Below, piece by piece: positions 1-64,000 of a DNA stretch of 64,000 nucleotides. The notes below the pieces were generated by a model. That model was not told where the DNA came from and did no database searches. It worked only from the letters and a program-made list of their open reading frames with translations. Origin of the DNA: Chlamydiota bacterium (GTDB lineage Bacteria; Auribacterota; JACPWU01); the NCBI GenBank assembly GCA_016178055.1, contig JACOUC010000036.1, positions 9 through 64,008 on the forward strand, in the 5' to 3' direction. How positions within the stretch are numbered: position 1 is the stretch's first letter; every line of letters begins with the position of its first letter. Made by a program: the position numbers and the translations under genes.

Positions 1-57
1 CTGGCTTCACTCGGTTCGTTGCCTCTCCAAGTGCAGAGTTCAGTTCTGAGTCGGTGG

Positions 58-1224
58 TTAGCCTTTACTCAGGCTCCTTATTTCGGCTTGCTTTTGTTGG
101 CTTGCTTGGCGCACTGAACTTTCAACTTTAAACCTTAAACTTTCGTGATACATCGCATCTCTCTCAACCGGCTCACGTCCCGCATCAGAAATGAGTTTAA
201 TGAGCGTCTCTCGGGTGAGCGCATTTTGAGTTTTTGCTCCGGCATCATGATAAATTTTTTCCTCGATTACGGAGCCGTCAATATCATCGGCTCCATAAGA
301 AAGAGCCACTTGAGAGAGAGCGGGGGTGAGCATAACCCAATAAGCCTTGATATGATTAAAATTATCCAGAAGAAGACGAGAAATGGCCAATGTTTTTAAA
401 TCATCCATTCCCATCGTCCAACCGATCTTTCCCATCCGATTATTTTCAGGATGATAGGCCAAAGGAATAAAACATCGGAAGCCTCCTGTCTCATCTTGAG
501 CACTCCTCAACGCTAAAAGATGTTCAACACGCGACTCTAATTTTTCCAGATGTCCATAGAGCATGGTCGCATTGGTTGGGATCCCTAACCGATGAGCAGT
601 CTTTGCGACCTGGAGCCAGCGAGCCCCTGTCGCCTTCTCTCCACAAATTTTTTTGCGCAATTTTTCATCGAAAATTTCAGCTCCTCCCCCTGGAAGAGAA
701 TCCAAACCCGCTTCTTTGAATTCTGCCAAAACTTCATGAGCTGATTTTTTATAAATTTGAGAGAAAAAATCAATTTCAACACAAGTAAAAGCTTTAATAT
801 GAAGCGTCGGATATGCCTTTTTAATGGCCGATAAAAGATCCAAATAATAAGAATAAGATAACTCCGGATGAAGCCCACCGACCATGTGAAGTTCTGTTAA
901 ACCCTGATCCCAAACATTCTCAATTTTTTTTAGAATTTGATCAATGCTAAGTGTGTATCCTTCAGAATGGCCCAGGTCACGTCGAAAGGAACAAAAGAGG
1001 CAATCGACGGCACAGATATTGGTATAATCAATATGGAGATTAATAACAAAATAAGCCTTATTTCCATTTTTCTTCTCACGCACAAGATTGGCAAGAGCCC
1101 CAATTCCGTTCAAATCTCGAGAACGAAAAAGAGTCAAACCCTCTTCAAACGAAAGACGCTTGCCATGCTCAACTTTTTCGGCAATCAAAGACAATTCAGA
1201 TTTTTCTAATAAAAGATTCATCAT
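58..1224 (-). CDS. Radical SAM menaquinone (futalosine pathway) enzyme, MqnE/MqnC family
   Basis: ORF 58..1242. It has the YTNIC-AVDCLFC (CxxxCxxC) cluster motif plus GGGAEIF, TMLYGH and QDETGGF motifs typical of MqnE/MqnC-type radical SAM enzymes. Start placed at ATG 1224, which overlaps the upstream TGA (ATGA coupling). MqnE versus MqnC cannot be resolved by eye. Confidence 0.8.
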   Translation of the reverse strand: MMNLLLEKSELSLIAEKVEHGKRLSFEEGLTLFRSRDLNGIGALANLVREKKNGNKAYFVINLHIDYTNICAVDCLFCSFRRDLGHSEGYTLSIDQILKKIENVWDQGLTELHMVGGLHPELSYSYYLDLLSAIKKAYPTLHIKAFTCVEIDFFSQIYKKSAHEVLAEFKEAGLDSLPGGGAEIFDEKLRKKICGEKATGARWLQVAKTAHRLGIPTNATMLYGHLEKLESRVEHLLALRSAQDETGGFRCFIPLAYHPENNRMGKIGWTMGMDDLKTLAISRLLLDNFNHIKAYWVMLTPALSQVALSYGADDIDGSVIEEKIYHDAGAKTQNALTRETLIKLISDAGREPVERDAMYHESLRFKVESSVRQASQQKQAEIRSLSKG

Positions 1225-2666
1225 AATCCAAACTTGTTCCACATTTGAGTGACCCGCTCTTTTACTTGAGCATCCATCACAATTTCATCAGGCCAATCAC
1301 GAGTAAAACCTTCTTCCTTCCATTTACGCGTGGCATCAATCCCCACCTTACTTCCCAGACAGGGTAAGCGACTCGCATGATCCAGAACATCAACCGGTCC
1401 AGTTGTAAAAAGAAAATCCCGTTCAGGATCAATATGGTTCAAAGCCTTCCAAGCAACTTCTCTGAGATTGTGAACATCCACATCTTTATCCACCACTACA
1501 ACCACTTTTGCAAAGCACAATTGAGCTAAACCCCAAATCGCACTCATCACTTTCCGAGCCTGACCCGGATAGCGTTTATCAATCGAAACGATTAAAAGAT
1601 TATGGAAAATACCCTCTGCGGGCATATTCATATCAATGAGTTCAGGAAGCTGTTTCTTCAAAAGGGGAAGAAAAATACGCTCCGTCGCCTTCCCCATAAA
1701 AAAATCCTCCTGAAGAGGAGGACCCACAATGATTGTAGGATAAATAGGATTTTTTCTCATCGTGATCGCGGTCACGTGAAATACAGGATAAAGATCAGCC
1801 AAGGAATAATAGCCGGTGTGATCTCCAAAAGGGCCTTCCGTTTTTGATTCTGTTGGGTTCACATACCCTTCTAAAATAATTTGAGAATTGGCTGGAACTT
1901 CTGAATCGATTGTTTTACAAGAAACCATTTCCACGGGACGATTGCGAATAAAACCGGCCAACATCATTTCATCGACTCCTTCAGGAAGAGGTGCAGATGC
2001 CGAATAAATGACCGCAGGATCAGGCCCTAAAGAAACCGCAACCTCTAGACGTTTTCCTAAAGACTTCGCCTTATGAAAATGGGCTGCTCCCCCCTTATGA
2101 ATTTGCCAATGCATCCCGATCGATCGTTCATCAAAAATTTGGAGCCGGTATATTCCATAATTTTTTGTTCCCGTCTCAGGATCTTTTGTAATCACGACCG
2201 GTAACGTAATATAGCGTCCACCATCTTTGGGCCAACATTGTAACGCGGGTAAATCAAAAAGTGAAAACCCTTCTTTTTTTACAATTTCCTGACATGGGGC
2301 CTGTTTTATCAACTTTGGTTTTAACGCCCTTAACGTTTGGAGCATGGGCAACATCTGAACAGATTCTAGAAAACCTGAAGGAATTTTAGGTTCTAAAAAT
2401 GAGGAAATGCGCTCCGCTAGCTCCTCTAGATTCTGAGCCCCTAAAGAAAGGGACATCCGCTTCGCACTTCCAAAAGTATTAATCAAAAGAGGAATGCTAG
2501 ACCCTTTGACTTTTTCAAAGAGAAGCGCAGGCCCACCCTGCTTGGTCACACGATCCGTGATCTCTGTAATCTCAAGAACAGGATCCACCTCGTAGGAAAT
2601 ACGCTTCAGCTCTCCTATTTTTTCAAGAGCCTGAACAAAATCATTAAGACTGTCGTAGGTATACAT
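1221..2666 (-). CDS. UbiD-family decarboxylase (menaquinone biosynthesis decarboxylase, SCO4490-like)
   Basis: 481 aa, the usual UbiD length, with UbiD-like motifs (HWQIHKGG, GPFGDHTGYY). It is translationally coupled to the downstream mqn radical SAM gene. Confidence 0.85.
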   Translation of the reverse strand: MYTYDSLNDFVQALEKIGELKRISYEVDPVLEITEITDRVTKQGGPALLFEKVKGSSIPLLINTFGSAKRMSLSLGAQNLEELAERISSFLEPKIPSGFLESVQMLPMLQTLRALKPKLIKQAPCQEIVKKEGFSLFDLPALQCWPKDGGRYITLPVVITKDPETGTKNYGIYRLQIFDERSIGMHWQIHKGGAAHFHKAKSLGKRLEVAVSLGPDPAVIYSASAPLPEGVDEMMLAGFIRNRPVEMVSCKTIDSEVPANSQIILEGYVNPTESKTEGPFGDHTGYYSLADLYPVFHVTAITMRKNPIYPTIIVGPPLQEDFFMGKATERIFLPLLKKQLPELIDMNMPAEGIFHNLLIVSIDKRYPGQARKVMSAIWGLAQLCFAKVVVVVDKDVDVHNLREVAWKALNHIDPERDFLFTTGPVDVLDHASRLPCLGSKVGIDATRKWKEEGFTRDWPDEIVMDAQVKERVTQMWNKFGL

Positions 2667-2757
2667 ATTTTATGGAGGAAACGATACCAAAAGGCTCATA
2701 AAAAAGGAAGGATTACCTCTTAGATATTTCAAGGTTCATAAGAGGTTCATAAAAAAA

Positions 2758-2786
2758 TTGACGTAATACTGAATTACTGATATTCT
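2758..2786 (+). promoter_or_regulatory. Putative sigma70-type promoter of the AbrB/RelE pair
   Basis: TTGACG (2758..2763), a 17-nt spacer, then TATTCT (2781..2786). The spacer contains the direct repeat TACTGA-AT-TACTGA, a possible operator. Confidence 0.35.
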
Positions 2787-2819
2787 TACTTTCATCAGTC
2801 TAGAAAGGCGAGATACTAA

Positions 2820-3083
2820 ATGATCCTACAACTTAATAATCGCTCAACCATTACGATCCCTTTGGTAACACGAAGAGAATTGGGTATTGGGCCAGGTGAT
2901 CCCTTGGAGGTATGGATCGAGAATGGTCGTTTGGTTCTTGTACCGGTATCCCCTGTTCCAAGGATGGCCAAATTGACTCCCAAAGGCGAACGGAAGGAAC
3001 GCGTTGCCCAAAGAGAGATGCGGAAGGGTAAAATTCGTAAATATGCATCATCGCGGGATCTTTTGAAAGATTTGTTACCTTGA
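2820..3083 (+). CDS. AbrB/MazE/SpoVT-family antitoxin
   Basis: 87 aa with a swapped-hairpin type sequence (STITIPLVTRRELGIGPGDPLEVWIENGRLVLVP). Its end overlaps the next ORF by 4 nt. Confidence 0.7.
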   Translation: MILQLNNRSTITIPLVTRRELGIGPGDPLEVWIENGRLVLVPVSPVPRMAKLTPKGERKERVAQREMRKGKIRKYASSRDLLKDLLP

Positions 3084-3343
3084 CCATTGCTAGAACAGAT
3101 ATTTTTAAAAAAGACTTTTTGGCTTTGCCTCCTGAAGTCCAGAAGGCTACAGCCAAGCAGATTGCTCAACTCTTAATTGATCACTTCCACCCTTCTTTGA
3201 ATTTAGAAGGGATCAAAGGACATCAGGGTTTGTTTTCTGCCCGAGTTAATCAAAGATACCGGATTTCCTTGAGCTTTCAAGGAAGTGATACCCTCTTATT
3301 AAGACGCGTTTTTGATCATGATGATCTCTATTGGAGGCCGTAG
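3080..3343 (+). CDS. RelE/ParE-superfamily toxin-like protein
   Basis: 87 aa. The pattern F.KDF..LP.E...K......L.....HP.L....K......S.RV...YRI...F....L.L.RV..HDD.Y is typical of RelE/StbE-like toxins. It is coupled to the upstream AbrB-type gene. Confidence 0.6.
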   Translation: MTIARTDIFKKDFLALPPEVQKATAKQIAQLLIDHFHPSLNLEGIKGHQGLFSARVNQRYRISLSFQGSDTLLLRRVFDHDDLYWRP

Positions 3344-3364
3344 CTTGCATCTACTCAAACGGCA

Positions 3365-3613
3365 CTAGGAGCTCAATACCAACATGCGATCTCGCAAGAA
3401 TTCTGGAGCTAAGTCAGCTCCATTTTCCCAGACCAGAGTTTCTAGTTCCGGGTCTACTCGAAAAGATTTAAATCTTTTAATATTTTTTAATGGTTCAAAC
3501 ATCTCTCCATAGAGCTCGTCTTTTAAATCTACAATCCCTTCAGACCCATCATTGAGTCGCAACCAAATCATATATTTTTTTTTATATCTAGCTTTCACAA
3601 TGTGTAAAATCAT
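3365..3613 (-). CDS. DUF2442-family protein
   Basis: Sequence MILHIVKARYKKKYMIWLRLNDGSEGIVDL...VWENGADLAPEFL fits DUF2442. Start moved to the internal Met at 3613, directly after the DUF4160 gene. Confidence 0.7.
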   Translation of the reverse strand: MILHIVKARYKKKYMIWLRLNDGSEGIVDLKDELYGEMFEPLKNIKRFKSFRVDPELETLVWENGADLAPEFLRDRMLVLSS

Positions 3614-3617
3614 GCTT

Positions 3618-3878
3618 TTACTCCAAGGGTGGAATACAACGAAGAGGGCTCCTTTTTCTTGCCCGATCCCAATCATCCACCAACTCACTCACATGAATTT
3701 TTCTCCACGCATTCACCAATCCCAAAGCCCGCTTGGACAAAGATCCTTTAATAATTTTCCCGCTTTCGATCTCAATCACAGCCTCCTCACCACCATACTT
3801 GGCATGAAAATGAGGCGGAGCATGATCATTCCAATAAATCGCAATGAGAATTCCAAAAAACCTACTGATGATTGGCAT
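3618..3878 (-). CDS. DUF4160-family protein
   Basis: MPIISRFFGILIAIYWNDHAPPHFHAKYG is the hallmark N-terminus of DUF4160. It is paired with DUF2442, as is usual for this two-gene module. Confidence 0.75.
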   Translation of the reverse strand: MPIISRFFGILIAIYWNDHAPPHFHAKYGGEEAVIEIESGKIIKGSLSKRALGLVNAWRKIHVSELVDDWDRARKRSPLRCIPPLE

Positions 3879-3930
3879 GCGTTGATTTTACCATAAGAAG
3901 AGACAGACTTTTCAAAAAAAATTGAACTCT

Positions 3931-6900
3931 TCACATGCTTCGTTCCGTCATCTCCGTCGCTTCACGAAATTTTTCCATTTGATCATGCCAACGGCTTACA
4001 TTTGCGAAGGGCGTAACCTGATGCTCGTCCACATCCACAAGCAATCCTTCCAACTCATCAGGTTTAAAACCATGCTGAAGCAATGCTCGGGTAATCGCTT
4101 CGGCATCCCCATAACAAATGGCAGCCATCACGGACACCATCTCCTGACCGTACATGAATTTGTCAAAGAGCCCTTGAATGGGTTCATATAAGTTCCTATT
4201 TTCGCGATGCCCCAGCAGCCACTTTTCTGCCTCCTTCCCGCGAAAAAGTTCCCTCACTTTTGTATCGATTGCAGATCTCGCATCTTGTTCATTCAAATCT
4301 GTCAGGAAAAGAACTCTATCTTGAGGAATTTGATGTTCCCTGCAAAGGGTATCAAACTCTTCTCGAGATCTTTTTCGTTCCACAAAAACCATTTTACGAT
4401 TTCCTGTTTCGGATTCTTTAATAAATTCTGTCGGACTCAAACCTCCCAAACTTTGAACCGGTAAATCCATATCGGGGAATAGACAAACAGGTTTTTGATC
4501 TGCAGATGGTTTTAGAGCCGCTAAAAATTTTTTCTGAAAATGACGCAGCTTGGTTTTTAATCCAATCAGATAAGCGAGGGCCAAAGATAAATCTCTAGGC
4601 CGTGACATCTGAACGTGTGTGACACCCAGCGTCTGGGAATTCAGCTGAGCGGTCATTTCTCCTATTTCCATTTCGAATGACGCACCATTCATATCCTGTC
4701 TGATAGACCAAGTCACATCCCCACTAAAGTCGAGCGTAATCGAGCTTTGCTGAAATTCTCCTCTTTCTACCTTTCCTTCAAGCTCTTGCTCAATATTTTG
4801 AACTGTTTGACCCAACCCCTCCTCATCCAAAAGCCTCCTTGCCTCTAGCTCGAGAGAAAGTCTTTCAGTTTTTGCCTGATGAGCCTCTGCCTCTCTAATA
4901 AGATCCGGATGTTTGACTTGGATCATGAGTTCGACCAGTACAGCATCTAAAGTCTTAAGATCATTCTCTGAAAGCGATGTCTCTTTAGCAAATGAATGTG
5001 TCGCATCTCCCAAAGTCCAAAGAATGTCATAAACGGTATGGCTCTCCATCCATTCCCTTAAGGAAAGTCCCGCCGTTATGTTCTCCTGGGCCCAGGATTC
5101 AAAATTTTGAATTAAATTTTGTTTATGGAATTGAACAACGCCCTCTAAAATTCTAGACTTCAAAGGTTCATCTTCGGGCACCAAATGAAGATAAGCTGAA
5201 AAAATTTCTACTAAACCCTTTCGTTCATTGATGGCCCTAACAGCCGCCCGAACACTGGCCCAGGGGAAGGCGTCTCTTCCTTGATAATGACAAACCAAAA
5301 GGTCCGCTCGATACAACCATTTGTTTATCTCTGTAAAAAAGGCATTTGTCTCGTCAGGGTATAACGACCGAATCCCTGAAGTGTTATAGCCCGGGAAAGA
5401 CAAGCCCGTTATAAGAAATTCTACAGAGGAGTAAACTTCATACTCTGGTTGAAACGGGATGGCCTCTTGATAAAGGCAGTATTGATTCTCACCAACACGT
5501 TGAATCACCAAATAAAGATCTTCATTCTGATTTTCAAAATAAATTTCCCCCCTCGGTAAATTTAAAAAGCAAACGCCTTGATGGGAAAGACGCTTTAACA
5601 ATCTCTCCACCACCTCCTGTTGAGTCTGGGTCAATAAATAAAAAGGCTGAATGGCATTTCCAGATTCATCAACCCAATCGACCCCCTTCGCCAAAAACCT
5701 GCGTTCTACCCCTTCATCAGGTTTCTTTAAATGGTGTAAAGTCATGCTAAGCGAAATAAAATCAAAAGATTCTGCAGAACGATTCTGCATAAACGATTCA
5801 CTCATTACATCATTTTGAGGAATTCTGGCGTCAAGATATGTCACCCCTTCTACATCCGTTTGTCCTCTCTCCCTAAAATCCGCACTGTTAAAAGCACTCT
5901 CTCTGATCTCTCCACTCTCTAGCGAATAACTGGGGAAAAAGGCATCTGTTCCTTCATAGCTAAAATGGGTCCCGGGCAAAGCCTCTTCAAAAGTTTTTCT
6001 CAAAAGATTGAGCGTGGGAGCCCCATAAGCCTTCGGGGCAGATCCAATGTCCAGCCAACGATAATGGTCTTTATGAGGTATCGACAAATGAAGTGAAGGA
6101 AGGTGAGTGGGAATCCATTCCGCTTCAACACCAAAGGGATTTGCATAAAGATGATACATGTCCAGTAAATATCGAAACTGAGGATTGATTTGGATAAACC
6201 GGACAATCGGCTCTCTTGAAAAAATATCTCTTCCTTCAAACATATTCACCACTGCAAGTGCAAGAGGCATGAAACGATGTTCTCCACTGGCATGCCAGGT
6301 CATGAATTTTAGAAAACGCACTATATTTTCTAAGACCTCTTTTCGCCGAGTCTCTGGCAAAGCAGCAACGATTGATAAAATCTTTCCTGCCTCTCGATGT
6401 CGTTCATCGTCATTAGCAAAATCCAACCCGAAAATAGCTGCAATTCCTTCTAAAATATTTTTCTCTTCAATCGTTTGGTGATTAATCTCCGTATAAATTC
6501 GTTTAATCTCAGTTAAGATATTCGTCCGACGCATAACACCTAAAAACAACTTCAAATGTCTCTCCAAATTCGCCTCTCGGGAAAACCTCTTGCCAGCCAC
6601 TTGTCTCGCCCTTTGTCCCATCGTAACTCTTAAATTTGGATGACGGATTAATTCCTCAATTTTCCCTCTAAACGCTTCAACATTTCCAGACTCAACAATA
6701 CAGCCTGTTTCTCCATCCACAACTGTTTCAGGCAATCCTCCCGATCGAGAAACAATAACGGGTTTTCCCATACTTTGAGCCTCTAAAGACACGAGACCAA
6801 ATGTTTCCTCATTTTTTAATGGTTCATCTCGTCTGCTTGGCATGGCAACGATATCGGAAAGAAAATACCAATCTCTCATTTCTTCCGCACTCAAAGGGCC

Positions 6901-9900
6901 TAAAAGAACAATTAAAACACCCTCTTCACGCAAATGTTGAATTTTCTCATACAAAGACTCTCTGAACTGTCTATTGTAGTCGTCATCTCCGTCTCTCAGC
7001 ATATCCTCCGTGAAACCCGCAATGACAACAGCCGCATTCCTCTTTAAATCATTTGATAAGCCCAATATGGCATCGAGCACGACGTCATATCCTTTCCGTT
7101 CCACTGGACGGCCCGACATCAAAATAACTGTCTTACCGGACAAAGAATGATTTACTCTCAAGTCATCTGTTTTGGTAGTAGTCACATAACGAGGATCGTA
7201 AAAACTTAAATCAGCAACAGGATAAAGGCACTCCACTTCAACACCAAAGTCCTTCTGAAATCTTTTTTGAACAGACTCACTAACCGTCAGAGCTAAATCA
7301 GCTTTCTTAAGAATATTTACCGTATTCGGAGAGAAAAATCTTGAATCACCAACCAAATCTTCTGGGACTCGATCTAACAAACGCCAGGGCCCTGAGTGAA
7401 ATTCTTGGATCACAGGTATTTTATTTTGTTTTCCGAACGCATTAAAAGCATTCCCTGCATAGTGAAAAGAAGATTCACTCACAATGAGATCTACTTTACC
7501 CTCTTCTTGTAAAATTTTCCTTAACAAGCCATTGACTTCATCTGCAAGATCTTGCCCTGGCTCATTATTCTGACGAGTCATATGAATTTGAACAACGCCT
7601 TCCAATTCCGATGAAACGACGACTTTACCCCCATCCCGTTTCAATAATGGAGACACCCTTTGACCACCACCCAGAACAATCACATGGATTTTGAGTCCTT
7701 TAATCTCTTGAGCCAATAATAAAAGCAGATGATCCATATAGGTCGATACCCCATTCATCTCCAAATACCCAGGGGCATAAAAAACAAGCACTTTTCCCGA
7801 AAATGCCTCTTTGAGTTGAGATAAGTTCTCTGTTGTTGAAGCTTCCCCCTGTGTAACAGTAATCGAACCCTCTGGACTTGTTTGGGAACCTTGGTCATCG
7901 TTCGCATCATCCCCTAACACCCCCTTCTGATAAAGGGCCCCTGTGACCGTTACCCAATGATTAGAGACAATGTGGGCAATCAGGCCCATGGCCAAAACCG
8001 GCCAGAGGCGAAGTATATTTGAAAAAAGGTTTGATACAACACTCGTCGGTTGAATATCCGGAAGAAGACCAGCAAGGGCAATGTCAGGTTGAATTAACGA
8101 AGTTAATATCAGCAACCCCATGCCCACTACTAAAAAAATCGCTGCTCTTTGACTCTTTCCCTTGACTTGCCTAAGCATCTGTCCTACGATTCCTGCCATG
8201 GAAGAAAATAAATCTGAAAATGATTCCGTAATGAAATCAAGCCACGTGGCTGTCATTCTTGAAGACCTTCGAGGCCAATTTAAGGTTTTTGGAGAAGGGT
8301 TATCCGGACTTCGTGAAAAGACAGAGGAAGGCTTCGCAAGAATCGATAAAAAGTTCGACCGTATCGAAAATGAGCTTGCTAATTTTCGCGTTCGTGTGCG
8401 CGGAGTTGAAGACGGCAATGCACGTATAGAGACCAAAGTCGATAAGATCGAAACCCGACTAGAGAAGGTTGAGACCAAGGTTGATAAGATCGAAATCAGG
8501 CTAGGGAAGATCGAAACCCGACTAGAGAAGGGTGAAATCAAGGTAGAAAAGATTTCAGAAAGTAACGTCCGAATTGAGGCCGATCTTAGGATCATCAAAA
8601 ATCTTGTCAAAGTGAAGGTTGATTTGGAAGAATATAAAATTCTGGAAGATCGTGTTGCCCTTCTTGAATCAAAATTTGCTGCTCTAGCGAGATAACGCGC
8701 TCCATACAAATTCCACACCAAATAAAAAGTTATCCCAACCACCAAAATCATCTCCCACGATGAGAGCCCTGTACGGAAAAATCCAAGAAGTGAGACCAGA
8801 GAAATCAAGGTTGGAATGAAAATTCTTCTGAAGCTAGATGAAAAACCGCTCGAAGCTCGAGGCTCAAAGCTCGAGGTAAATACTTCTTCGGTTCTTTGCT
8901 TTTCCCTCGAGCTTCGAGCCTCCAGCTCATTTTTAGCTTCTAGCCGCCTTTCATGCCCCCACACAAACACCACTCTCAAGACGGCGTAGAGCACAGGACT
9001 TCCTAAAGATAAGGCCCAAATAAAAATTTCTTCGATAAAAGGAACAACAAAATCTTCTTTAAAATCTCGACTCAAAGACTTTCGTCCAAGAACATTTACC
9101 CAAAACCAGTCGAGAGGTCGAGTAACCTGAGACGCCAGCCAATAGGAAGGAAGAAGAACGCCTTTGCCAGAAGAGAAAGAACCTAAAGCAGGATCAACAT
9201 AGCGACTTATAAATGCTTTTAACTCTTGCACTTTAAACAGAGGTTTTTCAGAAAGTTTTCGGGCTTGAATCTCATTAATATAGTGATTGAGCCAAACTTT
9301 TGCTAATTCTAGTCCCTCCTTATTGCCATGTTTTTTCATCATCTCTAGCAAAAATCCTTGCATGACCCCTGTTCGAAGAATGGCATCATGCCCCTGGCCA
9401 AGACTTTCATGTCGATAGCCCTTCTCACCTTCCCTCAACGAGCCAAGCCAGTGTAAATTAAAATAGTAATCAAGAAAGTGAGATGGATCGATCCCTCTTT
9501 TAGTTCCCCGCCATGTGATGAGAGAGAATTTCATTTCCCGACCCGAAATAACAGAAGCTCTCCCTTGTGCCGCTGTCAAATCTCGAACATCCACTCCCAC
9601 ATCTCCTGCATTAATTCTAAAGCCATCAATCAGGGTTTGAGCCTCAGGATTATAGTAACGAACCAAAAACCGTCCCATGGCCGCAAGGGTATTGATCATA
9701 TCTCCAGGCTCAACAAAAGCGCCCCACTTTCCAGGCAAACTTGTATTAACGAGTAAATATCCAGGAGGGATTCGATTTGCCCAAGCATGATGAGGCGAAA
9801 TATACTGAATCTCATCCCGACCATTGATGAATCGACTCGTGTAGGCGCTCACTTTTCCTTCCTGAGTCTCGACCTCTCCATCACGCAAAACCTCGACCAA

Positions 9901-12900
9901 TTCTGCATCCCCGCGATGGCTTAAAAGGGCTTGATACTCACTCGATGTAACACGTGATTTTTCTTGTGCGTCTCTGGCCATGACCATCACCAAAGGAATC
10001 ACTTCCTTCGTTTGTTTTAAAGTTGTCAAAATAAAATAAATATTCTGATAAACCCCCTCTTGAAGGCGAATGACTTGAACAGGAAATTCAATATCATCTA
10101 AAGAAAGTTTACGCCCTCCCAATTCATCCTGAAGAGAATCGAGCAAAATATTTCCCTCTCCCGTTTCAAGATTCTTCATCAACAGAGCCTCAACCGCATT
10201 TCTTGATTGTGCCAATGTCAAATCATTGCGATCCCGAGGCACATCCCACTGATCTCCCTGCCGCCACTGACCCGCTCGATAGAGGTCATAATGGCAAATC
10301 CTACCCCCTTGAGCCATCGAGGCATTGTCCGGCATTTTCTCCATCGCTTGAGATAATCTTTGATAGATCTCAAGCGTCTGAGAGAAAGTGGAGGGCATTT
10401 TGGTTTTGAGTATATTCAGCTTTGATTGATAACGCTCAAGCAAAGTCCGATCCTGCAAAATCACAAAATTGACTGCTGTTAGAAATAAGAGTTGGTCTAC
10501 TTGACTCTGAATCGCCCCTTCAATAAGTTTTCCAAGTGTCCCGATCTCCTCGGAAAGCAAGGCCTGTCTCACTTCTTCTGTGATACGCTGATGCACATTT
10601 TCTCGTCGAACCACAAGAGGTTGAAGAGTAGAGGCTGCAGGCAAAGCAGTTTCACCAGACAAAATATGCGCCTCAATAAACCTCCTCAACGCCTTGCCCA
10701 GGGGATTTTTGCCTTCGCGATTGAAAATTTTATCTGTGAGCTGGATAATCTGAGGATGCGTAAGACGGGTTCTTTCCAAGGCCTCATGAAGGGTCGCTTC
10801 ATCCACCAGATCCGAAATGCCAGTGCTCTTTTCCTCCGCCTCAAGAAACTGCATCAGATTGACCGCCAAAGCGCTTTCAGAGCCCAAGAAATATTTTTCT
10901 CTGCTCAAGACCCGAGCCTCAAACCATTTGAAAGCCTCTCGAGGATTTTGAAGAGCCGCCAAGACCTTTACTATTTCATCGTTTTCAATTCCTTGCTGAA
11001 CCAATGTGCTCCAAATCTCACTTCCAAGGCGCCCAGCCAAAGCCCTCGAGCGTTCTTCCACAAGCGTTACAACAGGCTCATGGGAACTTCTCACCTTGTC
11101 ACTTTGCTCTTCAATTTCTCTTCGCCACTGGGCTTCTTCGTCAGGCGTAACCTCTGGGCCAATGATGTTGCCTGAAGATGGCTCTTCTTCACTTAAGGCG
11201 AGTGACGGAGATTGGGAAGTTTGAAGTTGCCACACAATTTTAGAAGATCCATCACCATTCGTCGTTAACACCTGACTCCCATCTTCAGAAAACTTAGCAG
11301 AGCGCACCCAATTTTTTCCTCCATAAAAAGTCTCAAGGAGCTCTCTTGTTTCAACATTCCATACTTGACCACTCCAATATCGAGTTCGCTCTAGGTAATA
11401 GTTATATTGATCACCCCCCCAGCTTGTTTCAGTTCTATCAAAACGCATTGTTAATACTGTACGTCCATCAGGGGAAACAAGAATATGAACAAGTTTTTTG
11501 CCCATGTATTCCCTATAACGCTTGATAATGCGTTCCTTTGCTTCTTCGGTTAATAGAGAATCAGGAGATCGAGGAGTCGTGGTACCTAAAGGAGCGTCTG
11601 ACGCTGTCGAAGTTACACTTCCTTTTTTCCCCCTCTTTCGAGAAGGACTTGACGGAGGTGTGACTGTTGCTCCAGCAGAGTCAGCTGTTATCGTTGTCGT
11701 GGTCGAATCAGCCCCTGAGCCCGTTTCATCTCGCACAGGTTCAGGGACTATGACTACTTTTGGAGCTTCCGTACATTCCATCCTCAACCAATATGTCACT
11801 TCATTCTCCCCTTCTGTAAAGCCCAACTGACACCCTGGAATAGATGCCATTTGTGCCTTGAGTTCGAGTAGTTTATTCCTGACATTGGATTCTCCTGATT
11901 CTCTGAGACGAAGGGCCTCCTGTCTTGCAGCTTCAATGTCTGGATATTCACCGGTGAGATGTGTTTTTAAGAATTTCTCTTCGTTGGCAGACATTCTTCC
12001 TTCTCTGACAATCTGAATATTAAAGTGGCCTTCTTTTAATTCACTTCCCAGTTCAATGAATCGGCCTGGGTTGTGGGTTTTGGCGATGCGGACAAATTCA
12101 TTGAGCCAGTCTTTTGCGATGGGTCTTTGTTCTTCTGGTAGAGGGAGAGCTTGTGTGAATGGGGTGATGGCTGCATCTTTTAGTTGGGGGTCGTTGTGGT
12201 TTGAACGCTGCCTTTGTTGAGGGGGTGCAGGTAAAGGGGTTCTGGCCCAGAAGCAGCCATATTGTCCATTCATCTGATCGGTTTTGGGAGCGGTTCTTTC
12301 AGAGTCGATGAGATTTGAAAGCACGGCTGGCTCCACCCCATCATTCTGAGAATCCACTGTTTGGCCGACGAGTCCCATGATCTTCTGAAAGATGGGAGCG
12401 ACAGCTTGAGAAGCTGATAATCGATTGTCTGAAGGGGGCGCAGGGTCGAAGGTGAATTGAAAGCCTCTTTCTGGGTTGATGTCTATGTGGAAGGTTCCGC
12501 CATTGAGAATGTGGCCTTGAGCCATTTCTTCGAGGATTCTGTTGCTTAAGGGGTCTCTGATCTCCTGTTCGATGAGTCGTCGTAAGGGCCGTGCCCCATT
12601 GATGATGTCATAGCCTCTTTGAGCGAGGGTTTCATAGACGTTATCCGCGACTTCGACTTTGAATTTGTTTTCTGTGAAGTCACTGAGTTCCCGTTTTAAG
12701 AGGATGCGAGCAATTTGTCTTATGTTTTCAGGGGTGATGACGTTGCAGGCGATGATGTGGTCGATGCGGTTGATGATTTCAGGTTTGTATTTGGCTCTGA
12801 TGCTGGTTTCTACGGTTTGGGCAATGAGGTCGTTCATTTGGGTAATAATAGCTTGTGTTGCCTCTTCTGTTTCTGCGGTTTTAAGTTCTTCAGCCAGGGT

Positions 12901-15900
12901 TCGTAATGGACCTTGTATTTTCTCCATGCCAATGTTGGAGGTCATGATGATGAGGGTGTTTTTGAAGTCGACGGTGTTCCCTTGGCCGTCGGTGAGTTTT
13001 CCTTCGTCGAAGACTTGCATGAGGGTGGTAAGGACGTCCGAATGGGCTTTTTCGATTTCATCAAAGAGGAGAACGGAATAAGGACGTTTGCGGACGGCTT
13101 CGGTGAGTTGGCCGCCTTCTTGGAATCCCACATAACCCGGTGGGGAGCCGATGAGTCTGGATTTTTGATGGGATTCTTGGTATTCACTCATATTGAAGAC
13201 CGTTAAGGCCTGGTCGCTGTCAAAGAGGAATTGAGCTAAGGCTTTAGCCAGTTCTGTTTTGCCTACGCCTGTGGGGCCGGCCATGAAGAAGACGCCCATG
13301 GGACGTTTGCGCTCACCGGGGATAGCCCGGGCACGACGAATGGCTTGAGCGACGGCTTTGATGGCGTCTTCTTGGCCTACGACTCTTTTATGGAGTTCTC
13401 CTTCGATGTTCAAATATTTGGCTGCGTCGTCTTGGTCTAAGGCACCGACGGCCATGCCGGTCATGTCGGCTAAATATTCCTGGACGTCGGCTTGGGTGAT
13501 GCGGATGTCTTTTCTTAAATTGGATAATCGGCTCAAAATAGTATGGTAAGCCTCGAGTATGCCGATCATTTGGTTATGGACTTCGATGACGGTGGGGTCG
13601 GTGTCTGGAACTCCTTCTTTTTTAAGGTCGATGTATTCGTTAATGACGCTGTGGAGACGGTTGAGGAAGTCTTCTTTAGTCATTTCTAGACTGTTCCTTC
13701 GGGCGTTGACTCGGCCCATGGTTCCTTCTAAGACGTCAATGGCTTTGCGGGGTTGGGATTTTTCAGAGAGATAGCGTTGGGCGCATTTGACAGCGGCTTT
13801 AATGGTAGCACGATCTATTTTGAGTGAGAATTTTCCTTCTAAGTAGGTTTTGGCGCCCGTAAGAATGGTTTCTGTTTCCTGGACACTGGGTTCAGGGACA
13901 GAAACTTTGGTAAACCTGTCTTCGAAGGGTTTGTCTTGTTCGATGTAGGCTTTGTATTCAGGGTCTGTCGTGGCCCCAATCACAGTGACTCGCCCTTTTT
14001 CCAGGATGGGCTTTAAGAGGTCTGCGATTCGGGTGTCAATGCTGTTGCTGGGCCCTTTCAATAGGAAATGGATTTCATCGATGAAGAGAATGACGTTGTT
14101 GTTGGTTTTTTCAAGGAGTGGGATCAGTGTTTTGAGGTTGTCTGACATCTCTGAGAGGGTGCTTCCTAAAGCACCCGCTTTAAGGGCAATGATTCTCCTA
14201 CCCTTTAAAGGGCCATCGAGGTTGTTTCGGGCAAGTTTCAAAGAGACGAGTTCGACGAGGGCTGTTTTACCGACTCCTCTGGGGCCGACAAGAACTAAGC
14301 TGTTTTTGATTCTTACTGGAGTGGCCAGACGAGCCATGATGCGGCCGATTTCTTCAGAGCGCCCCACCAATGGGCGAGCGCTGTCAGCTTCAAGAGCGAG
14401 GTCATAGGTATAGTCTTTTAATACCTGCCACTCTTTTTTCTTTTGACCATTGCCTAAATCGACATCTGCGTTCAGTCCTATTCTCTTCAAGTAATCATCC
14501 AGGGGCTCCATCGGAGACTCACCTACAGAGAGTCGAAGGAATGGGACACCGAGGAGATATCCTAAAAGACCTGCAACTACGGTAAACAATAAGGAAGCAA
14601 TCGAAGATCTCCCATTGATCATCGAAGCCCCCCATGGTACTATTTTGATAAAGGAGGCTTTAAAATGTCCGCGAAACTGCAAGAGCTGACGGAATTGATG
14701 GGAGAATTGGAGCCTAAAAGTCTTTCTCGACGAAGTAGAAATGTTGCCAAAGCGCTCTTGGGTAGCTGCCGCGGCCTCATCACGCCTCGAGGTAAGTCCT
14801 CTACCCGGTGGATCCGACAAGAACGTTCCTCCCTCCACAGCAAGGTGAGATAGTTCTGTGCCCTCATTACCAACACTCATTCTCGATACAGATGTCATTG
14901 TCAACTGGCTATCGGAAGAGCTTGAAACAGGAACAGGTCGAGAGTTATGGAAAGCCCCATTTGACATTATCTCTAAAGCAGAAGAAGGTCGCTCTAGTGT
15001 ACTCATTTGTCTTACAACTCTGTTAGAGCTTAGATTTCTCTTGAGGAGAAAGAAACGGCTGAGTGACGCTTCGATTCGGTCTATTATTAATCGAATGTTC
15101 CAAATTATTTCGGTCAATGTTCCTGACAAAACTGAATTGCTCAGGGCCAACCATCTCCAGAGCCTCCATCCTTTGGACCCGTTTGACGCAATACTGCTCG
15201 CTTGCGCCATGTCGTCTGAAGAAGCTATTCTTGTTTCTCGTGACAAGCCACTCCTTCGCATTGCATCTGAATTCCTTGAAGCACTTAACCCTGAAGATGC
15301 CCTCGCCAAAATTTCAAAGTCTTGAATAGCATCAATGCTAAGACGAAAAACCGGAGAGCCAAAAATCCATCCTAAGAGGCCTGTCCCTATGGCTAATAAC
15401 ACAGAACCAATTTTGAGGATGTGTTGAGCATGTGTATGCTCTCCTTTTCCATCGCCATGAGAATGGGTGTGAGCGGGTTTCATCACTATGCTTGAGGTAG
15501 GGCCTCCTTCATTTGAGGATTGAAGAAGTTCGAGGATTTTAAATTCATCGAGCCAATTCCCAATGGCTTCTACGACGCTTACTCCGTCAGGGAGCCTACA
15601 CTCTTCTATAAGTTTTCTTACAGTGGCTTCATCATCGGCCCCCATTTTTCCCATTTCACGCAGTTTTTCAATCAGCCTGGGCGTTAAGGCCTCACGAAAG
15701 CGCTCTTGAGTATAAGCACCGCTATTGATCATTTCATCCAGGGCCTCAGGGACGGCATGGGAAGCAGCATGTTCTGCGTCTTCTGAGTCTAAGTTGCTTT
15801 TGATGTCGGGATTCTTTTCGGCATCTTGAGCAAGTTGCCGCCCGATCCGGCCTAAGATCTGAGTCAATTTCTTCGCCGCTTCGTCTAGTTTTTTCTGAAT

Positions 15901-18900
15901 AAATTCTTCCTTCATGAGAATATTGGCTTGAATCTCTTTAAAAGGCTTACCGTAATGCTGTTCCAGCTCTTTTTGAAAAAGTTTAATAAAAAGGTCCCGC
16001 GTCTTAGGATCAGCCGTTTTTAATCGATCCGCCAGAAATTCACGTAAGGGTCTTTCCTCACACCAGCCCAGGGCACCAAAACCAAAGAATGCAGATATGG
16101 GAGACGTCATTGCGAGGAGCGAGAGCTCCGAAGCAATCCCAGCTTTGCGCAAAACAGAGATGGCTTCGTCGGCTTCACCTCCCTGCAATGACGGCCAAAC
16201 ATAGCTTCCATCCAAAGACGGAAGAGGCAAAAGATTCACCAACCCTAAAGCCAAATTAATTTTGACTCCCCAAATAAGCGGGCCCATTAAAAATCCAAAA
16301 GGCCCAACGGCATTAGCGGCAAGGGCCCCTACCGCAAAGACCACGGCCAAAATTAAATTACTCACCGGCCCCGCAAGCGCTACTTTCTTCATCGAAGATT
16401 CTGAGAGCCGCCAAGAAGAAATAGGAACGGGCTTTAACCACCCGATCGGAATCCCGATCAAAAGCGTAGACGCTAAAAAAGAAATCGTCCCCCAAAAATC
16501 TAAATGCCTCCAAAACCTGAGCAACGTCAATCGCCCCGCCTCCTCAGCCGTCCGATCCCCCAACCTCGCCGCCAGCCATCCATGGGCATATTCATGAAGA
16601 ATCGCGGAGAAGAGAATAATTGCTATCAATGGAACAGCACTTCCTAAAAGGCCAGGGTTGGCCACAAATACAGCGGCAAAAGGAATGCACAAAAAGACAT
16701 AAATATTCTTGACTTGCCCCGGACTTGATTCTATGATTTTTCTCATGAATGAGAAAAAGACTCCAAAACCTATTCCTACTCCAGAAGAAGCCCAGCGATA
16801 CAACTCCGTTATTATTGAGGAGATGAGAAGCCAATTTAAGGTTTTTGGCGAAGGATTAACCGGTTTTAGAAAAGAAACGAATGCACGATTTGACAGACTC
16901 GAAGAAGTCGTTATGGATACGCGTGAACGTGTCTCTAGGGTAGAGAATAGACTCACCAAAGTTGAAGAGAGCAACGCTCGCATTGAATCTGACATTCGCC
17001 TCATCAAAAACCAAATCAAAGTCAAGGTGGATTTAGAAGAATTTAAAGTACTTGAAAATCGGCTTGTGATCGTTGAAAAAAGACTGGCTGCCCTTCCCAT
17101 CTCCGCTTGATTAGCGCTATTTGAAACTCTTCTGGAACCCCCTATACTGCGTATCAAGCCATCCACATCCCCCACATATCCTCCTAATTCCAAGGCTCTT
17201 CTAAGGTAAATTTCTATTGAATGAGCCGTTTGTGCGTGACTCAGGAAAAATCGCATCTGATCTTGCGTGAGCGTAGTCACGCGTTCAAGCCAAAGAAGAG
17301 GGTTTTTCTGCAATTCATCGGAAACTTCCGAACGATTTTCCTTTCCCGCTTTCCTCTCTATTTCTCGAATAACCCCTTCTAAATCTCTCGCCACCTCCTC
17401 CCAATTTTCTAAATTAAGTTCTCGGGCCAAAACCTCTTGATCCCTTTGCCATTGATCAAATTGGAGAGCCGTAAGCCCCGCAGCAAAAGCAGCCTCTTCT
17501 CCCAACGAGCGTATTTCCTCAAGAAAATGAAGCCTCGCGATTTTCTGAAGGGTCGGAAGTGAGGCTTCTTTTAAAGCATCAGGAGCGCCCGAAATAAATC
17601 CAAATTGCTCTTTCATCTTCCTAAAATAGGCGCTGCGATCGTCATGACCCGTCATACGAGGGGCAATGACCCAATAACCGATCTTGGCCTCTTTCAATTT
17701 CTTCGTGATCCCCTCCGTATGAAACCCACCCACCACAAGCGCTGCACAGGGAAGTTTCTTTTCCTGAATTAATTTAAGAGATTTTTCGAACATGATTTTG
17801 TCTCGTTTTAGAACTTGAGTGTAGAATTTTTGGGAGAGGTTAAAGATTTCTCCAAAATCAGGAGATTCATAGTCTATTGCTTCCTTTTTAGCTAATTCGC
17901 CAAGTTGAATTAGAAAATCTCCGATAAAGTCGTTCGGGCCTGCTTGGCTCGAGGCTCGAGGATAATACTTTGCTCGAGGCTCGAAGCTCGAGGCTCGAAG
18001 TAAATGCTTCTCCAGTTTTTGCTTTTGCCTCGAGCCTCGAGCTTCGAGCCGTTTTATGTCTTCCCTACTTCCTTCCATCGCAATCACACGCCTGAGTAGG
18101 TCATAGTCTTTTTCTAACGCCAGCAGCTCTTTCGCCTGAGGCGTTGTCGCCAAATTTTCAACGAGTTCTCCTTCGAGGTTTTTAATTTCTTCATCCAACT
18201 TCTCCCAAGAGATTTGTTTTAGGAGAGACATTTGTTGAATAAGGAGTTGAAGATTGGGATATGGAGCTGATTTCTCGACAGGCTCGAAACGTTTATTAAT
18301 TCTGTTATTGGAGTGCTTCTCGACTGCGCCTCTCGCTCCACTATCGTTTCTCGACGCGTTTCGACTAATGTCGAAACTTGCTTGAAAACTAAATTTATTG
18401 TTCGAGCGTAGTCGAGAACCTTCCTTCGCGTCCTCTACCTCCTCCTGGCCCCTCCTTGTGGTTTGCGCCGTGTTAGGCTCCAACCACTTCCTCGTCCACC
18501 CGCTACGGCGGGTACCCGGACTTGGTCGCAAGGAAGGGAGATTATTTCCCTCTAGCTTCGAGCCTCGAGCCTCGAGCATTCCTAAGTACTTGCTTAGGAA
18601 CAAATAATGCTCTTCATCACTGGTTCTGCCCAGCCGATGCTCTAAGATATTTCTCAAAACTTCATTGAGTTCTTCTTTTGGAAGCTTCTTCTCTAGTTCA
18701 GATAAAAATAAGAGGTATTCAGACTCAATTTTTGATGCGTCCGTTTTCTTTTCGAGTGCTTGGAGTCGAAGGTAGAAATCAAGCTGGGGGTAGTTTTGGC
18801 TCGAAGCTCGAGGCTCAAGGCTCGAGGAGGAAAGAGGAAGAGATTTATTTTCTACATTTTCAGTTTTTCCTTTTGTCTTTGCTTTTGCCTCGAGCTTCGA

Positions 18901-19887
18901 GCCTCGAGCCTTCAGCCCGTTTTCCGCTTCTAGCTGCTTTACATATTCCCCCATCTCTATCTTATGCTCCCTATACTTCTCCCTTTCTTCAATGAGCTCT
19001 ATCAATTCCTTTGGATAAATTTTTTCGGACAAACCCCTAAATATATCATCTAAACCCTGCCAGACATGCTCTTGTAAATTCCTCTCCTTCAAAAGCTCCC
19101 CCATCGCCCTTAAATTCTCGACATAATCAGACAGTTCTTCCACCCCCACTCCCTTAACCTTTTTTGGCCCTTCCTTAACGAGAAAAGTCTCCACCCCATC
19201 GAGTTCATTTTTATCCAAGAATTTTTTGAGAAGAGAAGCTAAAACCCTCTGATCTGGGAAAGACCAGAAAAAGGACATGTCCATTTCACCATCAGCAGCC
19301 TCACAAAATATATGAAATGGTTTAAAATTCTCAGATACGGCTCTAACTTTGAGATTGTTTTGGCTCGAAGCTCGCCCGCCTCGCCTGACTCGTTCGTCAG
19401 ACGAGTCGCCGCCTTTGGCGAGCCTCGCCCTTTGGCGGGAGGTGGGAGGCTCAAGGCTCGAGGTAAATACTTCTGCTTTCTTTGCTTTTGCCTCGAGCTT
19501 CCAGCTTCGAGCCTCGAGCCCGTTTTTTTCTTCGAGCTTCGAGCCTCGAGCCTCTAGCTGCTTTTGTAAAATTTTCAACATCCTCTGAATATTCTCTTGC
19601 GCCTGAGAATTACAATGAATATCTTCAATAATGAAGAGATGAGGTGCTCCGGGGACATAGAATTGATCGGTCACTTCCCCTATTTCATGGGGAATACGCA
19701 TCTCCTCCAAAACTGAACTTAAATCGAGGGATTTGCGATCCACAGGATTAAACTCATTTACAGAAGTGACTGCTTTCAAATGAGTTGCGAATTGAGTATT
19801 CTGGCCAACAGAATAAGAAATGTCATAAAAGAGGAAGGAAAAACAAACGCACAAACTAATCAATGAACGCATAAACCTGACAAGCAT
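3931..19887 (-). CDS. Giant composite ORF1. Order: signal/TM, ChaN/TraB-like N-domain, M50 protease, Clp-type 2xAAA+, beta-propeller-like segment, large unknown region, GT4 glycosyltransferase, SAM-methyltransferase-like block, unknown C-terminus. It may be four fused cistrons.
   Basis: No stop from 19998 to 3931 (5355 codons). Likely start is ATG 19887 (MLVRFMRSLISLCVCFSF, signal-like), preceded by GAGAGGGG. The blocks are separated by stretches that are antisense to real plus-strand genes. In the ORF1 frame these stretches translate as S/T/L/R-rich low-complexity sequence. Confidence 0.55.
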   Translation of the reverse strand: MLVRFMRSLISLCVCFSFLFYDISYSVGQNTQFATHLKAVTSVNEFNPVDRKSLDLSSVLEEMRIPHEIGEVTDQFYVPGAPHLFIIEDIHCNSQAQENIQRMLKILQKQLEARGSKLEEKNGLEARSWKLEAKAKKAEVFTSSLEPPTSRQRARLAKGGDSSDERVRRGGRASSQNNLKVRAVSENFKPFHIFCEAADGEMDMSFFWSFPDQRVLASLLKKFLDKNELDGVETFLVKEGPKKVKGVGVEELSDYVENLRAMGELLKERNLQEHVWQGLDDIFRGLSEKIYPKELIELIEEREKYREHKIEMGEYVKQLEAENGLKARGSKLEAKAKTKGKTENVENKSLPLSSSSLEPRASSQNYPQLDFYLRLQALEKKTDASKIESEYLLFLSELEKKLPKEELNEVLRNILEHRLGRTSDEEHYLFLSKYLGMLEARGSKLEGNNLPSLRPSPGTRRSGWTRKWLEPNTAQTTRRGQEEVEDAKEGSRLRSNNKFSFQASFDISRNASRNDSGARGAVEKHSNNRINKRFEPVEKSAPYPNLQLLIQQMSLLKQISWEKLDEEIKNLEGELVENLATTPQAKELLALEKDYDLLRRVIAMEGSREDIKRLEARGSRQKQKLEKHLLRASSFEPRAKYYPRASSQAGPNDFIGDFLIQLGELAKKEAIDYESPDFGEIFNLSQKFYTQVLKRDKIMFEKSLKLIQEKKLPCAALVVGGFHTEGITKKLKEAKIGYWVIAPRMTGHDDRSAYFRKMKEQFGFISGAPDALKEASLPTLQKIARLHFLEEIRSLGEEAAFAAGLTALQFDQWQRDQEVLARELNLENWEEVARDLEGVIREIERKAGKENRSEVSDELQKNPLLWLERVTTLTQDQMRFFLSHAQTAHSIEIYLRRALELGGYVGDVDGLIRSIGGSRRVSNSANQAEMGRAASLFSTITSRFSSTLNSSKSTLTLIWFLMRRMSDSMRALLSSTLVSLFSTLETRSRVSITTSSSLSNRAFVSFLKPVNPSPKTLNWLLISSIITELYRWASSGVGIGFGVFFSFMRKIIESSPGQVKNIYVFLCIPFAAVFVANPGLLGSAVPLIAIILFSAILHEYAHGWLAARLGDRTAEEAGRLTLLRFWRHLDFWGTISFLASTLLIGIPIGWLKPVPISSWRLSESSMKKVALAGPVSNLILAVVFAVGALAANAVGPFGFLMGPLIWGVKINLALGLVNLLPLPSLDGSYVWPSLQGGEADEAISVLRKAGIASELSLLAMTSPISAFFGFGALGWCEERPLREFLADRLKTADPKTRDLFIKLFQKELEQHYGKPFKEIQANILMKEEFIQKKLDEAAKKLTQILGRIGRQLAQDAEKNPDIKSNLDSEDAEHAASHAVPEALDEMINSGAYTQERFREALTPRLIEKLREMGKMGADDEATVRKLIEECRLPDGVSVVEAIGNWLDEFKILELLQSSNEGGPTSSIVMKPAHTHSHGDGKGEHTHAQHILKIGSVLLAIGTGLLGWIFGSPVFRLSIDAIQDFEILARASSGLSASRNSDAMRRSGLSRETRIASSDDMAQASSIASNGSKGWRLWRWLALSNSVLSGTLTEIIWNIRLIIDRIEASLSRFFLLKRNLSSNRVVRQMSTLERPSSALEIMSNGAFHNSRPVPVSSSSDSQLTMTSVSRMSVGNEGTELSHLAVEGGTFLSDPPGRGLTSRRDEAAAATQERFGNISTSSRKTFRLQFSHQFRQLLQFRGHFKASFIKIVPWGASMINGRSSIASLLFTVVAGLLGYLLGVPFLRLSVGESPMEPLDDYLKRIGLNADVDLGNGQKKKEWQVLKDYTYDLALEADSARPLVGRSEEIGRIMARLATPVRIKNSLVLVGPRGVGKTALVELVSLKLARNNLDGPLKGRRIIALKAGALGSTLSEMSDNLKTLIPLLEKTNNNVILFIDEIHFLLKGPSNSIDTRIADLLKPILEKGRVTVIGATTDPEYKAYIEQDKPFEDRFTKVSVPEPSVQETETILTGAKTYLEGKFSLKIDRATIKAAVKCAQRYLSEKSQPRKAIDVLEGTMGRVNARRNSLEMTKEDFLNRLHSVINEYIDLKKEGVPDTDPTVIEVHNQMIGILEAYHTILSRLSNLRKDIRITQADVQEYLADMTGMAVGALDQDDAAKYLNIEGELHKRVVGQEDAIKAVAQAIRRARAIPGERKRPMGVFFMAGPTGVGKTELAKALAQFLFDSDQALTVFNMSEYQESHQKSRLIGSPPGYVGFQEGGQLTEAVRKRPYSVLLFDEIEKAHSDVLTTLMQVFDEGKLTDGQGNTVDFKNTLIIMTSNIGMEKIQGPLRTLAEELKTAETEEATQAIITQMNDLIAQTVETSIRAKYKPEIINRIDHIIACNVITPENIRQIARILLKRELSDFTENKFKVEVADNVYETLAQRGYDIINGARPLRRLIEQEIRDPLSNRILEEMAQGHILNGGTFHIDINPERGFQFTFDPAPPSDNRLSASQAVAPIFQKIMGLVGQTVDSQNDGVEPAVLSNLIDSERTAPKTDQMNGQYGCFWARTPLPAPPQQRQRSNHNDPQLKDAAITPFTQALPLPEEQRPIAKDWLNEFVRIAKTHNPGRFIELGSELKEGHFNIQIVREGRMSANEEKFLKTHLTGEYPDIEAARQEALRLRESGESNVRNKLLELKAQMASIPGCQLGFTEGENEVTYWLRMECTEAPKVVIVPEPVRDETGSGADSTTTTITADSAGATVTPPSSPSRKRGKKGSVTSTASDAPLGTTTPRSPDSLLTEEAKERIIKRYREYMGKKLVHILVSPDGRTVLTMRFDRTETSWGGDQYNYYLERTRYWSGQVWNVETRELLETFYGGKNWVRSAKFSEDGSQVLTTNGDGSSKIVWQLQTSQSPSLALSEEEPSSGNIIGPEVTPDEEAQWRREIEEQSDKVRSSHEPVVTLVEERSRALAGRLGSEIWSTLVQQGIENDEIVKVLAALQNPREAFKWFEARVLSREKYFLGSESALAVNLMQFLEAEEKSTGISDLVDEATLHEALERTRLTHPQIIQLTDKIFNREGKNPLGKALRRFIEAHILSGETALPAASTLQPLVVRRENVHQRITEEVRQALLSEEIGTLGKLIEGAIQSQVDQLLFLTAVNFVILQDRTLLERYQSKLNILKTKMPSTFSQTLEIYQRLSQAMEKMPDNASMAQGGRICHYDLYRAGQWRQGDQWDVPRDRNDLTLAQSRNAVEALLMKNLETGEGNILLDSLQDELGGRKLSLDDIEFPVQVIRLQEGVYQNIYFILTTLKQTKEVIPLVMVMARDAQEKSRVTSSEYQALLSHRGDAELVEVLRDGEVETQEGKVSAYTSRFINGRDEIQYISPHHAWANRIPPGYLLVNTSLPGKWGAFVEPGDMINTLAAMGRFLVRYYNPEAQTLIDGFRINAGDVGVDVRDLTAAQGRASVISGREMKFSLITWRGTKRGIDPSHFLDYYFNLHWLGSLREGEKGYRHESLGQGHDAILRTGVMQGFLLEMMKKHGNKEGLELAKVWLNHYINEIQARKLSEKPLFKVQELKAFISRYVDPALGSFSSGKGVLLPSYWLASQVTRPLDWFWVNVLGRKSLSRDFKEDFVVPFIEEIFIWALSLGSPVLYAVLRVVFVWGHERRLEAKNELEARSSREKQRTEEVFTSSFEPRASSGFSSSFRRIFIPTLISLVSLLGFFRTGLSSWEMILVVGITFYLVWNLYGARYLARAANFDSRRATRSSRILYSSKSTFTLTRFLMILRSASIRTLLSEIFSTLISPFSSRVSIFPSLISILSTLVSTFSSRVSILSTLVSIRALPSSTPRTRTRKLASSFSIRSNFLSILAKPSSVFSRSPDNPSPKTLNWPRRSSRMTATWLDFITESFSDLFSSMAGIVGQMLRQVKGKSQRAAIFLVVGMGLLILTSLIQPDIALAGLLPDIQPTSVVSNLFSNILRLWPVLAMGLIAHIVSNHWVTVTGALYQKGVLGDDANDDQGSQTSPEGSITVTQGEASTTENLSQLKEAFSGKVLVFYAPGYLEMNGVSTYMDHLLLLLAQEIKGLKIHVIVLGGGQRVSPLLKRDGGKVVVSSELEGVVQIHMTRQNNEPGQDLADEVNGLLRKILQEEGKVDLIVSESSFHYAGNAFNAFGKQNKIPVIQEFHSGPWRLLDRVPEDLVGDSRFFSPNTVNILKKADLALTVSESVQKRFQKDFGVEVECLYPVADLSFYDPRYVTTTKTDDLRVNHSLSGKTVILMSGRPVERKGYDVVLDAILGLSNDLKRNAAVVIAGFTEDMLRDGDDDYNRQFRESLYEKIQHLREEGVLIVLLGPLSAEEMRDWYFLSDIVAMPSRRDEPLKNEETFGLVSLEAQSMGKPVIVSRSGGLPETVVDGETGCIVESGNVEAFRGKIEELIRHPNLRVTMGQRARQVAGKRFSREANLERHLKLFLGVMRRTNILTEIKRIYTEINHQTIEEKNILEGIAAIFGLDFANDDERHREAGKILSIVAALPETRRKEVLENIVRFLKFMTWHASGEHRFMPLALAVVNMFEGRDIFSREPIVRFIQINPQFRYLLDMYHLYANPFGVEAEWIPTHLPSLHLSIPHKDHYRWLDIGSAPKAYGAPTLNLLRKTFEEALPGTHFSYEGTDAFFPSYSLESGEIRESAFNSADFRERGQTDVEGVTYLDARIPQNDVMSESFMQNRSAESFDFISLSMTLHHLKKPDEGVERRFLAKGVDWVDESGNAIQPFYLLTQTQQEVVERLLKRLSHQGVCFLNLPRGEIYFENQNEDLYLVIQRVGENQYCLYQEAIPFQPEYEVYSSVEFLITGLSFPGYNTSGIRSLYPDETNAFFTEINKWLYRADLLVCHYQGRDAFPWASVRAAVRAINERKGLVEIFSAYLHLVPEDEPLKSRILEGVVQFHKQNLIQNFESWAQENITAGLSLREWMESHTVYDILWTLGDATHSFAKETSLSENDLKTLDAVLVELMIQVKHPDLIREAEAHQAKTERLSLELEARRLLDEEGLGQTVQNIEQELEGKVERGEFQQSSITLDFSGDVTWSIRQDMNGASFEMEIGEMTAQLNSQTLGVTHVQMSRPRDLSLALAYLIGLKTKLRHFQKKFLAALKPSADQKPVCLFPDMDLPVQSLGGLSPTEFIKESETGNRKMVFVERKRSREEFDTLCREHQIPQDRVLFLTDLNEQDARSAIDTKVRELFRGKEAEKWLLGHRENRNLYEPIQGLFDKFMYGQEMVSVMAAICYGDAEAITRALLQHGFKPDELEGLLVDVDEHQVTPFANVSRWHDQMEKFREATEMTERSM
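5560..6070 (-). other. ORF1 block: class I SAM-methyltransferase-like region
   Basis: WLDIGSAPKAYGAPT (motif I-like) and FDFISLSMTLHHL (motif III/post-II-like). Weak call made by eye. Confidence 0.35.
6530..7800 (-). other. ORF1 block: GT4-type (GT-B) glycosyltransferase domain
   Basis: VLVFYAPGYLEMNGVSTYMDHL at the N-terminal end of the block. GRPVERKGYD and the EX7E-type ETFGLVSLEAQSMGKPVIVSRSGGLPETV motif lie toward its C-terminal end. Confidence 0.75.
8162..8190 (+). promoter_or_regulatory. Sigma70-type promoter giving a leaderless transcript of the nested coiled-coil gene (copy 1)
   Basis: TTGACT (8162..8167), 17-nt spacer, TACGAT (8185..8190), 7 nt, then ATG at 8198. The geometry is identical to 16709..16737. 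Confidence 0.6.
8198..8695 (+). CDS. Coiled-coil protein of unknown function (copy 1), nested antisense in ORF1
   Basis: MEENKSEN... with six near-perfect heptads (IETKVDK IETRLEK VETKVDK IEIRLGK IETRLEK GEIKVEK). It is a paralog of 16745..17110, sharing QFKVFGEGL and the conserved tail N.RIE.D.R.IKN..KVKVDLEE.K.LE.R. The TTG at 8162 used by the ORF track is the -35 box. Confidence 0.7.
   Translation: MEENKSENDSVMKSSHVAVILEDLRGQFKVFGEGLSGLREKTEEGFARIDKKFDRIENELANFRVRVRGVEDGNARIETKVDKIETRLEKVETKVDKIEIRLGKIETRLEKGEIKVEKISESNVRIEADLRIIKNLVKVKVDLEEYKILEDRVALLESKFAALAR
8848..8945. repeat. In-frame palindromic (GCTCGAG)n hairpin element
   Basis: Left arm 8848..8876, loop TAAATACTTCTTCGGTTCTTTGCTTTTC, right arm 8905..8928. 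In ORF1 it translates as LEAKNELEARSSREKQRTEEVFTSSFEPRASS. Confidence 0.85.
12480..14420 (-). other. ORF1 block: Clp/Hsp100-type double AAA+ ATPase
   Basis: Walker A motifs GPRGVGKT (~14264..14290) and GPTGVGKT (~13255..13280). Also ILFIDEIH, VVGQEDAI, LLFDEIEKAH and GARPLRRLIE motifs. A single TM helix precedes the block (MINGRSSIASLLFTVVAGLLGYLLG). Confidence 0.85.
14615..14643 (+). promoter_or_regulatory. Sigma70-type promoter of the nested PIN module
   Basis: TTGATC (14615..14620), 17-nt spacer, TACTAT (14638..14643). It is followed by the SD AAGGAGG (14651..14657) and ATG 14665. Confidence 0.5.
14665..14853 (+). CDS. Small protein upstream of the PIN gene, putative cognate antitoxin
   Basis: Perfect SD AAGGAGG 7 nt before the ATG. 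The ORF ends 4 nt before the PIN start. No recognisable antitoxin fold by eye. Confidence 0.45.
   Translation: MSAKLQELTELMGELEPKSLSRRSRNVAKALLGSCRGLITPRGKSSTRWIRQERSSLHSKVR
14858..15325 (+). CDS. PIN-domain (VapC-like) ribonuclease, nested antisense in ORF1
   Basis: LILDTDVIVNWL at the N-terminus, LLEL, DPFDAILLACA and SRD acidic-residue motifs of PIN domains. GTG start, with AAGGTGAG upstream. Confidence 0.8.
   Translation: MPSLPTLILDTDVIVNWLSEELETGTGRELWKAPFDIISKAEEGRSSVLICLTTLLELRFLLRRKKRLSDASIRSIINRMFQIISVNVPDKTELLRANHLQSLHPLDPFDAILLACAMSSEEAILVSRDKPLLRIASEFLEALNPEDALAKISKS
16150..16746 (-). other. ORF1 block: M50 (site-2 protease) family metalloprotease
   Basis: HEYAHGW at 16582..16596 (HExxH within a TM helix) and the NLLPLPSLDG motif. 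The block begins at an in-frame Met at 16746 (MRKIIESSPGQVKNIYVFLCIPF). Confidence 0.8.
16709..16737 (+). promoter_or_regulatory. Sigma70-type promoter giving a leaderless transcript of the nested coiled-coil gene (copy 2)
   Basis: TTGACT (16709..16714), 17-nt spacer, TATGAT (16732..16737), 7 nt, then ATG at 16745. Confidence 0.6.
16745..17110 (+). CDS. Coiled-coil protein of unknown function (copy 2), nested antisense in ORF1
   Basis: MNEKKTPKPIP...IIEEMRSQFKVFGEGLTGFRKE...KVKVDLEEFKVLENRL. Paralog of 8198..8695. Confidence 0.7.
   Translation: MNEKKTPKPIPTPEEAQRYNSVIIEEMRSQFKVFGEGLTGFRKETNARFDRLEEVVMDTRERVSRVENRLTKVEESNARIESDIRLIKNQIKVKVDLEEFKVLENRLVIVEKRLAALPISA
17946..18050. repeat. In-frame palindromic (GCTCGAG)n hairpin element
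   Basis: Arms 17972..18000 and 18028..18050, loop TAAATGCTTCTCCAGTTTTTGCTTTTG. Translated as LEARGSRQKQKLEKHLLRASSFEPRA. Confidence 0.85.
18290..18577. repeat. Composite GC-richer insertion ending in a (CCTCGAG)n arm
   Basis: Contains the 20-mer GTTCGAGCGTAGTCGAGAAC (18400..18419), an internal IR CCTTCCTTCGCG/CGCAAGGAAGG, and the arm 18550..18577. ORF2 and ORF3 have no counterpart in their N-domains. Confidence 0.6.
18798..18917. repeat. In-frame palindromic (GCTCGAG)n hairpin element, long-loop variant
   Basis: Arms 18798..18827 and 18888..18917, with a ~60-nt loop similar to that of 54885..55004. Confidence 0.85.
19362..19556. repeat. In-frame (GCTCGAG)n element with a nested GC-rich hairpin insertion
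   Basis: GGCTCGAAGCTCG ... [GACTCGT-TCGTCAG-ACGAGTC hairpin] ... GGCTCAAGGCTCGAGG TAAATACTTCTGCTTTCTTTGCTTTTG CCTCGAGCTTCCAGCTTCGAGCCTCGAGCC. Confidence 0.8.
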
Positions 19888-20069
19888 GACAACCCCTCTC
19901 GATCTTGAAAAAATCAATAATGACTGCAAGCTTACATAAGTAAAGACACTTTGGGGACTAGAAATGTAAAAATAAAAATTTAGAAATTTCCATCTCACAA
20001 TTGATAAAGGAAGGTTTCTTATAGAATAACCAGCTATTCCTTCAAGCCCTTACATAATGATTTCCTCTA

Positions 20070-20232
20070 CTTTATGGAACTGTTGCAAAATGTAAGCTTT
20101 ACCGTTCGAGCGCAGTCGAGAACAAATGTTTTGAGCTCGAACTTCTCGATTCGGCTCGAAATCTTCGACTTCTCGAGACTCGGCTCGAAGAATAACGGGT
20201 GATGCACATTTTGCAACAGAGCCTTTATGAAC
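20070..20232. mobile_element. MITE-like element in the intergenic region upstream of ORF1
   Basis: 13-bp perfect terminal IR, TGTTGCAAAATGT (20081..20093) and ACATTTTGCAACA (20206..20218). Flanking direct repeats CTTTATGGAAC and CTTTATGAAC. The interior is rich in TCGAG/CTCGAA motifs and carries the 20-mer GTTCGAGCGCAGTCGAGAAC (20104..20123). Confidence 0.55.
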
Positions 20233-20286
20233 TAAAAGTAACTGTTTTTATATACCTTTAGTTCACATTGTTTTCCAATCTCCCTT

Positions 20287-21978
20287 TCACCCCACCTTAA
20301 CAAGCCCCAACGTCACATCATCGGTTTGGGGCTGATCTTGGATGAATTCTGTTACTTGCTTTAAAAGTTTTTGGAGAATCACTTTCGCCTTCTCGTGTGA
20401 GGCCTCTTTGAGGACATTTTCGATGGCAGGTATAAAATAATGCTCGAAAGTTTGATGAAAAGCATTTCGAGCATGAAGGGCTCCATCCGTGTAAAAGAAA
20501 ATTTTATCTCCTTTTTTTAATTCTATATTTTTTTCTTCAATCATATTTTCAGAATCCCAATCAGAGACCCCTAATGCAACACCCTTGGTAGTTAATTGAA
20601 TCTTTTCCTTTCCTTCATCCCTCATGATTAAAAGAGGTAAATGCCCAGCTCTCGCAAAAGAAAGAACATCATTCTTAACATCTAAAAAAACAATATTGCA
20701 ACTGATCAACATATCTTTTTTCAAGTTCTTCAAAAGCCATTGATTAAGTGTGTTAAGTAATTCCTTCGGCGATAAAGCCCCTTTTATTTTGGTCTTAAGC
20801 ATTAAACGAAACATCGCCATCGCAAGCGCTCCCGAAATACCCTTGCCGCTCACATCCGCCAAGACCAAGGCCAATCGATAATCATCGACCCAATACCAGT
20901 CATAATAATCATTCCCGACTTCTTTTGCAGCCCAGCGGCAAAATGAAAAATCAAATCCTGGAATTTCTGGAAATTCTTTTGGAAGTAAAGCCTGATGAAT
21001 TTGATCAATGGCTTCAGATTCATATTTCACATTCTGCCCTTCTCCATAAATCTTTTGATACTGCCGCACTTGAGAAAGACTCACCGCCACTTGTGCCGCA
21101 AATCCGCTCAAAAAACGCAAATCATCTTCTTCAAATTGACCCATTTTAAAAAGCGTATCGCAATAGATCATCCCTAGAACATTTTTCTTTAAAATAATCG
21201 GAACACAAATCGCTGATTTGATCCCATGAATCTGTACGGTTTGCGATTTTCGAAATCTTTCATCCTGACCTGCATGCACACAAAGAACGCCCACCCCTTC
21301 ACGAAGAACGGTATCCAAAATTTCCTTACTGATCTCCAAAGGATAATATCCAGCCCGATCCGTTCCACGTCGAATGCTCCGGGGAACAAATTCTTGAGTC
21401 TTTTCATCACAGCAAAGAATGACATAGCGGTCTGCAGAAATAACTTCTCCTATCAAGTCCAAAATTTTATAAATCAAAAAATCCTCTTCTAAAATAGAAT
21501 TTAAAATAGAGCTTGCCCGATAAAAAAGTGAAAGATTTTTTTCTGTTTTTTTGATGAGTTCTAAATCTGAAAAAGAAGGTTCAAATTCAAGATAAGAAGA
21601 AAGATCCTGACTCGGAAAGATTTGAGCAATCGGCGGAGAAATTAATTTTTTGGTAACGACTTCCAAAGGGTTTTCTCTTTCTTCATGAGATAACGCAAGG
21701 GCACTCGAAAATTTTAGAAGCGTCCCTCCCAAAAGAATTTCATCCCCCTCTTTGAGCACATACCGATTAATAAATATGCCATTGACATATGTCCCATTAA
21801 CGGCATCTAGATTTCGAAGAATGTAGGAGCCTTCATCCTTGCTAATTTGGGCATGAAACTCTGAGACGCGCAGATCATGAAGAACCCATTGATTGCTCTT
21901 ATCTCGCCCAATGGAAACCCCCTCATGAATAGGATAGACCTGTCCTTCTTCAACACCATGAATAACAATGAGATTCAT
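20287..21978 (-). CDS. FHA - GAF - PP2C/SpoIIE-type phosphatase regulator
   Basis: N-terminal FHA (VSIGRDKSNQWVLHDLRVSEFHAQI...NGTYVNG), a central GAF-like region, and a C-terminal SpoIIE-like PP2C (GNDYYDW...ADVSGKGISGALAM...TDDVTL). Confidence 0.85.
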   Translation of the reverse strand: MNLIVIHGVEEGQVYPIHEGVSIGRDKSNQWVLHDLRVSEFHAQISKDEGSYILRNLDAVNGTYVNGIFINRYVLKEGDEILLGGTLLKFSSALALSHEERENPLEVVTKKLISPPIAQIFPSQDLSSYLEFEPSFSDLELIKKTEKNLSLFYRASSILNSILEEDFLIYKILDLIGEVISADRYVILCCDEKTQEFVPRSIRRGTDRAGYYPLEISKEILDTVLREGVGVLCVHAGQDERFRKSQTVQIHGIKSAICVPIILKKNVLGMIYCDTLFKMGQFEEDDLRFLSGFAAQVAVSLSQVRQYQKIYGEGQNVKYESEAIDQIHQALLPKEFPEIPGFDFSFCRWAAKEVGNDYYDWYWVDDYRLALVLADVSGKGISGALAMAMFRLMLKTKIKGALSPKELLNTLNQWLLKNLKKDMLISCNIVFLDVKNDVLSFARAGHLPLLIMRDEGKEKIQLTTKGVALGVSDWDSENMIEEKNIELKKGDKIFFYTDGALHARNAFHQTFEHYFIPAIENVLKEASHEKAKVILQKLLKQVTEFIQDQPQTDDVTLGLVKVG

Positions 21979-22070
21979 GAGTTATCCATTTTCAATTTTA
22001 AATTATCAATTTGTTTTAGATAGCCAATCGCCACAACTTATTCTACAATCTTTTTCCAAAATCTAATGTA

Positions 22071-22236
22071 ACCCAAGAACAGAGATAGGAAAATGGAATT
22101 CGACGCAAGATCTTGGCCATCTTGTCCTTCAGAAAGCCTCGACAGACACCTCTCAGTGTATGCCTACGTTTTCTTCAGGCCAATCTAGCTCAAGCTTTTG
22201 CGTCTCGGTTCTCATTTCCTATCTCTGTCCTTGGGT
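22071..22236. repeat. 166-bp element with ~48-nt imperfect terminal inverted repeats (MITE-like, or a structured 5' leader)
   Basis: ACCCAAGAACAGAGATAGGAAAATG (22071..22095) pairs with CATTTCCTATCTCTGTCCTTGGGT (22213..22236). Complementarity continues inward (GACGCAA/TTGCGTC). The element ends 12 nt before the debranching-enzyme ATG. Confidence 0.6.
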
Positions 22237-22247
22237 ACGAATGAATC

Positions 22248-24209
22248 ATGATCGCATTTCATAAAGAAATTCTAAAGAACTATGATCGGGCCTCTAAACG
22301 AGAATGGGTCGTCACCAATGGCCTGGGCGGTTACGCCTCTTCGACCATCTGTGGCGCCAATACTCGCCGATATCACGGCCTCCTGGTTGCAAGTATAGAG
22401 CCCCCCACCAACCGCATGGTCATTCTCTCTAAAGTAGAGGAAACCATTCACATCGATGGAAAATCCTATGATCTTTCTTGCAACAAATTTCCTGAAACCA
22501 TTCATCCGATGGGTCATCAACATTTAGAACTTTTTTCTTTTGAATTCTACCCCAAATTCATTTACTCCGTTGATGGGGTTCGACTCGAAAAAAATGTTTA
22601 TATGATTTTTGAAAAGAATGCGACAATTATTTTTTATCGCCTGCTTGAGAGTCCTAAACCGATTAAACTCAGTCTCATGAGTTTTGTGGCTTGTCGAAGA
22701 TTCCATGAACTCACCCATGAGAATCCTTTCTTTAATCCCAAAGTCGAATGTCAAGAGGGCCTACTCAGACTGAAGCCCTACAAAAATGCCCCGATGATTC
22801 ATTTCTTTTTTAGCCCTGCGCAATTTGCCGATAACCCATTATGGTATCAAAATTTTGAATATGAAAAGGAATACCGTCGAGGCCTGGATTATCGTGAAGA
22901 TTTATTTACCCCTGGCGACTTAACGTTTGACATCGCTCCGGGAGGCTCCTGTTTCCTGATTGTTTCAACCGACGAGCTTTCATCCTCAGATCTTCTTCAG
23001 GCAGAATTTAAAGAAACAGAACGAAAAAAACTGATTCTAAAAAATTGCAATAAAGACGATAAGCTTGCCTTTTCCCTCTTCTTGGCGGCAGATACTTTTC
23101 TTGTCCAAAGAGGAGAAAAAGGTTCTGCCTCTGTCATTGGGGGATATCACTGGTTTAGTGATTGGGGGCGTGACACCATGATCAGCCTTCCCGGACTTAC
23201 CTTAGCGACAGGTCGATTTGACCTTGCAAAAAGCATTCTCACCACCTATTCAAAATATTGTTCACAGGGAATGCTCCCGAACCGATTTCCTGATGAAGGA
23301 AAAGAGCCTGACTACAACACCGTCGATGCAACCCTGTGGTTTTTTAATGCGATCTACCAATATTTTCTTTATACCGGCGATGAAATTTTTATTCGCTCGA
23401 CGCTTTTTCCTGTTCTTAAAGATATGATTCACTGGCATGAACAGGGAACCCGCTATCAAATTCACGTGGAAGAGGACGGTCTTCTTTTTGCAGGAGAAAA
23501 AGGCAGCCAATTGACTTGGATGGATGCAAAAATTGGTGACAATGTCATCACTCCCCGTGTAGGGAAAGCCGTTGAAGTGAACGCCCTTTGGTATAACGCC
23601 CTCAAAATCATGGAATTTTTTTCCGATCGATTTGGTTTTCTCCCACTCAGAGACCATTATAGCTCAATGGCCGACCTGGCAAAAAAAAGTTTTAACCACC
23701 TCTTTTGGAATCCCGAACTCGAATGCCTCTATGATGTTATTCAAGAAAATCAGGGAGATCCGTCGATTCGCCCCAATCAAATTTTTTCAATCAGCCTTCC
23801 CTTCCCTATTCTTAAAACAGAGCACCATCGTCCCGTTTTAAAAATCATTGAACAAGAACTCCTCACCCCTTATGGGCTTCGAAGTCTCTCCCCTCAAAAT
23901 CCAAAATACACAGGAAAATATTCCGGTAACGCCATTGTCCGTGACAAATCTTATCATCAAGGAACCGTTTGGCCCTGGCTCTTGGGGCCCTATGTTACTT
24001 CTTTTTTAAAAGTCCATGGTCGTACGGGCCGCACCCTTGATAAAGTCAAAGAAATGCTTGAACCTTTTCGGGATCATCTTTATGAAAATGGCATTGGAAC
24101 CATCTCCGAACTCTTTGATGGAGACGCACCCCATGAGCCCAATGGATGCATTTCTCAGGCCTGGAGTGTTGCAGAAATTTTGAGAGTCGTTGTGGAAGAA
24201 CTGAAATAA
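22248..24209 (+). CDS. Glycogen debranching enzyme (amylo-alpha-1,6-glucosidase family)
   Basis: 653 aa. It has GGYASSTICGANTRRYHGLL, GYHWFSDWGRDTMISLPGL and the C-terminal QAWS motif typical of the archaeal/bacterial GDE family. Confidence 0.85.
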   Translation: MIAFHKEILKNYDRASKREWVVTNGLGGYASSTICGANTRRYHGLLVASIEPPTNRMVILSKVEETIHIDGKSYDLSCNKFPETIHPMGHQHLELFSFEFYPKFIYSVDGVRLEKNVYMIFEKNATIIFYRLLESPKPIKLSLMSFVACRRFHELTHENPFFNPKVECQEGLLRLKPYKNAPMIHFFFSPAQFADNPLWYQNFEYEKEYRRGLDYREDLFTPGDLTFDIAPGGSCFLIVSTDELSSSDLLQAEFKETERKKLILKNCNKDDKLAFSLFLAADTFLVQRGEKGSASVIGGYHWFSDWGRDTMISLPGLTLATGRFDLAKSILTTYSKYCSQGMLPNRFPDEGKEPDYNTVDATLWFFNAIYQYFLYTGDEIFIRSTLFPVLKDMIHWHEQGTRYQIHVEEDGLLFAGEKGSQLTWMDAKIGDNVITPRVGKAVEVNALWYNALKIMEFFSDRFGFLPLRDHYSSMADLAKKSFNHLFWNPELECLYDVIQENQGDPSIRPNQIFSISLPFPILKTEHHRPVLKIIEQELLTPYGLRSLSPQNPKYTGKYSGNAIVRDKSYHQGTVWPWLLGPYVTSFLKVHGRTGRTLDKVKEMLEPFRDHLYENGIGTISELFDGDAPHEPNGCISQAWSVAEILRVVVEELK

Positions 24210-24214
24210 AGCCT

Positions 24215-24245
24215 ATTTCGAATCTCGGATTTCGAATTTCGAATT
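24215..24245. repeat. Left heptamer-repeat arm of the four-helix-bundle cassette
   Basis: ATTTCGA ATCTCGG ATTTCGA ATTTCGA ATT. Its reverse complement shares an 18-19 nt perfect core with 24617..24649. Confidence 0.8.
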
Positions 24246-24255
24246 GAAAAACAAA

Positions 24256-24618
24256 ATGAATTCTCAAGAGTTAAAAACGAGGACTAAACTGTTTGGACTT
24301 AAAATCATTCTTTTGGTTGAAAAATTGCCACGTTCAAAAACATTGGATATTATAAATCGTCAACTTCTACGCTCTGCAACATCCATCGGGGCAAATTATA
24401 GAGCTGCATGTCGTGCAAGATCCAAAGCGGATTTTGTGTCAAAAATTGGCATTGTCGAAGAAGAATCCGATGAATCAGTTTATTGGCTTGAATTGCTTAT
24501 AGAAACTAAGCTGGTTACTGATACCCAAATACATGTCTTGCTTAAAGAAGCAAACGAGTTAACAGCGATCTTTACCGCAACAGGAAGAACTACAAAAGAA
24601 AAACAGAAAAATGAATAA
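24256..24618 (+). CDS. Four-helix-bundle protein (23S rRNA intervening-sequence protein family)
   Basis: LPRSKTLDIINRQLLRSATSIGANYRAACRARSKADFVSKIGIVEEESDESVYWLELL fits the family pattern. ATG at 24256; the track start 24244 is a TTG inside the repeat arm. Confidence 0.8.
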   Translation: MNSQELKTRTKLFGLKIILLVEKLPRSKTLDIINRQLLRSATSIGANYRAACRARSKADFVSKIGIVEEESDESVYWLELLIETKLVTDTQIHVLLKEANELTAIFTATGRTTKEKQKNE

Positions 24619-26113
24619 ATCCGAGATTCGAAATCCGAAATCCGAAATCAAGAGGCTTTCCCTCGAATCCCTTGCCCAAAATGCCCTCGATGAGGCTATT
24701 TCGCTTGGAGCTTCCTACGCCGATGTCCGATTAATTGAATCCACCAGCCGAAATCTGGCCACCAAAAATGGAGTTCCAACCAGTTTGGATATTGAAGAAT
24801 CGCAAGGCCTAGGAATCAGGCTTCTTTATCATGGGGCCTGGGGATTTGCGGCTACGCATGATCTTTCAAATGAAAATGTATTACGGACAGCCTTTAAAGC
24901 CATTAAAATTGCTAAGGCCAGCGCCCTCACAAAAAAAGAGCCTGTTCGACTGGCCGAAGAAAAACCGATTCAAACAGAATGGTCCAGCCCCTTCTCCATC
25001 GATCCTTTTTCAGTTCCTATTGAAGAGCAACTTAATTTTTTATTACAAATCGATGAAGAAATCAGAAAAACCAAAGGGATCAGCATCTCTGAAACATCCA
25101 TGCATTTTCATAAAGAACACAAACTTTTTCTCTCGAGCGAAGGAAGCCGTATTCTCCAGCACTTTATCACCAGTGGAGCAGGGTTTGTTGCGATGGCTTT
25201 TCGAGATGGAGAATTGCAAAAACGTTCTTACCCTAATTCCTTTGGGGGACAATACCAAAAAAAGGGTTATGAGCTCATTCAAGAGCTAGAACTTCTCAAA
25301 AACGTTCCAAGAATCGCTGAAGAAACCGTTCGCCTTTTAGATGCCCCCAGTTGCCCTGTTGGAGAAAAGGATCTCATTTTAGACAGCTCTCAACTCGGTC
25401 TTCAAATCCATGAATCGGTTGGACACCCTATTGAGCTCGATCGAGTGCTCGGAAGTGAGGCCAATTACGCCGGAAAAAGTTTTCTTACGCTAGATCAATT
25501 AAAAACCCTTCAGTACGGATCCCCTATTGTTCACGTCGTCGCTGACGCTAGACTTTCACATGGTCCAGGTCTCGGCACGTTTGGCTATGATGATGAGGGC
25601 GTCCCTGCACAAGGAACGGATATTATTCGAGAGGGACAATTTGTAGGCTATCTCTCCTCTCGCGAGACCGCTCAAGATATCGGCGAAACACGCAGCAATG
25701 GAACCATGCGAGCTGAAAGCTGGAATCGGATTCCATTAATCCGCATGACCAATATTAGCCTCATGCCAAAAAATTGGGACTTTGAAAACTTAATTGCAGA
25801 CACAAAAGATGGAATTTATTTAGAAACAAATCGAAGCTGGAGCATTGATGATCGTAGGCTCAATTTTCAATTTGGAACTGAAATAGGATGGGAAATTAAA
25901 AATGGCAAGAAGATGAATAGGGTCAAAAACCCAATTTATTGGGGAATCACACCCGAATTCTGGAACGCCTGCGATGCCATTTGTAGTGATCGATATTGGA
26001 CGCTCTGGGGAACTCCCAATTGTGGCAAAGGACAACCCTGCCAAACCATGGGAACAGGTCACGGTTCTAGTCCAGCTAGGTTTCGCGGGATAAAGGTTGG
26101 AGCCAGTCATTGA
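24611..26113 (+). CDS. tldD: TldD-family metalloprotease
   Basis: 500 aa. The HESVGHPIELD (HExxxH) motif and overall TldD/PmbA architecture are present, and it pairs with the PmbA-like gene downstream. The only in-frame start lies inside the cassette arm. Confidence 0.8.
   Translation: MNKSEIRNPKSEIKRLSLESLAQNALDEAISLGASYADVRLIESTSRNLATKNGVPTSLDIEESQGLGIRLLYHGAWGFAATHDLSNENVLRTAFKAIKIAKASALTKKEPVRLAEEKPIQTEWSSPFSIDPFSVPIEEQLNFLLQIDEEIRKTKGISISETSMHFHKEHKLFLSSEGSRILQHFITSGAGFVAMAFRDGELQKRSYPNSFGGQYQKKGYELIQELELLKNVPRIAEETVRLLDAPSCPVGEKDLILDSSQLGLQIHESVGHPIELDRVLGSEANYAGKSFLTLDQLKTLQYGSPIVHVVADARLSHGPGLGTFGYDDEGVPAQGTDIIREGQFVGYLSSRETAQDIGETRSNGTMRAESWNRIPLIRMTNISLMPKNWDFENLIADTKDGIYLETNRSWSIDDRRLNFQFGTEIGWEIKNGKKMNRVKNPIYWGITPEFWNACDAICSDRYWTLWGTPNCGKGQPCQTMGTGHGSSPARFRGIKVGASH
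24617..24649. repeat. Right heptamer-repeat arm of the four-helix-bundle cassette
   Basis: AAATCCG AGATTCG AAATCCG AAATCCG AAATC. Translated as the first residues of TldD (KSEIRNPKSEI). Confidence 0.8.
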
Positions 26114-26119
26114 CAAGAA

Positions 26120-26178
26120 GATCTATAAACGCGGATCTAACGCAGATCTATAAACGCAGATCAAATGCGGATCTATTT
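26120..26178. repeat. Left repeat arm of the GxxExxY cassette
   Basis: Tandem GATCTATAAACGCG / GATCTAACGCA / GATCTATAAACGCA / GATCAAATGCG units, complementary to the right-arm units GATCCGCGTTT. Confidence 0.75.
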
Positions 26179-26655
26179 ATGGCTATAGAAGAAAAATTGC
26201 TGTATCAGGAGATTACATATGAGATTAGAGGAGCGTGTTTCTGGATATGGAAGGAATTCGCAAGTGCATTCAAAGAATCTATCATTGATAAAGCCCTCAC
26301 GGAGGAACTCAAGAAAAGGGGACTTAAGGTTGATAACCAAAAACACATAGACATTTTCTACAACAAAAAGAAAGTAGGAACTTATATTCCTGATAAAGTT
26401 ATCAATGATTGTGTGCTCGTTGAACTCAAAAGAAAACCTTTTTTACTACGGCAAGATAAAGAACAATTGTGGCATTATTTAAAAGGATCCGAATACAAAT
26501 TGGGTTTGCTAATCAACTTTGGAGAAAACGAACTAGAGTTTGAACGCATCGCCTACGACACTAAAAGAAGATCAAAGAGAGATCAGCGCCAGATCCGCGT
26601 TGCAGATCCGCGTTTGATCCGCGTAGTAGATCCGCGTTTGATCCGCGAACAATGA
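26179..26655 (+). CDS. GxxExxY protein (PD-(D/E)XK-like family)
   Basis: MAIEEKLLYQEITYEIRGACF... and LGLLINFG are typical of the GxxExxY family. The C-terminal 25-30 aa (IRVADPRLIRVVDPRLIREQ) are read from the right repeat arm. The track start 26110 is a TTG. Confidence 0.75.
   Translation: MAIEEKLLYQEITYEIRGACFWIWKEFASAFKESIIDKALTEELKKRGLKVDNQKHIDIFYNKKKVGTYIPDKVINDCVLVELKRKPFLLRQDKEQLWHYLKGSEYKLGLLINFGENELEFERIAYDTKRRSKRDQRQIRVADPRLIRVVDPRLIREQ
26581..26650. repeat. Right repeat arm of the GxxExxY cassette
   Basis: Five units of (CA)GATCCGCGTTTG type. The arm ends at the ATGA stop/start overlap with pmbA. Confidence 0.75.
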
Positions 26656-27992
26656 AAATACTCAAAGAGAAATCTGAACAAGTTTTTGATACGGTTTTCA
26701 AAACCAGTCAGGCTGATGAAACTGAAATTCATTTTAACTGGATCACCCATGCCCTCACCCGGTTTGCCAATAACGAGATTCATCAAAATATGGGGGACGA
26801 AGATATTGAAGTTTCGATTCGTTCATCCTTTGGAAAAAAAACGGCTCGGGTCACTACGAATAAAACGGACATGGAATATCTCAAAAAAATGACCCAGTTG
26901 TCAAATCATCTGGCTTCCCTAACCCCTGAGGATCCCGACCTTCTTCCCATGCCAGGGCCCCAAACTTATCCCACAGTGAAACACGCTTATGAAAGAACAG
27001 ATCACATCAAAGCTGAAACCAGAGCTCGTGCGGTTTCAGTCCCCATCAAAATCGCACAACTAAAAAATCTGACTTGCGCAGGTATTTTCGCAAATGATCT
27101 CACACGTCATGCCCTTGGAAATTCCAAAGGACTTCGAGCCTATTCTGAGGAAACCTACGCTGTTTTTTCAACCACCATGATGGATAACAAACTAGGTTCA
27201 GGTTGGGCAAAAATGGGTCACCCCGATTCTACTCAAATCCCCGTCGAAACCTTGGCCTTACAGGCTTCTGAAAAAGCTATTTTAAGTAAGAATCCGATTG
27301 ATATTTCTGCAGGTGCTTACACCGTGATTCTCGAACCCTCTGCTGTGCTTGATCTCCTTGAATTCATGCTTCTTGATTTTGGAGGACTTTCCGTTTTAGA
27401 ACAAAGGAGTGCCTTTACAGAAAAATTGGATAAAAAAATTTTTGGTTCAAATATTACTTTTAAGGATGATATTTATCACCCCTTACAATCAGGAGCCCCC
27501 TTTGACGGTGAAGGATTTCCAAAAAAGCAAATTGAGTTGGTCCAAAATGGCATTTTAAAAAATTTGGTCTATAGCCAATCAAGCGCTCTTCGCTCTCAAA
27601 AAAAGCCTACAGGCCATGGATTTCCGGTTCCCAACGCTTATGGAGAAGCACCCATGAATTTCGTCATGAACGGGGGAAACTCCTCCCTCAAGCAAATGAT
27701 TGAAGGAACGGATCGAGGGCTTCTCATGACTCGTTTCTGGTATATCCGTGAAGTCGATCCCATGCAAAAAATCTTGACGGGAATGACAAGAGATGGGACT
27801 TTTTTAATTGAAAATGGCGTTTTAAAATCGGCCGTTAAAAATTTAAGATTCAACGAAAGCTTATTTCATCTATTAAATAATGTGGTTGAATTAGGACCCA
27901 GTGTCCGTGCCTCTGGAGAGGAAGGAATGGATATGATTGTCCCTGCTTTAAAAGCGAACGATTTTCACTTTACAAGCAGTACTAAATATTAA
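26652..27992 (+). CDS. pmbA: PmbA/TldE-family protein (TldD partner)
   Basis: 446 aa with the TldD/PmbA-family fold pattern but no HExxxH motif. It lies downstream of tldD. Confidence 0.75.
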   Translation: MKILKEKSEQVFDTVFKTSQADETEIHFNWITHALTRFANNEIHQNMGDEDIEVSIRSSFGKKTARVTTNKTDMEYLKKMTQLSNHLASLTPEDPDLLPMPGPQTYPTVKHAYERTDHIKAETRARAVSVPIKIAQLKNLTCAGIFANDLTRHALGNSKGLRAYSEETYAVFSTTMMDNKLGSGWAKMGHPDSTQIPVETLALQASEKAILSKNPIDISAGAYTVILEPSAVLDLLEFMLLDFGGLSVLEQRSAFTEKLDKKIFGSNITFKDDIYHPLQSGAPFDGEGFPKKQIELVQNGILKNLVYSQSSALRSQKKPTGHGFPVPNAYGEAPMNFVMNGGNSSLKQMIEGTDRGLLMTRFWYIREVDPMQKILTGMTRDGTFLIENGVLKSAVKNLRFNESLFHLLNNVVELGPSVRASGEEGMDMIVPALKANDFHFTSSTKY

Positions 27993-27994
27993 TA

Positions 27995-28226
27995 AAATCC
28001 AAAATTTAAACATCAAAAATCAAAATGACATCTCAAAATCCAAAATATATCTATGTCATAGATCATGAAATCATTTTAAATTTTAATATGTCATTTTGAT
28101 TTTTGTCATCATGAACTTTCAGTCCACCCAAGTGGATGAAAATTGAGTTCCTCCCCTTTGGGGTACAAAGGAGGGAAATAGCCAGTAACAACGTCTCATT
28201 TTCATGACTGAATTTTGATTTTTGGA
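27995..28226. repeat. Intergenic inverted-repeat element with AAAATCA-type heptamer arms
   Basis: CATCAAAAATCAAAATGAC (28010..28028) pairs with GTCATTTTGATTTTTG (28091..28106). A further copy GAATTTTGATTTTTGG lies at ~28210..28225. There is an internal hairpin CCTCCCCTTTG-GGGTA-CAAAGGAGGG. Confidence 0.55.
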
Positions 28227-28242
28227 ATATCGAAAGGATACT

Positions 28243-29085
28243 ATGTTTTACTCTAAAACTAAAATGTCTCTTAAACTCGCCCACAGTCCCGACGCCGATG
28301 ACGCATTCATGTTTTACGGTCTAGCCAAAGGTTTTGTTCCGTCTGAAGAAATTGAATTCACACATATCTTAAGCGATATCGAAACCCTTAATCAAAAAGC
28401 CAAAGAAGGGATTTATGAAGTCACCGCCCTTTCAGTCCATGCCTATCCTTATGTCAGCGACCGCTATAACATTTTAAAATCTGGCGCAAGCATTGGAGAT
28501 AACTATGGCCCCCTTTTAGTCGCTCGAGAAAAAATGAGCATTGAAGATCTTAAATGGAAAATCATTGCGGTTCCCGGAACCCTGACCACAGCTTATCTTG
28601 CTCTTAAACTTTTTGACCGAAATATTCGAACCAAAATCATTCCTTTCAATCAAATTATTGCAGCCGTGGAAAAAAAAGAAGTGGATGTTGGCCTGATCAT
28701 TCATGAAGGACAGCTTACATTTTCAAAAAATGGCCTTCATAAAATTTTAGATTTAGGAGTTTGGTGGAACGAAACAACCGGACTTCCTCTTCCCCTCGGA
28801 GTGAACGGAATTCGAAAAGATTTAGAACCCTCTCTTCAGAAAAAAATCGCCCGTCTTATTAAAGAAAGTATTTGTTATTCACTTTCCCATCGAAAAGAAG
28901 CGGTAGAGTACGCCCTTCAATTTGCTCGTGGAATGGATCCCGTCCTTGCGGATAAATTTATTGGCATGTATGTGAACGACGACACCATTGAAATGAGCGA
29001 GCAAAGCCAAAAAGCCATTGACGTCCTTCTCACTAGAGCCTTTGAGGAAGGATTAATCCTCCAAAAAAAATTAGAATATATCTAA
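28243..29085 (+). CDS. MqnA/MqnD-family menaquinone (futalosine pathway) protein
   Basis: LKLAHSPDADDAFMFYGL and a periplasmic-binding-like architecture typical of the MqnA/MqnD family. Start set at ATG 28243 (AAAGGA upstream); the track start 28222 is a TTG. Confidence 0.65.
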   Translation: MFYSKTKMSLKLAHSPDADDAFMFYGLAKGFVPSEEIEFTHILSDIETLNQKAKEGIYEVTALSVHAYPYVSDRYNILKSGASIGDNYGPLLVAREKMSIEDLKWKIIAVPGTLTTAYLALKLFDRNIRTKIIPFNQIIAAVEKKEVDVGLIIHEGQLTFSKNGLHKILDLGVWWNETTGLPLPLGVNGIRKDLEPSLQKKIARLIKESICYSLSHRKEAVEYALQFARGMDPVLADKFIGMYVNDDTIEMSEQSQKAIDVLLTRAFEEGLILQKKLEYI

Positions 29086-29244
29086 TATAACTCCCTTTTT
29101 AGCAATGAGTTATCGATGTTCAAAACTGTTTAATGTCAGGATTCATTTTCCCTTGACATCGCCCACTCAGCAGCGTGAGAATGGGGGTAAGAGGTCTTAT
29201 AAAGAGACCTTGTGGTGTTAGTAAAAGCAGAATAAAGCAAGGTT

Positions 29245-29345
29245 ATAGCCCGATAAAGGCAAACTATTCGAAAGAATGGGGCGCAAAGTTACAGATCCGA
29301 AGATTTTGAGTTCGTGAATCGTATAACATTCCACGAGTCAGGAAC
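29245..29345 (+). promoter_or_regulatory. c-di-GMP-I (GEMM-I) riboswitch aptamer
   Basis: 29258..29288 reads GGCAAACTATTCGAAAGAATGGGGCGCAAAG. This matches the core of the V. cholerae Vc2 aptamer as I recall it (GGCAAACCAUUCGAAAGAGUGGGACGCAAAG) at 28 of 31 positions. Two of the three differences keep the GAAA-capped stem paired. A second hairpin follows. Confidence 0.7.
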
Positions 29346-29403
29346 CCAGAGTCAGGGTGGCTGAACTGCCAAAGGCTGTGAACTTAGAGTTCCTTTGTGC
29401 ACA

Positions 29404-29435
29404 CCTGTTCTTCGAATAGAAGAACAGGTTTTTTT
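29404..29435 (+). terminator. Intrinsic terminator (riboswitch expression platform)
   Basis: CCTGTTCTTC-GAATA-GAAGAACAGG followed by TTTTTTT, 22 nt upstream of the pseudopilin ATG. Confidence 0.8.
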
Positions 29436-29456
29436 ATGGGCACGAAGAGGAACTCT

Positions 29457-30494
29457 ATGAAAAAGCGACGGGTCAAAGAATTTAGTCTGGGATTCAGTCT
29501 GATCGAAGTTGTTTCAGGCATTGCGATTATTCTAAGCATTGCAGGACTTCTCTTATCTGCAATTACATCCGCACGAGAAAAAGGACTCCAAGCAAAATGC
29601 ATCAGCAACCAGAAGAATTTAACCGCAGCGCTCATCATGTATGCTGTCGACCATGAAAATTTTCCGACAGAACTTGCCCAACTAAAATTATCCCCTCTCC
29701 AAAAAGAACGTCTATCTGGAGCATGGGTTTACGCTGATTCTTCCGTACCATTTTACTACGACTTACAATTTGGAGTCACTCAATGTCCTAAGGTACAAGG
29801 TAAAATTACAGATCCAACACCCACTTACTCCTATGGAATTAATGAATGGGTTCAAGGAAAAAGTCTAAGCCTTATTACGAACCCTTCCGAAACCATCGTC
29901 ACCTCTGACAGTCTTAACAAGGCCGCTATCTCAAGCGTCCAGGATGTCGACCCTCGCCACATGGGAGGAGCCTTTGCCGGCTTTGCGGACGGCCATGTAG
30001 AGTTAGTCAAATTCTCTCAACTTGAAACCTTTTTCACTTCAAGTGACACATCCTCTTCTTTAAACACGACTGACACTTTCCCCTCTCTTCCTGAAGGGGA
30101 TACAACAGGCGGCATTCTTTTTTACCGTGGCGGGGTCCCCACTGAGGAACCAGTAGCCGATGAGAATGAAGATGTTGAAGACAATGATGACTCTGCTGAA
30201 AGTGAAGACAGCCCTCCTTCAGACGAAGATGAAACAGAAGGGAAAAATTCTGAAGATGAAAATGAAGATGAAAATATTGAAGAACCCATCGAAGAAAATG
30301 ACGAAGAAGATCTTGAGGATCCTACTAAAGACGAAGAAGACCTTGAGGATACCGAAAATGATGATGATTCGGGAGAGGCTCACGATAATAACGGACATGG
30401 CAATAATGAGGACCACGATGACGAAGACAATCCTGGTCAAGGTAATGGAGATCACGGACATGACCACGACGAAGATACCGAGGACCTCCCATGA
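29457..30494 (+). CDS. Prepilin-type N-terminal cleavage/methylation protein (H-X9-DG / DUF1559-like pseudopilin) with an acidic His-rich tail
   Basis: MKKRRVKEFSLGFSLIEVVSGIAIILSIAGLL is a class III signal. H-MGGAFAGFA-DG is the H-X9-DG motif. The last ~120 aa are a D/E/H/N low-complexity tail. Confidence 0.8.
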   Translation: MKKRRVKEFSLGFSLIEVVSGIAIILSIAGLLLSAITSAREKGLQAKCISNQKNLTAALIMYAVDHENFPTELAQLKLSPLQKERLSGAWVYADSSVPFYYDLQFGVTQCPKVQGKITDPTPTYSYGINEWVQGKSLSLITNPSETIVTSDSLNKAAISSVQDVDPRHMGGAFAGFADGHVELVKFSQLETFFTSSDTSSSLNTTDTFPSLPEGDTTGGILFYRGGVPTEEPVADENEDVEDNDDSAESEDSPPSDEDETEGKNSEDENEDENIEEPIEENDEEDLEDPTKDEEDLEDTENDDDSGEAHDNNGHGNNEDHDDEDNPGQGNGDHGHDHDEDTEDLP

Positions 30495-30579
30495 TGGCAT
30501 CGATGATGACGAGATGGGAGGAGGAAACAAAAGTGGAGATGATGAGGATACTACTTCTAAAGGAAAGAAAAAATGAGTG

Positions 30580-31797
30580 TTACCGATCCCGCCCAGGTCT
30601 ACCTACTCCTGAGTCTCCCCCAGACATTCCAGGGTCATGAACATCAGTTCCAGAATGATCCCCTATCCCTCTACCCTCAGGTGCGTGAGATTCAATAGGC
30701 CCTATACCTCCATCCCCACCATGGGAAGGGCCTGGACTTTCAACAGCATTGGAAATGGTTTCCCTCAAAGATGAAGCAACACTCTCTCTTACATGACCTG
30801 ATGGAGCTCCAGAACCTAAATTTGAAGATGAAGGAAGATTAAGATTCAAATGAGCAGCTCCTTGATTTCTATCAAAATCCGGCCTCGAAAAATCCATTCT
30901 TCCCAACCCATTTTTAAAATCATTTCCTAATGTCTTAAAGTCATTCCCCTGAAGTTTCAGTGCATCCTTAAATTCTTGAAGGTCTTTGAAATCAAATTTT
31001 CCTCTGAGATCTTCTTTGATATTCTCCGCCCAATTTACATTTTGATGATTCTCTTGATATTCTTCATGAAGCTCTTTTAATTTCTTTTTAATTTTATGCC
31101 TTACCTTGCCATACCCTGGCCTTCCCTCTTCCATATTTTGACTGCCAGAATTAATAGTATCTGTCAGTCCTCCCGTTGAAGAACCTCCTCCAAACGAAGT
31201 CGGAGAACTCCAAAAATTACTACCTCCCACAAATCCTTCGTAATAATAATTATTTGAGGAATCACCCCCTTGAGCACTATCCTGGGTTGTATTTAAAGAT
31301 GAAGAATCACCCCCTGAACTCCCTGAACTACTCGTTCCTGAACTGCTCGTTCCGCCACTGCTTTCATTACTTGTATCCGTATTTGTATTTGAGTTTTCTT
31401 GATGATGTTTAATCAATTTTTTAATGACCTTTCGCCTACGTTGACGACGTTCTTTGGGAGATAATTTGCCATGGCCTAAAAGAGTTCCTTCCTTCAAATT
31501 TTTTAAATTTGGATTTTTCGGATTTCCTTTATTTCCATCTCCCTTTTTTCCTTTTCCTCCCGGCTGATCGCTATGAACCTCGCCCTCGCCCTTCTGACCA
31601 TGATGGTCTTGAACAGTTTCCGAACGCTTTTCTTCATGAGATCCCTCTCCTCCAGAAGACGGGTTATTACTCTGATTCACCTGTTCTCCAGGAGAGGAGG
31701 CCAGAGGGTCTCCTTCTCCAGAAGGCCCAGCGTCTGAAGAGAATCCACTGATGACAAACAAGGTGAGAAAAACAATTAGAGAAACCTTTCGTCCCAT
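30580..31797 (-). CDS. Secreted low-complexity G/S/N/H-rich protein, unknown function
   Basis: Start chosen at MGRKVSLIVFLTLFVISGFSS (signal-like), with GGGAGA 7 nt upstream and TATAAT further upstream. The remainder is compositionally biased. Confidence 0.45.
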   Translation of the reverse strand: MGRKVSLIVFLTLFVISGFSSDAGPSGEGDPLASSPGEQVNQSNNPSSGGEGSHEEKRSETVQDHHGQKGEGEVHSDQPGGKGKKGDGNKGNPKNPNLKNLKEGTLLGHGKLSPKERRQRRRKVIKKLIKHHQENSNTNTDTSNESSGGTSSSGTSSSGSSGGDSSSLNTTQDSAQGGDSSNNYYYEGFVGGSNFWSSPTSFGGGSSTGGLTDTINSGSQNMEEGRPGYGKVRHKIKKKLKELHEEYQENHQNVNWAENIKEDLRGKFDFKDLQEFKDALKLQGNDFKTLGNDFKNGLGRMDFSRPDFDRNQGAAHLNLNLPSSSNLGSGAPSGHVRESVASSLRETISNAVESPGPSHGGDGGIGPIESHAPEGRGIGDHSGTDVHDPGMSGGDSGVGRPGRDR

Positions 31798-31885
31798 AAA
31801 AGAATCTCCCATTACATTATAGCATGTAAAAGGAAAGGCGGTAGGGTAGCGGTAAATTTTACATAATATACTAGAGAGCAATAAG

Positions 31886-32230
31886 TTAAATATAAAAAGA
31901 GGCTTGCATTTGTGTTGATTTATTACTTGATGATTTGTCTTTTAGGAGGGGATCAAACTGACTTTCAATCACTTCCTTCAAATCTTTCATCTCGACATGG
32001 CGATACCAGATATTATCAGGGAAAATCATCACATTAGGCCCTTGAGCACAAAGATCAAAACACCCCGACCGACTCACACGGACTTTCCCTTTTAGACCAT
32101 GATCTTTCACATAAGACTTTAAATATTCGCAAATCTCTTCCCCTGCTTGAGCGCAAGACACTTCACCATTTTTACGATGGTTCGTGCAGATAAAGATATG
32201 CTTTTGATAAGGATTTTTAGAGGCTTTCAT
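31886..32230 (-). CDS. Thioredoxin-like [2Fe-2S] ferredoxin
   Basis: HIFICTNHR...C and GCFDLCAQGPNVMIFPDNIWY give the four-Cys pattern of (2Fe-2S) ferredoxin-domain proteins. Confidence 0.7.
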   Translation of the reverse strand: MKASKNPYQKHIFICTNHRKNGEVSCAQAGEEICEYLKSYVKDHGLKGKVRVSRSGCFDLCAQGPNVMIFPDNIWYRHVEMKDLKEVIESQFDPLLKDKSSSNKSTQMQASFYI

Positions 32231-32300
32231 TGTTGACCTTCTTTTAGCACAATCATTTTACCATGAATATTTTGTATTTACTCACTCTAAGAGAAAGAAT

Positions 32301-33170
32301 ATGATATCTCCACTTATGCAAAAATTATCGATTAAAGAACTTGAAAATTTAGCCCATGAGATGAGAAAAGACATCATTATCATGATTGGAAAAGCCGCCT
32401 CGGGTCATCCAGGAAGTTCGCTTTCCGCCATTGATATAATCACAGCCCTTTTCTTCAATATCATGCGGCATGACTCTAAAAATCCGCACTGGCAGGATCG
32501 AGACCGCTTTGTTCTCAGCAAAGGCCATGCAGCCCCTGCCCTTTACGCCGCTTATGAAAGATCCGGCTATTTTCCCTATGAGTGGATTTATAATTTGCGA
32601 AAATTAGGCTCTCCCCTGCAGGGACATCCCGATCGTAGAAAAATGGATTTTGTCGAAGCCTCCACGGGTTCGCTTGGCCAAGGCCTTTCAGTCGCTTTAG
32701 GAATTGGGCTTGCAGCCAAGCTCGACAAAAAAGACTACTGGACTTACTGCATGATTGGCGATGGAGAATCCAATGAGGGGCAAATATGGGAAGCTGCGAT
32801 GTTTGCCTCCCATCAGAAAATAGACAATGTCACTGTCATTTTAGATTACAACAAATTTCAACTGGATGGGGCCGTCAAAGACATTTTAAACATGGAGCCC
32901 ATGAAACATAAGTGGGAATCCTTTGGCTGGCATGTTCAGGAAATTGATGGTCACAACATGAAACAAATTATTGATTCTTTAGAACAAGCTAAAAAAATCA
33001 AAAATCAACCTACGATGATCATTGCCCATACGGTCAAAGGGAAAGGAGTCTCTTTCATGGAAAATAACAATCACTTTCATGGGGTTGCTCCTACGCCTGA
33101 TGAAATGAGAAAAGCGCTCTCAGAATTAGGTGAAAAATCAGAACGAATTGAAGAAATTTTAAAAAGATAG
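32301..33170 (+). CDS. Transketolase, N-terminal (TPP-binding) subunit
   Basis: GHPGSSLSAIDI, LSKGHAAPALYA and GDGESNEGQIWEA motifs. Confidence 0.9.
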   Translation: MISPLMQKLSIKELENLAHEMRKDIIIMIGKAASGHPGSSLSAIDIITALFFNIMRHDSKNPHWQDRDRFVLSKGHAAPALYAAYERSGYFPYEWIYNLRKLGSPLQGHPDRRKMDFVEASTGSLGQGLSVALGIGLAAKLDKKDYWTYCMIGDGESNEGQIWEAAMFASHQKIDNVTVILDYNKFQLDGAVKDILNMEPMKHKWESFGWHVQEIDGHNMKQIIDSLEQAKKIKNQPTMIIAHTVKGKGVSFMENNNHFHGVAPTPDEMRKALSELGEKSERIEEILKR

Positions 33171-33183
33171 CGATGAACAACGA

Positions 33184-33262
33184 GTCCACGGTCAACGGTC
33201 TACAGTCCATAGAAAAAAATAATTCCTTTAAAGCTGTGAACCGTTGACTGTGGACTGTGGAC
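33184..33262. repeat. Empty hairpin with heptamer-repeat arms between the transketolase subunit genes
   Basis: GTCCACG GTCAACG GTCTACA GTCCAT (33184..33210), a 23-nt A/T loop, then CTGTGAA CCGTTGA CTGTGGA CTGTGGA C (33234..33262). The arms are complementary arrays of GTCNACR. Confidence 0.75.
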
Positions 33263-33327
33263 CATTTTCCTCTAGATGGGTGGACGAAAGTTGGATGAAT
33301 TAAAATTACAATGACTAGGAAACATCT

Positions 33328-34287
33328 ATGCCTCTCGAAAAAAAATTAGGTGCAGCAACGCGTGATGCTTATGGGAAAGCCCTCATAGAGCTTGGGAAGA
33401 AAAACCAAAACATTGTCGTCTTGGATGCGGATCTCTCCAAATCAACTAAAACCGAACTTTTTGGAAAAGAATTCCCGGATCGATTTATTAACTGCGGCAT
33501 CATTGAAGCAAACATGGTGGGTGTTGCATCGGGACTCGCCCTTTCAGGAAAAATTGTCTTTGTTTCAAGCTTTGCCTGCTTTGTCATCTGCAAATCCTAC
33601 GATCAACTGCGCATGTCTATCGCCAATCCCATGGCCAATGTCAAAATCGTCGCCTCTCATGGTGGAATCAGTGTCGGTGAGGACGGAGCCTCTCAACAGG
33701 CGATCGAAGACATTGCTCTTGCAGCTTCTCTTCCAGGATTCACCGTCATCCTCCCTTCGGATGAACATTGCACGCGAGAGCTCGTCATTCAAGCAGCCCA
33801 AACTCCTGGCCCCTTTTATATTCGCACCGGACGCCCGAAAGCCCCACTTGTTCACACTGAAAAAACGAAATTTAAAATTGGAAAAGGGGTCCTCCTCCGG
33901 GAAGGACAGGATGTCACACTCATTGCAAATGGCCTTCTTGTCTTTGAAGCCTTAATGGCTGCAGAAAAACTTCAAAATGAAGGAATGAGCGCTTCTGTCA
34001 TTGACATGCACACCATTAAGCCTCTGGATTTGGAGCTCTTAAAATCCGAGTGCAAAAAAACGGGAGCCATTGTAACCGCCGAAGAGCATCTTTTAATTGG
34101 AGGCTTAGGAAGTGCAGTAGCCCAAGCAACGGCTCAAATCCATCCTGTTCCCATCGAATATGTTGCCATCAACGACACCTACGCAGAATCTGGAAAAGGT
34201 GACGAGCTTCTTGTAAAATATGGCCTCACCTCCCGCCATATTGTCGAATCTGTCCGAAAAGTGTTTAAGAGAAAATCTCTACGCTAA
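33328..34287 (+). CDS. Transketolase, C-terminal (pyrimidine-binding) subunit
   Basis: FINCGIIEANMVGVASGLA, HGGISVGEDGASQQ and the C-terminal domain pattern. Confidence 0.9.
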   Translation: MPLEKKLGAATRDAYGKALIELGKKNQNIVVLDADLSKSTKTELFGKEFPDRFINCGIIEANMVGVASGLALSGKIVFVSSFACFVICKSYDQLRMSIANPMANVKIVASHGGISVGEDGASQQAIEDIALAASLPGFTVILPSDEHCTRELVIQAAQTPGPFYIRTGRPKAPLVHTEKTKFKIGKGVLLREGQDVTLIANGLLVFEALMAAEKLQNEGMSASVIDMHTIKPLDLELLKSECKKTGAIVTAEEHLLIGGLGSAVAQATAQIHPVPIEYVAINDTYAESGKGDELLVKYGLTSRHIVESVRKVFKRKSLR

Positions 34288-34502
34288 TTAATCTTTTTTT
34301 AAATCTTTTTACACAATAACACTAGAACCTTCGTAGGCAACCTTGATATGAAACTTACTCACCTTAGAAATCAAGCCACCAAAGCCATATCAAAATCTGG
34401 AAATAAAATAACGGCTGGATGAACCTTAAGGGCTTTTGCTAGAACCAAAGCCCTTTCTCTACCCATATAATGTGCATCTGTTTCCATGGCAAGAGAGAAC
34501 TA

Positions 34503-34679
34503 TCAAATGTTTTCTAAATGAGAACTGGGAAATTCTTGGAGATAAAGTTCCGTGGCTTCTTTTAAGTTCGAAATGGCCTCTTCCAATGCAGAACCTTGAC
34601 TGACAGTTCCAACCTCTGGACATTCCGCAACGTAAAGATGATCTTCTTTATGAATAACTGCGCAAAAGGACTGAAACAT
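34503..34679 (-). CDS. HicB-like (UPF0150) antitoxin-family protein, 58 aa
   Basis: My own translation, since the ORF is below the track cutoff: MFQSFCAVIHKEDHLYVAECPEVGTVSQGSALEEAISNLKEATELYLQEFPSSHLENI. AGGAG lies upstream. No hicA partner was seen. Confidence 0.65.
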   Translation of the reverse strand: MFQSFCAVIHKEDHLYVAECPEVGTVSQGSALEEAISNLKEATELYLQEFPSSHLENI

Positions 34680-34714
34680 TTTACTATAGCTCCTATATAT
34701 CTTTAATTTAAGTA

Positions 34715-34740
34715 TTGCGGAAATCTATTACGCTGCGGCG
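34715..34740. repeat. Duplicated copy of the ORF2 3' end and downstream sequence
   Basis: TTGCGGAAATCTATTACGCTGCGGCG compared with TGCGGGAATCTGTTACGCGGCGGCGG at 35551..35577. On the minus strand both read GCNGCNGCG-TAA-YAGATTYCCGCA. Confidence 0.7.
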
Positions 34741-34768
34741 TCAGAGAGTGTTAAGAGTTATAAGGTGA

Positions 34769-35215
34769 TTAAATAAACTTTTTTTTGAGTTTTTTTAAGA
34801 AATCTTCGATTTCACCCTGTTGCATTCTTTGATGATCAATCAAGGCACAATCAATGGCCTCAATTAAACTATTTTTTTCAGAGTAGTTTAGAACTAATTC
34901 ATGAACTACCTTGTCAAGCAGTGGAAGCTCTTCTCTTAAGACAGACCAAACAATATCGATATCAATCCCAAAATATTCATGCGTAATTTTATTTCTAAAG
35001 TCTACTATTGGGCGATATTGTTCATTCAAAATTTTATATCGAATCAAATTACCAATCGCTTCCCCTATCACTTGTAGTTCTCTCAAAACTGCATCGTATG
35101 ACCTAAAATCTCGCAAGAGCTCTTGCTTGGAGAAAAAACTGCGAACAAGGTGATTTACCTTATAAATAGCCACTAAAACATCAACAATATAATGTTCCAC
35201 ATCACGCTTAGGCAT
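34769..35215 (-). CDS. HepT/DUF86-family toxin (nucleotidyltransferase substrate-binding protein-like)
   Basis: The RNKITHEYFGIDIDIVW (RxxxHxY) motif. It overlaps the upstream MNT gene by 8 nt. Confidence 0.8.
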   Translation of the reverse strand: MPKRDVEHYIVDVLVAIYKVNHLVRSFFSKQELLRDFRSYDAVLRELQVIGEAIGNLIRYKILNEQYRPIVDFRNKITHEYFGIDIDIVWSVLREELPLLDKVVHELVLNYSEKNSLIEAIDCALIDHQRMQQGEIEDFLKKLKKKFI

Positions 35216-35498
35216 AAATCACATCTTTTTGAATACGACGGCGAATAAATTCTTTTAAGGAAGACTCAAGTCCAAGATCGACCTTTTTTTTGAAAGAAGA
35301 TTCAAGAAAATGGTTCAAATTAAAAAAACTCCTGAATTTATTTGGACTTACAATATCGACAAGAATATCAATATCACTCTCCTCACGAGCCTCATTTCGT
35401 GCGTAGCTCCCAAACAAACCGATGCTGACGACCCCAAAGTTTGTCTTAAGCTCTGCTTTATGTCTTTGAAGAAAATGGAGAATTTCGTCACGTGTCAT
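35208..35498 (-). CDS. MNT-type nucleotidyltransferase antitoxin
   Basis: The GLFGSYARNEAREESDIDILVD (GSxxRGx...DxD) motif. Confidence 0.85.
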   Translation of the reverse strand: MTRDEILHFLQRHKAELKTNFGVVSIGLFGSYARNEAREESDIDILVDIVSPNKFRSFFNLNHFLESSFKKKVDLGLESSLKEFIRRRIQKDVIYA

Positions 35499-35550
35499 AA
35501 ATATATTTATTTAAGTATAGCGTATTTTTAAAGTTGATGGTCACAAAAAA

Positions 35551-35577
35551 TGCGGGAATCTGTTACGCGGCGGCGGC
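35551..35577. repeat. Original copy of the repeat at the ORF2 stop codon
   Basis: See 34715..34740. The two copies bracket the MNT-HepT pair. Confidence 0.7.
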
Positions 35578-38500
35578 GGCGAGTTCTGAGATGGCTTTGA
35601 GGTTGTTGCGAGTGATTTCGTCAGAAAGGTTTTTGCGTTCGATATGAATAGTTTTATTTTCTCTAAATTGTTGTGCAAGATTCGGGTCAATTTTCCCAAT
35701 CATTTCTAACACCTCGGGACTGACAGAATCTACCTGAATATTGATTTCATCATTGCTTAAGAGAATGATGTTAAGATCTTTCGAAATCAAACCTTCATAG
35801 AGACTACGATGTTCCATATGAACGATAAATTGAAAGTCTTTTTTCTCCAGTGCTTCTAATCCATATCCAGGTTTGGCAAGTTCAGCCTTAATAAAGTTGA
35901 ACAGTGCCTCACCCGCTAGGTCCTTACTTTCAGGAGTAAGTAATAAGACACTTCTATTGTTTTCCTCTCCTGTTATGCTAAGCAAGCTGTCAAACTCTGG
36001 CCCCAATGCACTCTTTAAAGAATCCTTTTTAATCTGATCATGATTCATGAGCACAATTTTAAATCCCTTATTATTTTTCATCTTCTGAGCAGCTTCTTTC
36101 AAAATCTCAATATAAAAATCCGCCTCAGGTCGCTTGACTCCCTTTGCATCGACCAAATTAGCTAAATCAAAATCAACGACGCCTTTTCCTTTACCAAACG
36201 ACTCGCGGCTGTTCACAAAGAGATTTAAGAAAGCTTTTGTTGCAACACGAAGATGATTGGGTAGCACTCGTATGTTTTTCAGCTCCTCGTCCTTCCATCG
36301 ATCAATCTGTTCAGATTTGGTTTTTAAACTTAGCTTTTCAGCATCCGTCATTTCATATTGATCAATTTTGGATTTGAAAGTGCTCGAAGGCTCTAATCCA
36401 TTCAGCTCTTCTCCACTGGCAAGTTTCATCTCAAGCTGCAATCTCCAACCAGCCTCGGCTGCAACGCCCGAGCGATGGGCATTAAGGCTCGAGGCTCGAG
36501 GCTCGAGGCTCGAGGTAGAAGACTTTTTCAGGCCAAACTCCCTATCTTCATGATTAAAAATATCATCAACAACATCTTTAAAGTGAATCCGCCCATCAAA
36601 AAGGGTTACCGTCGCGGCTTCAATCAAATATTCAATGGGGATGACTGACCAGCGAACGCCATCCACATCTACCGTGACAGAAGAAGCAGTAGAGACGACT
36701 CCATCTGCATCCGTCGTTGTGAAATAATAGGGATGCCGCCCCCTATCTGGCGAGTCGTTGCGACTTGCAAAAATAATGTTGCGGTCTGTAAACCATTCTT
36801 TGATCTGAGCATCGGTCAACGCCATTCCCCTAACGCTTAAACTATTCTTTAAACGCTCCACATATCCATCAGGTCCCGATTGACGATGTTTAACCTGCTC
36901 ATAAATATCTTGGGCATTTTCTTCAGAAAAATGACCGGACCCAATGGTGCGGGAGGTGATAGAAGAGGGCATCGCTGGAGCTATCGCAAGTGGATCCATA
37001 AGGCTCTGAACCTGAACAGTCTTATCATCCGAACCCTTGCTTCGAATGTTTAAGTTTGGTTGGGTCCTGTCGTCTAAGATATCTATCCCTTCTGCCTGCT
37101 CAACCAGGACGCGTGGAACATCTCTCACAGGAACCCTTGAAATCACTCTTCCCATCTGCGAGTCACTGAGGGGATCAGAGATTCCATCCGTCATTTCAAG
37201 TAGCCAAGACCCTGATGGAACCTCTTCTGCTACAACGACTATTGGAAAATATAGATGATTGGCAATCAGGCTATTCACCACCCTGTTTCTTCTCTGCCAC
37301 AGTTGCTCAGGAGTATATCGATTGAAGTCACTTGGAATGAGATGTTCCCACTTCTCAAAATCACCCTCCTGCTCCACAGTAGAATAAAAGGGCTGCAAGG
37401 TCCATATCAAACGTATTTTTTTTGCCCTTCGGGCATCGTAAATAAGAAGTGACGAAGAGGTTGTCACTGGATAATTGTCTATCGTTAAAGGTAAAAGTTT
37501 TGTCTTAGGCCTTCGTAAATAGACCCGAGAATCGCCCGCATTAATGGTATAGACCATATAGGTTCCGTCTTTTTTTGGGATCACAAGAGACACGGCTGCT
37601 GTTGTCCCCATTCTATTGATCGGAAAAAGTTTTAAAAAAATATTCCAATCCTTTCCGTAGAAGAAAGATTCCAACTCATTAATCCGCGCCTCAGATCGAG
37701 ATACTGCATCAAAAGCCTCTAATATACCCCTTTGATTATCGCGAAAATGTTTCCTTAAAGATTCGACATCACCCTGGGTCGTTGACCCTCTCTTCATCTC
37801 CTCGACCCATTCGGGTGTAAAAATTGACGGCTCAGAAGAAAAGGATTTTCTCAAAACTCTTTTGATCTGATTGCGATCATGGGCGCTTAAGGGGATGCGC
37901 AACACACGAGAGATGATGTTATCTAAGTAGGACTCGATCATCGATTCCGGCACTTCTTCTAAGATCATATAAGGATTTGGAACTTGGCTCATCTTCTCTA
38001 TGACAGAGTGGGCCCTTTTAAAAGAGCGAGCAAGGATTGTATAAACCTGATCTTCATCCGAGGCCTCCTCTAATTCCTCGGAAAGGATAGAGGAAATCAC
38101 AATCTTGGCAAGGGTACTGGCGACCTGCCCTCCAGGACGACCTCCCACGCCATCCAAAACGCCCGATACCCTCCAGCCATTCCTTAAAACCATCGCAAAT
38201 CGATTGTCCTCATTTCGATCCGGATGCGCACTGGAAGCCTTTGTCAGATGTGAAAACACAGTGGCTTCAACCCTCCATCGGTCGACATCCTGTGCTAAAC
38301 TCTCAAGGGAAGCTTGATCATTATGAGAAATGTTTGGATCATTGCGGATTTCGAGAATCAATTTTTCAGAGGGCGCTAAACCTTGTAAATATTTCTGGTC
38401 GCTTCTCTTCCTAGCCAGCAAAAGATCATGATGGATGCGCTCACCCTTTGAGGCACGGTATTCAGCGGCGACACCCACACGATGGGCTTGTTGACGAAGG

Positions 38501-41500
38501 TCAATAGACAACTGGTCGATTCGACTGACTCCCACTTTCTTCATTAGCTCAAGCAATCTTTGATATTCACTTCCTTCATGGGTCACAATGCCACTCACCA
38601 CTCTATCAATGTCTGTATCAAGCTCGCCAGAGGGTTCAAGATAATCGACGGTGATGAGGGTGTAAAGCTGGTTATTCGCCACAAAACTGATGGATGGACT
38701 GCGGGCTCCGATGATATTGGTAAGATAGTGAGAATCTCTTTGACGATCACCTCCCGGCATTTCTCGTAAGTCGCTTAACCGAACATAAAGAACTTGCACG
38801 TTTTGGGCCAATGCCGTTTGATCTATCTCTTCGAGATCGAGGCCCCACTGGGCACACTGATCACGCGTGTTTGTTTGAGTCGTTTTAATTCGATTTACAA
38901 AATCCGTCACACTCAAACTCGTCACATCCGAAAGCTGAATATCCGGGTGATTTCCAACGACATGGGAGTTAAAGCTTCCAGAACCTCCTGAAGTTTCAGT
39001 GTCCCATCCTTCCATACCCATTAGACCCCACTCACCCTGTCCAGTAAAGCTCATATCTCCTCCTGCCGATAAGAAGCTGGCCATGCTGGATTCTTCCGCC
39101 TTCAGCTTTTCACCAAGGCTAATAATCTCGAGCAACTTTTCTCTCGCTTCCTCAAAATCCATTCTGTTTTTTGCTGGATTCAAAACTTTTTGAGTTTCTC
39201 CATCAACAACCACCGAGGAACGATTTGCCGCAAGCTCGTTATGTAATCCCTTCTTTACCCACTCGATCCACAATTTCCACATTTCTCCCTCTCCTCGACC
39301 CAGAGGCCTGTTATCTTCCAAAATATTCAGATTAGGCTGTGCAAACAATTTTCTTAAAAACACATTCACTGTTTTTCTAAATGCTGGATATTGTTGAACA
39401 AGTACTCTCAAACCTCCATGAACTCCTTTTAAAAATTGGTTTGCATTTATCCACGAAATTTCTTCTTCTTGAATATCTTGATCAGAAAAAGGATCTTTTC
39501 CATGACTCAAAACATGAAAAATCATAACAGCCATGCCATATAAATCAGAACGTCTTAAAGGATCTGGATCACTGACATCAACCGGTTCTAAATGTTGCTG
39601 AAACATCTGTGTTAATAACTTTTCCGGTGATAAATAAGAGGAACTGCCTGATACTTGTCCTCCATCTTTAGAAAGGTCATCTGTTTTAGACCTTGCAAGT
39701 CCAAAATCGATCAATTGGGTCTGAAGCGTTATCGGATCTACGATCACATTATCTTCTTTAACATCATGATGATTGACATCACCGTCTTGAACTCCTTGTA
39801 AGGAGTTCAGAAAATTCAGCGATACGCGAGCCAGTTTGATCATGTCGTCCACCGAAAAAGCCCCAGATGATGGAAAATCCTTCACCCAATCATCGAAGGT
39901 CACCCCTTCTACCCATTCCATCGCAATAAAAAAGGACTTTTTCTCTTTTTTCTCTACACCTGAAACGAAAGTTCCTTCTCCAAAATCATAAATTGCTGCA
40001 ACATCTTTACGATGAATTTTGGCTTGAAGTTCAGCCTCCCTCTTAAAGAAAGGTAATTTGTCTTGATCCAATGCCTCTTTAATCAGAACGCGTCTGCCAT
40101 TCTCATCCTCTGCAATCCAAATCCTTCCCATTCCGCCTTGGGCAAGGTAGCCAACAATGTCATAACGATTTTCGAGCCTTGACCCCATATAGGGATATTC
40201 TGATAATTGCTTGCCTTCTAATTTACGAATAGCATCTTGGGCTTCTCCAATCGATAAATCTATACTTGCAATTATATTCTTATGATCAGTGATACGACTT
40301 TTATAGATATTCTTATCTAATCCATTTAAGAAACTCTCAGAAAAAGAAGCAATTCGTTTTATATCTTTAGTAATCTCCCATTTTTCCAACCTTGTAAGCA
40401 TAGTATTCAAGGAGCCTGTGAATGCGGCAGTAAAGGCATCAAAATTTAAAATGACGGTTTTTGGAGAAGTTGTAAGTGTCTGTAAAATAAACTCACAAGA
40501 TTGCTCAAAGGAATCCAATGTTCTTGGAGTTTGAACACTGTTTAAGTTTTCAAGACCTGCAATTAGAGCAATATAGGCATTGGCTAAATGAAGCTGGCTT
40601 TCAAGAGAGGCACCTCCTCTTTGAAGGGATTCAAGATTATTTCTGACCTCTGGTAAAAGAGGAGAAACAAGAGGATTCGTCGAATGATAACTCAAAAGGG
40701 CTTCGATCTTCCACTCATCTACTTGATTGGCTAAGCCCTCAAGATCTTTTGCACCTGTTGGAAGCTTAAGTTGAGAAGCAGGTTTCAGAGATTGAAGATA
40801 TTGAATATTTCCTGTCTTGGCAGCAAGGAGGATGTCCCAATGAATTCTTTCGCCATGAGTCTGAGCAAATTCTGTTCTGACACCCGTCTGATGGGCTTCT
40901 CTTCTAAGCGATTCAGGAAGAGCAGCTATCGTGTCTACCTGAGCTTCACCCATCCTCTCTATCAGCTCTTGATATTCCGACCTCTCATGAACGACAATAC
41001 CTCGGGCAGTTTTTTGAACATCTAAGCTTTCATCAGGCTTATCTTTTAAATAATCCACACTGATCACCGTGTAAAGCTGACCATTCACCACAAAACTGAT
41101 GGAGGAGCTTCTGCTCTTACCCGTTGAATCCGTGAAATAATGAAGATCTTGAGAACTGATCCGGCCAGGAAGGCCATTTAGAGTTGTGAAGAGAATATGA
41201 TGGGTTGGGTCCCCTGCTGTGACTGTCTCTAAAGACTGAGCATCAAGACCAAACTTGCTACATGCTTTTCGCATCTCCTCTTGCATACCTTCTAGCTGCT
41301 CAACAAATTGAGTATCTGTAAGGGTAGTTAAATCAGAAAGTTGAATGTCCTTATTTTCTCCAATGGTGTGGGATTGGAAAATTGGAGTAACTCCAGAAGC
41401 AGAAACAAGTGCTTCCCAACGGTATTGGGTGGGGAATGTCTGCCCTATTTGAGTGATGATAAGGGTTTGTCCATCTTGGCTTAAATTTAAGGAAAACTGA

Positions 41501-44500
41501 GGTGTTGAAATCTTTCTAGCGTTAGTATCATCTGGCAAGAGAAGATCCGATTCAGCAGTTTTTTTAGCGCGGCTTCCAACTGTGACGACTTTACCTTGTT
41601 CTAAGATAAAGTTTTCAACACCCGGCTGCCGGCCAGGGGCAAAAATCTTATCCCCCTTTTTAGGAAGAGAAAGGACAAACTGTCCTGAACGGTAATCTAT
41701 ATGTAATATCTCTTTATCAAAGCTTTCGGGTGCGCCAAGTTTTTTAACTAACCCTTTCACTCCTAAAACTAAGGTTCGGTTTGAGAAGTTGCCGGGTCCT
41801 ACCGGAAGACTGTCTCCGCTTTTCAATTCATTTATCCATTTTTCTGCTTCTACTTTGACAGCAGATTCAACGAATGGCGTGGGTGGTTTTTCTTCACCCC
41901 TAAATGAGGTTCGAGAACCCAAATGTTCTACTTCCAAGTCATCTTCAACTCTTTGGATTCTGACATGTTTTTCTGAAAGAGCTTGAAACAGACGGAGTAA
42001 AGTCTTATCATCCCTTCCTAAAATTTGGCCAGCAGTAAGATGATCCTTATTCCATTTACAAAGACTCGTAGAAGAAATTCCTTTCCCTTCAAAAGACAAA
42101 GCAACCCCTCCATCCAGTTGGAGTGAAACTCTGACTTCAATCGACTCCTCACTGCGTGCTCCAGGCACTCTAAGAATCAAATCTTTCTTTTCCAAAACAC
42201 TCATCGGAAAACGCAATAAAGGCCCCGGTTGATCCTTTGCAGTCTTTACTTCACCTAAGGGGGTATTTTCTAGAGGCAAATCTTTCAGTTCTAAAACTTT
42301 TCTTTGAGCTGAAGGCTGGACTGCAAGAGGAGCAAATTTTGAAGGCTGAATCACCTCTTCATAACCGGTCATGTCATCATCTTTTGCACGACCTCGTAAA
42401 GGATGTGTAGAACCTTTATTGGCAGATGTATCTCTAACTTCACGACTCTTTTGAATCAGAAGAAGAGGGGCCTCTCCAGGGGCTGTTTCATCCATGATTT
42501 TATCAATTGAATCGTGGATCGAACCGCCTGGAGTCTCGTCGGGTAAATTATCTCTCAGTCCATCGCACACCCCTATTAAGCGAGTGCCAGCCTTCACTCC
42601 CTCAGCTTTTACGATAACAGGAATACATTTCATACCCGGTGTTAGAGAAGTTCCGAGGGCGTTCCTGTTTTCAAAAACTTCTTTAGGGTTTCCTTGAAGA
42701 TTGCTAGGAAGCAAGTTCTCACAACGATCACAATCACGAAGACTTAGAACGGAGGCCAAGAAAAGTTGAGGGGTGTTTTTTCTAGCCTTATCAGCCTCAT
42801 CCAAAGAGATAGACCTGTTTCTTTGTTCTTCTGAAGGAATATAATTATCAATGGTCATCACACGTAATTTTTTACCGGGTTCCTTCAAATAAAAACCGGT
42901 ATCCCCTACATTAATCACGTAAATATTGGAAGTCCCATCAGATTGGGGAACAATGATCGAAGTTCCTCCCGCTGTTCCCATATTTGAAAGGGGGAAAAAC
43001 GCCTTCCAAAATGCTTCTATAGATTGATTCTCATTGATTGCCCGATCCATTTTCCTATTCATTTCCTTTACAAAATTTCCTATCAATTTTTTAGCATCAT
43101 CTTGTTTCAAATTAAGAAAAGTATTTGAAAACTGTTTTCCTACCTCTATAGTAAAGAATCTCTTCCAATCATTTAAAACAGAATCTTTTAAAGTAAGAAA
43201 ATTATATTGTTTATCTACATCCTGACCATATACAGATTTCAGATAACCCAGAACGGCGTTAGATAAAAGATTTTCAATTGAATAAGCAGCAAAATGACTC
43301 TTCATCACCCCACGAATTTCCGAGACATCAAATGAAAACTTCAAACGCCCCGGAAGCAAATTCAAAACTTTTTCTAAAAATGAATCCAAAAACTCATCCT
43401 CAAAAAGAGGACGGGGAAGACTTGCAACTAATTCAATCGCAAGTTGAGCTTTTTGATAAGCCTCACCCAAAATCGAAGGGATTTGCTCTTCTGAAGCATT
43501 TGAAATTTTTTGTTTAAGATATTCGCTCACGACAACTCTGGCAATGGTGCTGGCCACTTCTCCTCCTGCCGCCCCTCCCATTCCATCAAAGACGCCTCCT
43601 ACAATCATCTCATCCTTCAAAACAATTCTAAAATAACTGTCTTCATTTCGCCCCATGTGTGCATTTGCAGCGAGAGTCGCCATGCTATAGACTCCAGGTT
43701 CTCTCTTGACTTCAATCCCTATCTCCTCCTCTTCAAGTGAAAGTTGGCCCGGCTTATCCTCATAAGAAATCGTTAGACCTTCTCTATAGCCAATGAAAAG
43801 CTTCCCATCGCTAACACGAAGCGAAACACGACCGATCGGTGTGCCTCCGTTAACCGAAGGAAGGCGAATATTTCTAGTATTGGTATGAGGTCCTAAACTG
43901 CCCAAAAGAATTTTTTCTTCTAAAATATCAGTGGCTCTTGATCCCAAACTTACTTCCTCATCATTAGATCCGATCCGAGAAAAATTAAAATTCCCATCTT
44001 CGAGACTAACTTTCACAACAACCGAATTTCCTAAATCTGGCGAAGAACCCGTCCATGTCAGAAGAATATCCTGAGACTCTAGATCTGTCAGATTGATCTC
44101 TTCAAGTCCGGTAGAAGCTATAACATCAAAGTCATCAATGGCTTGATCTATGGTTTGAGTTCGTTGCTGTGGGTCTTTCTCAAGAAGTTTTCTCAACCAA
44201 TCGACCCATGGAGAAGGTAAATTCAGCAAGCGGGGATGATGAGGATTTTTCTCGAAAAAATCTACCGCAACAGTATTCGTTAAAACTTGCCGTTTTTGAC
44301 CTTCGTCAAGAAATGCCTCTGCCCCAAAAGGATTTTTGCCAGTCAAGGCCTCTAAAAAAAGAGTTCCCAGTGAAAATAAATCTGAAGAGAATCGAACGCG
44401 ATAGCCAGGGGCACTTTCAGAAATTTGATCTATATCTACAATCTCAGGGGCCATATAACCAAGCGTTCCAACTATGCGATGAATCTCTTCATTGACCGAA

Positions 44501-47500
44501 ACTGAGATTCCAAAATCTAAAAGGGTTATCCTTCCCGTCTCCTCATCATAAATGATATTTTCCGGCTTAAGATCAAGATGAACAATATTTGCCTGATGCA
44601 CCTTTTGAACAGCCAAGAGAATCCTCCTAAAACATAGCAGCATTCTCTGAATATCGGCCTCTTCCAGAGTCTCCTTAGCCCTAAACCTCTGAATGAAATC
44701 TTTCAGTTGTTTTCCAGATCCATACTCCATCGCAAAATAGTGACGTGTCCCCCCTGTCGTCGGATCTCGATAGGAACTCTTTTCTAACACCCTTGGGACA
44801 ATATTTTCACCTTCCGAAATTTTAACTACAGCCTCTTGCATCTCCATTTCACGATTTCTTGCCTGACCCTGACTCATAGCGGGTTCTTGATCTAATGGGA
44901 CTTTGACAACACACCGTGTTCCTGCGGAATAAGAGCCTTTTGGTTCATCTGATTCAAGAGGTTTAACTAATTCAACCTCGAAGACCTTGGCGATACTTGA
45001 ACTCACCAATAATCCAAGAATTTTGTACTTTTCTCCAAGCGGTGGCAAATTTTGTTCAGGAAAAGAAGCCATCCAATTTTCCGGGGCTGAATCTTTTAAA
45101 AATGGGAATAATTTTTGTTTCATCTGACGAGTTCGTTCAGGCCCCACAATAGAAACAACTCGATCGTAATCAAAATGATTTCTTCGCTCATAGGCTCTTT
45201 GAGCAACATTCTCAAAACCCTTCATGATATCGTTAAATGTCTTTTCGAAAATAGGTCTTAATGTTGAATCTAATGTGGCATTAGGACTTAACCGTCCTTG
45301 GGTTATATTAAATGCCCGTTGAAATTTAGCAATGGCAAAACCCGTTTGATTAAGCTCAAATTCCCTTAACCCTTCAAGAAAACTAACACTCGCTCGGGTA
45401 TAATCAAGCATGCACTCGTGTAATAAATCTAAGCTTTTATCTCGATCAGAGGATTTCTGTTTAATCGTAATCCCTGGAGTTTTTTCCCAAAATTTCTTTA
45501 GGCTTTCCGATAACTGCATCGCACTAGATTTATCACCCCTTTCAAGAGCTTCGCGAACGACCTGATCGTGCCTCTGAACAAGCCCTATCAATCGCGTGTA
45601 TGTACTCTGAAATTGAGTCGGATCTTTAAGAAGGTTATTCCACAAAAGTTCACAGGCTTTCGCATCATCTTGCGTTTGAAGAGCGGCTTCAACCGAATCT
45701 TGTCCCCTTGCTGAGGGGGAATTACGCGGCGGCGCAAGGGCCGCCATCGAAGCCAGAGGAAGGATCTTAAGAAAATCACTGACCCCTCGTGGCACCCATG
45801 AAGGGAGTCTTCCCTCTCGAGCCCGTAAAATAAGACGGTTATATATCGAGTGAATCAACGCAAGACCGATAGAAGCACTGACTAAAGGTGCCACAGGTGC
45901 ACTAAAAATAAATATAGCTACATCATAAATTCCAAGATAAAAAATGGAAAAGTAGACATAGACGACAAAATAGTTTAAAAATTCTCTTTTAAACGCATCC
46001 CCAAAATTTCGATAGCGCTGATCGCTGGGCAAGCGATAGCGATCGATCATCCACAGCACAATCACATGTCCAGCCGAAAAAAGAAACCCGCTCACGAAAA
46101 ATGCAGTCAAAGCCAAAGGCGCCTGCAAAGAGAAATAATCCACACTTCCATGCACTAAAGACCAAAAGAGACCCGTTTCAAGAATGGGTGCTACCCACGT
46201 GATCAGGATCCTTCCCCAGAAGGTCTTTGATGGCTTGATCAGAAATCGCTCACGAAGACTAAGAGCTGCCTCGCTCACTTCTTGACCGTTACGAATATAA
46301 GTTCTGCCAGACTCATGCGCGGACATCCAGGCTGTATCTTCAATAAAAACTGGAATCTCTTTAAACTCCCTTTTATAGAACTCTTTCAATAGTTCTAGAG
46401 CAATCTCACGAATTTTTTTAGAATCACGGCCTGCTGCCTCCCAAATTTGACCTGAAACTGCAAGTAGTTTTTCCTTTTGTTTCTCTCTATCCAGGTTTCT
46501 CATTGCTTCAGGCTCTGGTATGATGATCTGTGTTCCTGTCGGCGAAGAAAGTTTTTTTGCAAACTCCTTGAACAAGTGATGAATGGCCTGGGCATGTCCC
46601 TTTTCAATTTGGGGTATGGCCATAGTACCAGTGTCTAAACCGCCTTGCTGACGAACTTGCTCTTTTACCTCTTCAACCTTTTTCCAATATTCAAAAAGCT
46701 CTGTTTCAAAAAATCTCATAACGTTGATTTCATCCGGGATGGCCGCTAAAGAACCCAGGTAAGCCGTGTATTCATCGTTAGGGCGTGAAAGCCCCTTGTT
46801 CAACAAGTCTGCCAACTCATTCAATTTATGAATCGCTTCATGATAAACGGTGGATAATGTCAAGCGCTCGTCTCTCCCCTCTTTAAGAAGAACATAAACC
46901 TCATCCTGCTTGCTCGGAGCAAAACATCTGTAATTATCCTTATTCGTATAATCTGGTCTGACAAAGGCAACCCGAAATTCTGAATAGGGCTCAAGATGAA
47001 TCGGGATATAAGAGTCTAGGCGGCCCAAAAGAACGATGTCGGACGGGTGGGCATAAAAGACAAGATGATAGGGCTTGAAGAATTGTCTTAAGAATTCAGC
47101 GGCTTGTGTATAATTCCAGCTCTTTTGAAGAACGGCTCCCACAGATTCCACAAGTTTGGGATTTTTCCTTTTCATGTCACTGATCCAGGTCTGATATTCA
47201 CCACCATCCGCCTGAAGCTTGCCTTGAAAGAATTTCAATAACATTGAATAAATCCCTTCTGCTTGAGGCTGGGTATAGGTTGGTCTGAAAGATTCACCCT
47301 TTAGAAGAACCTCCCCATAAACCTTCAGGCTTGTCTCAAACCAATCAAATACAAATATTTCACCATCCTTTCCGTCAAAGAACAATTTCCTCAACTGGCT
47401 GTGAGCACTTCGATCTTGGCTAAAAAAAGCGCTTTTATCTTGAGAAGAAACCTCAACATTCGAAACGTACTCATTCACCTGACGTGTGAGAAAGGTTGAA

Positions 47501-50500
47501 TTGTCAACGATGCTCCAACTATTTTCTTTAATCAAAGAGCCCCAGGCCAGCACATGAGCCATTCGAATAATATTGGGGCGGCCTTTCTCCATAAAGGATG
47601 GAGGAATTTTTGCTTGTAACTCCAAATCTTGCGGCAATGTCCAACGCAGCTTGTGATACCAAGCGGCTTTCAGCTTTTCAAACTGAAGCGCCTCGGCACG
47701 TTCGGACTCATTAAGACTCTGATCCATAAAGATGTAATAAACAGGATTTTGTCCATCACTACTTTCAACAGGCAAGAGATAGGCCCCTGTAAAAGATTTT
47801 AGATGCTGGCCGATGACATCACTTTCATTCTGACTGTCATAATTAAAAATACGACAAGTGATGGCTTCATTATTAATGGTTTCCGTTGTCACCTCTCCCT
47901 GTGTGGAAATAGGCAATTCAACTGTTTTCTCTAGGTTAATGGTTTTCCCAAGACGGAGCGCTACCCTTTGCCCCTGAATCTGTTGCGCTTTGATTAGAAT
48001 CACTCCATCACCCTCTTTCCCCAAACTATCTCCCTCGCTCCAAATATTCTTACGAGCGCCGCCACCGGTGATATTGGGCGGATTAATCGAGGGAACTCGC
48101 AGAAGAGCGGGGGCTAAACTTCCACTGCTTAAGAGGCTTAGGCTCAAAATGACACCGCTCATTCTTCGGGCAAGAATTCCATGCTGCCTCAACCAATTCC
48201 AAACGGGATAGAGCCAATTCATCCTTCCTTTAAGTTCTCTTCTCGCCTCATCTCTAAACCTTTCTTCATAGGTATGAATAGAATCTATCGAAAGAATCGG
48301 ATAGCGATATTTTTGCAAAAGAGGATTGATGAGCCCAGACAATTGATTTTGATAATTAATTCTTGCTTGAATATTTTCGGCCTTAAATGCACTTTCAACA
48401 AATCCTGCCAATTCAGTCCCATTCATCTCTAATATTTTCAAACGGCTTAATTGAGTCAATCCTTCAGGTGTTTGACCCGCTTCAAGGTAGGATTGAACTT
48501 GATGGGCAATGATTGTGGCTAGAATAAGAGCTTTATCAGTATTGGGATGATCCCGCTCATCAGCATCAAAACGCTCCTCTACACCCGGAAGAGCAAGTAG
48601 CTGTGTTTTTAATTGAGAGTCCCTTTCACCCAAAGCAGCTAAAATAATCTGAATGATTTGCCATTCTCCACTTTCATGTCTCAAAACTTCGTCAAATGCT
48701 TGACTTGGCTTCCCCTGACTGCAAAGATCTTGCCTTACCTGAATAGCAAGGGCTGTAGCAGTGCCCTCATGCCCTCCATGATGGCCTCTTGGAAAATTTT
48801 TCAGAGAAAGAGAAGGTTCTACTGCTTGATCCGTTACAGGATTTAAAATGGGCTGACCTGACCATACAAGAGAAGGCGAAACTTTATCAGTCACAGATCC
48901 AGATGCAGCCAAGGAAAGTGGAAGAGCTGAGTCATCACCCGGATAGCCCACAAATGGTTCCCGTCTCATAGATCCGACTAGAGGTATTTCACCTAAAGAT
49001 GGAGCAACAACCGCAGGCACACTCGCAAGTCTAGGCAAGAGCCCAAGCCGAGATTGAGTCGGAGGTTGAAGCTCACGCATGGCCGTGGGTAAAAGGCCTT
49101 GATAAATATTTAGAATGATTTCTCTAGAAAGATCTACCATTGCTTGAGCAATTTGTTCAGCTGAAATTTGTTGTTCTCGTCCTGGAGGGCCACGAACACC
49201 TGCAAGTTTATTTAACAAAACAGGAGGAGCTCTTCCCGAAGAGGGTTCTACCCATTTTTGAAGTTCTAGAGCAACAGCCTCACGTGATTTAAGAATACCC
49301 TTTACATATAACGCCTTCTTTGCGAGTGCATGAAGTGTTTCCATTCCTGGGCCTGAGAGACCTGCCTTCAATCCTGCATCACGAATTCGAGCCATATATT
49401 TGGCAGTCTTCATTAAAGTTTGGATCGGATCCCCCTGATACGACTCTCTCTGGTGCTCAAATTTACCTAAGAGCTCAGTCATGGAATGAAGGTAACGCAA
49501 GGGCGTCATATCGATGAATTCAATTCTCTCACCCTCTTTCTGCATTTGATTGACCACATGGAAAATAGCCCCTGTAGAATAGTGAGGATCTTTCTCGAAA
49601 AGACGGACTTCCATGGAGAGGCTTAACAACTGAACTCTCTGGGACATACTCAGCGGTATAATATTTTCTTGAGTGACGACATTATTTTCTTCCTTGAAAC
49701 GAGCTAATCTCTCAAGCTTCCTTCGTAAAATTCGACGTCTGGCTTCTTCTTCCCGCAATCCCTCTGGAATTGTTGGATCCAAATTTGAGATTTCAGCGGC
49801 AAGCTGCCCTTGTACTTTTCCATAGTAGGCCTCGGCTTGTGCCAAAAAATCTTGCAAGGAAGGAATTTCCTTTAAAGACTTCCACATTTCATGGGAAGGA
49901 CCCCCCCCATCGATCAAAAAAGCAGTATAGGCGACCTGAGTCTCCAATAGCAATGCCTGTTGACGACGAAGAGAATCTTCTTGGCGAGAGATATCGATGA
50001 TCAAGGGGTCTCCATAAGAATTTGCATCGAAAACCTGATAAGAAGAATCTTGAAAGCCCGCCTCTTTCCAAACATCATCAAAGGCCATCAAAATCCGCTC
50101 GGACCCTTCATTGAGAATGCTGAGGTCATAATCACTCCCCATTCCAACTGAACCTGTAGAGTTTAAACGGACTTCTCGGAAATTTTTGATTTTTGAATGA
50201 ACTTTAATCCAAGAATAATTCTGATGAGCCCTTTCTTCCGCCTTCATTAAAAGGGTATCCACAACCGCCTTTCTCTGTCGTTCAAAAGCCTTTTGAAGTT
50301 CTTCAGAAAGATTAAATTCTTTCACCCATGCACGAATCTGATCCCAATCTTGCACCTCTTTAAAAAAGGCAAGAAAACGCTCATCCACCCCCTCATCGGT
50401 GACTTGGGAAAGTCCATTTCCAACAGAAGATAAAAGCTTTTGAAGAGGAAGAGGAAGCGGCTGATGAATCCTCTGGATAATATTTCCTTTATAAAAATCA

Positions 50501-53500
50501 AAGTCATAGGTCAAAAGATTTCCCTTTCGATCGGTAGAAGTAAAAAAAGTTTCTTTCAAAACGCCCAGGGCATCGCGAAAATAAGTTTCTGCCTCTACTC
50601 CAAACTTCTGAAGTAATTCTGAGCTCCGCGAAAGATTTTTTAAGAGATATTCCAACTCCTTTGAATTCATCATGTACCATGAACCCGCAATGGCGACCAC
50701 CTCATGGGGATTTTGTTTCCAATGAGACCGGTCTCCCTCTTTATCTTCTCTAAGTTGGCTGAAAGAAATACCTGCCTGACGAAGTTGAATCGCTCGAGCC
50801 TCAAGAAAACCAAATAGATCATCCCCTTTTGTCTCTTTAAATTGAGCGATTTCCTCATCTATTTGGAAAACATCGCCTGTTAGCTGGATCATATCTTTTT
50901 TGTTCAACAAATTCATATATTCATAAAGATCCGAACTCACATAAACCACCTCTTCTCCTCGTTCCTGACGAACCCAACCGTCTGGTTGCAATGATCTAAA
51001 GCCCTCAATACTGAGGGAAGCAAGCTGATCCATTGTAAACCTGCTCCCTGCATCATCAATATAAGCGGTAAACCCCGAAGCCTTACTCATACGAATCCAA
51101 CGATCAACAGAGAAGAGAGGCGTTTTTTCACGATTTGAGCCCGTCGAGAGTTTGTGACACAGCTCATGAAAAAATGTGACCGCCATCGGCTCACTTGTTC
51201 TTTGTTGCTCTAACAGTTGAAAATTAAGTGAAAGGGAAAGAACCGTTTGAGCAAGCCGAGCTACCCCCAGTGAAGACATTCCTCTTTCCGCACCTGAAAA
51301 AGCAATAAAGGTACGATAGGCATCCGTCATGGGGCGGGGAAGAAAACTGACGGCCTCTTCCATTTCTTTTATGAAAGACTCTGGAATGGGTGCCTCAATC
51401 GCAATGTTACGTGCTCGAGCCTCAAGGTGGAGCAAAACTAGATGATATAAAATAGATGATTTCCACTCTGCTTCTCTTCCCAGGACAAAATTTCTTTGGA
51501 GATATGAAAGCAAATTTTGTCCTTCCCGATCTATGCCTCTTTCCTCTTTTTTATATTTTTGAAAGAGAAAATCATTAAAAAGATGGCTAACCATATGATT
51601 GAGAATTGCATCCCCAACATCCGGAATGTAGGATAGTGCGATCATCAAAGCCCCTATCTCATCTTGGGTCAGCTCAAGTCCGCCAAGAGGATTTTGGAAA
51701 GTGCGGTCAAACACGGAAAGATGAACCGTCCTGGTTTCAAGACAATTTGATACAAATAGGACCAGTTGATCCTTAAGCTCAGGTCGTATAGGTAAAGGCC
51801 TCAGCTTTTGTTTGAAGCTCTCTAATTCAGGCCTTTCTACAACCGTTTGTCCCCCCAAAACTTCCAGTTTCACCGTTTCAGCTATATCAAGTCTGCGAGG
51901 CTCAACCGAAGGAACCAATATCGCTGAATCCCCTTCCACAGAACGGGCCGGCATAGATGTAAAAATACCGCTGGGTTTAAAAGCAATGGAAACTGGAACA
52001 ACCTCGCGTACAGTAGAATCATGTTTTCCATTAATACCCTCAACAATTGTGGCTGTACTCGTAAGAGCTTGCTTCAAAGCACTTATTTTATCCTTTATGT
52101 TTAAATATGAACCATTTAAAAAATTAATCACTTCCTTCAAAGCAGGGGTCACCACAGCAACATTTGCTTGGTAAAAACGAAGAGCGGCCTCTAAATCAGA
52201 ATAGCTATAATGTACCGCCAAATAAGCAGCAACTTTCTTTACAGAATCAAGGTCCCCTTCTTCGAGAAGAGGAAGCTGTTTATTTAACCCAACTTCTTTG
52301 CCGTCTCTAACATAGACACGAGACAATTCATGAGCCCTCATCCAGCTTGTATCCTCTACAAAATCTGGGACATACCCAAGTCCTTTTTCATCCCTGTAAA
52401 ACTCTTTCATGAGTTCCAAAGCAATATCATGAATCTTGTTGGAATCCTGGCCTAAATCTAGCCAAATTTTTTGCGAGATAGCCTTTAATTTTTCCTTTTG
52501 TTCACTCCTAGACAACCCCTGCAAATCAATAAACTTAGGAATAACAATTGGAATTGCGGTCCTTGCAGAAACTTTTTTGGCAAATTCTTTGAATAAATGA
52601 TGAATGGCCTTGGAATGCCCCCCTTTATCGTCGCTTTCAACAGCCAAAGTGTTTGAAGTTGATTCACCTCGTCCACGCGCTTGGGCTTTAGCTAATTCGG
52701 CCTCTTCCCAATAGCCAAAAAGCTCTGTCTCAAAAAAACGCTTCACATTGACTTCATCAGGAATGGCAATCAAGGAGGCAACGTAAGCCGTATATTCATC
52801 ATCAGCAAAACTCAATTTAAAATGTGGATTTATCTTTTTTAATAAAGCATTAAAATTATGCAAAGCTTCATGATAACCTGTGGAAAGTCTTAAGCGCTCA
52901 AGTTCTTCACTAGAAAGTTCCCGCCGACTCTCGCTATCCTGCAATAGAACATAAACTTCATCATTTATTCCCGGAATTTTAAAACCTCGGGCATTTCCTC
53001 GATTATCGTAATCTGGATGAACAAAAAGGATACGAAATGGGGGATGAAGACCTAAACTGATCGGAATGTATGAATCTAGGCGACCGAGCAAGATCGAACC
53101 ATAAGCTCTTCTACTCTGGAAAACAAAATGGTAGGGTTTAAAAAATTCCCTTAAAAATTCTGCGGCGGCAGCATAGCCCTGTCCTTTTTTGAGGATAATT
53201 TCAATATTTTTAAAAAGCTCTGTATCTCTATTTTTGGGGGAAAAGCTTACTTCTATTGAAGGATTTCCACTTTGAAGAGATACTCGAAAGCGGTTGTAAA
53301 TTTCTTCAACCTCTGCCTGTGTGTAGGACAACGGTTTTTCTACAGAGGATAGTGAATAAGGGCTCTTATTCTTTCCAAGATGCCTTACAATCAAATGACC
53401 CTGACTATCCTTCTTTAATGAAAGATGAAAACGAGATATCAGACTTTCAGAATCCTTAATAACTAAATTGAGACTCTTCGGAGAGCTTCCAGCAAATGGC

Positions 53501-56500
53501 GAACTTCCAACCCGTAATTCTTGATCACCAACCTGAATGACGCTCTCACCAGAAACCACAATGAATTGACCCTTTGCTGAATCATATGTAATAGTAATAG
53601 GCGCCTCTGAATAACCTGCGAGTTTGACCTGTAAAATTTTTCCAGATAAGAGATCAGGTGAAATGCGGTAGAATTCTCCTTTCTTCCAAACTCCTTCTTC
53701 CAGCGATATAGATTGTGAAAATCTGATTAAGGCTTCTTCCTTCCATTGATCTATTTTTTGGGCCAGCTCACCAAGGACATCCGCATATTTAACAGGCAAA
53801 CCTTGCTGGACATATTCTTTAATCTTTGATTTATATTCACGAGCACTTTTGAGATTGTCTAAATAAGCCCAATCGCCTCGTTGAGTTGCACTGAAAATTT
53901 CATAACGAATTCTTTCTCCTTGAGAAGCTCTATATTCTGCAACCACCCCAACTCGATGCGCATGAAGTTGAACTTTAGAATCCTTAGATTGTTTGGCCAA
54001 ATTTTCTTTTGTCTCATGGAGAGCGACACCTCTGATCATTTTCATGATATCAAAATCAAGGGCTCTCGCTTCTTTCAAAGACTCTAGGCTCATCACCGTA
54101 TAAAGTTTTCCATCCACTTCAAAACTGAGGGTCGAACTCTTGCCGCGCGAGCCTTCAAAGAAAACAGAAGTCGAATCTGTCCCCGAACGCAAAGCCCCCG
54201 GTAAATCTTTTAGAGAGGTAATAAAAATATTATTCTCTTTAAGCCAATCAGATTCATCTTTTTTCAAACCTAGTCCAGGGGAACTTCCATTCACCAAACC
54301 AATCTGTAAACGTTGAAGAACCATTACAAAATCTATCGAACTCAATGAAGTTAAATCCCCTAATGCCAATTCCTGATGCTCGCCCACCGGCTGAGCGGTG
54401 GAAAGAGGAATTATTTCCGCTACCGGAGGGCCACTGGCTTCGAGAGCAGCTATATTAACTTCTACCTCAGACAGCTGTAACCCCATAACCTGACTGGTTT
54501 TTCCATCGATTAAAAAAGTAGCGAGATTAATTATTAAATTTTTTCCGGGCAAACCTTCAAGAGGAATCGCACATAAAAGCTCGCTTCCTTGTAAAATGAA
54601 TTTTAAATTTTGAAGATCTAGAGAGAAATCTCGAAGAATAGCCCCTGGCGACGACCGATCTTGTTCGAGCGCAGTCGAGAACCCGCTCTTTCCCATAGCC
54701 TGAAGCCTTGCCCCAACAAAATCACCAAAAGATTGTGGACTGACAGCCGCATCAGTTGCTTTAAATTCAGCATAAAGACTTTTTAAAATGGTCGAAATCA
54801 ACTGAAGTTCATAGGCAATAATCGGAGCTCGGTCTTCGGGAAGGCCTTCAGCATTGGTCATGAGCCAATGCATGAGACTCTTCTGGCTCGAGGCTCGAGG
54901 CTGGAGGCTAGAGGAGGAAATAGGAAGAGATTCATTTTCTGCTTCTTCGGTTTGTTTTTTTTCTTTTGTTTCTGCCTCGAGCTTCGAGCCTCGAGCTTCG
55001 AGCCTAAGATTTTCCCCCACCCATTTCTCAAAAGGGGTCAGCTCCCCCATCATTACAGATTCATAGCGGTCCGCAGAAGATGCATTAAAATGAGGGATGA
55101 AGACAACATACGAGTAGCCCGCCTGTTTCAAGGCTTCCTTTAGAGCTGGAGTATGGAACCCCCCGGTCATCACGGCCCCGAAAGACTCATCAGACTCTTT
55201 CAAGCGATTTAACGCCCGAAGCGTCATTTCATGATCCCGTTCAAGCGTTGCTTCATAATAAGGTTCGATCTGGCTAAGCCGATCGGCCAAGGGATAATGG
55301 ATATCTTCAGCATGCTCTTCTACAGTGTAAGCCCCCGATTCATGCTGAATGAATTTTAAAATTTTTGGAATGAGCTTATCTTTTTTAGAAACGTATTCCT
55401 GATATTCAGATTTCTCAATGGAGAGATCTGTAAGGCGATCCAGAAGATTAATAAAGGATGAATAGAGGCATAAAGATTTTTCTTCCTCGGTCACACATTC
55501 AGCAAATAAGGTTTCAAAGGCAAGTTTTTGGATTTGTTCAAAGAGGAGGGCATCACTGACTTTTTGCACCGCTTCGAGATAGTTCATGTAGTTTTGGATA
55601 TTTGGATAAGAATTTGAAATGCTCGAGGCTCGAGGCTCGAGGATCGAAGCAGGCATAGAAAGCTCCATAAACCTCTTCACTGTCTGATAAAATTCTAAGG
55701 GGGCAATCTCATTCAAACGATACGATAAAGTCTGCTCTAAAAATTTGGCCATTTCCTCATCACTGGCCTTTCCGTTGACGGCGATGAGAAGCTTTCCCAT
55801 TTCATTGTGAATTTTCTTTAGATCAATATTTTTCTTGAAGGGAAGCGTTGCAAGATAAGGCTTAATCTCTGAAAAATTTTCAAGATTGATTTTTGCCTTT
55901 TCGCTCTCCCTCATGAGACTTCCCATAAAATGCTCTAAATCTATTTTGTAGGTAAGATAGTCATTCAATTCCCTTACAAAACTCTGAACTTCACCTGTAT
56001 AGACATAATCCGAAAACTGAGCCATTAAAATTTTTAATTTAGCAATATGCTCTTTCAATTCTTTGCGAAGAGAGACCGTATCCCGGTAGGCATGATAATT
56101 TTTTAAGTAGAGATGGATATCCTCAATCCCATAAAGTTGAAGAGGCTTTTCTCCATTGATCGCTTCAAACTCAGCACCCGTGAGCTGACCCAAATTGAGA
56201 TATTCCTCGGACACCTCTTTTAATATTTTTTTATCGGGGAAAGATCGAAAGCGTTGGGTCGAGAGCTCACCCGAGGCGGCTTCGATGTTGATCCTTTTAA
56301 GATTATATTTTTGAGCGAGATATTCTAAGAGGTCCACCGTATTTTTCTGAGCTTGAGGATGGGCATGAATATCCTGAAAGAGGAAAACGGTATGGCTTGA
56401 GTTCGGCGCTTGATACGTCTCGATCACCCGTCCCAGCTCTGTCGGAATAAAAATAGAGGAAGAATTTTCAAGAGAAGAAATGGACGCCGCTTCTTTAGCC

Positions 56501-56601
56501 CCTAAAGAGGCGTAAAGGGAGAGGTTGTCCTGAGCCAGAAAGGCCAGAACAACCGTTGAGCTGATAATTTTTTTGAAAAATTTAAAATTAAAAATCCCCA
56601 T
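35563..56601 (-). CDS. Giant multidomain ORF2 (7012 aa). Order: signal/TM, ChaN/TraB-like N-domain, repeated unknown modules, FHA-like segments, three HExxH sites, CPBP-like membrane block, 2x Ser/Thr kinase, 2x PP2C, shared C-terminal domain.
   Basis: Uninterrupted ORF with recognisable catalytic motifs along its whole length. No convincing ORFs on the opposite strand. N-terminus MGIFNFKFFKKIISSTVVLAFLA. Confidence 0.8.
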   Translation of the reverse strand: MGIFNFKFFKKIISSTVVLAFLAQDNLSLYASLGAKEAASISSLENSSSIFIPTELGRVIETYQAPNSSHTVFLFQDIHAHPQAQKNTVDLLEYLAQKYNLKRINIEAASGELSTQRFRSFPDKKILKEVSEEYLNLGQLTGAEFEAINGEKPLQLYGIEDIHLYLKNYHAYRDTVSLRKELKEHIAKLKILMAQFSDYVYTGEVQSFVRELNDYLTYKIDLEHFMGSLMRESEKAKINLENFSEIKPYLATLPFKKNIDLKKIHNEMGKLLIAVNGKASDEEMAKFLEQTLSYRLNEIAPLEFYQTVKRFMELSMPASILEPRASSISNSYPNIQNYMNYLEAVQKVSDALLFEQIQKLAFETLFAECVTEEEKSLCLYSSFINLLDRLTDLSIEKSEYQEYVSKKDKLIPKILKFIQHESGAYTVEEHAEDIHYPLADRLSQIEPYYEATLERDHEMTLRALNRLKESDESFGAVMTGGFHTPALKEALKQAGYSYVVFIPHFNASSADRYESVMMGELTPFEKWVGENLRLEARGSKLEAETKEKKQTEEAENESLPISSSSLQPRASSQKSLMHWLMTNAEGLPEDRAPIIAYELQLISTILKSLYAEFKATDAAVSPQSFGDFVGARLQAMGKSGFSTALEQDRSSPGAILRDFSLDLQNLKFILQGSELLCAIPLEGLPGKNLIINLATFLIDGKTSQVMGLQLSEVEVNIAALEASGPPVAEIIPLSTAQPVGEHQELALGDLTSLSSIDFVMVLQRLQIGLVNGSSPGLGLKKDESDWLKENNIFITSLKDLPGALRSGTDSTSVFFEGSRGKSSTLSFEVDGKLYTVMSLESLKEARALDFDIMKMIRGVALHETKENLAKQSKDSKVQLHAHRVGVVAEYRASQGERIRYEIFSATQRGDWAYLDNLKSAREYKSKIKEYVQQGLPVKYADVLGELAQKIDQWKEEALIRFSQSISLEEGVWKKGEFYRISPDLLSGKILQVKLAGYSEAPITITYDSAKGQFIVVSGESVIQVGDQELRVGSSPFAGSSPKSLNLVIKDSESLISRFHLSLKKDSQGHLIVRHLGKNKSPYSLSSVEKPLSYTQAEVEEIYNRFRVSLQSGNPSIEVSFSPKNRDTELFKNIEIILKKGQGYAAAAEFLREFFKPYHFVFQSRRAYGSILLGRLDSYIPISLGLHPPFRILFVHPDYDNRGNARGFKIPGINDEVYVLLQDSESRRELSSEELERLRLSTGYHEALHNFNALLKKINPHFKLSFADDEYTAYVASLIAIPDEVNVKRFFETELFGYWEEAELAKAQARGRGESTSNTLAVESDDKGGHSKAIHHLFKEFAKKVSARTAIPIVIPKFIDLQGLSRSEQKEKLKAISQKIWLDLGQDSNKIHDIALELMKEFYRDEKGLGYVPDFVEDTSWMRAHELSRVYVRDGKEVGLNKQLPLLEEGDLDSVKKVAAYLAVHYSYSDLEAALRFYQANVAVVTPALKEVINFLNGSYLNIKDKISALKQALTSTATIVEGINGKHDSTVREVVPVSIAFKPSGIFTSMPARSVEGDSAILVPSVEPRRLDIAETVKLEVLGGQTVVERPELESFKQKLRPLPIRPELKDQLVLFVSNCLETRTVHLSVFDRTFQNPLGGLELTQDEIGALMIALSYIPDVGDAILNHMVSHLFNDFLFQKYKKEERGIDREGQNLLSYLQRNFVLGREAEWKSSILYHLVLLHLEARARNIAIEAPIPESFIKEMEEAVSFLPRPMTDAYRTFIAFSGAERGMSSLGVARLAQTVLSLSLNFQLLEQQRTSEPMAVTFFHELCHKLSTGSNREKTPLFSVDRWIRMSKASGFTAYIDDAGSRFTMDQLASLSIEGFRSLQPDGWVRQERGEEVVYVSSDLYEYMNLLNKKDMIQLTGDVFQIDEEIAQFKETKGDDLFGFLEARAIQLRQAGISFSQLREDKEGDRSHWKQNPHEVVAIAGSWYMMNSKELEYLLKNLSRSSELLQKFGVEAETYFRDALGVLKETFFTSTDRKGNLLTYDFDFYKGNIIQRIHQPLPLPLQKLLSSVGNGLSQVTDEGVDERFLAFFKEVQDWDQIRAWVKEFNLSEELQKAFERQRKAVVDTLLMKAEERAHQNYSWIKVHSKIKNFREVRLNSTGSVGMGSDYDLSILNEGSERILMAFDDVWKEAGFQDSSYQVFDANSYGDPLIIDISRQEDSLRRQQALLLETQVAYTAFLIDGGGPSHEMWKSLKEIPSLQDFLAQAEAYYGKVQGQLAAEISNLDPTIPEGLREEEARRRILRRKLERLARFKEENNVVTQENIIPLSMSQRVQLLSLSMEVRLFEKDPHYSTGAIFHVVNQMQKEGERIEFIDMTPLRYLHSMTELLGKFEHQRESYQGDPIQTLMKTAKYMARIRDAGLKAGLSGPGMETLHALAKKALYVKGILKSREAVALELQKWVEPSSGRAPPVLLNKLAGVRGPPGREQQISAEQIAQAMVDLSREIILNIYQGLLPTAMRELQPPTQSRLGLLPRLASVPAVVAPSLGEIPLVGSMRREPFVGYPGDDSALPLSLAASGSVTDKVSPSLVWSGQPILNPVTDQAVEPSLSLKNFPRGHHGGHEGTATALAIQVRQDLCSQGKPSQAFDEVLRHESGEWQIIQIILAALGERDSQLKTQLLALPGVEERFDADERDHPNTDKALILATIIAHQVQSYLEAGQTPEGLTQLSRLKILEMNGTELAGFVESAFKAENIQARINYQNQLSGLINPLLQKYRYPILSIDSIHTYEERFRDEARRELKGRMNWLYPVWNWLRQHGILARRMSGVILSLSLLSSGSLAPALLRVPSINPPNITGGGARKNIWSEGDSLGKEGDGVILIKAQQIQGQRVALRLGKTINLEKTVELPISTQGEVTTETINNEAITCRIFNYDSQNESDVIGQHLKSFTGAYLLPVESSDGQNPVYYIFMDQSLNESERAEALQFEKLKAAWYHKLRWTLPQDLELQAKIPPSFMEKGRPNIIRMAHVLAWGSLIKENSWSIVDNSTFLTRQVNEYVSNVEVSSQDKSAFFSQDRSAHSQLRKLFFDGKDGEIFVFDWFETSLKVYGEVLLKGESFRPTYTQPQAEGIYSMLLKFFQGKLQADGGEYQTWISDMKRKNPKLVESVGAVLQKSWNYTQAAEFLRQFFKPYHLVFYAHPSDIVLLGRLDSYIPIHLEPYSEFRVAFVRPDYTNKDNYRCFAPSKQDEVYVLLKEGRDERLTLSTVYHEAIHKLNELADLLNKGLSRPNDEYTAYLGSLAAIPDEINVMRFFETELFEYWKKVEEVKEQVRQQGGLDTGTMAIPQIEKGHAQAIHHLFKEFAKKLSSPTGTQIIIPEPEAMRNLDREKQKEKLLAVSGQIWEAAGRDSKKIREIALELLKEFYKREFKEIPVFIEDTAWMSAHESGRTYIRNGQEVSEAALSLRERFLIKPSKTFWGRILITWVAPILETGLFWSLVHGSVDYFSLQAPLALTAFFVSGFLFSAGHVIVLWMIDRYRLPSDQRYRNFGDAFKREFLNYFVVYVYFSIFYLGIYDVAIFIFSAPVAPLVSASIGLALIHSIYNRLILRAREGRLPSWVPRGVSDFLKILPLASMAALAPPRNSPSARGQDSVEAALQTQDDAKACELLWNNLLKDPTQFQSTYTRLIGLVQRHDQVVREALERGDKSSAMQLSESLKKFWEKTPGITIKQKSSDRDKSLDLLHECMLDYTRASVSFLEGLREFELNQTGFAIAKFQRAFNITQGRLSPNATLDSTLRPIFEKTFNDIMKGFENVAQRAYERRNHFDYDRVVSIVGPERTRQMKQKLFPFLKDSAPENWMASFPEQNLPPLGEKYKILGLLVSSSIAKVFEVELVKPLESDEPKGSYSAGTRCVVKVPLDQEPAMSQGQARNREMEMQEAVVKISEGENIVPRVLEKSSYRDPTTGGTRHYFAMEYGSGKQLKDFIQRFRAKETLEEADIQRMLLCFRRILLAVQKVHQANIVHLDLKPENIIYDEETGRITLLDFGISVSVNEEIHRIVGTLGYMAPEIVDIDQISESAPGYRVRFSSDLFSLGTLFLEALTGKNPFGAEAFLDEGQKRQVLTNTVAVDFFEKNPHHPRLLNLPSPWVDWLRKLLEKDPQQRTQTIDQAIDDFDVIASTGLEEINLTDLESQDILLTWTGSSPDLGNSVVVKVSLEDGNFNFSRIGSNDEEVSLGSRATDILEEKILLGSLGPHTNTRNIRLPSVNGGTPIGRVSLRVSDGKLFIGYREGLTISYEDKPGQLSLEEEEIGIEVKREPGVYSMATLAANAHMGRNEDSYFRIVLKDEMIVGGVFDGMGGAAGGEVASTIARVVVSEYLKQKISNASEEQIPSILGEAYQKAQLAIELVASLPRPLFEDEFLDSFLEKVLNLLPGRLKFSFDVSEIRGVMKSHFAAYSIENLLSNAVLGYLKSVYGQDVDKQYNFLTLKDSVLNDWKRFFTIEVGKQFSNTFLNLKQDDAKKLIGNFVKEMNRKMDRAINENQSIEAFWKAFFPLSNMGTAGGTSIIVPQSDGTSNIYVINVGDTGFYLKEPGKKLRVMTIDNYIPSEEQRNRSISLDEADKARKNTPQLFLASVLSLRDCDRCENLLPSNLQGNPKEVFENRNALGTSLTPGMKCIPVIVKAEGVKAGTRLIGVCDGLRDNLPDETPGGSIHDSIDKIMDETAPGEAPLLLIQKSREVRDTSANKGSTHPLRGRAKDDDMTGYEEVIQPSKFAPLAVQPSAQRKVLELKDLPLENTPLGEVKTAKDQPGPLLRFPMSVLEKKDLILRVPGARSEESIEVRVSLQLDGGVALSFEGKGISSTSLCKWNKDHLTAGQILGRDDKTLLRLFQALSEKHVRIQRVEDDLEVEHLGSRTSFRGEEKPPTPFVESAVKVEAEKWINELKSGDSLPVGPGNFSNRTLVLGVKGLVKKLGAPESFDKEILHIDYRSGQFVLSLPKKGDKIFAPGRQPGVENFILEQGKVVTVGSRAKKTAESDLLLPDDTNARKISTPQFSLNLSQDGQTLIITQIGQTFPTQYRWEALVSASGVTPIFQSHTIGENKDIQLSDLTTLTDTQFVEQLEGMQEEMRKACSKFGLDAQSLETVTAGDPTHHILFTTLNGLPGRISSQDLHYFTDSTGKSRSSSISFVVNGQLYTVISVDYLKDKPDESLDVQKTARGIVVHERSEYQELIERMGEAQVDTIAALPESLRREAHQTGVRTEFAQTHGERIHWDILLAAKTGNIQYLQSLKPASQLKLPTGAKDLEGLANQVDEWKIEALLSYHSTNPLVSPLLPEVRNNLESLQRGGASLESQLHLANAYIALIAGLENLNSVQTPRTLDSFEQSCEFILQTLTTSPKTVILNFDAFTAAFTGSLNTMLTRLEKWEITKDIKRIASFSESFLNGLDKNIYKSRITDHKNIIASIDLSIGEAQDAIRKLEGKQLSEYPYMGSRLENRYDIVGYLAQGGMGRIWIAEDENGRRVLIKEALDQDKLPFFKREAELQAKIHRKDVAAIYDFGEGTFVSGVEKKEKKSFFIAMEWVEGVTFDDWVKDFPSSGAFSVDDMIKLARVSLNFLNSLQGVQDGDVNHHDVKEDNVIVDPITLQTQLIDFGLARSKTDDLSKDGGQVSGSSSYLSPEKLLTQMFQQHLEPVDVSDPDPLRRSDLYGMAVMIFHVLSHGKDPFSDQDIQEEEISWINANQFLKGVHGGLRVLVQQYPAFRKTVNVFLRKLFAQPNLNILEDNRPLGRGEGEMWKLWIEWVKKGLHNELAANRSSVVVDGETQKVLNPAKNRMDFEEAREKLLEIISLGEKLKAEESSMASFLSAGGDMSFTGQGEWGLMGMEGWDTETSGGSGSFNSHVVGNHPDIQLSDVTSLSVTDFVNRIKTTQTNTRDQCAQWGLDLEEIDQTALAQNVQVLYVRLSDLREMPGGDRQRDSHYLTNIIGARSPSISFVANNQLYTLITVDYLEPSGELDTDIDRVVSGIVTHEGSEYQRLLELMKKVGVSRIDQLSIDLRQQAHRVGVAAEYRASKGERIHHDLLLARKRSDQKYLQGLAPSEKLILEIRNDPNISHNDQASLESLAQDVDRWRVEATVFSHLTKASSAHPDRNEDNRFAMVLRNGWRVSGVLDGVGGRPGGQVASTLAKIVISSILSEELEEASDEDQVYTILARSFKRAHSVIEKMSQVPNPYMILEEVPESMIESYLDNIISRVLRIPLSAHDRNQIKRVLRKSFSSEPSIFTPEWVEEMKRGSTTQGDVESLRKHFRDNQRGILEAFDAVSRSEARINELESFFYGKDWNIFLKLFPINRMGTTAAVSLVIPKKDGTYMVYTINAGDSRVYLRRPKTKLLPLTIDNYPVTTSSSLLIYDARRAKKIRLIWTLQPFYSTVEQEGDFEKWEHLIPSDFNRYTPEQLWQRRNRVVNSLIANHLYFPIVVVAEEVPSGSWLLEMTDGISDPLSDSQMGRVISRVPVRDVPRVLVEQAEGIDILDDRTQPNLNIRSKGSDDKTVQVQSLMDPLAIAPAMPSSITSRTIGSGHFSEENAQDIYEQVKHRQSGPDGYVERLKNSLSVRGMALTDAQIKEWFTDRNIIFASRNDSPDRGRHPYYFTTTDADGVVSTASSVTVDVDGVRWSVIPIEYLIEAATVTLFDGRIHFKDVVDDIFNHEDREFGLKKSSTSSLEPRASSLNAHRSGVAAEAGWRLQLEMKLASGEELNGLEPSSTFKSKIDQYEMTDAEKLSLKTKSEQIDRWKDEELKNIRVLPNHLRVATKAFLNLFVNSRESFGKGKGVVDFDLANLVDAKGVKRPEADFYIEILKEAAQKMKNNKGFKIVLMNHDQIKKDSLKSALGPEFDSLLSITGEENNRSVLLLTPESKDLAGEALFNFIKAELAKPGYGLEALEKKDFQFIVHMEHRSLYEGLISKDLNIILLSNDEINIQVDSVSPEVLEMIGKIDPNLAQQFRENKTIHIERKNLSDEITRNNLKAISELAAAAA
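35566..36210 (-). other. ORF2 block: C-terminal domain shared with ORF3
   Basis: VVDFDLANLVDAKGVKRPEADFYIEILKEAAQKMKNNKGFKIVLMNHD aligns with LLLIDLSTLVDGNNIARPGAEASIAVLVKAAAQMRQSQGQMKIVLVDHE of ORF3 (56705..57337). Confidence 0.6.
36486..36515. repeat. In-frame (GCTCGAG)x4 tract
   Basis: GGCTCGAGGCTCGAGGCTCGAGGCTCGAGG, translated as SSLEPRASSL. Confidence 0.85.
37130..38255 (-). other. ORF2 block: PP2C phosphatase domain B
   Basis: HPDRNEDNRF...VLDGVGGRPGGQVAS...INAGDSRVYL...TDGISD. Confidence 0.75.
39340..40165 (-). other. ORF2 block: Ser/Thr protein kinase domain B
   Basis: LAQGGMGRIW, VLIKE, HHDVKEDNVIV, IDFGLA. Confidence 0.8.
42490..43695 (-). other. ORF2 block: PP2C phosphatase domain A (with a large internal insertion)
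   Basis: GRNEDSYF...VFDGMGGAAGGEVAS...INVGDTGFYL...CDGLRDN. Confidence 0.7.
44125..45030 (-). other. ORF2 block: Ser/Thr protein kinase domain A
   Basis: CVVKVP, HLDLKPENIIY (~44560..44583), LLDFGIS, GTLGYMAPE. The Gly-rich loop is degenerate (LVSSSIAKVF). Confidence 0.8.
45820..46235 (-). other. ORF2 block: CPBP/CAAX-protease-like membrane region
   Basis: Several TM helices with APILETGLFW, FSAGHV and LIHSIYN. These resemble the CPBP motifs EExxxR, FxxxH and HxxxN, though the first is degenerate. Confidence 0.4.
46545..47105 (-). other. ORF2 block: HExxH module, copy 2
   Basis: HEAIH at 46828..46842. Paralogous to 52565..53175 over ~190 aa (AEFLRQFFKPYH...GRLDSYIPI...DEYTAY...RFFETELF.YW...AIHHLFKEFAKK). 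Confidence 0.55.
52565..53175 (-). other. ORF2 block: HExxH module, copy 1
   Basis: HEALH at 52858..52872. A third site, HELCH, lies at 51154..51168 in a different context. Confidence 0.55.
54885..55004. repeat. In-frame palindromic (GCTCGAG)n hairpin element, long-loop variant
   Basis: Arms 54885..54914 and 54974..55004. Translated as LEARGSKLEAETKEKKQTEEAENESLPISSSSLQPRASS. Confidence 0.85.
55085..56460 (-). other. ORF2 block: N-terminal ChaN/TraB/Tiki-like domain
   Basis: LFQDIHAHPQAQ ... MTGGFHTPAL. Homologous to ORF1 and ORF3. Confidence 0.4.
55621..55650. repeat. In-frame (GCTCGAG)x3 tract
   Basis: GCTCGAGGCTCGAGGCTCGAGGATCGAAGC, translated as ILEPRASSI. Confidence 0.85.
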
Positions 56602-56701
56602 AATCCTTCTCTTGAGAAAAGCATAACTTTTCTCTCCGTTTGATAAAGTAAACTTCTCGACTCTCTCTCGATAAACTCAAGATCACTCGAAGAATAAAAG
56701 A

Positions 56702-59700
56702 CTACGCCTTTACCGCAGCCAAGTCATACATCTGACGCGTTGCTTTATATTTTTCCTCGTCTAATTCTTCTTTCTTAAGATGCACGCTATAGGTCTTCAC
56801 TCCTTGTCCCACCTCTTTTGCCTTAAACCGTTTTGCAAGCTCTGCATTCATTGCGCTCAATTTATCAAACATCGTTTGATCAAGCTGGATATCAATCGCA
56901 TCGCCCAGTATGAGTTGATTCAAAATTTTCGAGTAAATAGATTGATGGCTGGGGTCGATCACAACCTGAATATTTTGAACTTGTAATCCCATTAAACCCT
57001 TCGCCTCAGCCGCTTTTATAATATAATTTTCCATATTTTCAGGGCTTGCCTCTTCTCGAGTGGGTGCCTGCTCAAAAATAATTCCTTCATTTCTAAATCT
57101 CAACAAAACTTCGGCTCCAGGAATTTTCTTATCAACCAATGCCTGAAGGCCACCGATCTTACCTTCATGGTCAACCAATACTATTTTCATTTGGCCTTGA
57201 CTCTGACGCATCTGGGCCGCTGCTTTTACTAAAACTGCAATTGAAGCCTCAGCCCCAGGACGAGCGATATTATTACCATCCACAAGAGTCGAAAGATCGA
57301 TCAGCAAAAGCGCCGGAGCTCTATCCAGTGCCTCTGGTCTGTCCATAAAAAGTCCACGAACAACTCCCTCAAGCGCTTCAGCCTTAGACGCTTCAAAACG
57401 ATTCGCAGATGTTTTCCGGATTGACTTCTGAAGCAATGCAAATTGTTTAACCGAGGTCTCAAATTTTTCAATTTGGAATATGACATTATCCGGAGACTTT
57501 CCTAAGGCTGTTAATATCAAGGGTAAATATTGCTTAATAAATTCTCTCTGCTCAGCACGATCATCTCCAATCACAGCTTGAAGGGCATCTAGATCCATTT
57601 CTCGAATTTCATTCCAGAGAAATTCTACTTGAGTAATATCAGTCCAACCATTTTCAATGATTTGAAGGGCCCAGGCCAATATATGACTGACACGAGCAAG
57701 ATCTGGTAACTCCCCCAACCCCTCTTGAACCAAGAGGGGAGTCCCTCCTACTGAAGTCTCTCCCCTTTCTTTTAAGGGGGAGCTGGAGAGGTTACTCTCC
57801 ATCCAATTTTTAATAAATATTTCCATCTTTTCATGCTGAAGAGCAATTTTTTTATCTTGGGCATTCCTAGAAATAAATATATAGAGCTTGCCATCATTCC
57901 CATAGCAGTGATAGGCCCCGCCGACCGTCTTTAAAATATCTTTTAAACCTGGAAACAATTTTTCCAGATGAGGATCATTTTCATCATAGTTCACTTCCTG
58001 ATACGTTGTAACCCCTCTAACTCCCCTTAAACTAAGGGGAGAGCCCGTCTCCCTTCCCGATTCAAGAGTAGCCATCTCCCCTCTTGGTTCAAGAGGGGTT
58101 GGGCGAGTTACGTTCTTTAACTTACTTAAATAAGGGTCGCCATCATCAATTGTCACCGTCCGACTCTTACTAATTTTTTTTAGATTTACTGCAAATTCAA
58201 TCATCTTTAATTCCTTATCACGACTCAAACTCACTTGATGATGCACCAATTTCTTACGAGCTCCGCCGCTTCCTGGCGTACCAGAGCCCGGAGGTGTTTT
58301 GGAGCCTGAAATTCGGGCGAGCCATCGGACGAAGGGAGATTGCGCAAACGCTTCAACCTTAAGCCAAGAAATTCCTGCCAATGTTGTATAAATTAGACTT
58401 TTTCGAAAGGTTAATTCCTCTAATGCCCTTTCCCTGAACCTTGATTCATAAGCGTTTAACTCGTCCATATTAATCTGCATAGTTCGCATAGGTTCTGGCA
58501 TGCGCCTATTTAAAGTTTCTATGACCCGATGCTGAAGAGATGCCCGCATTTCAGACGTTTCTGCTTCAACTCTTTCGAGAAATGCAGTGTCTTTCTCCCT
58601 CATTTTTCTTTCATGAAGTAGTGTCAACCCTTGTTTTCCATATTTGATGACCTCTAAAGCCGCCGCCCCTATGTGAGCTGCAAGGACAGCGATGCTATAT
58701 TCACGAGTTTCTCCACTATATCTTGCTCTACGCTGGACAAGTCTCTCTTCTAAAATAGGCTCTAGTTCATCTATCAAATCTGGATTGCTTATAATCCACT
58801 GCATCAAGTGCCATTCTGAAATTTCATGAACACCCACTTCGTCACGTTCTTCCATTTTAAGGTTTCGACTCATCCAAATTTCAACACGATTCCTTTCAGC
58901 AACTTTAATCACCGCATCATTTCCTTGAAGTTTATCAGCAGGCACCAAATAACAGCTTAGTTCGGCATCTTCACCCAAAAAGTTTTTAATCTGTTTATAA
59001 GGAAAAGATGGAATTAAAAATGACTCGTACTTATTTGACTCTGCCGGCTCATGAAGTGAGGGAAGACCCATCTCACCCTGAGAAGAACGGCTTTGATCGG
59101 CCCTTTGACCCGTAGAAGTAGTTGTAGAAACTGCATGAGCAAGCGTACCAAAAGCACCCGCCACCTCTGGAGCCAAAACATCATCAACGATTTCGATGTC
59201 AGGTGAAATTTCCTCTGGTAAAACAATGTCTAATTGATCTAGGGCCTCTGAAGTCGACATTCTCTGTGTAACGTCCTTCGCGAGAAGTCCTCTGAAAAAA
59301 GTTTGAAGATCGGAATTCAATTTTGAAAAAGCTGCTTCATATTGTCCATCAAAGGGATCGACATTTGTCACCTTTTCACGCCCTTTTACTGCACGACCTT
59401 GCCCCGTGGGCACTTCTCTATCCATGACTCGAAAGGGACTTGTGTTTAAAAGGGACATATATAAAATAACCCCCAGTGCAAAAAGATCACTTTTAAAACT
59501 GAAATTGCCATCATAAGTTTCTGGAGACATATAGGTAAGAGAGCCAATAATGAATCCGGATCGAACCTTTATTTCAGGAGAACCCGCAGCCCCAAAATCG
59601 ATCAGGGTCATTTTGTTTGTTTTAGGATTATAAAAGAAGTTTGCAGGCTTAAGGTCTCGATGGACTAAATTTAGGCCATGAACTTCTTCCAAGGTTTTCA

Positions 59701-62700
59701 GCAGCTCTTTAAAAGCCGTCAAAATATTATTCTGAAATGTTTCATATGTTAACTCTCCACTCACCAGTTGAGTTCGAAGGTTATGAACATATTGATCCCA
59801 TCTGATTGTCCCTTCTTCTTGAGTTACATCATCCATTGCAATGAATGAATCCCCATTTTCTAGAACACCAAACTCACGAACCGCAGGGTCTGGATTGTTT
59901 GGAAGGTCATGTACTTGTTTCTGAATTTGAGCTTCTCTTTCAGGGGTTGGGAGATAATGATAATCATCCTCTGGGCGAGGCGAAATAATTTTTAAAGCTA
60001 CGTGCTCGTTAGCATTTGTATCCAGAGCTCTAAAAACAGAACCTTGACCTCCTTCACCTAACTTCTCCAAAATCTGATAGTGACCCATGACTGTTCCAAT
60101 CTCATAAACATGTCTAGGTGTAGAAGGTGAAGCAGAGGGCGACAATCCACTCTCCCCTTCAGGAGCAGGTTCTTCTAGCAAGGCTTCGACTGGGACTTCA
60201 GGTCTAGCTAAAAAAGAGGAAGCCTCTGCCTCAGCCAAAATAACCGGTGTTATTCTCTCTAACTCATTCAAAGCCTGAGCGGCATTTTTGAATCTTTGAC
60301 TCACATGCTGATCTAGAATTTGTCTTATATAAGACATCAAGGGAGGAGAAATAGAAGCAATATCTTGTCCCTGAAACGCATCATTACCCAATTTCTTCGT
60401 TGCAATCACAACTTCTACATCTCCTGGAGCAATGCCAAAGGGAAAAGAAGCAGCGATCATATTAAAAAAGATTACGCCAGCAGAATACAAATCTGATTGA
60501 ACCGTTCGTCTTGTCTCAGGAGCTGCGTATAAGAAAGAAAGCTGCTGAAGGGCTTGTTCTTCTTCCGTCTCACTTGTTGAAGAACCAAAATCAAGGAAGG
60601 TGATTTGATGCTTAGAGGCATTGTAGCGTATATTTTCAGGTTTAAGGTCATTGTGTAATATCCCCCGAGCATGAAGTTCACCCAAAGCAGTCAGTAAAGC
60701 TTTAAAAAACGTTAGCATCTCTTGCATGTATACATCTCTTGAAAGAGTTCCTTCATCCATCCCATCTTGTAAGCGTACAATATAATCCTGAAGATCTTCA
60801 TCTTGATTAAAGTCCATCACAAGAAAATGACGTTGGCTCCCCTGATCATAACCATATCCATAAACTGAGGGGGCAGGTCCTCCATCGCGGGATGCAGATA
60901 ACTGACGTTGATATTCTTGCTCAATTTTTCTTTCGGCATCCTCAGCTCCCTCTTTCATCCACTTAATAGCACGTACATTGCCATCAACATCCTTAGCCTC
61001 CCAGGTTTCTGCAGTCGTTCCTTCACCTAATTTATTTACTAAGCGATAGCGACCATCAATAATCGTTGCCCCCTGACGATTCCATTGACTTAACACTTCA
61101 AAAGCTTGGACTTCAGCATTCAAAGCTTCTAAGGCATCATTGATATTCCAATAAAGCTCATCCAGTTGTTTTCTATCTTCCGCCGAAAGTTGAGCCAAAG
61201 CATCTCTTGCACTAACAAAATCATTCACTAAATTTGCTTCGCTCAGATTTAACGACGTCACCTCATCAGGTGAGGCAGAAGATAAATCTTCCCTCCATCC
61301 CTCAACTTGATTCATTGCCTCAGCAATACGATTCCGTAGAGAAAGCATTTGAGACCGAAGCGTCTCTTCTCCTTCAGACCCAGCCAATTCAGGAGACGGA
61401 GCTTCTTCTCCTCCACCAGCCAATTGAAATTCATCTAAAGAAGCGCTGTTAAAATCAATTCTCAAAACGGGCAGAAGATGATCATAAGTATGCTGATCTG
61501 GCGAAGACAAAACCTGCTTCAAAATTGCCTTTCGTTGCTGGTGAATTCCTGTTTCTAATACAGGATCATTTAATTGGTTTAAAATAGATCTCAAGTCCTG
61601 ATCACTTTCAAGAAGTCCTAAAAATTCGACATATCGCTCATCGATTCTTTTCAAGGAGGCCCCGCTCCCTTTCGGAAGTTTCCGAGCTCGATCAAGGAGA
61701 CAATCCATCCAAAAGGCTGAAACAGCATGAGGAGTAAGCGTCTCCACAAAAGTATTCCCTAAAACGCCACGAGCAAGAACCTGTAAGGGTGCTTTAAAAG
61801 GTTTCATTCCCTTTTCACTGTAAGGTCTAAATCGAAAAATGAGGGGCTCCCCTTTTATTAATCCAAATACAAGCCGGGCCCCTTCTTCATCCAAAGCACT
61901 ATATAAAATTTTAATCCCTTCACGATCTCTATCTTTTAACCACTGCGCTAATTCAGGATTTTTCTCTCTCCGCTTACGCGCATAAGCAAGCGTTGCTGCC
62001 GTCAGAGCAAATTCAGCCTTAAAATCATCTCCCACTTGCGTTTTTCTTCTGGGATCCGTGCTGATAAATCCAATGCCATCCTCTAGAGCAAGCATTTCTC
62101 CAATCCCCTTTAGATCTTCAGCCGTCAACGCATATTCTGGATCGCCCATTCTCTTCAGATAAAGCTGATAAGCCTCTTCAATAGAGTCCCTCGGAATCAC
62201 AGGAGAAATCACATGATAGGAAATATTTTTTTGTTGAAAGAATTTTTCCAAACCAGGGGTATGATAACCCCCAACCATCAGAACAGCACTCTTAACATTT
62301 TTTTCAGAAAACGAAGCCATGAAATTTTTGGCGATTTCTCCATCGCGAGATTTAATAGTTTTGTAATATTGCTCATACAATGGAAAATATTTTTTCAATG
62401 GAGCACTATCTTCGCCCATAAACTGCTGAATTTTATCCCAGCCCAAACGCTCAATCGTTTCCTCAACAAGCGTTAAGTCATCTTCACGACCTCTTAATTC
62501 CGCCATTCTTTTAAGGGCATAGAGCCATTCAAAAATAATTGCGGATTTATCAGAAATAAAACTCAGTTTAAGATTCTCTTCAATCTCACGAATTTCTTCC
62601 ATCAATTGATTGTCATTAATTTCAGTTCTAAACTGATAGGCCTGAATCGAACGGTCAATATTAGGGTAATCTTTTAGATTAATTTCTGAGCGCTTAGAGA

Positions 62701-63754
62701 AATCAATCAGAGCCAGATAATATTCATTAATTGAAAGCTCATTCATTCGATATTGAAGCGTCAGTTCAAGTAATTGAATGAGATCCTTTCGGGATAATTC
62801 ATCACCTAAAACATCCAGAAGCTTTCTCTCCTCATCTCCCAAGAGACTTGGATGAATTTCTTTTTCCATTTCAAAGTAATGAAGAACGTTTACATAATTT
62901 CGGATTTTGGATTTTGGATTTTGGATTTTTAAGGAGATCTGTAAATCGCTTAAAGCCTGGCAATAATCAAAAAGGCTTAATTCGTGACGAACATATTGAT
63001 CATGAAATTTAATCAATGAAATAAGTTGAGAGTTTTTTGCCTCGAGCCTCGAGCCTCGAGCCTCGAGCTGCTTTATTAATTCCTCTAAAACGGGCAGGAC
63101 TTCATCCTTCACCTTTAAAACATCTAAAAAGAGTTTCTTATTTTTTAAATAGTAAAGAGGCGTTTCAATTCCATAGAGAAGTGGATTGGACTCACTTGTA
63201 ATGGCATAAAACTCAGGCCCATTGAGCTTGGCATTTTTCATCAAAAATTCTGCAGTATCTCGGCGGATTTCTGGATCTGGAAGATTCTTAAAATAAGAAT
63301 AATCAAGGGCGCCACTGGCGCCTTCAAGGGCGATGAGAAAGCTGGAGCTTCGAGCTTCGAGGCTACTTTGGCTCGAGGCTCGAAGCTCGAGGCTCGAGGT
63401 AAATACTTTCTCAGTTTTTGCTTTTGTTTCTGCTTCGAGCTGATTTTCAATAATTTCCAAGATCCTGGCCATTCGCCATTGGACTTCAAAGTTCCCGTGG
63501 GCGTCTTGAAGGAGATAAATGGTTTTTGCATCTTTATCGGGAGAAATCCAGCTTCGCTCAATCCATCCTAATTTTTGAGGAATATAAAAATCTATATTTT
63601 TACCGAGAGAAGAAACGGAAGCAGGATTAAAGGGCAGCGTTTGCGCAAAAAGACTCTGGGAAGAGAAAATCATATCTTTCTCTATCAAAGAGAATGCGAA
63701 GGCAACCGTCACCCCAATACGGATCAATTTTATAAATAATGTTTCTCTTTTCAT
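56702..63754 (-). CDS. Giant multidomain ORF3 (2350 aa). Order: signal/TM, ChaN/TraB-like N-domain, 2x Ser/Thr kinase, unknown modules, shared C-terminal domain.
   Basis: Uninterrupted ORF. N-terminus MKRETLFIKLIRIGVTVAFAFSL. It lies 100 nt upstream of ORF2 on the same strand. Confidence 0.8.
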   Translation of the reverse strand: MKRETLFIKLIRIGVTVAFAFSLIEKDMIFSSQSLFAQTLPFNPASVSSLGKNIDFYIPQKLGWIERSWISPDKDAKTIYLLQDAHGNFEVQWRMARILEIIENQLEAETKAKTEKVFTSSLELRASSQSSLEARSSSFLIALEGASGALDYSYFKNLPDPEIRRDTAEFLMKNAKLNGPEFYAITSESNPLLYGIETPLYYLKNKKLFLDVLKVKDEVLPVLEELIKQLEARGSRLEAKNSQLISLIKFHDQYVRHELSLFDYCQALSDLQISLKIQNPKSKIRNYVNVLHYFEMEKEIHPSLLGDEERKLLDVLGDELSRKDLIQLLELTLQYRMNELSINEYYLALIDFSKRSEINLKDYPNIDRSIQAYQFRTEINDNQLMEEIREIEENLKLSFISDKSAIIFEWLYALKRMAELRGREDDLTLVEETIERLGWDKIQQFMGEDSAPLKKYFPLYEQYYKTIKSRDGEIAKNFMASFSEKNVKSAVLMVGGYHTPGLEKFFQQKNISYHVISPVIPRDSIEEAYQLYLKRMGDPEYALTAEDLKGIGEMLALEDGIGFISTDPRRKTQVGDDFKAEFALTAATLAYARKRREKNPELAQWLKDRDREGIKILYSALDEEGARLVFGLIKGEPLIFRFRPYSEKGMKPFKAPLQVLARGVLGNTFVETLTPHAVSAFWMDCLLDRARKLPKGSGASLKRIDERYVEFLGLLESDQDLRSILNQLNDPVLETGIHQQRKAILKQVLSSPDQHTYDHLLPVLRIDFNSASLDEFQLAGGGEEAPSPELAGSEGEETLRSQMLSLRNRIAEAMNQVEGWREDLSSASPDEVTSLNLSEANLVNDFVSARDALAQLSAEDRKQLDELYWNINDALEALNAEVQAFEVLSQWNRQGATIIDGRYRLVNKLGEGTTAETWEAKDVDGNVRAIKWMKEGAEDAERKIEQEYQRQLSASRDGGPAPSVYGYGYDQGSQRHFLVMDFNQDEDLQDYIVRLQDGMDEGTLSRDVYMQEMLTFFKALLTALGELHARGILHNDLKPENIRYNASKHQITFLDFGSSTSETEEEQALQQLSFLYAAPETRRTVQSDLYSAGVIFFNMIAASFPFGIAPGDVEVVIATKKLGNDAFQGQDIASISPPLMSYIRQILDQHVSQRFKNAAQALNELERITPVILAEAEASSFLARPEVPVEALLEEPAPEGESGLSPSASPSTPRHVYEIGTVMGHYQILEKLGEGGQGSVFRALDTNANEHVALKIISPRPEDDYHYLPTPEREAQIQKQVHDLPNNPDPAVREFGVLENGDSFIAMDDVTQEEGTIRWDQYVHNLRTQLVSGELTYETFQNNILTAFKELLKTLEEVHGLNLVHRDLKPANFFYNPKTNKMTLIDFGAAGSPEIKVRSGFIIGSLTYMSPETYDGNFSFKSDLFALGVILYMSLLNTSPFRVMDREVPTGQGRAVKGREKVTNVDPFDGQYEAAFSKLNSDLQTFFRGLLAKDVTQRMSTSEALDQLDIVLPEEISPDIEIVDDVLAPEVAGAFGTLAHAVSTTTSTGQRADQSRSSQGEMGLPSLHEPAESNKYESFLIPSFPYKQIKNFLGEDAELSCYLVPADKLQGNDAVIKVAERNRVEIWMSRNLKMEERDEVGVHEISEWHLMQWIISNPDLIDELEPILEERLVQRRARYSGETREYSIAVLAAHIGAAALEVIKYGKQGLTLLHERKMREKDTAFLERVEAETSEMRASLQHRVIETLNRRMPEPMRTMQINMDELNAYESRFRERALEELTFRKSLIYTTLAGISWLKVEAFAQSPFVRWLARISGSKTPPGSGTPGSGGARKKLVHHQVSLSRDKELKMIEFAVNLKKISKSRTVTIDDGDPYLSKLKNVTRPTPLEPRGEMATLESGRETGSPLSLRGVRGVTTYQEVNYDENDPHLEKLFPGLKDILKTVGGAYHCYGNDGKLYIFISRNAQDKKIALQHEKMEIFIKNWMESNLSSSPLKERGETSVGGTPLLVQEGLGELPDLARVSHILAWALQIIENGWTDITQVEFLWNEIREMDLDALQAVIGDDRAEQREFIKQYLPLILTALGKSPDNVIFQIEKFETSVKQFALLQKSIRKTSANRFEASKAEALEGVVRGLFMDRPEALDRAPALLLIDLSTLVDGNNIARPGAEASIAVLVKAAAQMRQSQGQMKIVLVDHEGKIGGLQALVDKKIPGAEVLLRFRNEGIIFEQAPTREEASPENMENYIIKAAEAKGLMGLQVQNIQVVIDPSHQSIYSKILNQLILGDAIDIQLDQTMFDKLSAMNAELAKRFKAKEVGQGVKTYSVHLKKEELDEEKYKATRQMYDLAAVKA
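57719..58106. repeat. Two inverted pairs of perfect short hairpins inside ORF3
   Basis: CCCCTCTTG-AAC-CAAGAGGGG (57719..57739) with CTCCCCTT..AAGGGGGAG (~57759..57782). In reverse-complement order, CTCCCCTTA-AAC-TAAGGGGAG (58029..58049) with CCCCTCTTG-GTT-CAAGAGGGG (58086..58106). Confidence 0.75.
59225..60082 (-). other. ORF3 block: Ser/Thr protein kinase domain 2
   Basis: LGEGGQGSVF, VALKII, HRDLKPANF, IDFGAA, SLTYMSPE. Confidence 0.8.
60260..61051 (-). other. ORF3 block: Ser/Thr protein kinase domain 1
   Basis: LGEGTTAETW, RAIKWM, HNDLKPENI, LDFGSS. Confidence 0.75.
62902..62929. repeat. In-frame (GGATTTT)x4 heptamer tract
   Basis: Translated as KIQNPKSKI in ORF3. Confidence 0.85.
63039..63068. 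repeat. In-frame (CCTCGAG)x4 tract
   Basis: GCCTCGAGCCTCGAGCCTCGAGCCTCGAGC, translated as LEARGSRLEA. Confidence 0.85.
63341..63441. repeat. In-frame palindromic (GCTCGAG)n hairpin element
   Basis: Arm 63371..63398, loop TAAATACTTTCTCAGTTTTTGCTTTTGTTTCTG. Translated as LEAETKAKTEKVFTSSLELRASSQSSLEARSSS. Confidence 0.85.
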
Positions 63755-63844
63755 ACTCCTTCTCTAACTCCCCCATCTCCAAACTCCCAATTTAAAGATA
63801 CGATCGAGATGGACATTTCCAACATAAAAAAACCTCTTTTTTGT

Positions 63845-64000
63845 TTACGCTGCTTCTTGGGCCATCGGATGCACCCTTCTTCTTTCATCTAATCTTTGAG
63901 AAGGACTTGAATTCGTAGATGGATCATTCGATAATCCTGCAAGCAAGAGATCCACAGCCCCAATAAAATCCGCTTCAGTTGCAATATCTCTAAAATGGGC
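63845..64000 (-). CDS. 3' end of a further minus-strand ORF, truncated by the window edge
   Basis: My own translation of the open frame running from the window edge: AHFRDIATEADFIGAVDLLLAGLSNDPSTNSSPSQRLDERRRVHPMAQEAA, then a stop. The Ala-rich C-terminus resembles the ends of ORF2 and ORF3. Confidence 0.4.
   Translation of the reverse strand, partial: AHFRDIATEADFIGAVDLLLAGLSNDPSTNSSPSQRLDERRRVHPMAQEAA

Follow-up and report, generated by a model that had tools for sequence, protein, structure and literature searches.

A 16-kb stop-free frame that runs through four antisense genes in a Chlamydiota bacterium

We confirmed that a giant frame on the minus strand, ORF1, passes without a stop through antisense genes in the window, which is the whole 64,000-nucleotide stretch of Chlamydiota DNA analysed here. 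The synonymous sites of the nested genes avoid stops specifically in the ORF1 phase. We moderately favour, from the sequence evidence, the reading that selfish toxin-antitoxin-type cassettes occupy the linkers of a mosaic giant gene that is translated, its frame being held open by selection. Both strands appear to be protein-coding at the cassettes, dual coding being suggested by selection signatures only; if both strands do code here, this would be rare in bacteria. The features are as follows.

3931..19998, minus: ORF1, a 16-kb frame that is stop-free over 5355 codons
17113..19887, minus: N-terminal domain, paralogous to the N-termini of the window's two other giant ORFs
17946..19558, and another cluster at 8842..8945, strand not assigned: in-frame clusters of palindromic GCTCGAG/GCTCGAA repeats
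16745..17110, plus: cc1, a 121-aa coiled-coil gene, antisense inside ORF1
16709..16737, plus: cc1 promoter TTGACT-17-TATGAT, leaderless-type, ending 7 nt before the ATG
16093..16653, minus: M50 (site-2-protease-like) metalloprotease domain with motifs HEYAH and NLLPLPSLDG
15328..15423, minus: copy A of a TM-helix repeat (HILKIGSVLLAIGTGLLGWIFGSPVFRLSIDA), immediately before the toxin-antitoxin cassette in ORF1 sense
14858..15325, plus: PIN_3-domain toxin gene with a GTG start, antisense inside ORF1
14665..14853, plus: small ORF, the 62-aa partner of the PIN gene, with an AAGGAGG SD, codon-aligned antisense to ORF1
14515..14607, minus: copy B of the TM-helix repeat (SSIASLLFTVVAGLLGYLLGVPFLRLSVGES), immediately downstream of the toxin-antitoxin cassette
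12520..14373, minus: ClpB-like double AAA+ ATPase (AAA, AAA_lid_9, AAA_2, ClpB_D2-small)
8696..12519, minus: unknown-function region with a few WD40-like repeats
8198..8695, plus: cc2, a 165-aa cc1 paralogue with 21-nt heptad repeats, antisense inside ORF1
8162..8190, plus: cc2 promoter TTGACT-17-TACGAT, ending 7 nt before the ATG
6601..7755, minus: GT4 glycosyltransferase domains of ORF1
5551..6075, minus: methyltransferase-like domain (weak Pfam match)
3934..5124, minus: C-terminal domain, sharing 82% identity with the C-terminus of the orthologue in a related MAG (L011)

The 5355-codon stop-free frame described in the earlier note was recovered on the minus strand. The likely true start of ORF1 is the ATG at 19887, which is preceded by GAGAGGGG, and the N-terminal domain opens with a hydrophobic signal/anchor-like segment. 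The M50 domain carries HExxH and NxxPxxxLDG, and its catalytic motifs are intact, as are both Walker A loops and the motifs of GT4. The composition of the ClpB-like part is distinct from that of the remaining ORF1, and the GCTCGAG/GCTCGAA repeats are read as LEARGSKLE or SSLEPRASS. The cassettes lie where the earlier note had placed them, at the borders of the N-domain, the M50 protease, the ClpB-like AAA+ and WD40/unknown regions and the GT4 and methyltransferase-like block. That a single polypeptide should unite a polytopic M50 protease with a ClpB-like ATPase and a GT4 is biologically odd, a point against the favoured reading.

All four nested plus-strand genes are real and are members of families with free-standing homologues. 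Their positions, the two cc promoters and the small-ORF SD agreed with the earlier description. Free-standing homologues of the cc genes exist, and the promoter-to-start architecture is kept in 8/8 cc genes; the antisense reading of the cc1 promoter gives QVK of ORF1. The PIN gene matched PIN_3 at 2e-11. The AAGGAGG lies 7 nt upstream of the small ORF, which has homologues, and the small-ORF/PIN pair occurs again in another locus, L016 (59% and 56% identity). The partner protein gave no match to any known antitoxin family, and no target-site duplications or terminal repeats marking the cassettes as mobile units were found. Within the cassettes, the codon-usage score flips to the plus strand, and the ORF1-frame peptides across them are non-coding by this score, which counts against the favoured reading. 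The cassettes represent one toxin-antitoxin-associated family, an observation that the earlier note did not make.

The third codon positions of cc1, cc2 and PIN coincide with those of ORF1, and the small ORF is codon-aligned instead. The codon pattern claimed earlier was reproduced: the His/Gln codons of cc1, cc2 and PIN always come after a codon ending in C (9/9), counter to the T preference of the genome; each of the two Tyr codons is preceded by a codon ending in A, and PIN has no Tyr; and the small ORF encodes 9 Leu and 10 Ser without a single TTA, CTA or TCA, codons that PIN uses six times. In synonymous resampling with window codon usage, the probability of an open frame was 0.058 for cc1, 0.28 for cc2, 0.027 for PIN and 0.006 for the small ORF, this last 0.6% resting on window usage for a possibly foreign gene and becoming ~6% with PIN-like usage. 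Within-gene permutation gave 0.10, 0.36 and 0.12 for cc1, cc2 and PIN, and 1.0 for the small ORF, which is trivial because the gene has none of TTA, CTA and TCA. The joint probability for the four genes was ~3e-6, or conservatively ~2.5e-4, with the (1/3)^3 frame requirement not yet applied. The earlier note had taken 5–10% of synonymous shuffles as the level above which such frames would count as ordinary; cc1 and cc2 alone lie above this level, but the joint probability lies below it. Ordinary genes of the window contain 4.3–5.4 antisense stops per 100 codons, and stretches of real window genes matching cc1, cc2, the small ORF and PIN in length were antisense-open in 0.5%, 0%, 0% and 6.7% of cases. 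In the cc family, Tyr, His and Gln are intrinsically scarce. Across this family, 3 antisense stops were observed against 8.9–11.5 expected (P = 0.0017), and all 3 lie in non-nested copies.

The window contains three tandem giant paralogues including ORF1, with a common N-terminal domain; in both neighbours of ORF1, too, this domain is joined to long cargo. In L011, from a related Chlamydiota MAG, one ORF comprises the end of the N-domain, an intact cc orthologue with an extra 126 nt, a NAGPA cargo and the shared C-domain, and DUF4160/DUF2442 neighbours come next as at the ORF1 locus. NAGPA stands there in place of the M50, ClpB-like and GT4 cargo of ORF1. With respect to the comparison of orthologous loci suggested earlier, the cc cassette is present in L011 within one ORF, but the cargo that follows differs. 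At least three frameshifts interrupt the L011 N-domain; the only orthologue is therefore not fully continuous, and this counts against the favoured reading.

Each block downstream of a cassette had been described as beginning with its own Met, like a free-standing protein. A Met followed by a hydrophobic helix was indeed found, but the in-frame Mets at 16746 and 8199 arise because the cc start codon is part of a CATG palindrome, and the peptide MRKI(I/L)ESSP.QVK is kept in L011 though another block follows there. The palindrome and the conserved peptide before a different block indicate that the cc-junction Mets are cassette sequence rather than relic block starts, which weakens the free-standing-block argument. 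Two of the three internal Mets lack an SD, as had been claimed; the ClpB-block Met (14622) alone has an SD-like GGGGGG.

Nesting recurs at other loci, which had gone unnoticed. One antisense frame is stop-free over the whole length of L016 (DUF433, small ORF, PIN, cc-like; P ~0.006) and of L019 (DUF433, DUF5615, cc; P ~0.016), both being short contigs of individually modest significance. The cc genes come after DUF433/DUF5615 or small-ORF/PIN pairs, and a free-standing cc gene (L014) is also antisense-open. In L015 and L019, the stop-free antisense frame encodes an intein splicing domain; the N-terminal splicing region (PF14890) was matched at E 8.6e-7 and 1.4e-6, respectively, with 71% identity between both, in partial contigs that do not hold a complete intein.

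The earlier note offered either a giant protein or a stop-less operon. The evidence favours the giant protein, because the genes are real, the stop avoidance is phase-specific, the N-domain is fused to cargo and L011 has a single ORF; the interpretation in the earlier note is partly supported. The operon is a possible but rather unlikely alternative. The blocks would be separate proteins, produced by internal initiation or by proteolytic processing of a read-through product, and the frame would be open only for ribosome cover across the cassettes, averting polarity or premature transcription termination. The Met and hydrophobic helix that open each block after a cassette, the GGGGGG of the ClpB block and the junk-like linker peptides are consistent with this, as are blocks resembling complete enzymes (M50 homologues occur as proteins of their own, and two full AAA+ modules are present in the ClpB-like part) and the base composition, which differs among blocks and suggests separate origins. 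However, the two Mets without an SD are part of the cc cassette and are kept in L011 before a different block, all blocks lack a stop, the paralogues always have the N-domain fused to cargo, and searches of ORF1 revealed no processing domain of the CPD or Hint kind.

Since inteins and Hint-type elements must be translated through, cassettes in their interior would be stop-free; it is improbable, though, that the cassettes came in this way and persist in ORF1 as degenerate remnants or are still spliced or cleaved out. PF14890 adjoins cc and toxin-antitoxin genes in L019 and L015, where the cassettes occupy the usual homing endonuclease position, but with both contigs partial no complete intein was seen. 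A Hint/intein signal was absent throughout ORF1, including 160 aa upstream and 120 aa downstream of every cassette at E up to 10; a C-terminal HN plus nucleophile motif was not visible by eye, and the upstream flank of cc1 looks helical, not Hint-like. A chance or neutral shadow ORF, with coiled-coil and small basic genes poor in antisense-stop codons and three junctions in frame by luck, is strongly disfavoured and very improbable. Resampling does leave cc2 open in 28–36% and cc1 in 6–10% of cases, the L014 gene is open too, and the window was chosen as extreme, so selection bias is possible. Against this stand the joint probability even before the frame requirement, the rarity (0–6.7%) of open stretches in real genes, the C-ending codons used despite the T preference, the family-wide stop deficit and the recurrence in L011, L016, L019 and L015. 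We give hardly any credence to an assembly chimera or decaying pseudogene array with a biologically meaningless frame. The sequence is probably metagenome-derived, the hairpin repeats of the N-domain could mislead assemblers, and the N-domain of the L011 orthologue is frameshifted; such an array would nevertheless gather stops, not avoid them over 16 kb, and the intact catalytic motifs, the cc junction common to an independently assembled genome and the 82% identity of the C-domain argue otherwise.

Under the favoured reading of a translated mosaic gene, ORF1 would be a real giant gene of a Chlamydiota-like bacterium with variable enzyme cargo. Three compact selfish cassettes on the opposite strand, namely two leaderless coiled-coil genes with their own promoters and one small-protein/PIN_3 pair, would fill its inter-domain linkers and be expressed from their own signals. 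Ribosomes on ORF1 would pass through the cassettes and produce Ser-rich linker peptides of ~120–235 aa. A stop in a cassette would truncate the protein and probably uncouple translation from transcription over the downstream 3–13 kb; purifying selection at synonymous sites of the cassette genes may hence hold the frame stop-free. We infer the translation of the ORF1 frame, the reason for this selection and the route by which the cassettes arrived.

Bacterial antisense overlapping (dual-coding) genes are similar in having opposite-strand open frames over hundreds of codons; a further point in common is the coincidence of third codon positions, seen here for all nested genes but the small ORF. 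To our knowledge, in the reported bacterial antisense overlaps a short, young ORF has been overprinted on an old gene, whereas here the nested PIN pair and cc family are old, family-defined genes and the enclosing 16-kb frame is the "junk" reading, kept open across four genes. Rickettsia palindromic elements are foreign DNA tolerated inside ORFs, in frame and stop-free, that adds an inter-domain peptide segment. The GCTCGAG hairpin repeats of ORF1 behave exactly so, and the cassettes are likewise in frame and stop-free but are 0.4–0.7 kb long, have promoters and functional genes of their own on the opposite strand and lack terminal inverted repeats. Inteins with a homing-endonuclease insert resemble the L015/L019 arrangement, where the insert at the endonuclease position is translated through in the host ORF; their cargo, however, is an in-frame endonuclease and not an opposite-strand toxin-antitoxin or cc gene, and ORF1 has no detectable Hint blocks. 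In regard to type II toxin-antitoxin modules with PIN (VapC-like) toxins, the order of a small gene, 4 nt and a PIN toxin gene is the same, and the pair is kept elsewhere. DUF433 is a predicted PIN antitoxin (PMC2701414). Unlike these modules, including DUF433(COG2442)-PIN, the pair in ORF1 has a partner outside known antitoxin families, lies inside coding sequence rather than between genes, and is associated with an undescribed leaderless coiled-coil gene.

MARTX or polymorphic-toxin style proteins are modular giants with conserved ends and swappable cargo (PMC3482391). ORF1 is alike in its conserved ends and swapped central cargo (NAGPA versus M50, ClpB-like and GT4). Unlike in those toxins, no autoprocessing, Hint, RTX, Rhs or toxin domains were found in ORF1, housekeeping-type enzymes with TM helices make up the cargo, and an antisense gene cassette forms the boundary of the swap. 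Module borders are marked by the cassettes, which are probably sites of cargo exchange. The difference in cargo between relatives had not been noticed in the earlier note.

ORF1 was open over all 5355 codons, antisense through plus-strand ORFs, as the earlier note had stated. Since the frame contains none of the three stop codons, its openness does not depend on the choice of genetic code.

Giant ORFs of the window
3931..19998, minus strand: ORF1, 5355 codons without a stop; local GC 42–49%
35563..56601, minus strand: giant ORF of 7012 aa; N-terminal ~500 aa paralogous to the N-domain of ORF1; Ser/Thr kinase and PP2C domains
56702..63754, minus strand: giant ORF of 2350 aa; N-terminal ~500 aa paralogous to the N-domain of ORF1; Ser/Thr kinase and PP2C domains

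Pfam and homology searches assigned several intact enzyme domains to ORF1: the frame encodes a metalloprotease of family M50, a double AAA+ ATPase resembling ClpB, a few WD40 repeats, a GT4 glycosyltransferase, and a weak methyltransferase-like domain. The ClpB-like block contained AAA, AAA_lid_9, AAA_2 (1.3e-61), and ClpB_D2-small, which is the ClpB/Hsp104-type combination of two AAA+ modules and a D2-small domain. The GC content of this block (window 11900..14500) was higher (0.47–0.50) and its GC skew was opposite (+0.2 on the plus strand versus negative values elsewhere in ORF1); these differences suggest a separate origin of the module. A hydrophobic segment follows Met 19887 at the N-terminus and would be a candidate secretion signal. 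No CPD or Hint domain was found in ORF1 by the domain search. When GTDB genomes and JGI metagenomes were scanned for the M50 block, only distant stand-alone M50 proteins and no orthologous locus were obtained. The C-terminal domain had no match in a protein search, although protein P0001 has the same domain. Fusion of the N-domain to long cargo is the norm in this family. The 7012- and 2350-aa ORFs also have a C-terminal region in common, and no family-matched antisense genes were found within them. Further long plus-strand ORFs in ORF1 and the other giant ORFs had no family match and were regarded as shadow ORFs.

Between its enzyme blocks, ORF1 has three stretches whose opposite strand carries ORFs of its own, on the plus strand. 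We calculated P(open), the share of synonymous resamplings of a nested gene that leave the ORF1 frame without a stop, using either the window codon usage or within-gene permutation.

Genes nested antisense in ORF1, with P(open) by window codon usage and by within-gene permutation
16745..17110, plus strand: cc1, coiled-coil gene; third codon positions coincide with those of ORF1; P(open) 5.8% and 10%
14665..14853, plus strand: small ORF of 62 codons with an AAGGAGG SD; codon-aligned with ORF1; P(open) 0.6% and trivially 100%
14858..15325, plus strand: PIN gene, 4 nt after the small ORF; third codon positions coincide with those of ORF1; P(open) 2.7% and 12%
8198..8695, plus strand: cc2, coiled-coil gene; third codon positions coincide with those of ORF1; P(open) 28% and 36%

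The PIN product matched PF13470 (2e-11) and PF01850 (1.4e-10), with LDTDV and DPFDAILL visible as the N- and C-terminal acidic motifs. As in toxin-antitoxin pairs, the small partner lies directly upstream in the same operon and the pair is kept elsewhere. A search of 1.8 billion representatives gave two homologues of the 62-aa product. One of them is on L016, a contig of 1427 nt (GC 58%) carrying DUF433, small-ORF, PIN, and cc-like genes, where it again precedes a 56%-identical PIN_3 gene with 4-nt spacing. The genes cc1 and cc2 are paralogues. Their family is small, also occurs free-standing on other contigs of Chlamydiota type, and was not found in the viral contigs and plasmids searched. 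Neither the 62-aa protein nor the cc products received a Pfam, NCBIfam, or PADLOC family name, and only generic coiled-coil noise was obtained. All eight cc genes examined have a TTGACT-like −35 box, a 17-nt spacer, and a TAnnAT −10 box, and the distance from the −10 box to the start codon is 7 nt (9 in one case), so their mRNAs are predicted to be leaderless. In a scan for promoters and terminators, matches were no more frequent than in shuffled sequence. The cc genes come after DUF433/DUF5615 or small-ORF/PIN pairs on three contigs (L014, L016, and L019), and DUF433 has been predicted to act as an antitoxin of PIN toxins (PMC2701414); all three cassettes are therefore part of a single toxin-antitoxin-associated repertoire. 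The start codon of cc1 is the center of a perfect inverted repeat of 10 bp (16737..16758, TTTTTCTCAT / ATGAGAAAAA), which is nearly conserved in the orthologous locus L011 and could serve as an operator or form a hairpin. Within cc2 (8444..8553), a 21-nt (heptad) unit is repeated four times in tandem, and such 21-nt expansions leave both strands in frame.

The codon observations of the earlier note, according to which the nested genes avoid codons and codon junctions that would create a minus-strand stop, were all correct on recheck. In the synonymous shuffles that it had proposed, cc1 and cc2 are singly unremarkable, and the joint P(open) of the four genes is low, ~3e-6, or ~2.5e-4 with the most lenient value for each gene, both before demanding three in-frame junctions. 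In the real genes of the window, the antisense stop frequency is 4.3–5.4 per 100 codons whichever phase is read, and no antisense-open windows of 156 or 166 codons were found among them. In the eight cc genes, 3 antisense stops were observed against 8.9–11.5 expected (P = 0.0017 or lower), all 3 in non-nested copies. With these values, an open frame arising by chance is very unlikely. By codon-usage score, the coding strand inside the cassettes is the plus strand, and the score of the ORF1 frame falls between those of coding and ordinary antisense frames. The peptides that the ORF1 frame would encode across the cassettes contain 18–25% Ser; predicted tryptic peptides from cc1-antisense include VSNSANQAEMGR, AASLFSTITSR, and FSSTLNSSK.

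The most likely reading, somewhat more probable than not, is that ORF1 is one giant mosaic protein with selfish toxin-antitoxin-type cassettes antisense in its linkers and with selection against stops in the host phase. ORF1 would be translated as a single product, toxin-antitoxin-type genes lodged in its linkers would be expressed from their own promoters, and selection would purge codon choices that put a stop in the ORF1 phase. That ORF1 is translated, why selection acts on it, and how the cassettes were inserted are all inferences. The arrangement shows several of the features expected of dual coding, in which both strands would be transcribed and translated: both frames are open across the whole overlap, the nested partners are real (homologues and conserved signals), the host ORF1 is real (intact domains on either side, paralogues, and an orthologue), and phase-specific stop avoidance indicates selection on the second frame, where the signal within the overlaps consists of stop avoidance and nothing beyond it.

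An operon without stops, in which the open frame merely keeps ribosome cover and the blocks are made separately, appears rather unlikely. The earlier note had argued that each block begins with its own Met, and an SD-like sequence is present at Met 14622. This is the only such sequence among the in-frame block Mets, and the argument is weaker at the cc junctions, where the Met past each cassette arises from the CATG palindrome formed with the cc start codon and is kept in L011 ahead of other cargo. The cc-junction Mets are a feature of the cassette and not relic start codons. On either side of the toxin-antitoxin cassette lies one copy of a diverged direct repeat (14515..14607 and 15328..15423, minus strand) encoding a TM helix and an RLS motif; the copies are conserved as protein (13/28 aa identical), with a DNA identity of only 56%. 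Apart from this repeat, no flanking target-site duplications or inverted repeats were found.

The locus L011 comes from a related Chlamydiota MAG. The cc cassette is present there, and a single 1350-aa ORF contains, in order, the end of the N-domain, the cc orthologue antisense, a NAGPA phosphodiester glycosidase as a different cargo, and a C-terminal domain 82% identical to that of ORF1. The cc orthologue is intact and has an extra 126 nt. DNA homology between the window and L011 ends ~8 nt beyond the cc −35 box, so the cassette edge marks where the cargo was swapped; the conserved termini around a different central cargo fit a modular giant protein with swappable cargo. The N-domain of L011 (8115..10000) is split by at least three frameshifts, sited where the window has hairpin repeats, and these are either pseudogene lesions or assembly errors at repeats. 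That ORF1 itself is an artefact or pseudogene is highly improbable in view of its intact domains. A toxin-antitoxin-type gene cluster follows ORF1 in window 2820..3878.

Genes downstream of ORF1
3618..3878, minus strand: DUF4160, as in L011
3365..3688, minus strand: DUF2442, as in L011
3080..3343, plus strand: RelE-like, paired with the AbrB-like gene; by inspection only
2820..3083, plus strand: AbrB-like; by inspection only

Open antisense frames recur on other contigs. In L016, one antisense frame is open end to end with the same phase relation as in the window, and it covers the DUF433 gene in a phase usually rich in stops. In L019 (1223 nt, GC 47%; DUF433, DUF5615, and cc), one antisense frame is likewise open end to end, and the 291 nt that separate cc from the toxin gene (535..825, minus) matched the N-terminal splicing region of inteins (E 1.4e-6). 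In L015, an intein segment (2312..2518, minus; E 8.6e-7) is 71% identical to that of L019, with cc antisense directly after it. Both matches are partial and below the Pfam gathering score, and both contigs end before the intein C-terminal block F/G region. The cassettes there sit at the usual position of the homing endonuclease. An IS4-type DDE transposase (L015 589..1752) lies just past the point where the antisense frame through cc ends, which suggests truncation of the host ORF by IS insertion. The possibility that the inserts of ORF1 are intein-derived or still spliced is improbable; ORF1 gave no PF14890 or Hint match, including the 160-aa cassette flanks at E up to 10, and visual inspection of the sequence after each cassette revealed no C-terminal blocks F/G (HN, then Cys, Ser, or Thr). 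The flank before cc1 had looked similar to intein blocks B/N4 on inspection, but this likeness lacked support and was discarded.

We tentatively propose, as a doubtful generalization, that the cc genes and PIN-type toxin-antitoxin pairs of this lineage are 'ORF-compatible' selfish cassettes, stop-free in one antisense phase, that reside in giant-gene linkers and intein interiors and drive the exchange of whole enzyme modules among giant genes. If so, hundreds of codons would be translated from both strands, and the cassettes would replace the homing endonuclease within inteins.

Claims of long antisense dual coding in bacteria are contested, since in most cases one of the two partners is a short ORF without a known family. 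Both antisense partners are here demonstrably real genes, and we infer the translation of the ORF1 frame; the selection signature is measurable as phase-specific stop avoidance at synonymous sites. If translation is confirmed, the locus would be a clean natural system for two proteins on one DNA segment, would offer a route for selfish toxin-antitoxin cassettes into the coding sequence of compact genomes, and would hint at the way in which enzyme modules are acquired and exchanged by giant mosaic genes. Literature searches gave no earlier report of toxin-antitoxin genes lying antisense inside giant genes or inteins. The exact PIN product has no entry in the collection of called genes, and an exact look-up of the 2350-aa neighbor was likewise without record. 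Gene callers leave out these nested genes altogether, so annotation systematically overlooks such cassettes.

The arrangement of ORF1 resembles antisense overlapping genes, in-frame selfish insertions such as Rickettsia palindromic elements (RPE), and inteins. It differs from all three in that the nested partners are old, family-defined, and equipped with promoters, whereas the enclosing 16-kb frame is a constrained 'junk' reading. The cassettes lack RPE-like properties in that they carry genes and no terminal repeats were found. A palindromic repeat, GCTCGAG/GCTCGAA, with a 7-nt period had 26 matches in the window, each of them in frame within one of the three giant ORFs.

Locations of the GCTCGAG/GCTCGAA repeats
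8842..8945
17946..19558
36487..36515
54886..55649
63040..63399

The repeats are read as LEARGSKLE or SSLEPRASS according to orientation. They are short, non-coding, multi-copy, in-frame palindromes that behave like Rickettsia palindromic elements, and they are RPE-like in-frame hairpin insertions.

What the first reader, a model, noticed from the sequence alone, without database searches (positions are those of the whole stretch)
8162..8695. Nested coiled-coil cassette, copy 1: consensus promoter spaced to start transcription at the ATG, with both strands' start codons overlapping in CATG
The spacing is TTGACT-N17-TACGAT-N7-ATG, which puts the expected +1 on or next to the A of ATG 8198. This predicts a leaderless mRNA, and no SD is present. 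The same CCATGG hexamer holds the in-frame minus-strand Met (8199) that opens the GT4-containing block of ORF1. The -35 box is translated on the minus strand as QVK. The encoded protein has six near-perfect heptads (IETKVDK/IETRLEK...), and I cannot assign it to a family.
Basis: seen in the sequence. Interest (0 to 1): 0.72.

Follow-up and report, generated by a model that had tools for sequence, protein, structure and literature searches.

The report
Leaderless small gene inside giant gene
A real small coiled-coil gene with its own promoter, placed so that its mRNA probably has no leader, lies backwards inside a 5,355-codon giant gene, and in about 20 other genomes the same gene family sits the same way while the giant gene's reading frame is kept free of stop codons across it.

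Summary
TTGACT-N17-TACGAT-N7-ATG lies at 8162-8200, the CATG is shared by start codons on both strands, there is no SD, and the protein has six heptads. The exact pattern occurs twice in the window, once per cassette copy, against 0 expected.

The plus ORF is a genuine gene:
- It has plus-frame codon usage and the lowest pN/pS of all frames.
- It belongs to an unnamed family of about 100-150 aa coiled-coil proteins (234 cluster representatives at E<=1e-10), which are stand-alone genes in Bacillota and Patescibacteria.
- 24 of 28 members keep a -35/17/-10 promoter ending 6-10 nt before the start codon, which supports a leaderless mRNA.

The larger result is the nesting. In MAGs labelled Omnitrophota or PVC, about 20 copies lie antisense inside 4-18 kb ORFs. 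23 of 24 copies keep one antisense frame stop-free, against 5.4 expected from synonymous resampling. In other phyla the figures are 4 of 24 against 3.5.

So the giant frame is selected to stay open but not for its amino acids (pN/pS about 1). A PIN toxin-antitoxin operon and other TA genes are nested likewise. There are no expression data, and the protein's function is unknown.

The parts
8162..8167 (+). -35 box TTGACT of the cassette promoter. It is read as QVK in the minus giant frame.
   Evidence: Conserved as TTGAC(A/T/G) in 24 of 28 homologues.
8185..8190 (+). -10 box TACGAT, with a 17-nt spacer from the -35 box and 7 nt before the ATG.
8197..8200 (.). CATG shared by the plus start codon (8198-8200, predicted +1 at A8198) and an in-frame minus-strand Met codon (8199-8197).
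   Evidence: C or T at -1 is the rule in the family.
8198..8695 (+). CDS of a 165-aa all-helical coiled-coil protein of an unnamed family. N-motif VAVILEDLRGQFKVFGEGL, C-motif LRIIKNLVKVKVDLEEYKILEDRVALLE.
   Evidence: Codon LLR. Homologues P0001-P0004 and alignment A1. AF2 model with helices 9-138 and 143-164, mean pLDDT 80. pN/pS lowest in this frame.
8426..8551 (+). Six heptads encoded by 21-nt tandem repeats. This lengthens the coil relative to copy 2 and to the homologues.
8848..8937 (.). Long hairpin made of GCTCGAG heptamer arrays, about 150 nt 3' of the cassette stop codon, with a U-run after the stem on both strands. It resembles a bidirectional terminator and lies in frame inside the giant ORF.
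   Evidence: -45 kcal/mol, z -4.5; -55 kcal/mol, z -5.3
3931..19998 (-). Host giant ORF of 5,355 codons with no stop, while the other five frames have 229-333 stops each. Modules: Block A, M50 peptidase, ClpB-like AAA+, GT4 glycosyltransferase and a conserved C-terminal domain. Its frame runs antisense through the cassette.
16709..17110 (+). Copy 2 of the cassette: TTGACT-N17-TATGAT-N7-ATG 16745, 121 aa, in the same antisense register. Its CATG Met opens the M50 peptidase block.
14665..15325 (+). A second kind of nested plus-strand passenger: a 62-aa antitoxin-like ORF with SD AAAGGAGG (14665-14853) and a PIN-domain toxin (14858-15325).
   Evidence: (PIN_3 2e-11)

Best explanation
Window 8162-8695 is a self-contained small gene.

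**The gene.** A sigma-70-type promoter (TTGACT-17-TACGAT) sits so close to ATG 8198 that transcription should start on the A or within 0-3 nt of it. The result would be a leaderless mRNA, which would be translated without an SD. The product is a 165-aa, almost entirely alpha-helical coiled-coil protein. It belongs to a widespread, unnamed family with a basic Lys/Pro-rich N-tail, an N-motif VILEDLRSQF(K/R)VFGEGL, a coil of variable length, and a conserved C-terminal helix.

**The host.** The gene lies antisense inside a 5,355-codon multi-module giant ORF of the type recently described for Omnitrophota.

**Constraints on the two strands.** The plus frame is under purifying selection for its protein. 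The minus frame is under selection only to contain no stop codon. So the giant gene's reading frame has to run through the cassette, and the antisense translation acts as an unconstrained, Ser/Leu/Phe-rich linker between modules.

**What is shown and what is inferred.**
- Shown: the gene is real, the promoter geometry is conserved, the nesting recurs, and stops are avoided on the antisense frame.
- Inferred: the transcription start at A8198, and that ribosomes really read the giant frame through the cassette.
- Unknown: the biochemical role of the protein. My guess is a cytoplasmic oligomeric coiled-coil scaffold or spacer whose length is tuned by heptad expansion.
For: **The gene is real.**
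- Plus-frame codon LLR is +10 to +15 across 8176-8625, while the giant frame drops to -4 to -11. A model trained without the giant ORFs gives the same picture.
- Homologues at 34-40% identity are separately called genes. One is a stand-alone gene after two bactofilin genes, with stops in every antisense frame.
- A profile search finds 234 cluster representatives at E<=1e-10, mostly 100-150 aa and matched end to end.
- pN/pS between nested copies is lowest in the plus frame, 0.18-0.59.

**Promoter.**
- The exact pattern occurs only at the two cassette copies, against 0 expected.
- The -35/17/-10 arrangement ending 6-10 nt before the start codon is present in 24 of 28 members.

**Nesting is recurrent.**
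- About 20 copies in MAGs labelled Omnitrophota, Planctomycetes or 'Chlamydiae' lie inside minus ORFs of 4-18 kb.
- In those loci the giant frame carries the coding signal on both sides of the cassette.

**Selection for an open antisense frame.**
- The copies were ascertained only through the plus protein.
- 23 of 24 copies in that group have a fully open antisense register, against 5.4 expected from synonymous resampling. None of 200,000 simulations reached 23.
- In other phyla the figures are 4 of 24 against 3.5.
- Control segments from the same genomes give 39 of 229 against 29.
- In the subfamily that uses the codon-aligned register, the giant-frame pN/pS is 0.8-1.2, so the frame is open but its amino acids are unconstrained.

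**Same host ORF.**
- Copy 2 and the PIN gene are open in the giant's register, with P = 0.05 and 0.02 under resampling. Copy 1 has P = 0.39.
Against: - There are no transcriptomic or proteomic data. The TSS, leaderless translation and end-to-end translation of the giant ORF are all inferences.
- Copy 1 taken alone is weak evidence for stop avoidance. Its composition gives P(open) = 0.39-0.40, so the argument rests on the family.
- A very stable terminator-like hairpin with U-runs on both strands lies in the giant ORF just before the cassette. It would be expected to hinder a continuous giant transcript.
- The homologous ORF in the nearest relative (L008) carries a 1-nt frameshift. Either this is an assembly error or continuity is not always required.
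- Most genes in the window lack an SD, so 'no SD' does not single this gene out.
- The 24 copies are not phylogenetically independent, although pS of 0.4-0.9 between them argues that stops would have had time to arise.
Confidence: 0.75

Rival explanations
1. The cassette is primarily a mobile or selfish module (promoter, small ORF, sometimes a terminator hairpin). Like TA operons and the heptamer hairpins, it inserts into giant ORFs and survives only where it leaves the host frame open. Nesting would then reflect insertion plus filtering, not a functional partnership. This concerns origin and is compatible with the best explanation.
For: - There are several copies per genome, in host ORFs with unrelated domains: GGDEF, AAA_11/12 helicase, NAGPA, M50, GT4.
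- Homology between copy 2 and L008 ends sharply about 12 nt upstream of the -35 box, and the downstream host sequence differs completely.
- Relative to L008, the window's ORF holds about 11.5 kb of extra modules, including copy 1.
- TA genes are nested in the same way and flank stand-alone copies.
- The hairpin arrays are in-frame insertions specific to this lineage.
- A 15-nt imperfect direct repeat brackets copy 1.
Against: - No transposase, integrase, terminal inverted repeats or convincing target-site duplication was found.
- The family has no match in IMG/VR viral contigs.
- Block A plus the antisense cassette is syntenic between the window and L008. A Block A-like domain precedes the cassette in 7 of 19 nested loci across both subfamilies, which points to old, vertically kept neighbourhoods.
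- The direct repeat may be chance.
Confidence: 0.3
2. The main role of the locus is RNA-level control or punctuation of the giant gene. Convergent transcription from a strong promoter, and a roughly 0.7-kb antisense RNA, would interfere with or direct processing of the giant mRNA at a module boundary. The protein would be secondary.
For: - The promoter is near consensus, with an A-rich upstream element in many members.
- In this window the cassettes sit at module boundaries: an M50 N-terminus after copy 2 and a TM helix plus the GT4 block after copy 1.
- A bidirectional terminator-like hairpin lies beside copy 1.
Against: - The plus protein sequence is conserved across phyla, with pN/pS well below 1.
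- It exists as an ordinary stand-alone gene where there is no giant ORF.
- Selection keeps the giant frame open through the cassette. That would be unnecessary if the mRNA were simply cut or terminated there.
Confidence: 0.12
3. The giant ORF is not one gene. It would be a run of separate minus-strand genes and plus-strand genes whose shared open frame arises from composition and chance, since coiled-coil genes lacking Tyr, His and Gln are naturally stop-poor in one antisense register.
For: - The register used is intrinsically stop-poor for this family: P(open) = 0.39 for copy 1, and two stand-alone homologues are open by chance.
- Each minus-strand block after a plus-strand insert begins with Met plus a hydrophobic helix, like an independent membrane protein.
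- L008 has a frameshift.
Against: - The giant frame has zero stops in 5,355 codons, against 229-333 in each other frame, and all minus-strand modules share one frame.
- No upstream module has a stop codon of its own.
- 23 of 24 copies are open against 5.4 expected, and the excess is absent in other phyla.
- The same is seen in about 20 loci with coding signal in one frame on both sides.
Confidence: 0.04
4. The plus ORF is a non-functional shadow of a conserved low-complexity segment of giant proteins.
For: The antisense peptide of the N-motif (NPSPKTLNW) is conserved among register-1 copies.
Against: - That conservation is the mirror image of the plus-strand motif, because third codon positions coincide in this register.
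- A second subfamily is nested in a different register, giving an unrelated minus-strand peptide while the plus motif is unchanged.
- Stand-alone homologues have stops in all antisense frames.
- The plus frame always has the lowest pN/pS, and the promoter and start codon are conserved.
Confidence: 0.03

Closest known systems
Leaderless genes with the -10 element directly upstream of the start codon (well documented in Actinobacteria such as Mycobacterium and in Deinococcus; from my own knowledge of that literature).
   Same: A TAnnnT -10 box ends 6-10 nt before an ATG or GTG, there is no SD, and there is a pyrimidine at -1 with A at +1. The geometry is conserved across the family.
   Different: Here it is a property of one small gene family carried across several phyla, including lineages not known for leaderless expression. 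The whole promoter lies inside another gene's reading frame. No TSS mapping exists.
Embedded antisense overlapping genes in bacteria, for example the E. coli O157:H7 OLGs (PMC9927249, PMC5960689) and olg1/olg2 of Pseudomonas aeruginosa (PMC8850804).
   Same: A protein-coding ORF lies fully embedded antisense in a longer annotated ORF, with its own promoter and evidence of constraint.
   Different: - Those OLGs are described as evolutionarily novel (the Pseudomonas pair) or as newly found ORFs inside established genes.
- Here the embedded gene is the old, widely distributed one, and the host frame is merely kept open over it (pN/pS about 1).
- The arrangement recurs in about 20 loci of many genomes, with a statistical signature of stop avoidance. 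It does not rest on expression data from one strain.
Omnitrophota giant 'multi-enzyme' ORFs (bioRxiv 10.64898/2026.06.07.730766; West-Roberts et al. 2023, bioRxiv 10.1101/2023.11.21.568195).
   Same: The host ORF is >5,000 codons, tiles unrelated enzyme domains (AAA+/ClpB, M50, GT4) and has many hydrophobic segments. The window also has 7,012- and 2,350-codon ORFs.
   Different: - Those papers treat the ORFs as proteins straight from gene calling. Word searches of both texts found no occurrence of 'antisense', 'nested', 'opposite strand' or 'stop codon', and 'leaderless' (searched only in the 2026 preprint) was also absent.
- Here stretches of the 'protein' are the antisense reading of real genes.
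- The window's taxon is unknown. Its nearest relative is a groundwater MAG labelled Chlamydiae.
Rickettsia palindromic elements (RPEs): short palindromic repeats inserted in frame in protein-coding genes (own knowledge).
   Same: Foreign DNA is tolerated inside ORFs because it does not break the frame. The window's GCTCGAG hairpin arrays behave this way, and the cassette and TA operon may be larger cases of the same tolerance.
   Different: The cassette is a complete antisense gene with a promoter, not a non-coding repeat. No evidence of its mobility was obtained.

Membership tests
Leaderless mRNA gene | The -10 promoter element lies about 6-8 nt upstream of the start codon, with a suitably spaced -35 box. 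| tested here: met
   TTGACT-17-TACGAT-7-ATG. The same geometry is found in 24 of 28 family members.
Leaderless mRNA gene | No Shine-Dalgarno sequence; start codon AUG (rarely GUG). | tested here: met
   No SD-like motif at -18..-6, and the start is ATG. This is weak on its own, because most genes of the window lack an SD.
Leaderless mRNA gene | The mapped transcription start coincides with the first base of the start codon. | not testable with these tools
   No RNA data are available. It needs dRNA-seq, Cappable-seq or 5' RACE.
Antisense embedded overlapping gene pair | One ORF lies wholly inside a longer ORF on the opposite strand. | tested here: met
   8198-8695 (+) lies inside 3931-19998 (-).
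Antisense embedded overlapping gene pair | Both frames show evidence of selection. | tested here: met
   - Plus frame: pN/pS 0.18-0.59, the lowest of all frames.
- Minus frame: 23 of 24 copies stop-free against 5.4 expected, with controls at expectation.
- The minus frame is constrained only against stops, not for amino-acid sequence.
Antisense embedded overlapping gene pair | Both products are expressed. | not testable with these tools
   No transcriptome, Ribo-seq or proteome is available.
Omnitrophota-type multi-enzyme giant ORF (the host) | A single very long ORF tiling many unrelated Pfam domains. | tested here: met
   5,355 codons carrying AAA_2/ClpB_D2-small/AAA, Peptidase_M50 and Glycos_transf_1. 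At 5.4 kAA it is shorter than the >=10 kAA set of the 2026 preprint.
Omnitrophota-type multi-enzyme giant ORF (the host) | The genome belongs to phylum Omnitrophota. | tested here: inconclusive
   The closest locus (L008, up to 82% aa identity) is from a MAG that NCBI labels 'Chlamydiae bacterium'. Most other nested loci are labelled Omnitrophota. No marker-gene phylogeny was done.
Pfam FlaC_arch (PF05377) or other named coiled-coil families | A score above the curated threshold that reflects family-specific residues, shared by homologues. | tested here: not met
   - Copy 1 scores 28.2 against a cut-off of 27.8, and only through its heptad repeats.
- In copy 2 nothing reaches a curated cut-off in Pfam or NCBIfam, and in the other homologues tested nothing does in NCBIfam; hits are generic coiled coil.
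- PHROGs, PADLOC and PDB, which carry no curated cut-offs, also give only generic coiled-coil matches.
Type II toxin-antitoxin module | A two-gene operon with a recognisable toxin or antitoxin domain. | tested here: not met
   The cassette is monocistronic and matches no TA family. The neighbouring nested operon 14665-15325 does have a PIN toxin.
Mobile insertion element (IS/MITE-like) | Terminal inverted repeats, a target-site duplication, or a transposase. | tested here: not met
   There are no inverted repeats at the cassette ends. Only a 13/15 direct repeat at 8134-8148 and 8671-8685 was found, which may be chance. No transposase was found.

The most novel reading that the evidence does not exclude
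The multi-enzyme giant ORFs of Omnitrophota-like bacteria may be accretion products. Ordinary multi-gene neighbourhoods, including opposite-strand genes that keep working from their own leaderless promoters, would be welded into one stop-free frame.

In that reading the nested cassettes serve as punctuation:
- The antisense cc mRNA, whose 5' end is the A of CATG, pairs with the giant mRNA.
- Duplex processing, for example by RNase III, leaves a downstream fragment that begins at the minus-strand AUG of the same CATG.
- Both strands would then use one palindromic tetranucleotide as a leaderless start, and the modules would be made both as a polyprotein and separately.
Probability: 0.07. Interest if true: 0.92.

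Novelty: new variant of a known kind. Interest (0 to 1): 0.78.

Why it matters
Long antisense overlapping genes in bacteria are rare and disputed. Most cases rest on expression data from a single strain. Here comparative sequence evidence alone shows both strands of a 0.4-0.5 kb overlap to be under selection, and it does so repeatedly across a phylum-level range of genomes.

The result also bears on the recently reported giant 'proteins' of Omnitrophota:
- Stretches of these ORFs are the antisense reading of working genes (this family and toxin-antitoxin genes) and of in-frame hairpin repeats, so domain and topology annotations of such regions are meaningless.
- The stop-avoidance signal is indirect evidence that the giant frames really are read through. 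Whether they are is an open question for proteins of 10-150 kAA.
- It gives concrete peptides (for example NPSPKTLNW-containing linkers) and TSS positions to look for in metaproteomes and metatranscriptomes.
- Gene callers hide the nested genes: neither nested protein of this window that was looked up (copy 1 and the PIN toxin) is on record in the protein collection.

Tried and rejected
- **Curated libraries.** Pfam, NCBIfam, PHROGs, PADLOC and PDB sequence searches gave only generic coiled-coil hits. The AF2 model is one long helix plus a short one. I ran no fold search, because a single helix matches any coiled coil.
- **Exact look-up.** The nested proteins are not on record, because gene callers took the giant ORF.
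- **GT4 block.** A homology search meant to test whether Met 8199 is a natural N-terminus was saturated by generic GT4 words and gave nothing usable.
- **Antisense peptide profile (A3).** This was meant to count giant ORFs in the protein database that carry the cassette. It was saturated by low-complexity words and gave one hit.
- **Other collections.** The metagenome scan returned mostly short contigs of unknown taxon, no close relative of the window and one clear extra nested case. The viral scan found nothing. Rfam and tRNA scans found nothing.
- **Mirror-image promoter.** I looked by eye for a minus-strand leaderless promoter upstream of the CATG Met. There are only weak hexamers in copy 1 and none in copy 2, so I rejected it.
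- **'CATG Met opens a membrane block' as a general rule.** This holds for both copies here and seemingly for L029, but not in most other loci. Rejected as general.
- **Gene neighbourhood of stand-alone copies.** The neighbours are unrelated (TPR, GT2, aldehyde dehydrogenase, UDP-glucose dehydrogenase, SEC-C and others), so they give no functional clue.
- **Stop-avoidance test on nested TA genes.** The result was 7 of 7 open against 1.4 expected. I do not count it, because those genes were found by looking inside open frames, which makes the test circular.
Full report
**1. What is at 8162-8695**

The sequence reads TTGACT (8162-8167), 17 nt, TACGAT (8185-8190), 7 nt, ATG (8198-8200). The pattern TTGACW-N17-TANNAT-N7-ATG occurs exactly twice in the 64-kb window, at 8162 and 16709. 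It occurs in none of 100 dinucleotide-preserving shuffles.

The ATG opens a 165-codon ORF that ends at 8695. Residues 77-118 are six heptads, encoded by 21-nt tandem repeats at 8426-8551.

There is no SD-like motif. Most ordinary genes of the window lack one too, so this point does not discriminate.

The hexamer CCATGG (8196-8201) also carries a minus-strand ATG (8199-8197). That ATG is in frame with a 5,355-codon minus-strand ORF (3931-19998), which reads ...SSMAGIVGQMLRQVKGK... at this place. QVK is the antisense reading of the -35 box. Every statement in the finding is therefore correct.

**2. The host ORF**

The minus frame has no stop in 16,068 nt. The other five frames have 229-333 stops each. 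The ORF contains a ClpB-like double AAA+ module, a peptidase M50 module and a GT4 glycosyltransferase. The window also holds ORFs of 7,012 and 2,350 codons.

A codon-usage log-odds scan gives the giant frame as the coding frame almost everywhere. This holds whether or not the giant ORFs are in the training set. The clear exceptions are three islands where a plus frame wins and the giant frame goes negative:
- 8176-8625 (this finding);
- 14851-15225;
- 16726-17025.
A short stretch around 11.55-11.7 kb also scores best in a plus frame, but there the giant frame stays positive and encodes a Ser/Thr/Pro-rich low-complexity segment, so I read it as an artefact.

The island at 14858-15325 is a PIN-domain toxin (Pfam PIN_3, E = 2e-11). 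A 62-aa ORF with a good SD precedes it. The island at 16745-17110 is a second copy of the cassette, with TTGACT-N17-TATGAT-N7-ATG and again a CATG.

**3. The plus ORF is a real, conserved gene**

A protein search found separately called homologues of 101-137 aa at 34-40% identity. In L002 the homologue is an ordinary stand-alone gene after two bactofilin genes. In L003 and L004 it follows DUF433 and DUF5615 genes.

The alignment shows an N-motif VILEDxRSQFKVFGEGLxGLREK, a coil of variable length, and a C-motif RIExDIRIIKNxIKVKVDLEEFKxLENRV. A profile search of 1.84 billion cluster representatives gave 234 hits at E<=1e-10 and 2,089 at E<=1e-3. Most are 100-150 aa and match end to end.

AlphaFold predicts one long helix (9-138) and a short one (143-164), with mean pLDDT 80. 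No curated library names the family. Viral contigs hold no relative.

**4. The promoter-at-the-ATG geometry is a family trait**

Upstream regions of 28 members from many genomes were aligned on the start codon. 24 of them have TTGAC(A/T/G), or a near match, then a 16-17 nt spacer, then TAnnnT ending 6-10 nt before the start. Many also have an A-rich upstream element, and the base at -1 is a pyrimidine. One member uses GTG at the N7 position.

This is the arrangement known from leaderless genes of Actinobacteria and Deinococcus (my own knowledge). The TSS itself remains unmeasured.

**5. Nesting is the rule in one group of genomes**

A scan of one genome per species returned 43 loci. In Bacillota, Patescibacteria and some others the gene is stand-alone. 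In MAGs labelled Omnitrophota, Planctomycet* or 'Chlamydiae bacterium' (and related unnamed MAGs), about 20 copies lie inside minus-strand open frames of 4-18 kb. In those loci the giant frame carries the coding signal on both sides of the cassette, and the plus frame carries it inside.

The host ORFs have different domain contents, including GGDEF, AAA_11/12 helicase and NAGPA. Two antisense registers are used, one per subfamily.

**6. Both strands are under selection**

The copies were ascertained only through the plus protein. For each one I resampled synonymous codons from the locus's own codon usage and asked how often an antisense register is stop-free.

| Set | Antisense register open | Expected |
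|---|---|---|
| Omnitrophota/PVC-type copies | 23 of 24 | 5.4 (0 of 200,000 simulations reached 23) |
| Copies from other phyla | 4 of 24 | 3.5 |
| Random 100-codon segments of long ORFs, same genomes | 39 of 229 | 29 |

So the excess is specific to this gene in these genomes. Between nested copies the plus frame always has the lowest pN/pS (0.18-0.59). In the subfamily nested in the codon-aligned register, the giant frame has pN/pS of 0.8-1.2. The plus protein is conserved, while the giant frame is only kept free of stops.

For copy 1 alone the probability of being open by composition is 0.39-0.40. For copy 2 it is 0.05 and for the PIN gene 0.02. The case therefore rests on the family, not on copy 1.

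**7. How the giant ORF is built**

A tblastn of the giant ORF against the fetched loci shows that L008, from a groundwater MAG, is a homologous locus. Two parts are conserved:
- Block A including the antisense copy 2, at 45-68% identity (about 80% at the DNA level across the cassette);
- the last 400 residues, at 82% identity.

Between these, the window has about 11.5 kb that L008 lacks: M50, the TA operon, the ClpB-like block, copy 1 and GT4. L008 has about 2 kb of unrelated sequence in its place. Homology on the promoter side of copy 2 stops about 12 nt upstream of the -35 box.

Further observations:
- The ClpB-like block has deviant GC content and skews.
- Three stretches of Block A that are absent in L008 coincide with GCTCGAG heptamer hairpin arrays. 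17 such arrays occur in the window, all inside the three giant ORFs, and none in L007-L009.
- Other giant ORFs carry nested DUF4258/DUF2283, DUF433 and HicB-like genes.
- A Block A-like domain precedes the antisense cassette in 7 of 19 nested loci, and an M50-like block follows it in two.

The picture is of giant frames that grow and vary by taking in DNA, opposite-strand genes included, provided the frame stays open. Some neighbourhoods are old.

**8. Mechanism, with steps marked**

- Shown: the cassette is an autonomous gene with a conserved promoter abutting its start codon. It overlaps a giant frame that is selected to remain open.
- Inferred: transcription starts at A8198 (C at -1), and 70S ribosomes initiate on the 5'-terminal AUG.
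- Inferred: the transcript probably ends at the hairpin 8848-8937, which has a U-run after the stem on both strands (-45 and -55 kcal/mol).
- Inferred: the giant gene's ribosomes read through the cassette and produce a Ser/Leu/Phe-rich linker.
- Unknown: why the frame must stay open. Either the downstream modules are translated only as part of the polyprotein, or coupled translation is needed to carry RNA polymerase past the internal hairpins.
- Unknown: what the coiled-coil protein does. Its variable heptad number and basic Lys/Pro-rich N-tail suggest an oligomeric spacer or scaffold, possibly one that binds nucleic acid. This is a guess.

**9. Rivals**

- Chance or composition is excluded.
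- A shadow ORF is excluded by the two registers, the stand-alone homologues and the pN/pS values.
- A mobile-cassette origin is plausible and compatible with the best explanation. It lacks transposition hallmarks and conflicts with the conserved neighbourhoods.
- A purely RNA-level role does not explain the conservation of the protein.

**10. Literature**

Giant multi-enzyme ORFs of Omnitrophota were described in a 2026 preprint and in West-Roberts et al. 2023. Word searches of both texts found no occurrence of 'antisense', 'nested', 'opposite strand' or 'stop codon'. Known bacterial antisense overlapping genes are strain-level cases, described as evolutionarily novel or newly found ORFs inside established genes. 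Here the embedded gene is the old one and the pattern is phylum-wide.

**11. Caveats**

- There are no expression data.
- The window's taxon is undetermined.
- The genomes are MAGs, so assembly errors are possible. L008 has a 1-nt frameshift at about 5490.
- The copies are not phylogenetically independent.
- The terminator-like hairpin inside the giant ORF is unexplained.

Noticed in passing
window 8848-8937, 17947-18050, 18550-18577, 18799-18909, 19449-19558, 36487-36514, 54886-55003, 55621-55641, 63041-63068, 63371-63398: There are 17 arrays of the heptamer GCTCGAG or its complement, mostly paired into long hairpins. The arrays themselves are stop-free in all six frames. All lie inside the three giant ORFs, are read as LEARGS.../...SSLEPRASS, and are absent from the related MAG loci L007-L009. 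Three coincide with in-frame insertions relative to L008. They resemble Rickettsia palindromic elements or MITEs tolerated inside ORFs.
   Followed up: partly
window 14665-15325 (+); L020 8321-8812 and 15569-15793; L027 5082-5333 and 7388-7678: Toxin-antitoxin genes (a PIN toxin with a small upstream ORF that has an SD, DUF4258/DUF2283, HicB-like, DUF433) are nested antisense inside giant ORFs in several genomes, and the host frame stays open across them.
   Followed up: partly
window 3934-5124 and 16699-19878 versus L008 1378-2556 and 4495-7313: The giant ORF has a homologue in a groundwater MAG (JACPWU010000046) that shares Block A, copy 2 and the C-terminal 400 aa (82% identity). That homologue lacks about 11.5 kb of internal modules present here. 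The interior of the giant ORF is a variable cargo region.
   Followed up: partly
L008 about 5490: A 1-nt frameshift splits the homologue of the giant ORF into 350-aa and 1,350-aa ORFs. It could be an assembly error in an A-run or a real disruption.
   Followed up: no
window 17509-18321 (-); N-side flanks of L007, L008, L025, L039, L040, L046: An uncharacterised 'Block A-like' domain with no Pfam match precedes the antisense cassette in 7 of 19 nested loci across both subfamilies. An M50 peptidase-like block follows the cassette in the window (copy 2) and in L020. This may be a conserved functional neighbourhood.
   Followed up: partly
window 12000-14000: The ClpB-like AAA+ module has GC 0.49, GC skew +0.21 and AT skew -0.26, opposite to the rest of the minus-coded window, and a weak codon-usage score. 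It looks compositionally foreign.
   Followed up: no
window 8134-8148 and 8671-8685: An imperfect 15-nt direct repeat (AAAAATCGCTGCTCT / AAAATTTGCTGCTCT) brackets the promoter and ORF of copy 1. It could be a remnant of a target-site-like duplication or chance.
   Followed up: no
window 8610-8583 (-): A 10/12 sigma-70-like site (TTGACA-16-TAAGAT) lies on the minus strand inside the 3' part of the cassette ORF and points into the GT4 block. It is not conserved in copy 2.
   Followed up: partly
L020 9992-10687; L039 5198-5952; L013, L014, L031: Family members often occur as tandem pairs or triplets, and coil length varies through different internal tandem repeats (for example DIKTDFT in L025 and ATKKELKEAIEPL in L040).
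   Followed up: no

Follow-up and report, generated by a model that had tools for sequence, protein, structure and literature searches.

A conserved coiled-coil gene lying antisense inside giant open reading frames of Chlamydiota, Omnitrophota, and Planctomycetota

The small plus-strand gene at positions 16745..17110 of the 64,000-nt stretch of DNA analyzed here (the window), referred to below as copy 2, lies entirely inside a giant open reading frame (ORF) on the minus strand (3931..19998). The new observation is that nesting of this small gene in giant antisense frames recurs in three phyla. We consider it probable that a promoter-bearing coiled-coil gene is nested antisense in a multi-enzyme giant ORF, and that the latter was overprinted on the older gene.

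Two genes of this kind were identified in the window. Copy 2 encodes a 121-aa coiled-coil protein with the N-terminal motif EEMRSQFKVFGEGL and the C-terminal motif IKVKVDLEEFKVLENR, and ends with a TGA stop codon (17108-17110). The initial annotation placed its start at 16709, which is merely a TTG inside the -35 promoter box; the true start is the ATG at 16745. Copy 1 (8198..8695, plus strand, stop codon at 8693-8695) encodes a protein of 165 aa. The two proteins are 36-38% identical (tblastn E-values 1.5e-23 and 7e-25), and alignment of the copies at the nucleotide level revealed similarity limited to the promoter core and two coding motifs (common blocks CTTGACTTGCC, the QFKVFGEGL region, and the KVKVDLEE region), with the promoter and the stop codon as its outer limits, which bears out the paralogy proposed earlier for these segments. 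The extra central heptads ascribed to copy 1 correspond to four additional 21-nt repeats at 8444-8553. Copy 1 is an old paralogue of copy 2. According to the dicodon score, the plus frame wins within the giant ORF only at 8200-8650 and 16750-17050. The family HMM, applied to all six-frame ORFs of the window, found no copies beyond these two. An exact database look-up of the window proteins and P0006 returned no record, and no called gene on record corresponds to either copy.

Copy 2 is a genuine gene for a small cytoplasmic coiled-coil protein of a widespread, uncharacterized family. Its homologues include 70 small proteins with E-values down to 2e-31, and the family comprises 671 cluster representatives at E<=1e-10, mostly of 95-175 aa. 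The family signature combines a basic N-terminal tail, the motif LE[DE][LM]RSQF[KR]VFGEGL, heptads forming a core that varies in length, and the pattern K-V-D-x-x-E-F-x-x-L-E-x-R. Residues E25, G35, and E36 are invariant, and R28, F31, F34, and L38 are nearly so. In the family alignments the N-terminal motif is present in both window copies (IIEEMRSQFKVFGEGL in copy 2 and ILEDLRGQFKVFGEGL in copy 1); both also have the size (121 and 165 aa) and the C-terminal motif of the family, and hmmsearch with the family model retrieves them with E-values of 1e-43 and 2e-46. Family members are predicted to form one long helix; the AlphaFold2 model of copy 2 is a single helix over residues 13-115 (pLDDT 90.7). 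Copy 2 stays below the cut-offs of all Pfam and NCBIfam models, and copy 1 is marginally over that of Pfam FlaC_arch (28.2 vs 27.8 bits), a match that we read as generic coiled-coil similarity. Identity with a known protein family was rejected, as searches of Pfam, NCBIfam, and PDB sequences gave generic coiled-coil noise only. Many family members are ordinary stand-alone chromosomal genes. Their neighbors include genes for a SpoU methylase, pilins, a cellulase, TPR and SEC-C proteins, and bactofilins, and no conserved partner gene was found beside the stand-alone copies.

The small gene is preceded by a promoter-like sequence of its own. In copy 2, the -35 hexamer TTGACT (16709..16714, plus strand) is followed after 17 nt by the -10 hexamer TATGAT (16732..16737); another 7 nt lead to the ATG, and a Shine-Dalgarno sequence is missing. 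In agreement with the initial annotation, this geometry (TTGACT-N17-TATGAT-N7-ATG) is matched by copy 1, where the promoter TTGACT-N17-TACGAT occupies 8162..8190 of the plus strand (-35 at 8162-8167, -10 at 8185-8190) and N7 leads to the ATG at 8198. Both spacings are exact in all four chlamydial copies, which keep the -35 box as TTGACTTG; it reads TTGACA in the Omnitrophota and Planctomycetota members of the family. Taken by itself, the promoter match is not significant in the window (25 promoter-like sites vs 17.8 +/- 4.4 in shuffles). Its position is significant, however: 14 of 29 family members, vs 1.7% of random ATGs, have a promoter that scores 9/12 or more in total and whose -10 box ends 4-11 nt upstream of the ATG. 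Bacillota members of the family have a Shine-Dalgarno sequence in place of such a promoter. The arrangement is ancestral to the family and not specific to a cassette, so that the identical geometry of the two copies, correct as an observation, loses its value as a sign of recent duplication. With 7 nt between the end of a sigma-70-type promoter and the ATG (TATGAT-N7-ATG) and no Shine-Dalgarno sequence (GGAGG), the copy 2 mRNA is most likely leaderless by these sequence features.

The start codon of copy 2 lies within CATG (16744..16747), where it overlaps an in-frame Met codon of the giant ORF on the minus strand (16746-16744). The same overlap, which had also been noticed before, exists at copy 1 (minus-strand ATG at 8199-8197, in frame with the giant ORF), and it is found in all four chlamydial copies. 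This Met was rejected as a restart codon of general importance, since Ile takes its place in the nested copies of other phyla. The start of copy 2 is spanned by a perfect 10-nt palindrome TTTTTCTCAT-GA-ATGAGAAAAA (16737..16758), nearly intact in the related locus L002 (one substitution in the right arm). Approximately 150 nt downstream of the copy 1 stop codon, a palindromic (GCTCGAG/GCTCGAA)n hairpin followed by a T-rich tail (8848..8937) is a possible terminator for the plus-strand transcript; the closest palindromic hairpin downstream of copy 2 (17969..18060) is about 860 nt away. An Rfam search in and around the cassette gave nothing above the gathering score, and sub-threshold hairpin matches were seen at palindromic elements only.

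The giant ORF contains 5,355 codons without a stop at 44% GC and crosses three antisense gene units. It combines an N-terminal module that we call gene A with M50, ClpB-like AAA+, GT4 glycosyltransferase, and methyltransferase blocks; the M50, AAA+, and GT4 matches are above the Pfam cut-offs, and the Methyltransf_23 match is below (18.6 bits vs 27). Gene A (17111..19998, minus strand) has a signal peptide, is broken up by palindromic elements, among them the above hairpin at 17969..18060, and converges on copy 2 without a stop. Homologous modules are present in L002, L003, L009, and L021, each time upstream of a nested small gene. Gene A has no Pfam or PDB match and only three homologues in the databases; in four extra gene A loci (L109-L112) the small gene is absent within the DNA examined. 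The M50 (site-2 protease) block (16150..16743, minus strand; Pfam PF02163, with HEYAH at 16596-16582) abuts the copy 2 promoter, as described initially, and is missing from the corresponding place in L002. The third antisense unit (14665..15325, plus strand) consists of a 62-aa antitoxin-like ORF (14665-14853, Shine-Dalgarno sequence AAAGGAGG) and a PIN-domain ORF (14858-15325, Pfam PIN_3 E-value 2e-11), throughout which the giant frame remains free of stops (P(0 stops) 0.011 and 0.032). Opposite the small gene, the giant frame encodes a spacer between gene A and the next block, rich in Ser, Leu, Thr, and Arg (e.g., ...NPSPKTLNW... and ...VNPSPKTLNWLL...). This spacer peptide has no homologue among 5.8 billion proteins, and thus no visible function of its own. 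No plus-strand coding islands were found in the other two giant ORFs of the window.

Both copies are antisense within one and the same ORF and preserve its frame, as the initial annotation held. Among the family loci compared, all of them from MAGs or metagenomes, the small gene is located entirely inside an antisense open frame in 10 of 27, representing Chlamydiota, Omnitrophota, and Planctomycetota (L002, L003, L009, L010, L014, L018, L019, L021, L023, and L025, besides the window copies). The antisense frames of the nested loci range from 1,370 to at least 6,738 codons at 39-51% GC. Nesting is observed in 9 of the 11 loci from PVC/Omnitrophota vs none of the 15 from other phyla, and the stand-alone genes of CPR, Bacillota, and Myxococcota face antisense frames full of stops. 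Four loci (L107, L031, L106, and L017) were excluded from the count, as their open frames may be compositional at 61-69% GC. The same nesting is seen in the metagenome contigs L085 (at least 5,408 codons), L086 (at least 5,139), and L082, and read-through occurs in at least 12 independent low-GC loci. The same-frame flanks of the nested genes are real domains, namely M50, AAA+, and GT4 in the window and, in L010, the order ICMT, nested gene, M28, nested gene, and GNAT. A search for other nested genes in foreign giant ORFs gave no Pfam matches to the long antisense ORFs of L010, L085, and L107.

Stops in the antisense frame are avoided well beyond the prediction from codon usage. Given the protein sequence and the codon usage of the locus, the probability of zero antisense stops is 0.06 for copy 2, 0.023 for L002, 0.0015 for L003, 0.02 for L014 and L018, and 0.0005 for L025. 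Copy 1 alone would have an open antisense frame with a chance of 0.28-0.35, and the joint probability for the four plus-strand genes in the giant ORF is approximately 7e-6. The giant frame stays open because the codons of the small gene avoid the few patterns that create antisense stops. Two phase relations, wobble-aligned and codon-aligned, are represented among the nested loci, and the module of gene A and the small gene is kept across both, so that it is the plus-strand protein that is conserved, the minus frame only being kept open. Selection acts on the plus frame as conservation of the protein across phyla and on the minus frame as stop avoidance and recurrent read-through, the minus peptide sequence itself not being conserved; in the wobble-aligned phase substitution periodicity cannot separate the two strands. 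Nesting in giant ORFs of three phyla, together with the avoidance of antisense stops, lends indirect but strong support to the functional coupling that the initial annotation had suggested, and the small protein probably acts together with the system of the giant gene.

The giant ORF could also be read as a string of separate minus-strand genes, with only the small gene and the individual modules being real and the open frame across the plus-strand genes arising by chance or as a gene-calling artefact. The modules do resemble stand-alone genes; in particular, the nearest relatives of the M50 block are free-standing M50 proteins of 200-230 aa, and a Met codon lies at CATG in the four chlamydial copies. 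Moreover, antisense stops are least dense in the wobble-aligned phase, in line with the unremarkable value for copy 1, and the upstream portion of gene A in L002 is distributed over several frames, so that either the giant ORF is not intact everywhere or repeats were misassembled there. However, the M50 block lacks a start codon at the position where its stand-alone homologues begin, the stop-free stretch leaves the upstream modules without any terminator codon, and the CATG Met is missing from the nested copies of other phyla. With the low joint probability of open antisense frames and with independent read-through up to more than 6,700 codons and in two phases, this makes separate genes quite improbable.

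A role of the nested ORF as a silent relic, or as a source of cis-antisense RNA only, would leave the giant gene as the sole protein-coding feature. The strong promoter facing transcription of the giant gene would be suited to antisense control, the 140 nt next to the promoter show unusual conservation, with 4 differences between the window and L002, and the start of copy 2 bears the palindrome. Nevertheless, every nested copy keeps the start codon, the full-length frame, and the invariant and near-invariant residues of the family, just as the stand-alone copies of the various phyla do. Decay would be expected of a relic, and protein motifs would not persist in two phases if only the RNA had a role, so neither version is at all likely.

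Finally, the homology between the window and L002 begins abruptly 12 nt upstream of the -35 box, with unrelated blocks beyond, which gives limited support to the recombining unit of the initial annotation but not to its mobility. A mobile promoter-bearing cassette of the MITE or IS-like type, inserted twice, antisense and in frame, in a pre-existing giant gene and spreading between giant genes, would account for this breakpoint, for the paired copies in single giant ORFs (here and in L010 and L021), and for the differing giant-ORF contexts in three phyla, but it is very unlikely given the 37% protein identity of the copies and their restricted nucleotide similarity, the lack of terminal inverted repeats or target duplications common to both flanks and of a transposase nearby, the absence of homologues from the phage and plasmid collections searched, the conserved position of the unit beside gene A in a related Chlamydiae MAG and in Omnitrophota-type loci, and the many members that are plain stand-alone chromosomal genes.

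We therefore favor an old small gene nested in a younger giant frame. In its most likely history, separate neighboring genes, opposite-strand ones included, would have fused into a single ORF, by which the giant frame became overprinted on the antisense strand of the older gene. Read-through of the PIN toxin-antitoxin-like pair as well suggests that the multi-enzyme ORF was overprinted, at module boundaries, on small genes older than itself. Both strands are presumably expressed, in which case the mRNA of the small gene would double as a cis-antisense RNA, and convergent transcription would couple small-gene expression negatively to the modules downstream of it. A wider proposal, offered tentatively, is that giant genes of Omnitrophota, Planctomycetota, and Chlamydiota harbor conserved antisense genes with their own promoters at module boundaries, that both strands are translated, and that more than 100 codons have been dual-coding over phylum-level divergence. 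The leaderless mRNA might then serve as a cis-antisense brake or processing signal dividing expression of the giant transcript, with the end of the duplex in the chlamydial loci falling at the in-frame AUG of the next module.

With regard to the origin of giant genes, the modules resemble former free-standing genes, and the engulfment of opposite-strand neighbors without a break in the frame suggests strong selection for uninterrupted translation through the clusters. Nested genes will be overlooked by annotation pipelines that call the giant ORF; with the family HMM, sites of this kind are simple to locate in any giant gene.

The existence of antisense overlapping genes in bacteria continues to be debated, for the most part because the candidates are young and lineage-specific. 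The present case offers an old embedded gene recognizable across phyla, stand-alone controls with closed antisense frames, two independent phases, and measurable stop avoidance. In the excludon of Listeria, a single transcript is the mRNA of one gene and at the same time covers the oppositely oriented gene as a long antisense RNA, and the transcript of the nested gene would, by analogy, link two expression states negatively. Unlike the excludon, where the antisense part is in the UTR, here it would be the whole coding sequence, and the overlapped frame is open. The lambda cI mRNA is leaderless, and the predicted start of the small gene resembles those of such mRNAs in that 6-10 nt separate the -10 box from the ATG, with no Shine-Dalgarno sequence. 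Rickettsia palindromic elements are inserted in frame into genes; it is the (GCTCGAG)n hairpins of the window, and not the cassette, that likewise sit in ORFs without breaking them, whereas the unit of the small gene lacks palindromic ends and codes, on the opposite strand, for a conserved protein.

Giant genes of the archaeovorin type, which exceed 90 kb and encode more than 30,000 aa, have been described in Omnitrophota (bioRxiv 10.1101/2023.11.21.568195; also 10.64898/2026.06.07.730766); antisense, nested, or opposite-strand genes are unmentioned in both papers. The window ORF shares with this type the chain of glycosyltransferase, methyltransferase, peptidase, and ATPase-type modules (the methyltransferase match being sub-threshold) but differs in its much smaller length of 5,355 codons and in having a Chlamydiae MAG as its closest relative. 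Several of the loci with a nested gene are themselves Omnitrophota giant ORFs.

Long antisense overlapping genes with demonstrated expression include olg1 and olg2 of Pseudomonas aeruginosa (PMC8850804) and further examples from EHEC (PMC9927249). As in those cases, an ORF of more than 100 codons is fully embedded opposite another ORF, and both frames show constraint. In those systems, however, the embedded ORF is young and the host old, whereas here the embedded gene is old, with stand-alone homologues in several phyla, and the host frame overprinted. The host frame here, characterized at the sequence level, appears to be selected only for staying open, and the arrangement, unlike olg1, olg2, and the EHEC examples, recurs in three phyla and in two phases.

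Copy 2 is a conserved small gene, probably leaderless, nested antisense in a giant open reading frame. The coding region of copy 2 runs on the plus strand from the ATG at 16745 over 121 codons to the TGA at 17108-17110. It is preceded by a likely promoter with the -35 box TTGACT (16709-16714), a 17-nt spacer and the -10 box TATGAT (16732-16737), the latter lying 7 nt from the start codon; the TTG at 16709, from which an ORF (16709..17110) was listed, is the first three bases of the -35 hexamer. Copy 1 (plus strand, ATG 8198, 165 codons) has the same geometry, TTGACT (8162-8167)-N17-TACGAT-N7, and the pattern common to both is TTGACT-N17-TAyGAT-N7-ATG. Each start codon lies within CATG, where the complementary ATG is in frame with the giant ORF of the minus strand. 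The two proteins share 36-38% identity (tblastn E-values 1.5e-23 and 7e-25), and copy 1 contains four additional 21-nt heptad units (8444-8553). The initial annotation, which had described this promoter geometry, the overlapping minus-strand Met, the paralogy and the extra heptads of copy 1, was right about the copy 2 sequence in every detail. A perfect 10-nt palindrome, TTTTTCTCAT-GA-ATGAGAAAAA (16737-16758), is centred on the copy 2 start codon, where it may serve as an operator or form a structure at the 5' ends of the two transcripts; it is nearly intact, with one right-arm substitution, around positions 4533-4554 of L002, a locus in a related Chlamydiae MAG.

Alignment of the copies confirmed the promoter match for the core CTTGACTTGCC, nucleotide similarity being otherwise limited to the QFKVFGEGL and KVKVDLEE coding regions. 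The earlier reading of the pair as insertions of one mobile cassette is rejected: the copies are old paralogues, their flanks have neither terminal inverted repeats nor direct repeats (target duplications) in common, searches of phage and plasmid collections gave no homologues, and the window contains no family copies beyond these two. No Rfam family was matched.

Sequence evidence identifies both plus-strand ORFs as genuine members of a large gene family. When trained on the window's long ORFs, a dicodon model favours the plus frame only at 8200-8650 and 16750-17050, and the minus frame of the giant ORF nearly throughout the rest. A profile built from the two copies matched 70 small proteins in a collection of 5.8 billion (identity up to 58%), which share the N- and C-terminal motifs of the pair and differ in the length of the central coiled coil, and an exhaustive profile search at E<=1e-10 yielded 671 cluster representatives, nearly all of 95-175 aa. 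Copy 2 reaches the cut-off of no Pfam model, and neither copy has a specific family match in NCBIfam or PDB searches; copy 1 marginally exceeds the cut-off of Pfam FlaC_arch (28.2 vs 27.8 bits), which we, as with the other Pfam, NCBIfam and PDB matches, attribute to generic coiled-coil similarity. AlphaFold2, supplied with the family alignment, predicts one unbroken helix over residues 13-115 (mean pLDDT 90.7). Stand-alone family genes have no conserved neighbours. One of them (L001, 8365-10306) sits immediately downstream of a same-strand pair of bactofilin genes, which hints weakly at a function as cytoskeleton or scaffold.

The promoter was sought in the 50 nt 5' of family ATGs, with a -10 box whose end lies 4-11 nt before the ATG and a -35 box 16-19 nt further up. 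Scores of at least 9 of 12 were obtained for 14 of 29 family members vs 1.7% of 703 random ATGs in the same DNA. All four chlamydial copies have TTGACT-N17-TAnnAT-N7-ATG, the Omnitrophota and Planctomycetota copies have TTGACA-N17-TAnnnT, and the Bacillota copies carry a Shine-Dalgarno sequence GGTGGTGAG in place of this geometry. The geometry shared by copies 1 and 2 is thus an inherited family trait, and the mRNA is probably leaderless. The CATG Met is likewise kept in all four chlamydial copies, but it was not adopted as a general restart signal because the nested copies of other phyla have Ile.

Nesting recurs well outside the window. The family-profile scan, with one genome per species, gave 27 loci, in 10 of which (39-51% GC) an open frame on the opposite strand encloses the whole small gene. 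These frames measure from 1,370 codons to at least 6,738, often as lower bounds because they run past the end of the DNA examined. The ten comprise two loci of one Chlamydiae MAG (L002 and L003), six of Omnitrophota (L009, L010, L014, L018, L023, and L025), one of Planctomycetales (L019), and one unclassified (L021). Nesting is seen in 9 of 11 PVC/Omnitrophota loci vs none of 15 from Patescibacteria, Myxococcota, Bacillota, and Acidobacteria, where all three antisense frames contain stops. An independent metagenome scan revealed nesting again in L082, L085 and L086, with open frames of at least 5,408 codons (L085) and at least 5,139 codons (L086), and on many short metagenome contigs the antisense frame is open as far as the contig ends. 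Four loci with 61-69% GC (L107, L031, L106, and L017) were left out of the count, as their open frames are possibly compositional. The nested copies take two phases relative to the giant frame: third codon positions fall together in the window, L002, L003, L010, L014, L019, and L023, and the codons are aligned antisense in L009, L018, L021, and L025. Real domains are encoded in the giant frame on either side of nested copies, as in the order ICMT-[nested]-M28-[nested]-GNAT of L010. The two nested copies of this Omnitrophota locus (7973-8281 and 9953-10246) flank its M28 peptidase module, and L021 also has two per giant ORF (5198-5671 and 5683-5952). In L003 (approximately 300-1900, minus frame), the giant frame downstream of the nested gene crosses an apparent non-coding repeat (...PRVFLSGIHVFLDSRLPLSGATSLKLAGMTD...) without stops.

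The giant ORF of the window (3931..19998, minus strand, 5,355 codons) contains in one frame M50, ClpB-like AAA+, and GT4 matches above the Pfam cut-offs, and a Methyltransf_23 match below threshold. The ClpB-like block (12000-14500) has a GC skew of +0.08 to +0.24 vs negative values elsewhere in the ORF, which suggests a different origin. Opposite both small genes the translation is rich in Ser, Leu, Thr, and Arg, the typical look of coiled-coil antisense, and the minus-strand product facing the small gene has no homologue among the 5.8 billion proteins. The giant frame is also open throughout a third antisense unit (14665-15325, plus strand), which looks like a vapBC-type pair: a 62-aa antitoxin-like ORF with a Shine-Dalgarno sequence AAAGGAGG and a PIN-domain ORF (Pfam PIN_3, E 2e-11). 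Conditioned on the plus-strand protein sequence and the codon usage of the window, the estimated chance that the giant frame meets no antisense stop is 0.28 for copy 1, 0.068 for copy 2, 0.011 for the antitoxin-like ORF, and 0.032 for the PIN ORF, or jointly about 7e-6; copy 1 by itself would have an open antisense frame by chance with a probability of 0.28-0.35. Among single nested copies elsewhere the value is as low as 0.0015 (L003) and 0.0005 (L025). The other two antisense frames have 3-17 stops over copy 1, copy 2, and the PIN ORF; over the antitoxin-like ORF, one has four and the second none.

Upstream of copy 2 on the minus strand lies gene A (17111..19998), the N-terminal module of the giant ORF, of which the N-terminal ~600 aa include a signal peptide and match no Pfam family. 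It is homologous to the giant-ORF N-termini of L002, L003, L009, and L021, each followed by a nested small gene, although the phase after gene A differs between chlamydial and Omnitrophota-type loci. Therefore the conserved entities are gene A and the plus-strand protein, whereas the minus frame opposite is only kept open. The orthologous locus L002 (1378-7313, corresponding to 3931-19998 in the window) shares gene A (there split into several frames), the nested small gene (its first 140 nt are 98% identical), and the C-terminal ~400 aa of the giant ORF. The homology sets in sharply at a point 12 nt before the -35 box, to the left of which lie the M50-ClpB-...-copy 1-GT4 blocks of the window (approximately 12.7 kb) vs an unrelated 2.3-kb block in L002. 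Hence the promoter edge is a junction where the blocks differ, and the adjacency of copy 2 to the M50 block, correctly noted for the window, is lineage-specific. The closest relatives of that block are stand-alone site-2 proteases, 200-230 aa long, and it lacks a start codon where they begin.

Two further giant ORFs on the minus strand, of 7,037 (35566-56676) and 2,353 codons (56705-63763), are separated by 29 nt, lie in different frames and contain no plus-strand coding islands; the former has an internal duplication approximately 6 kb apart (46376-46869 vs 52397-52899, 71-79% identity). Hairpin elements, palindromes of GCTCGAG/GCTCGAA heptamers (29 motif matches in the window vs none in shuffles), occur only within the three giant ORFs of the window and never introduce stops (8848-8937, 17969-18060, 18541-18588, 18794-18927, 19432-19569, 36487-36535, 54881-55007, 55621-55662, 63032-63079, and 63342-63449). 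Translated as LEARGSKLE/SSLEPRASS, they recall in-frame palindromic elements; a subset with T-rich tails could act as terminators of the antisense transcripts.

The best reading of these data is overprinting in reverse: separate genes, including small genes on the opposite strand, would have been fused into one long ORF, so that the giant frame now crosses older genes in antisense, and these are confined to codons that create no antisense stop. Every nested copy retains its promoter, start codon, length, and invariant residues, and therefore the small gene is most likely still expressed. The functional coupling suggested in the initial annotation gains indirect support from the recurrence of nesting in giant ORFs and from antisense stop avoidance. 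If both strands are transcribed, we infer only that the small-gene mRNA would double as a cis-antisense RNA, and that head-on transcription would link small-gene expression negatively to the downstream modules.

Omnitrophota giant ORFs are described as rich in glycosyltransferase, methyltransferase, and peptidase modules, in two reports that do not mention antisense, nested or opposite-strand genes (10.1101/2023.11.21.568195, 10.64898/2026.06.07.730766). Based on sequences that all come from MAGs or metagenomes, we class the nested small gene as a new form of a known class, the antisense overlapping genes. Long examples have been reported in P. aeruginosa and EHEC (PMC8850804, PMC9927249); there, however, the embedded ORF is young, whereas here the embedded gene is the old partner.
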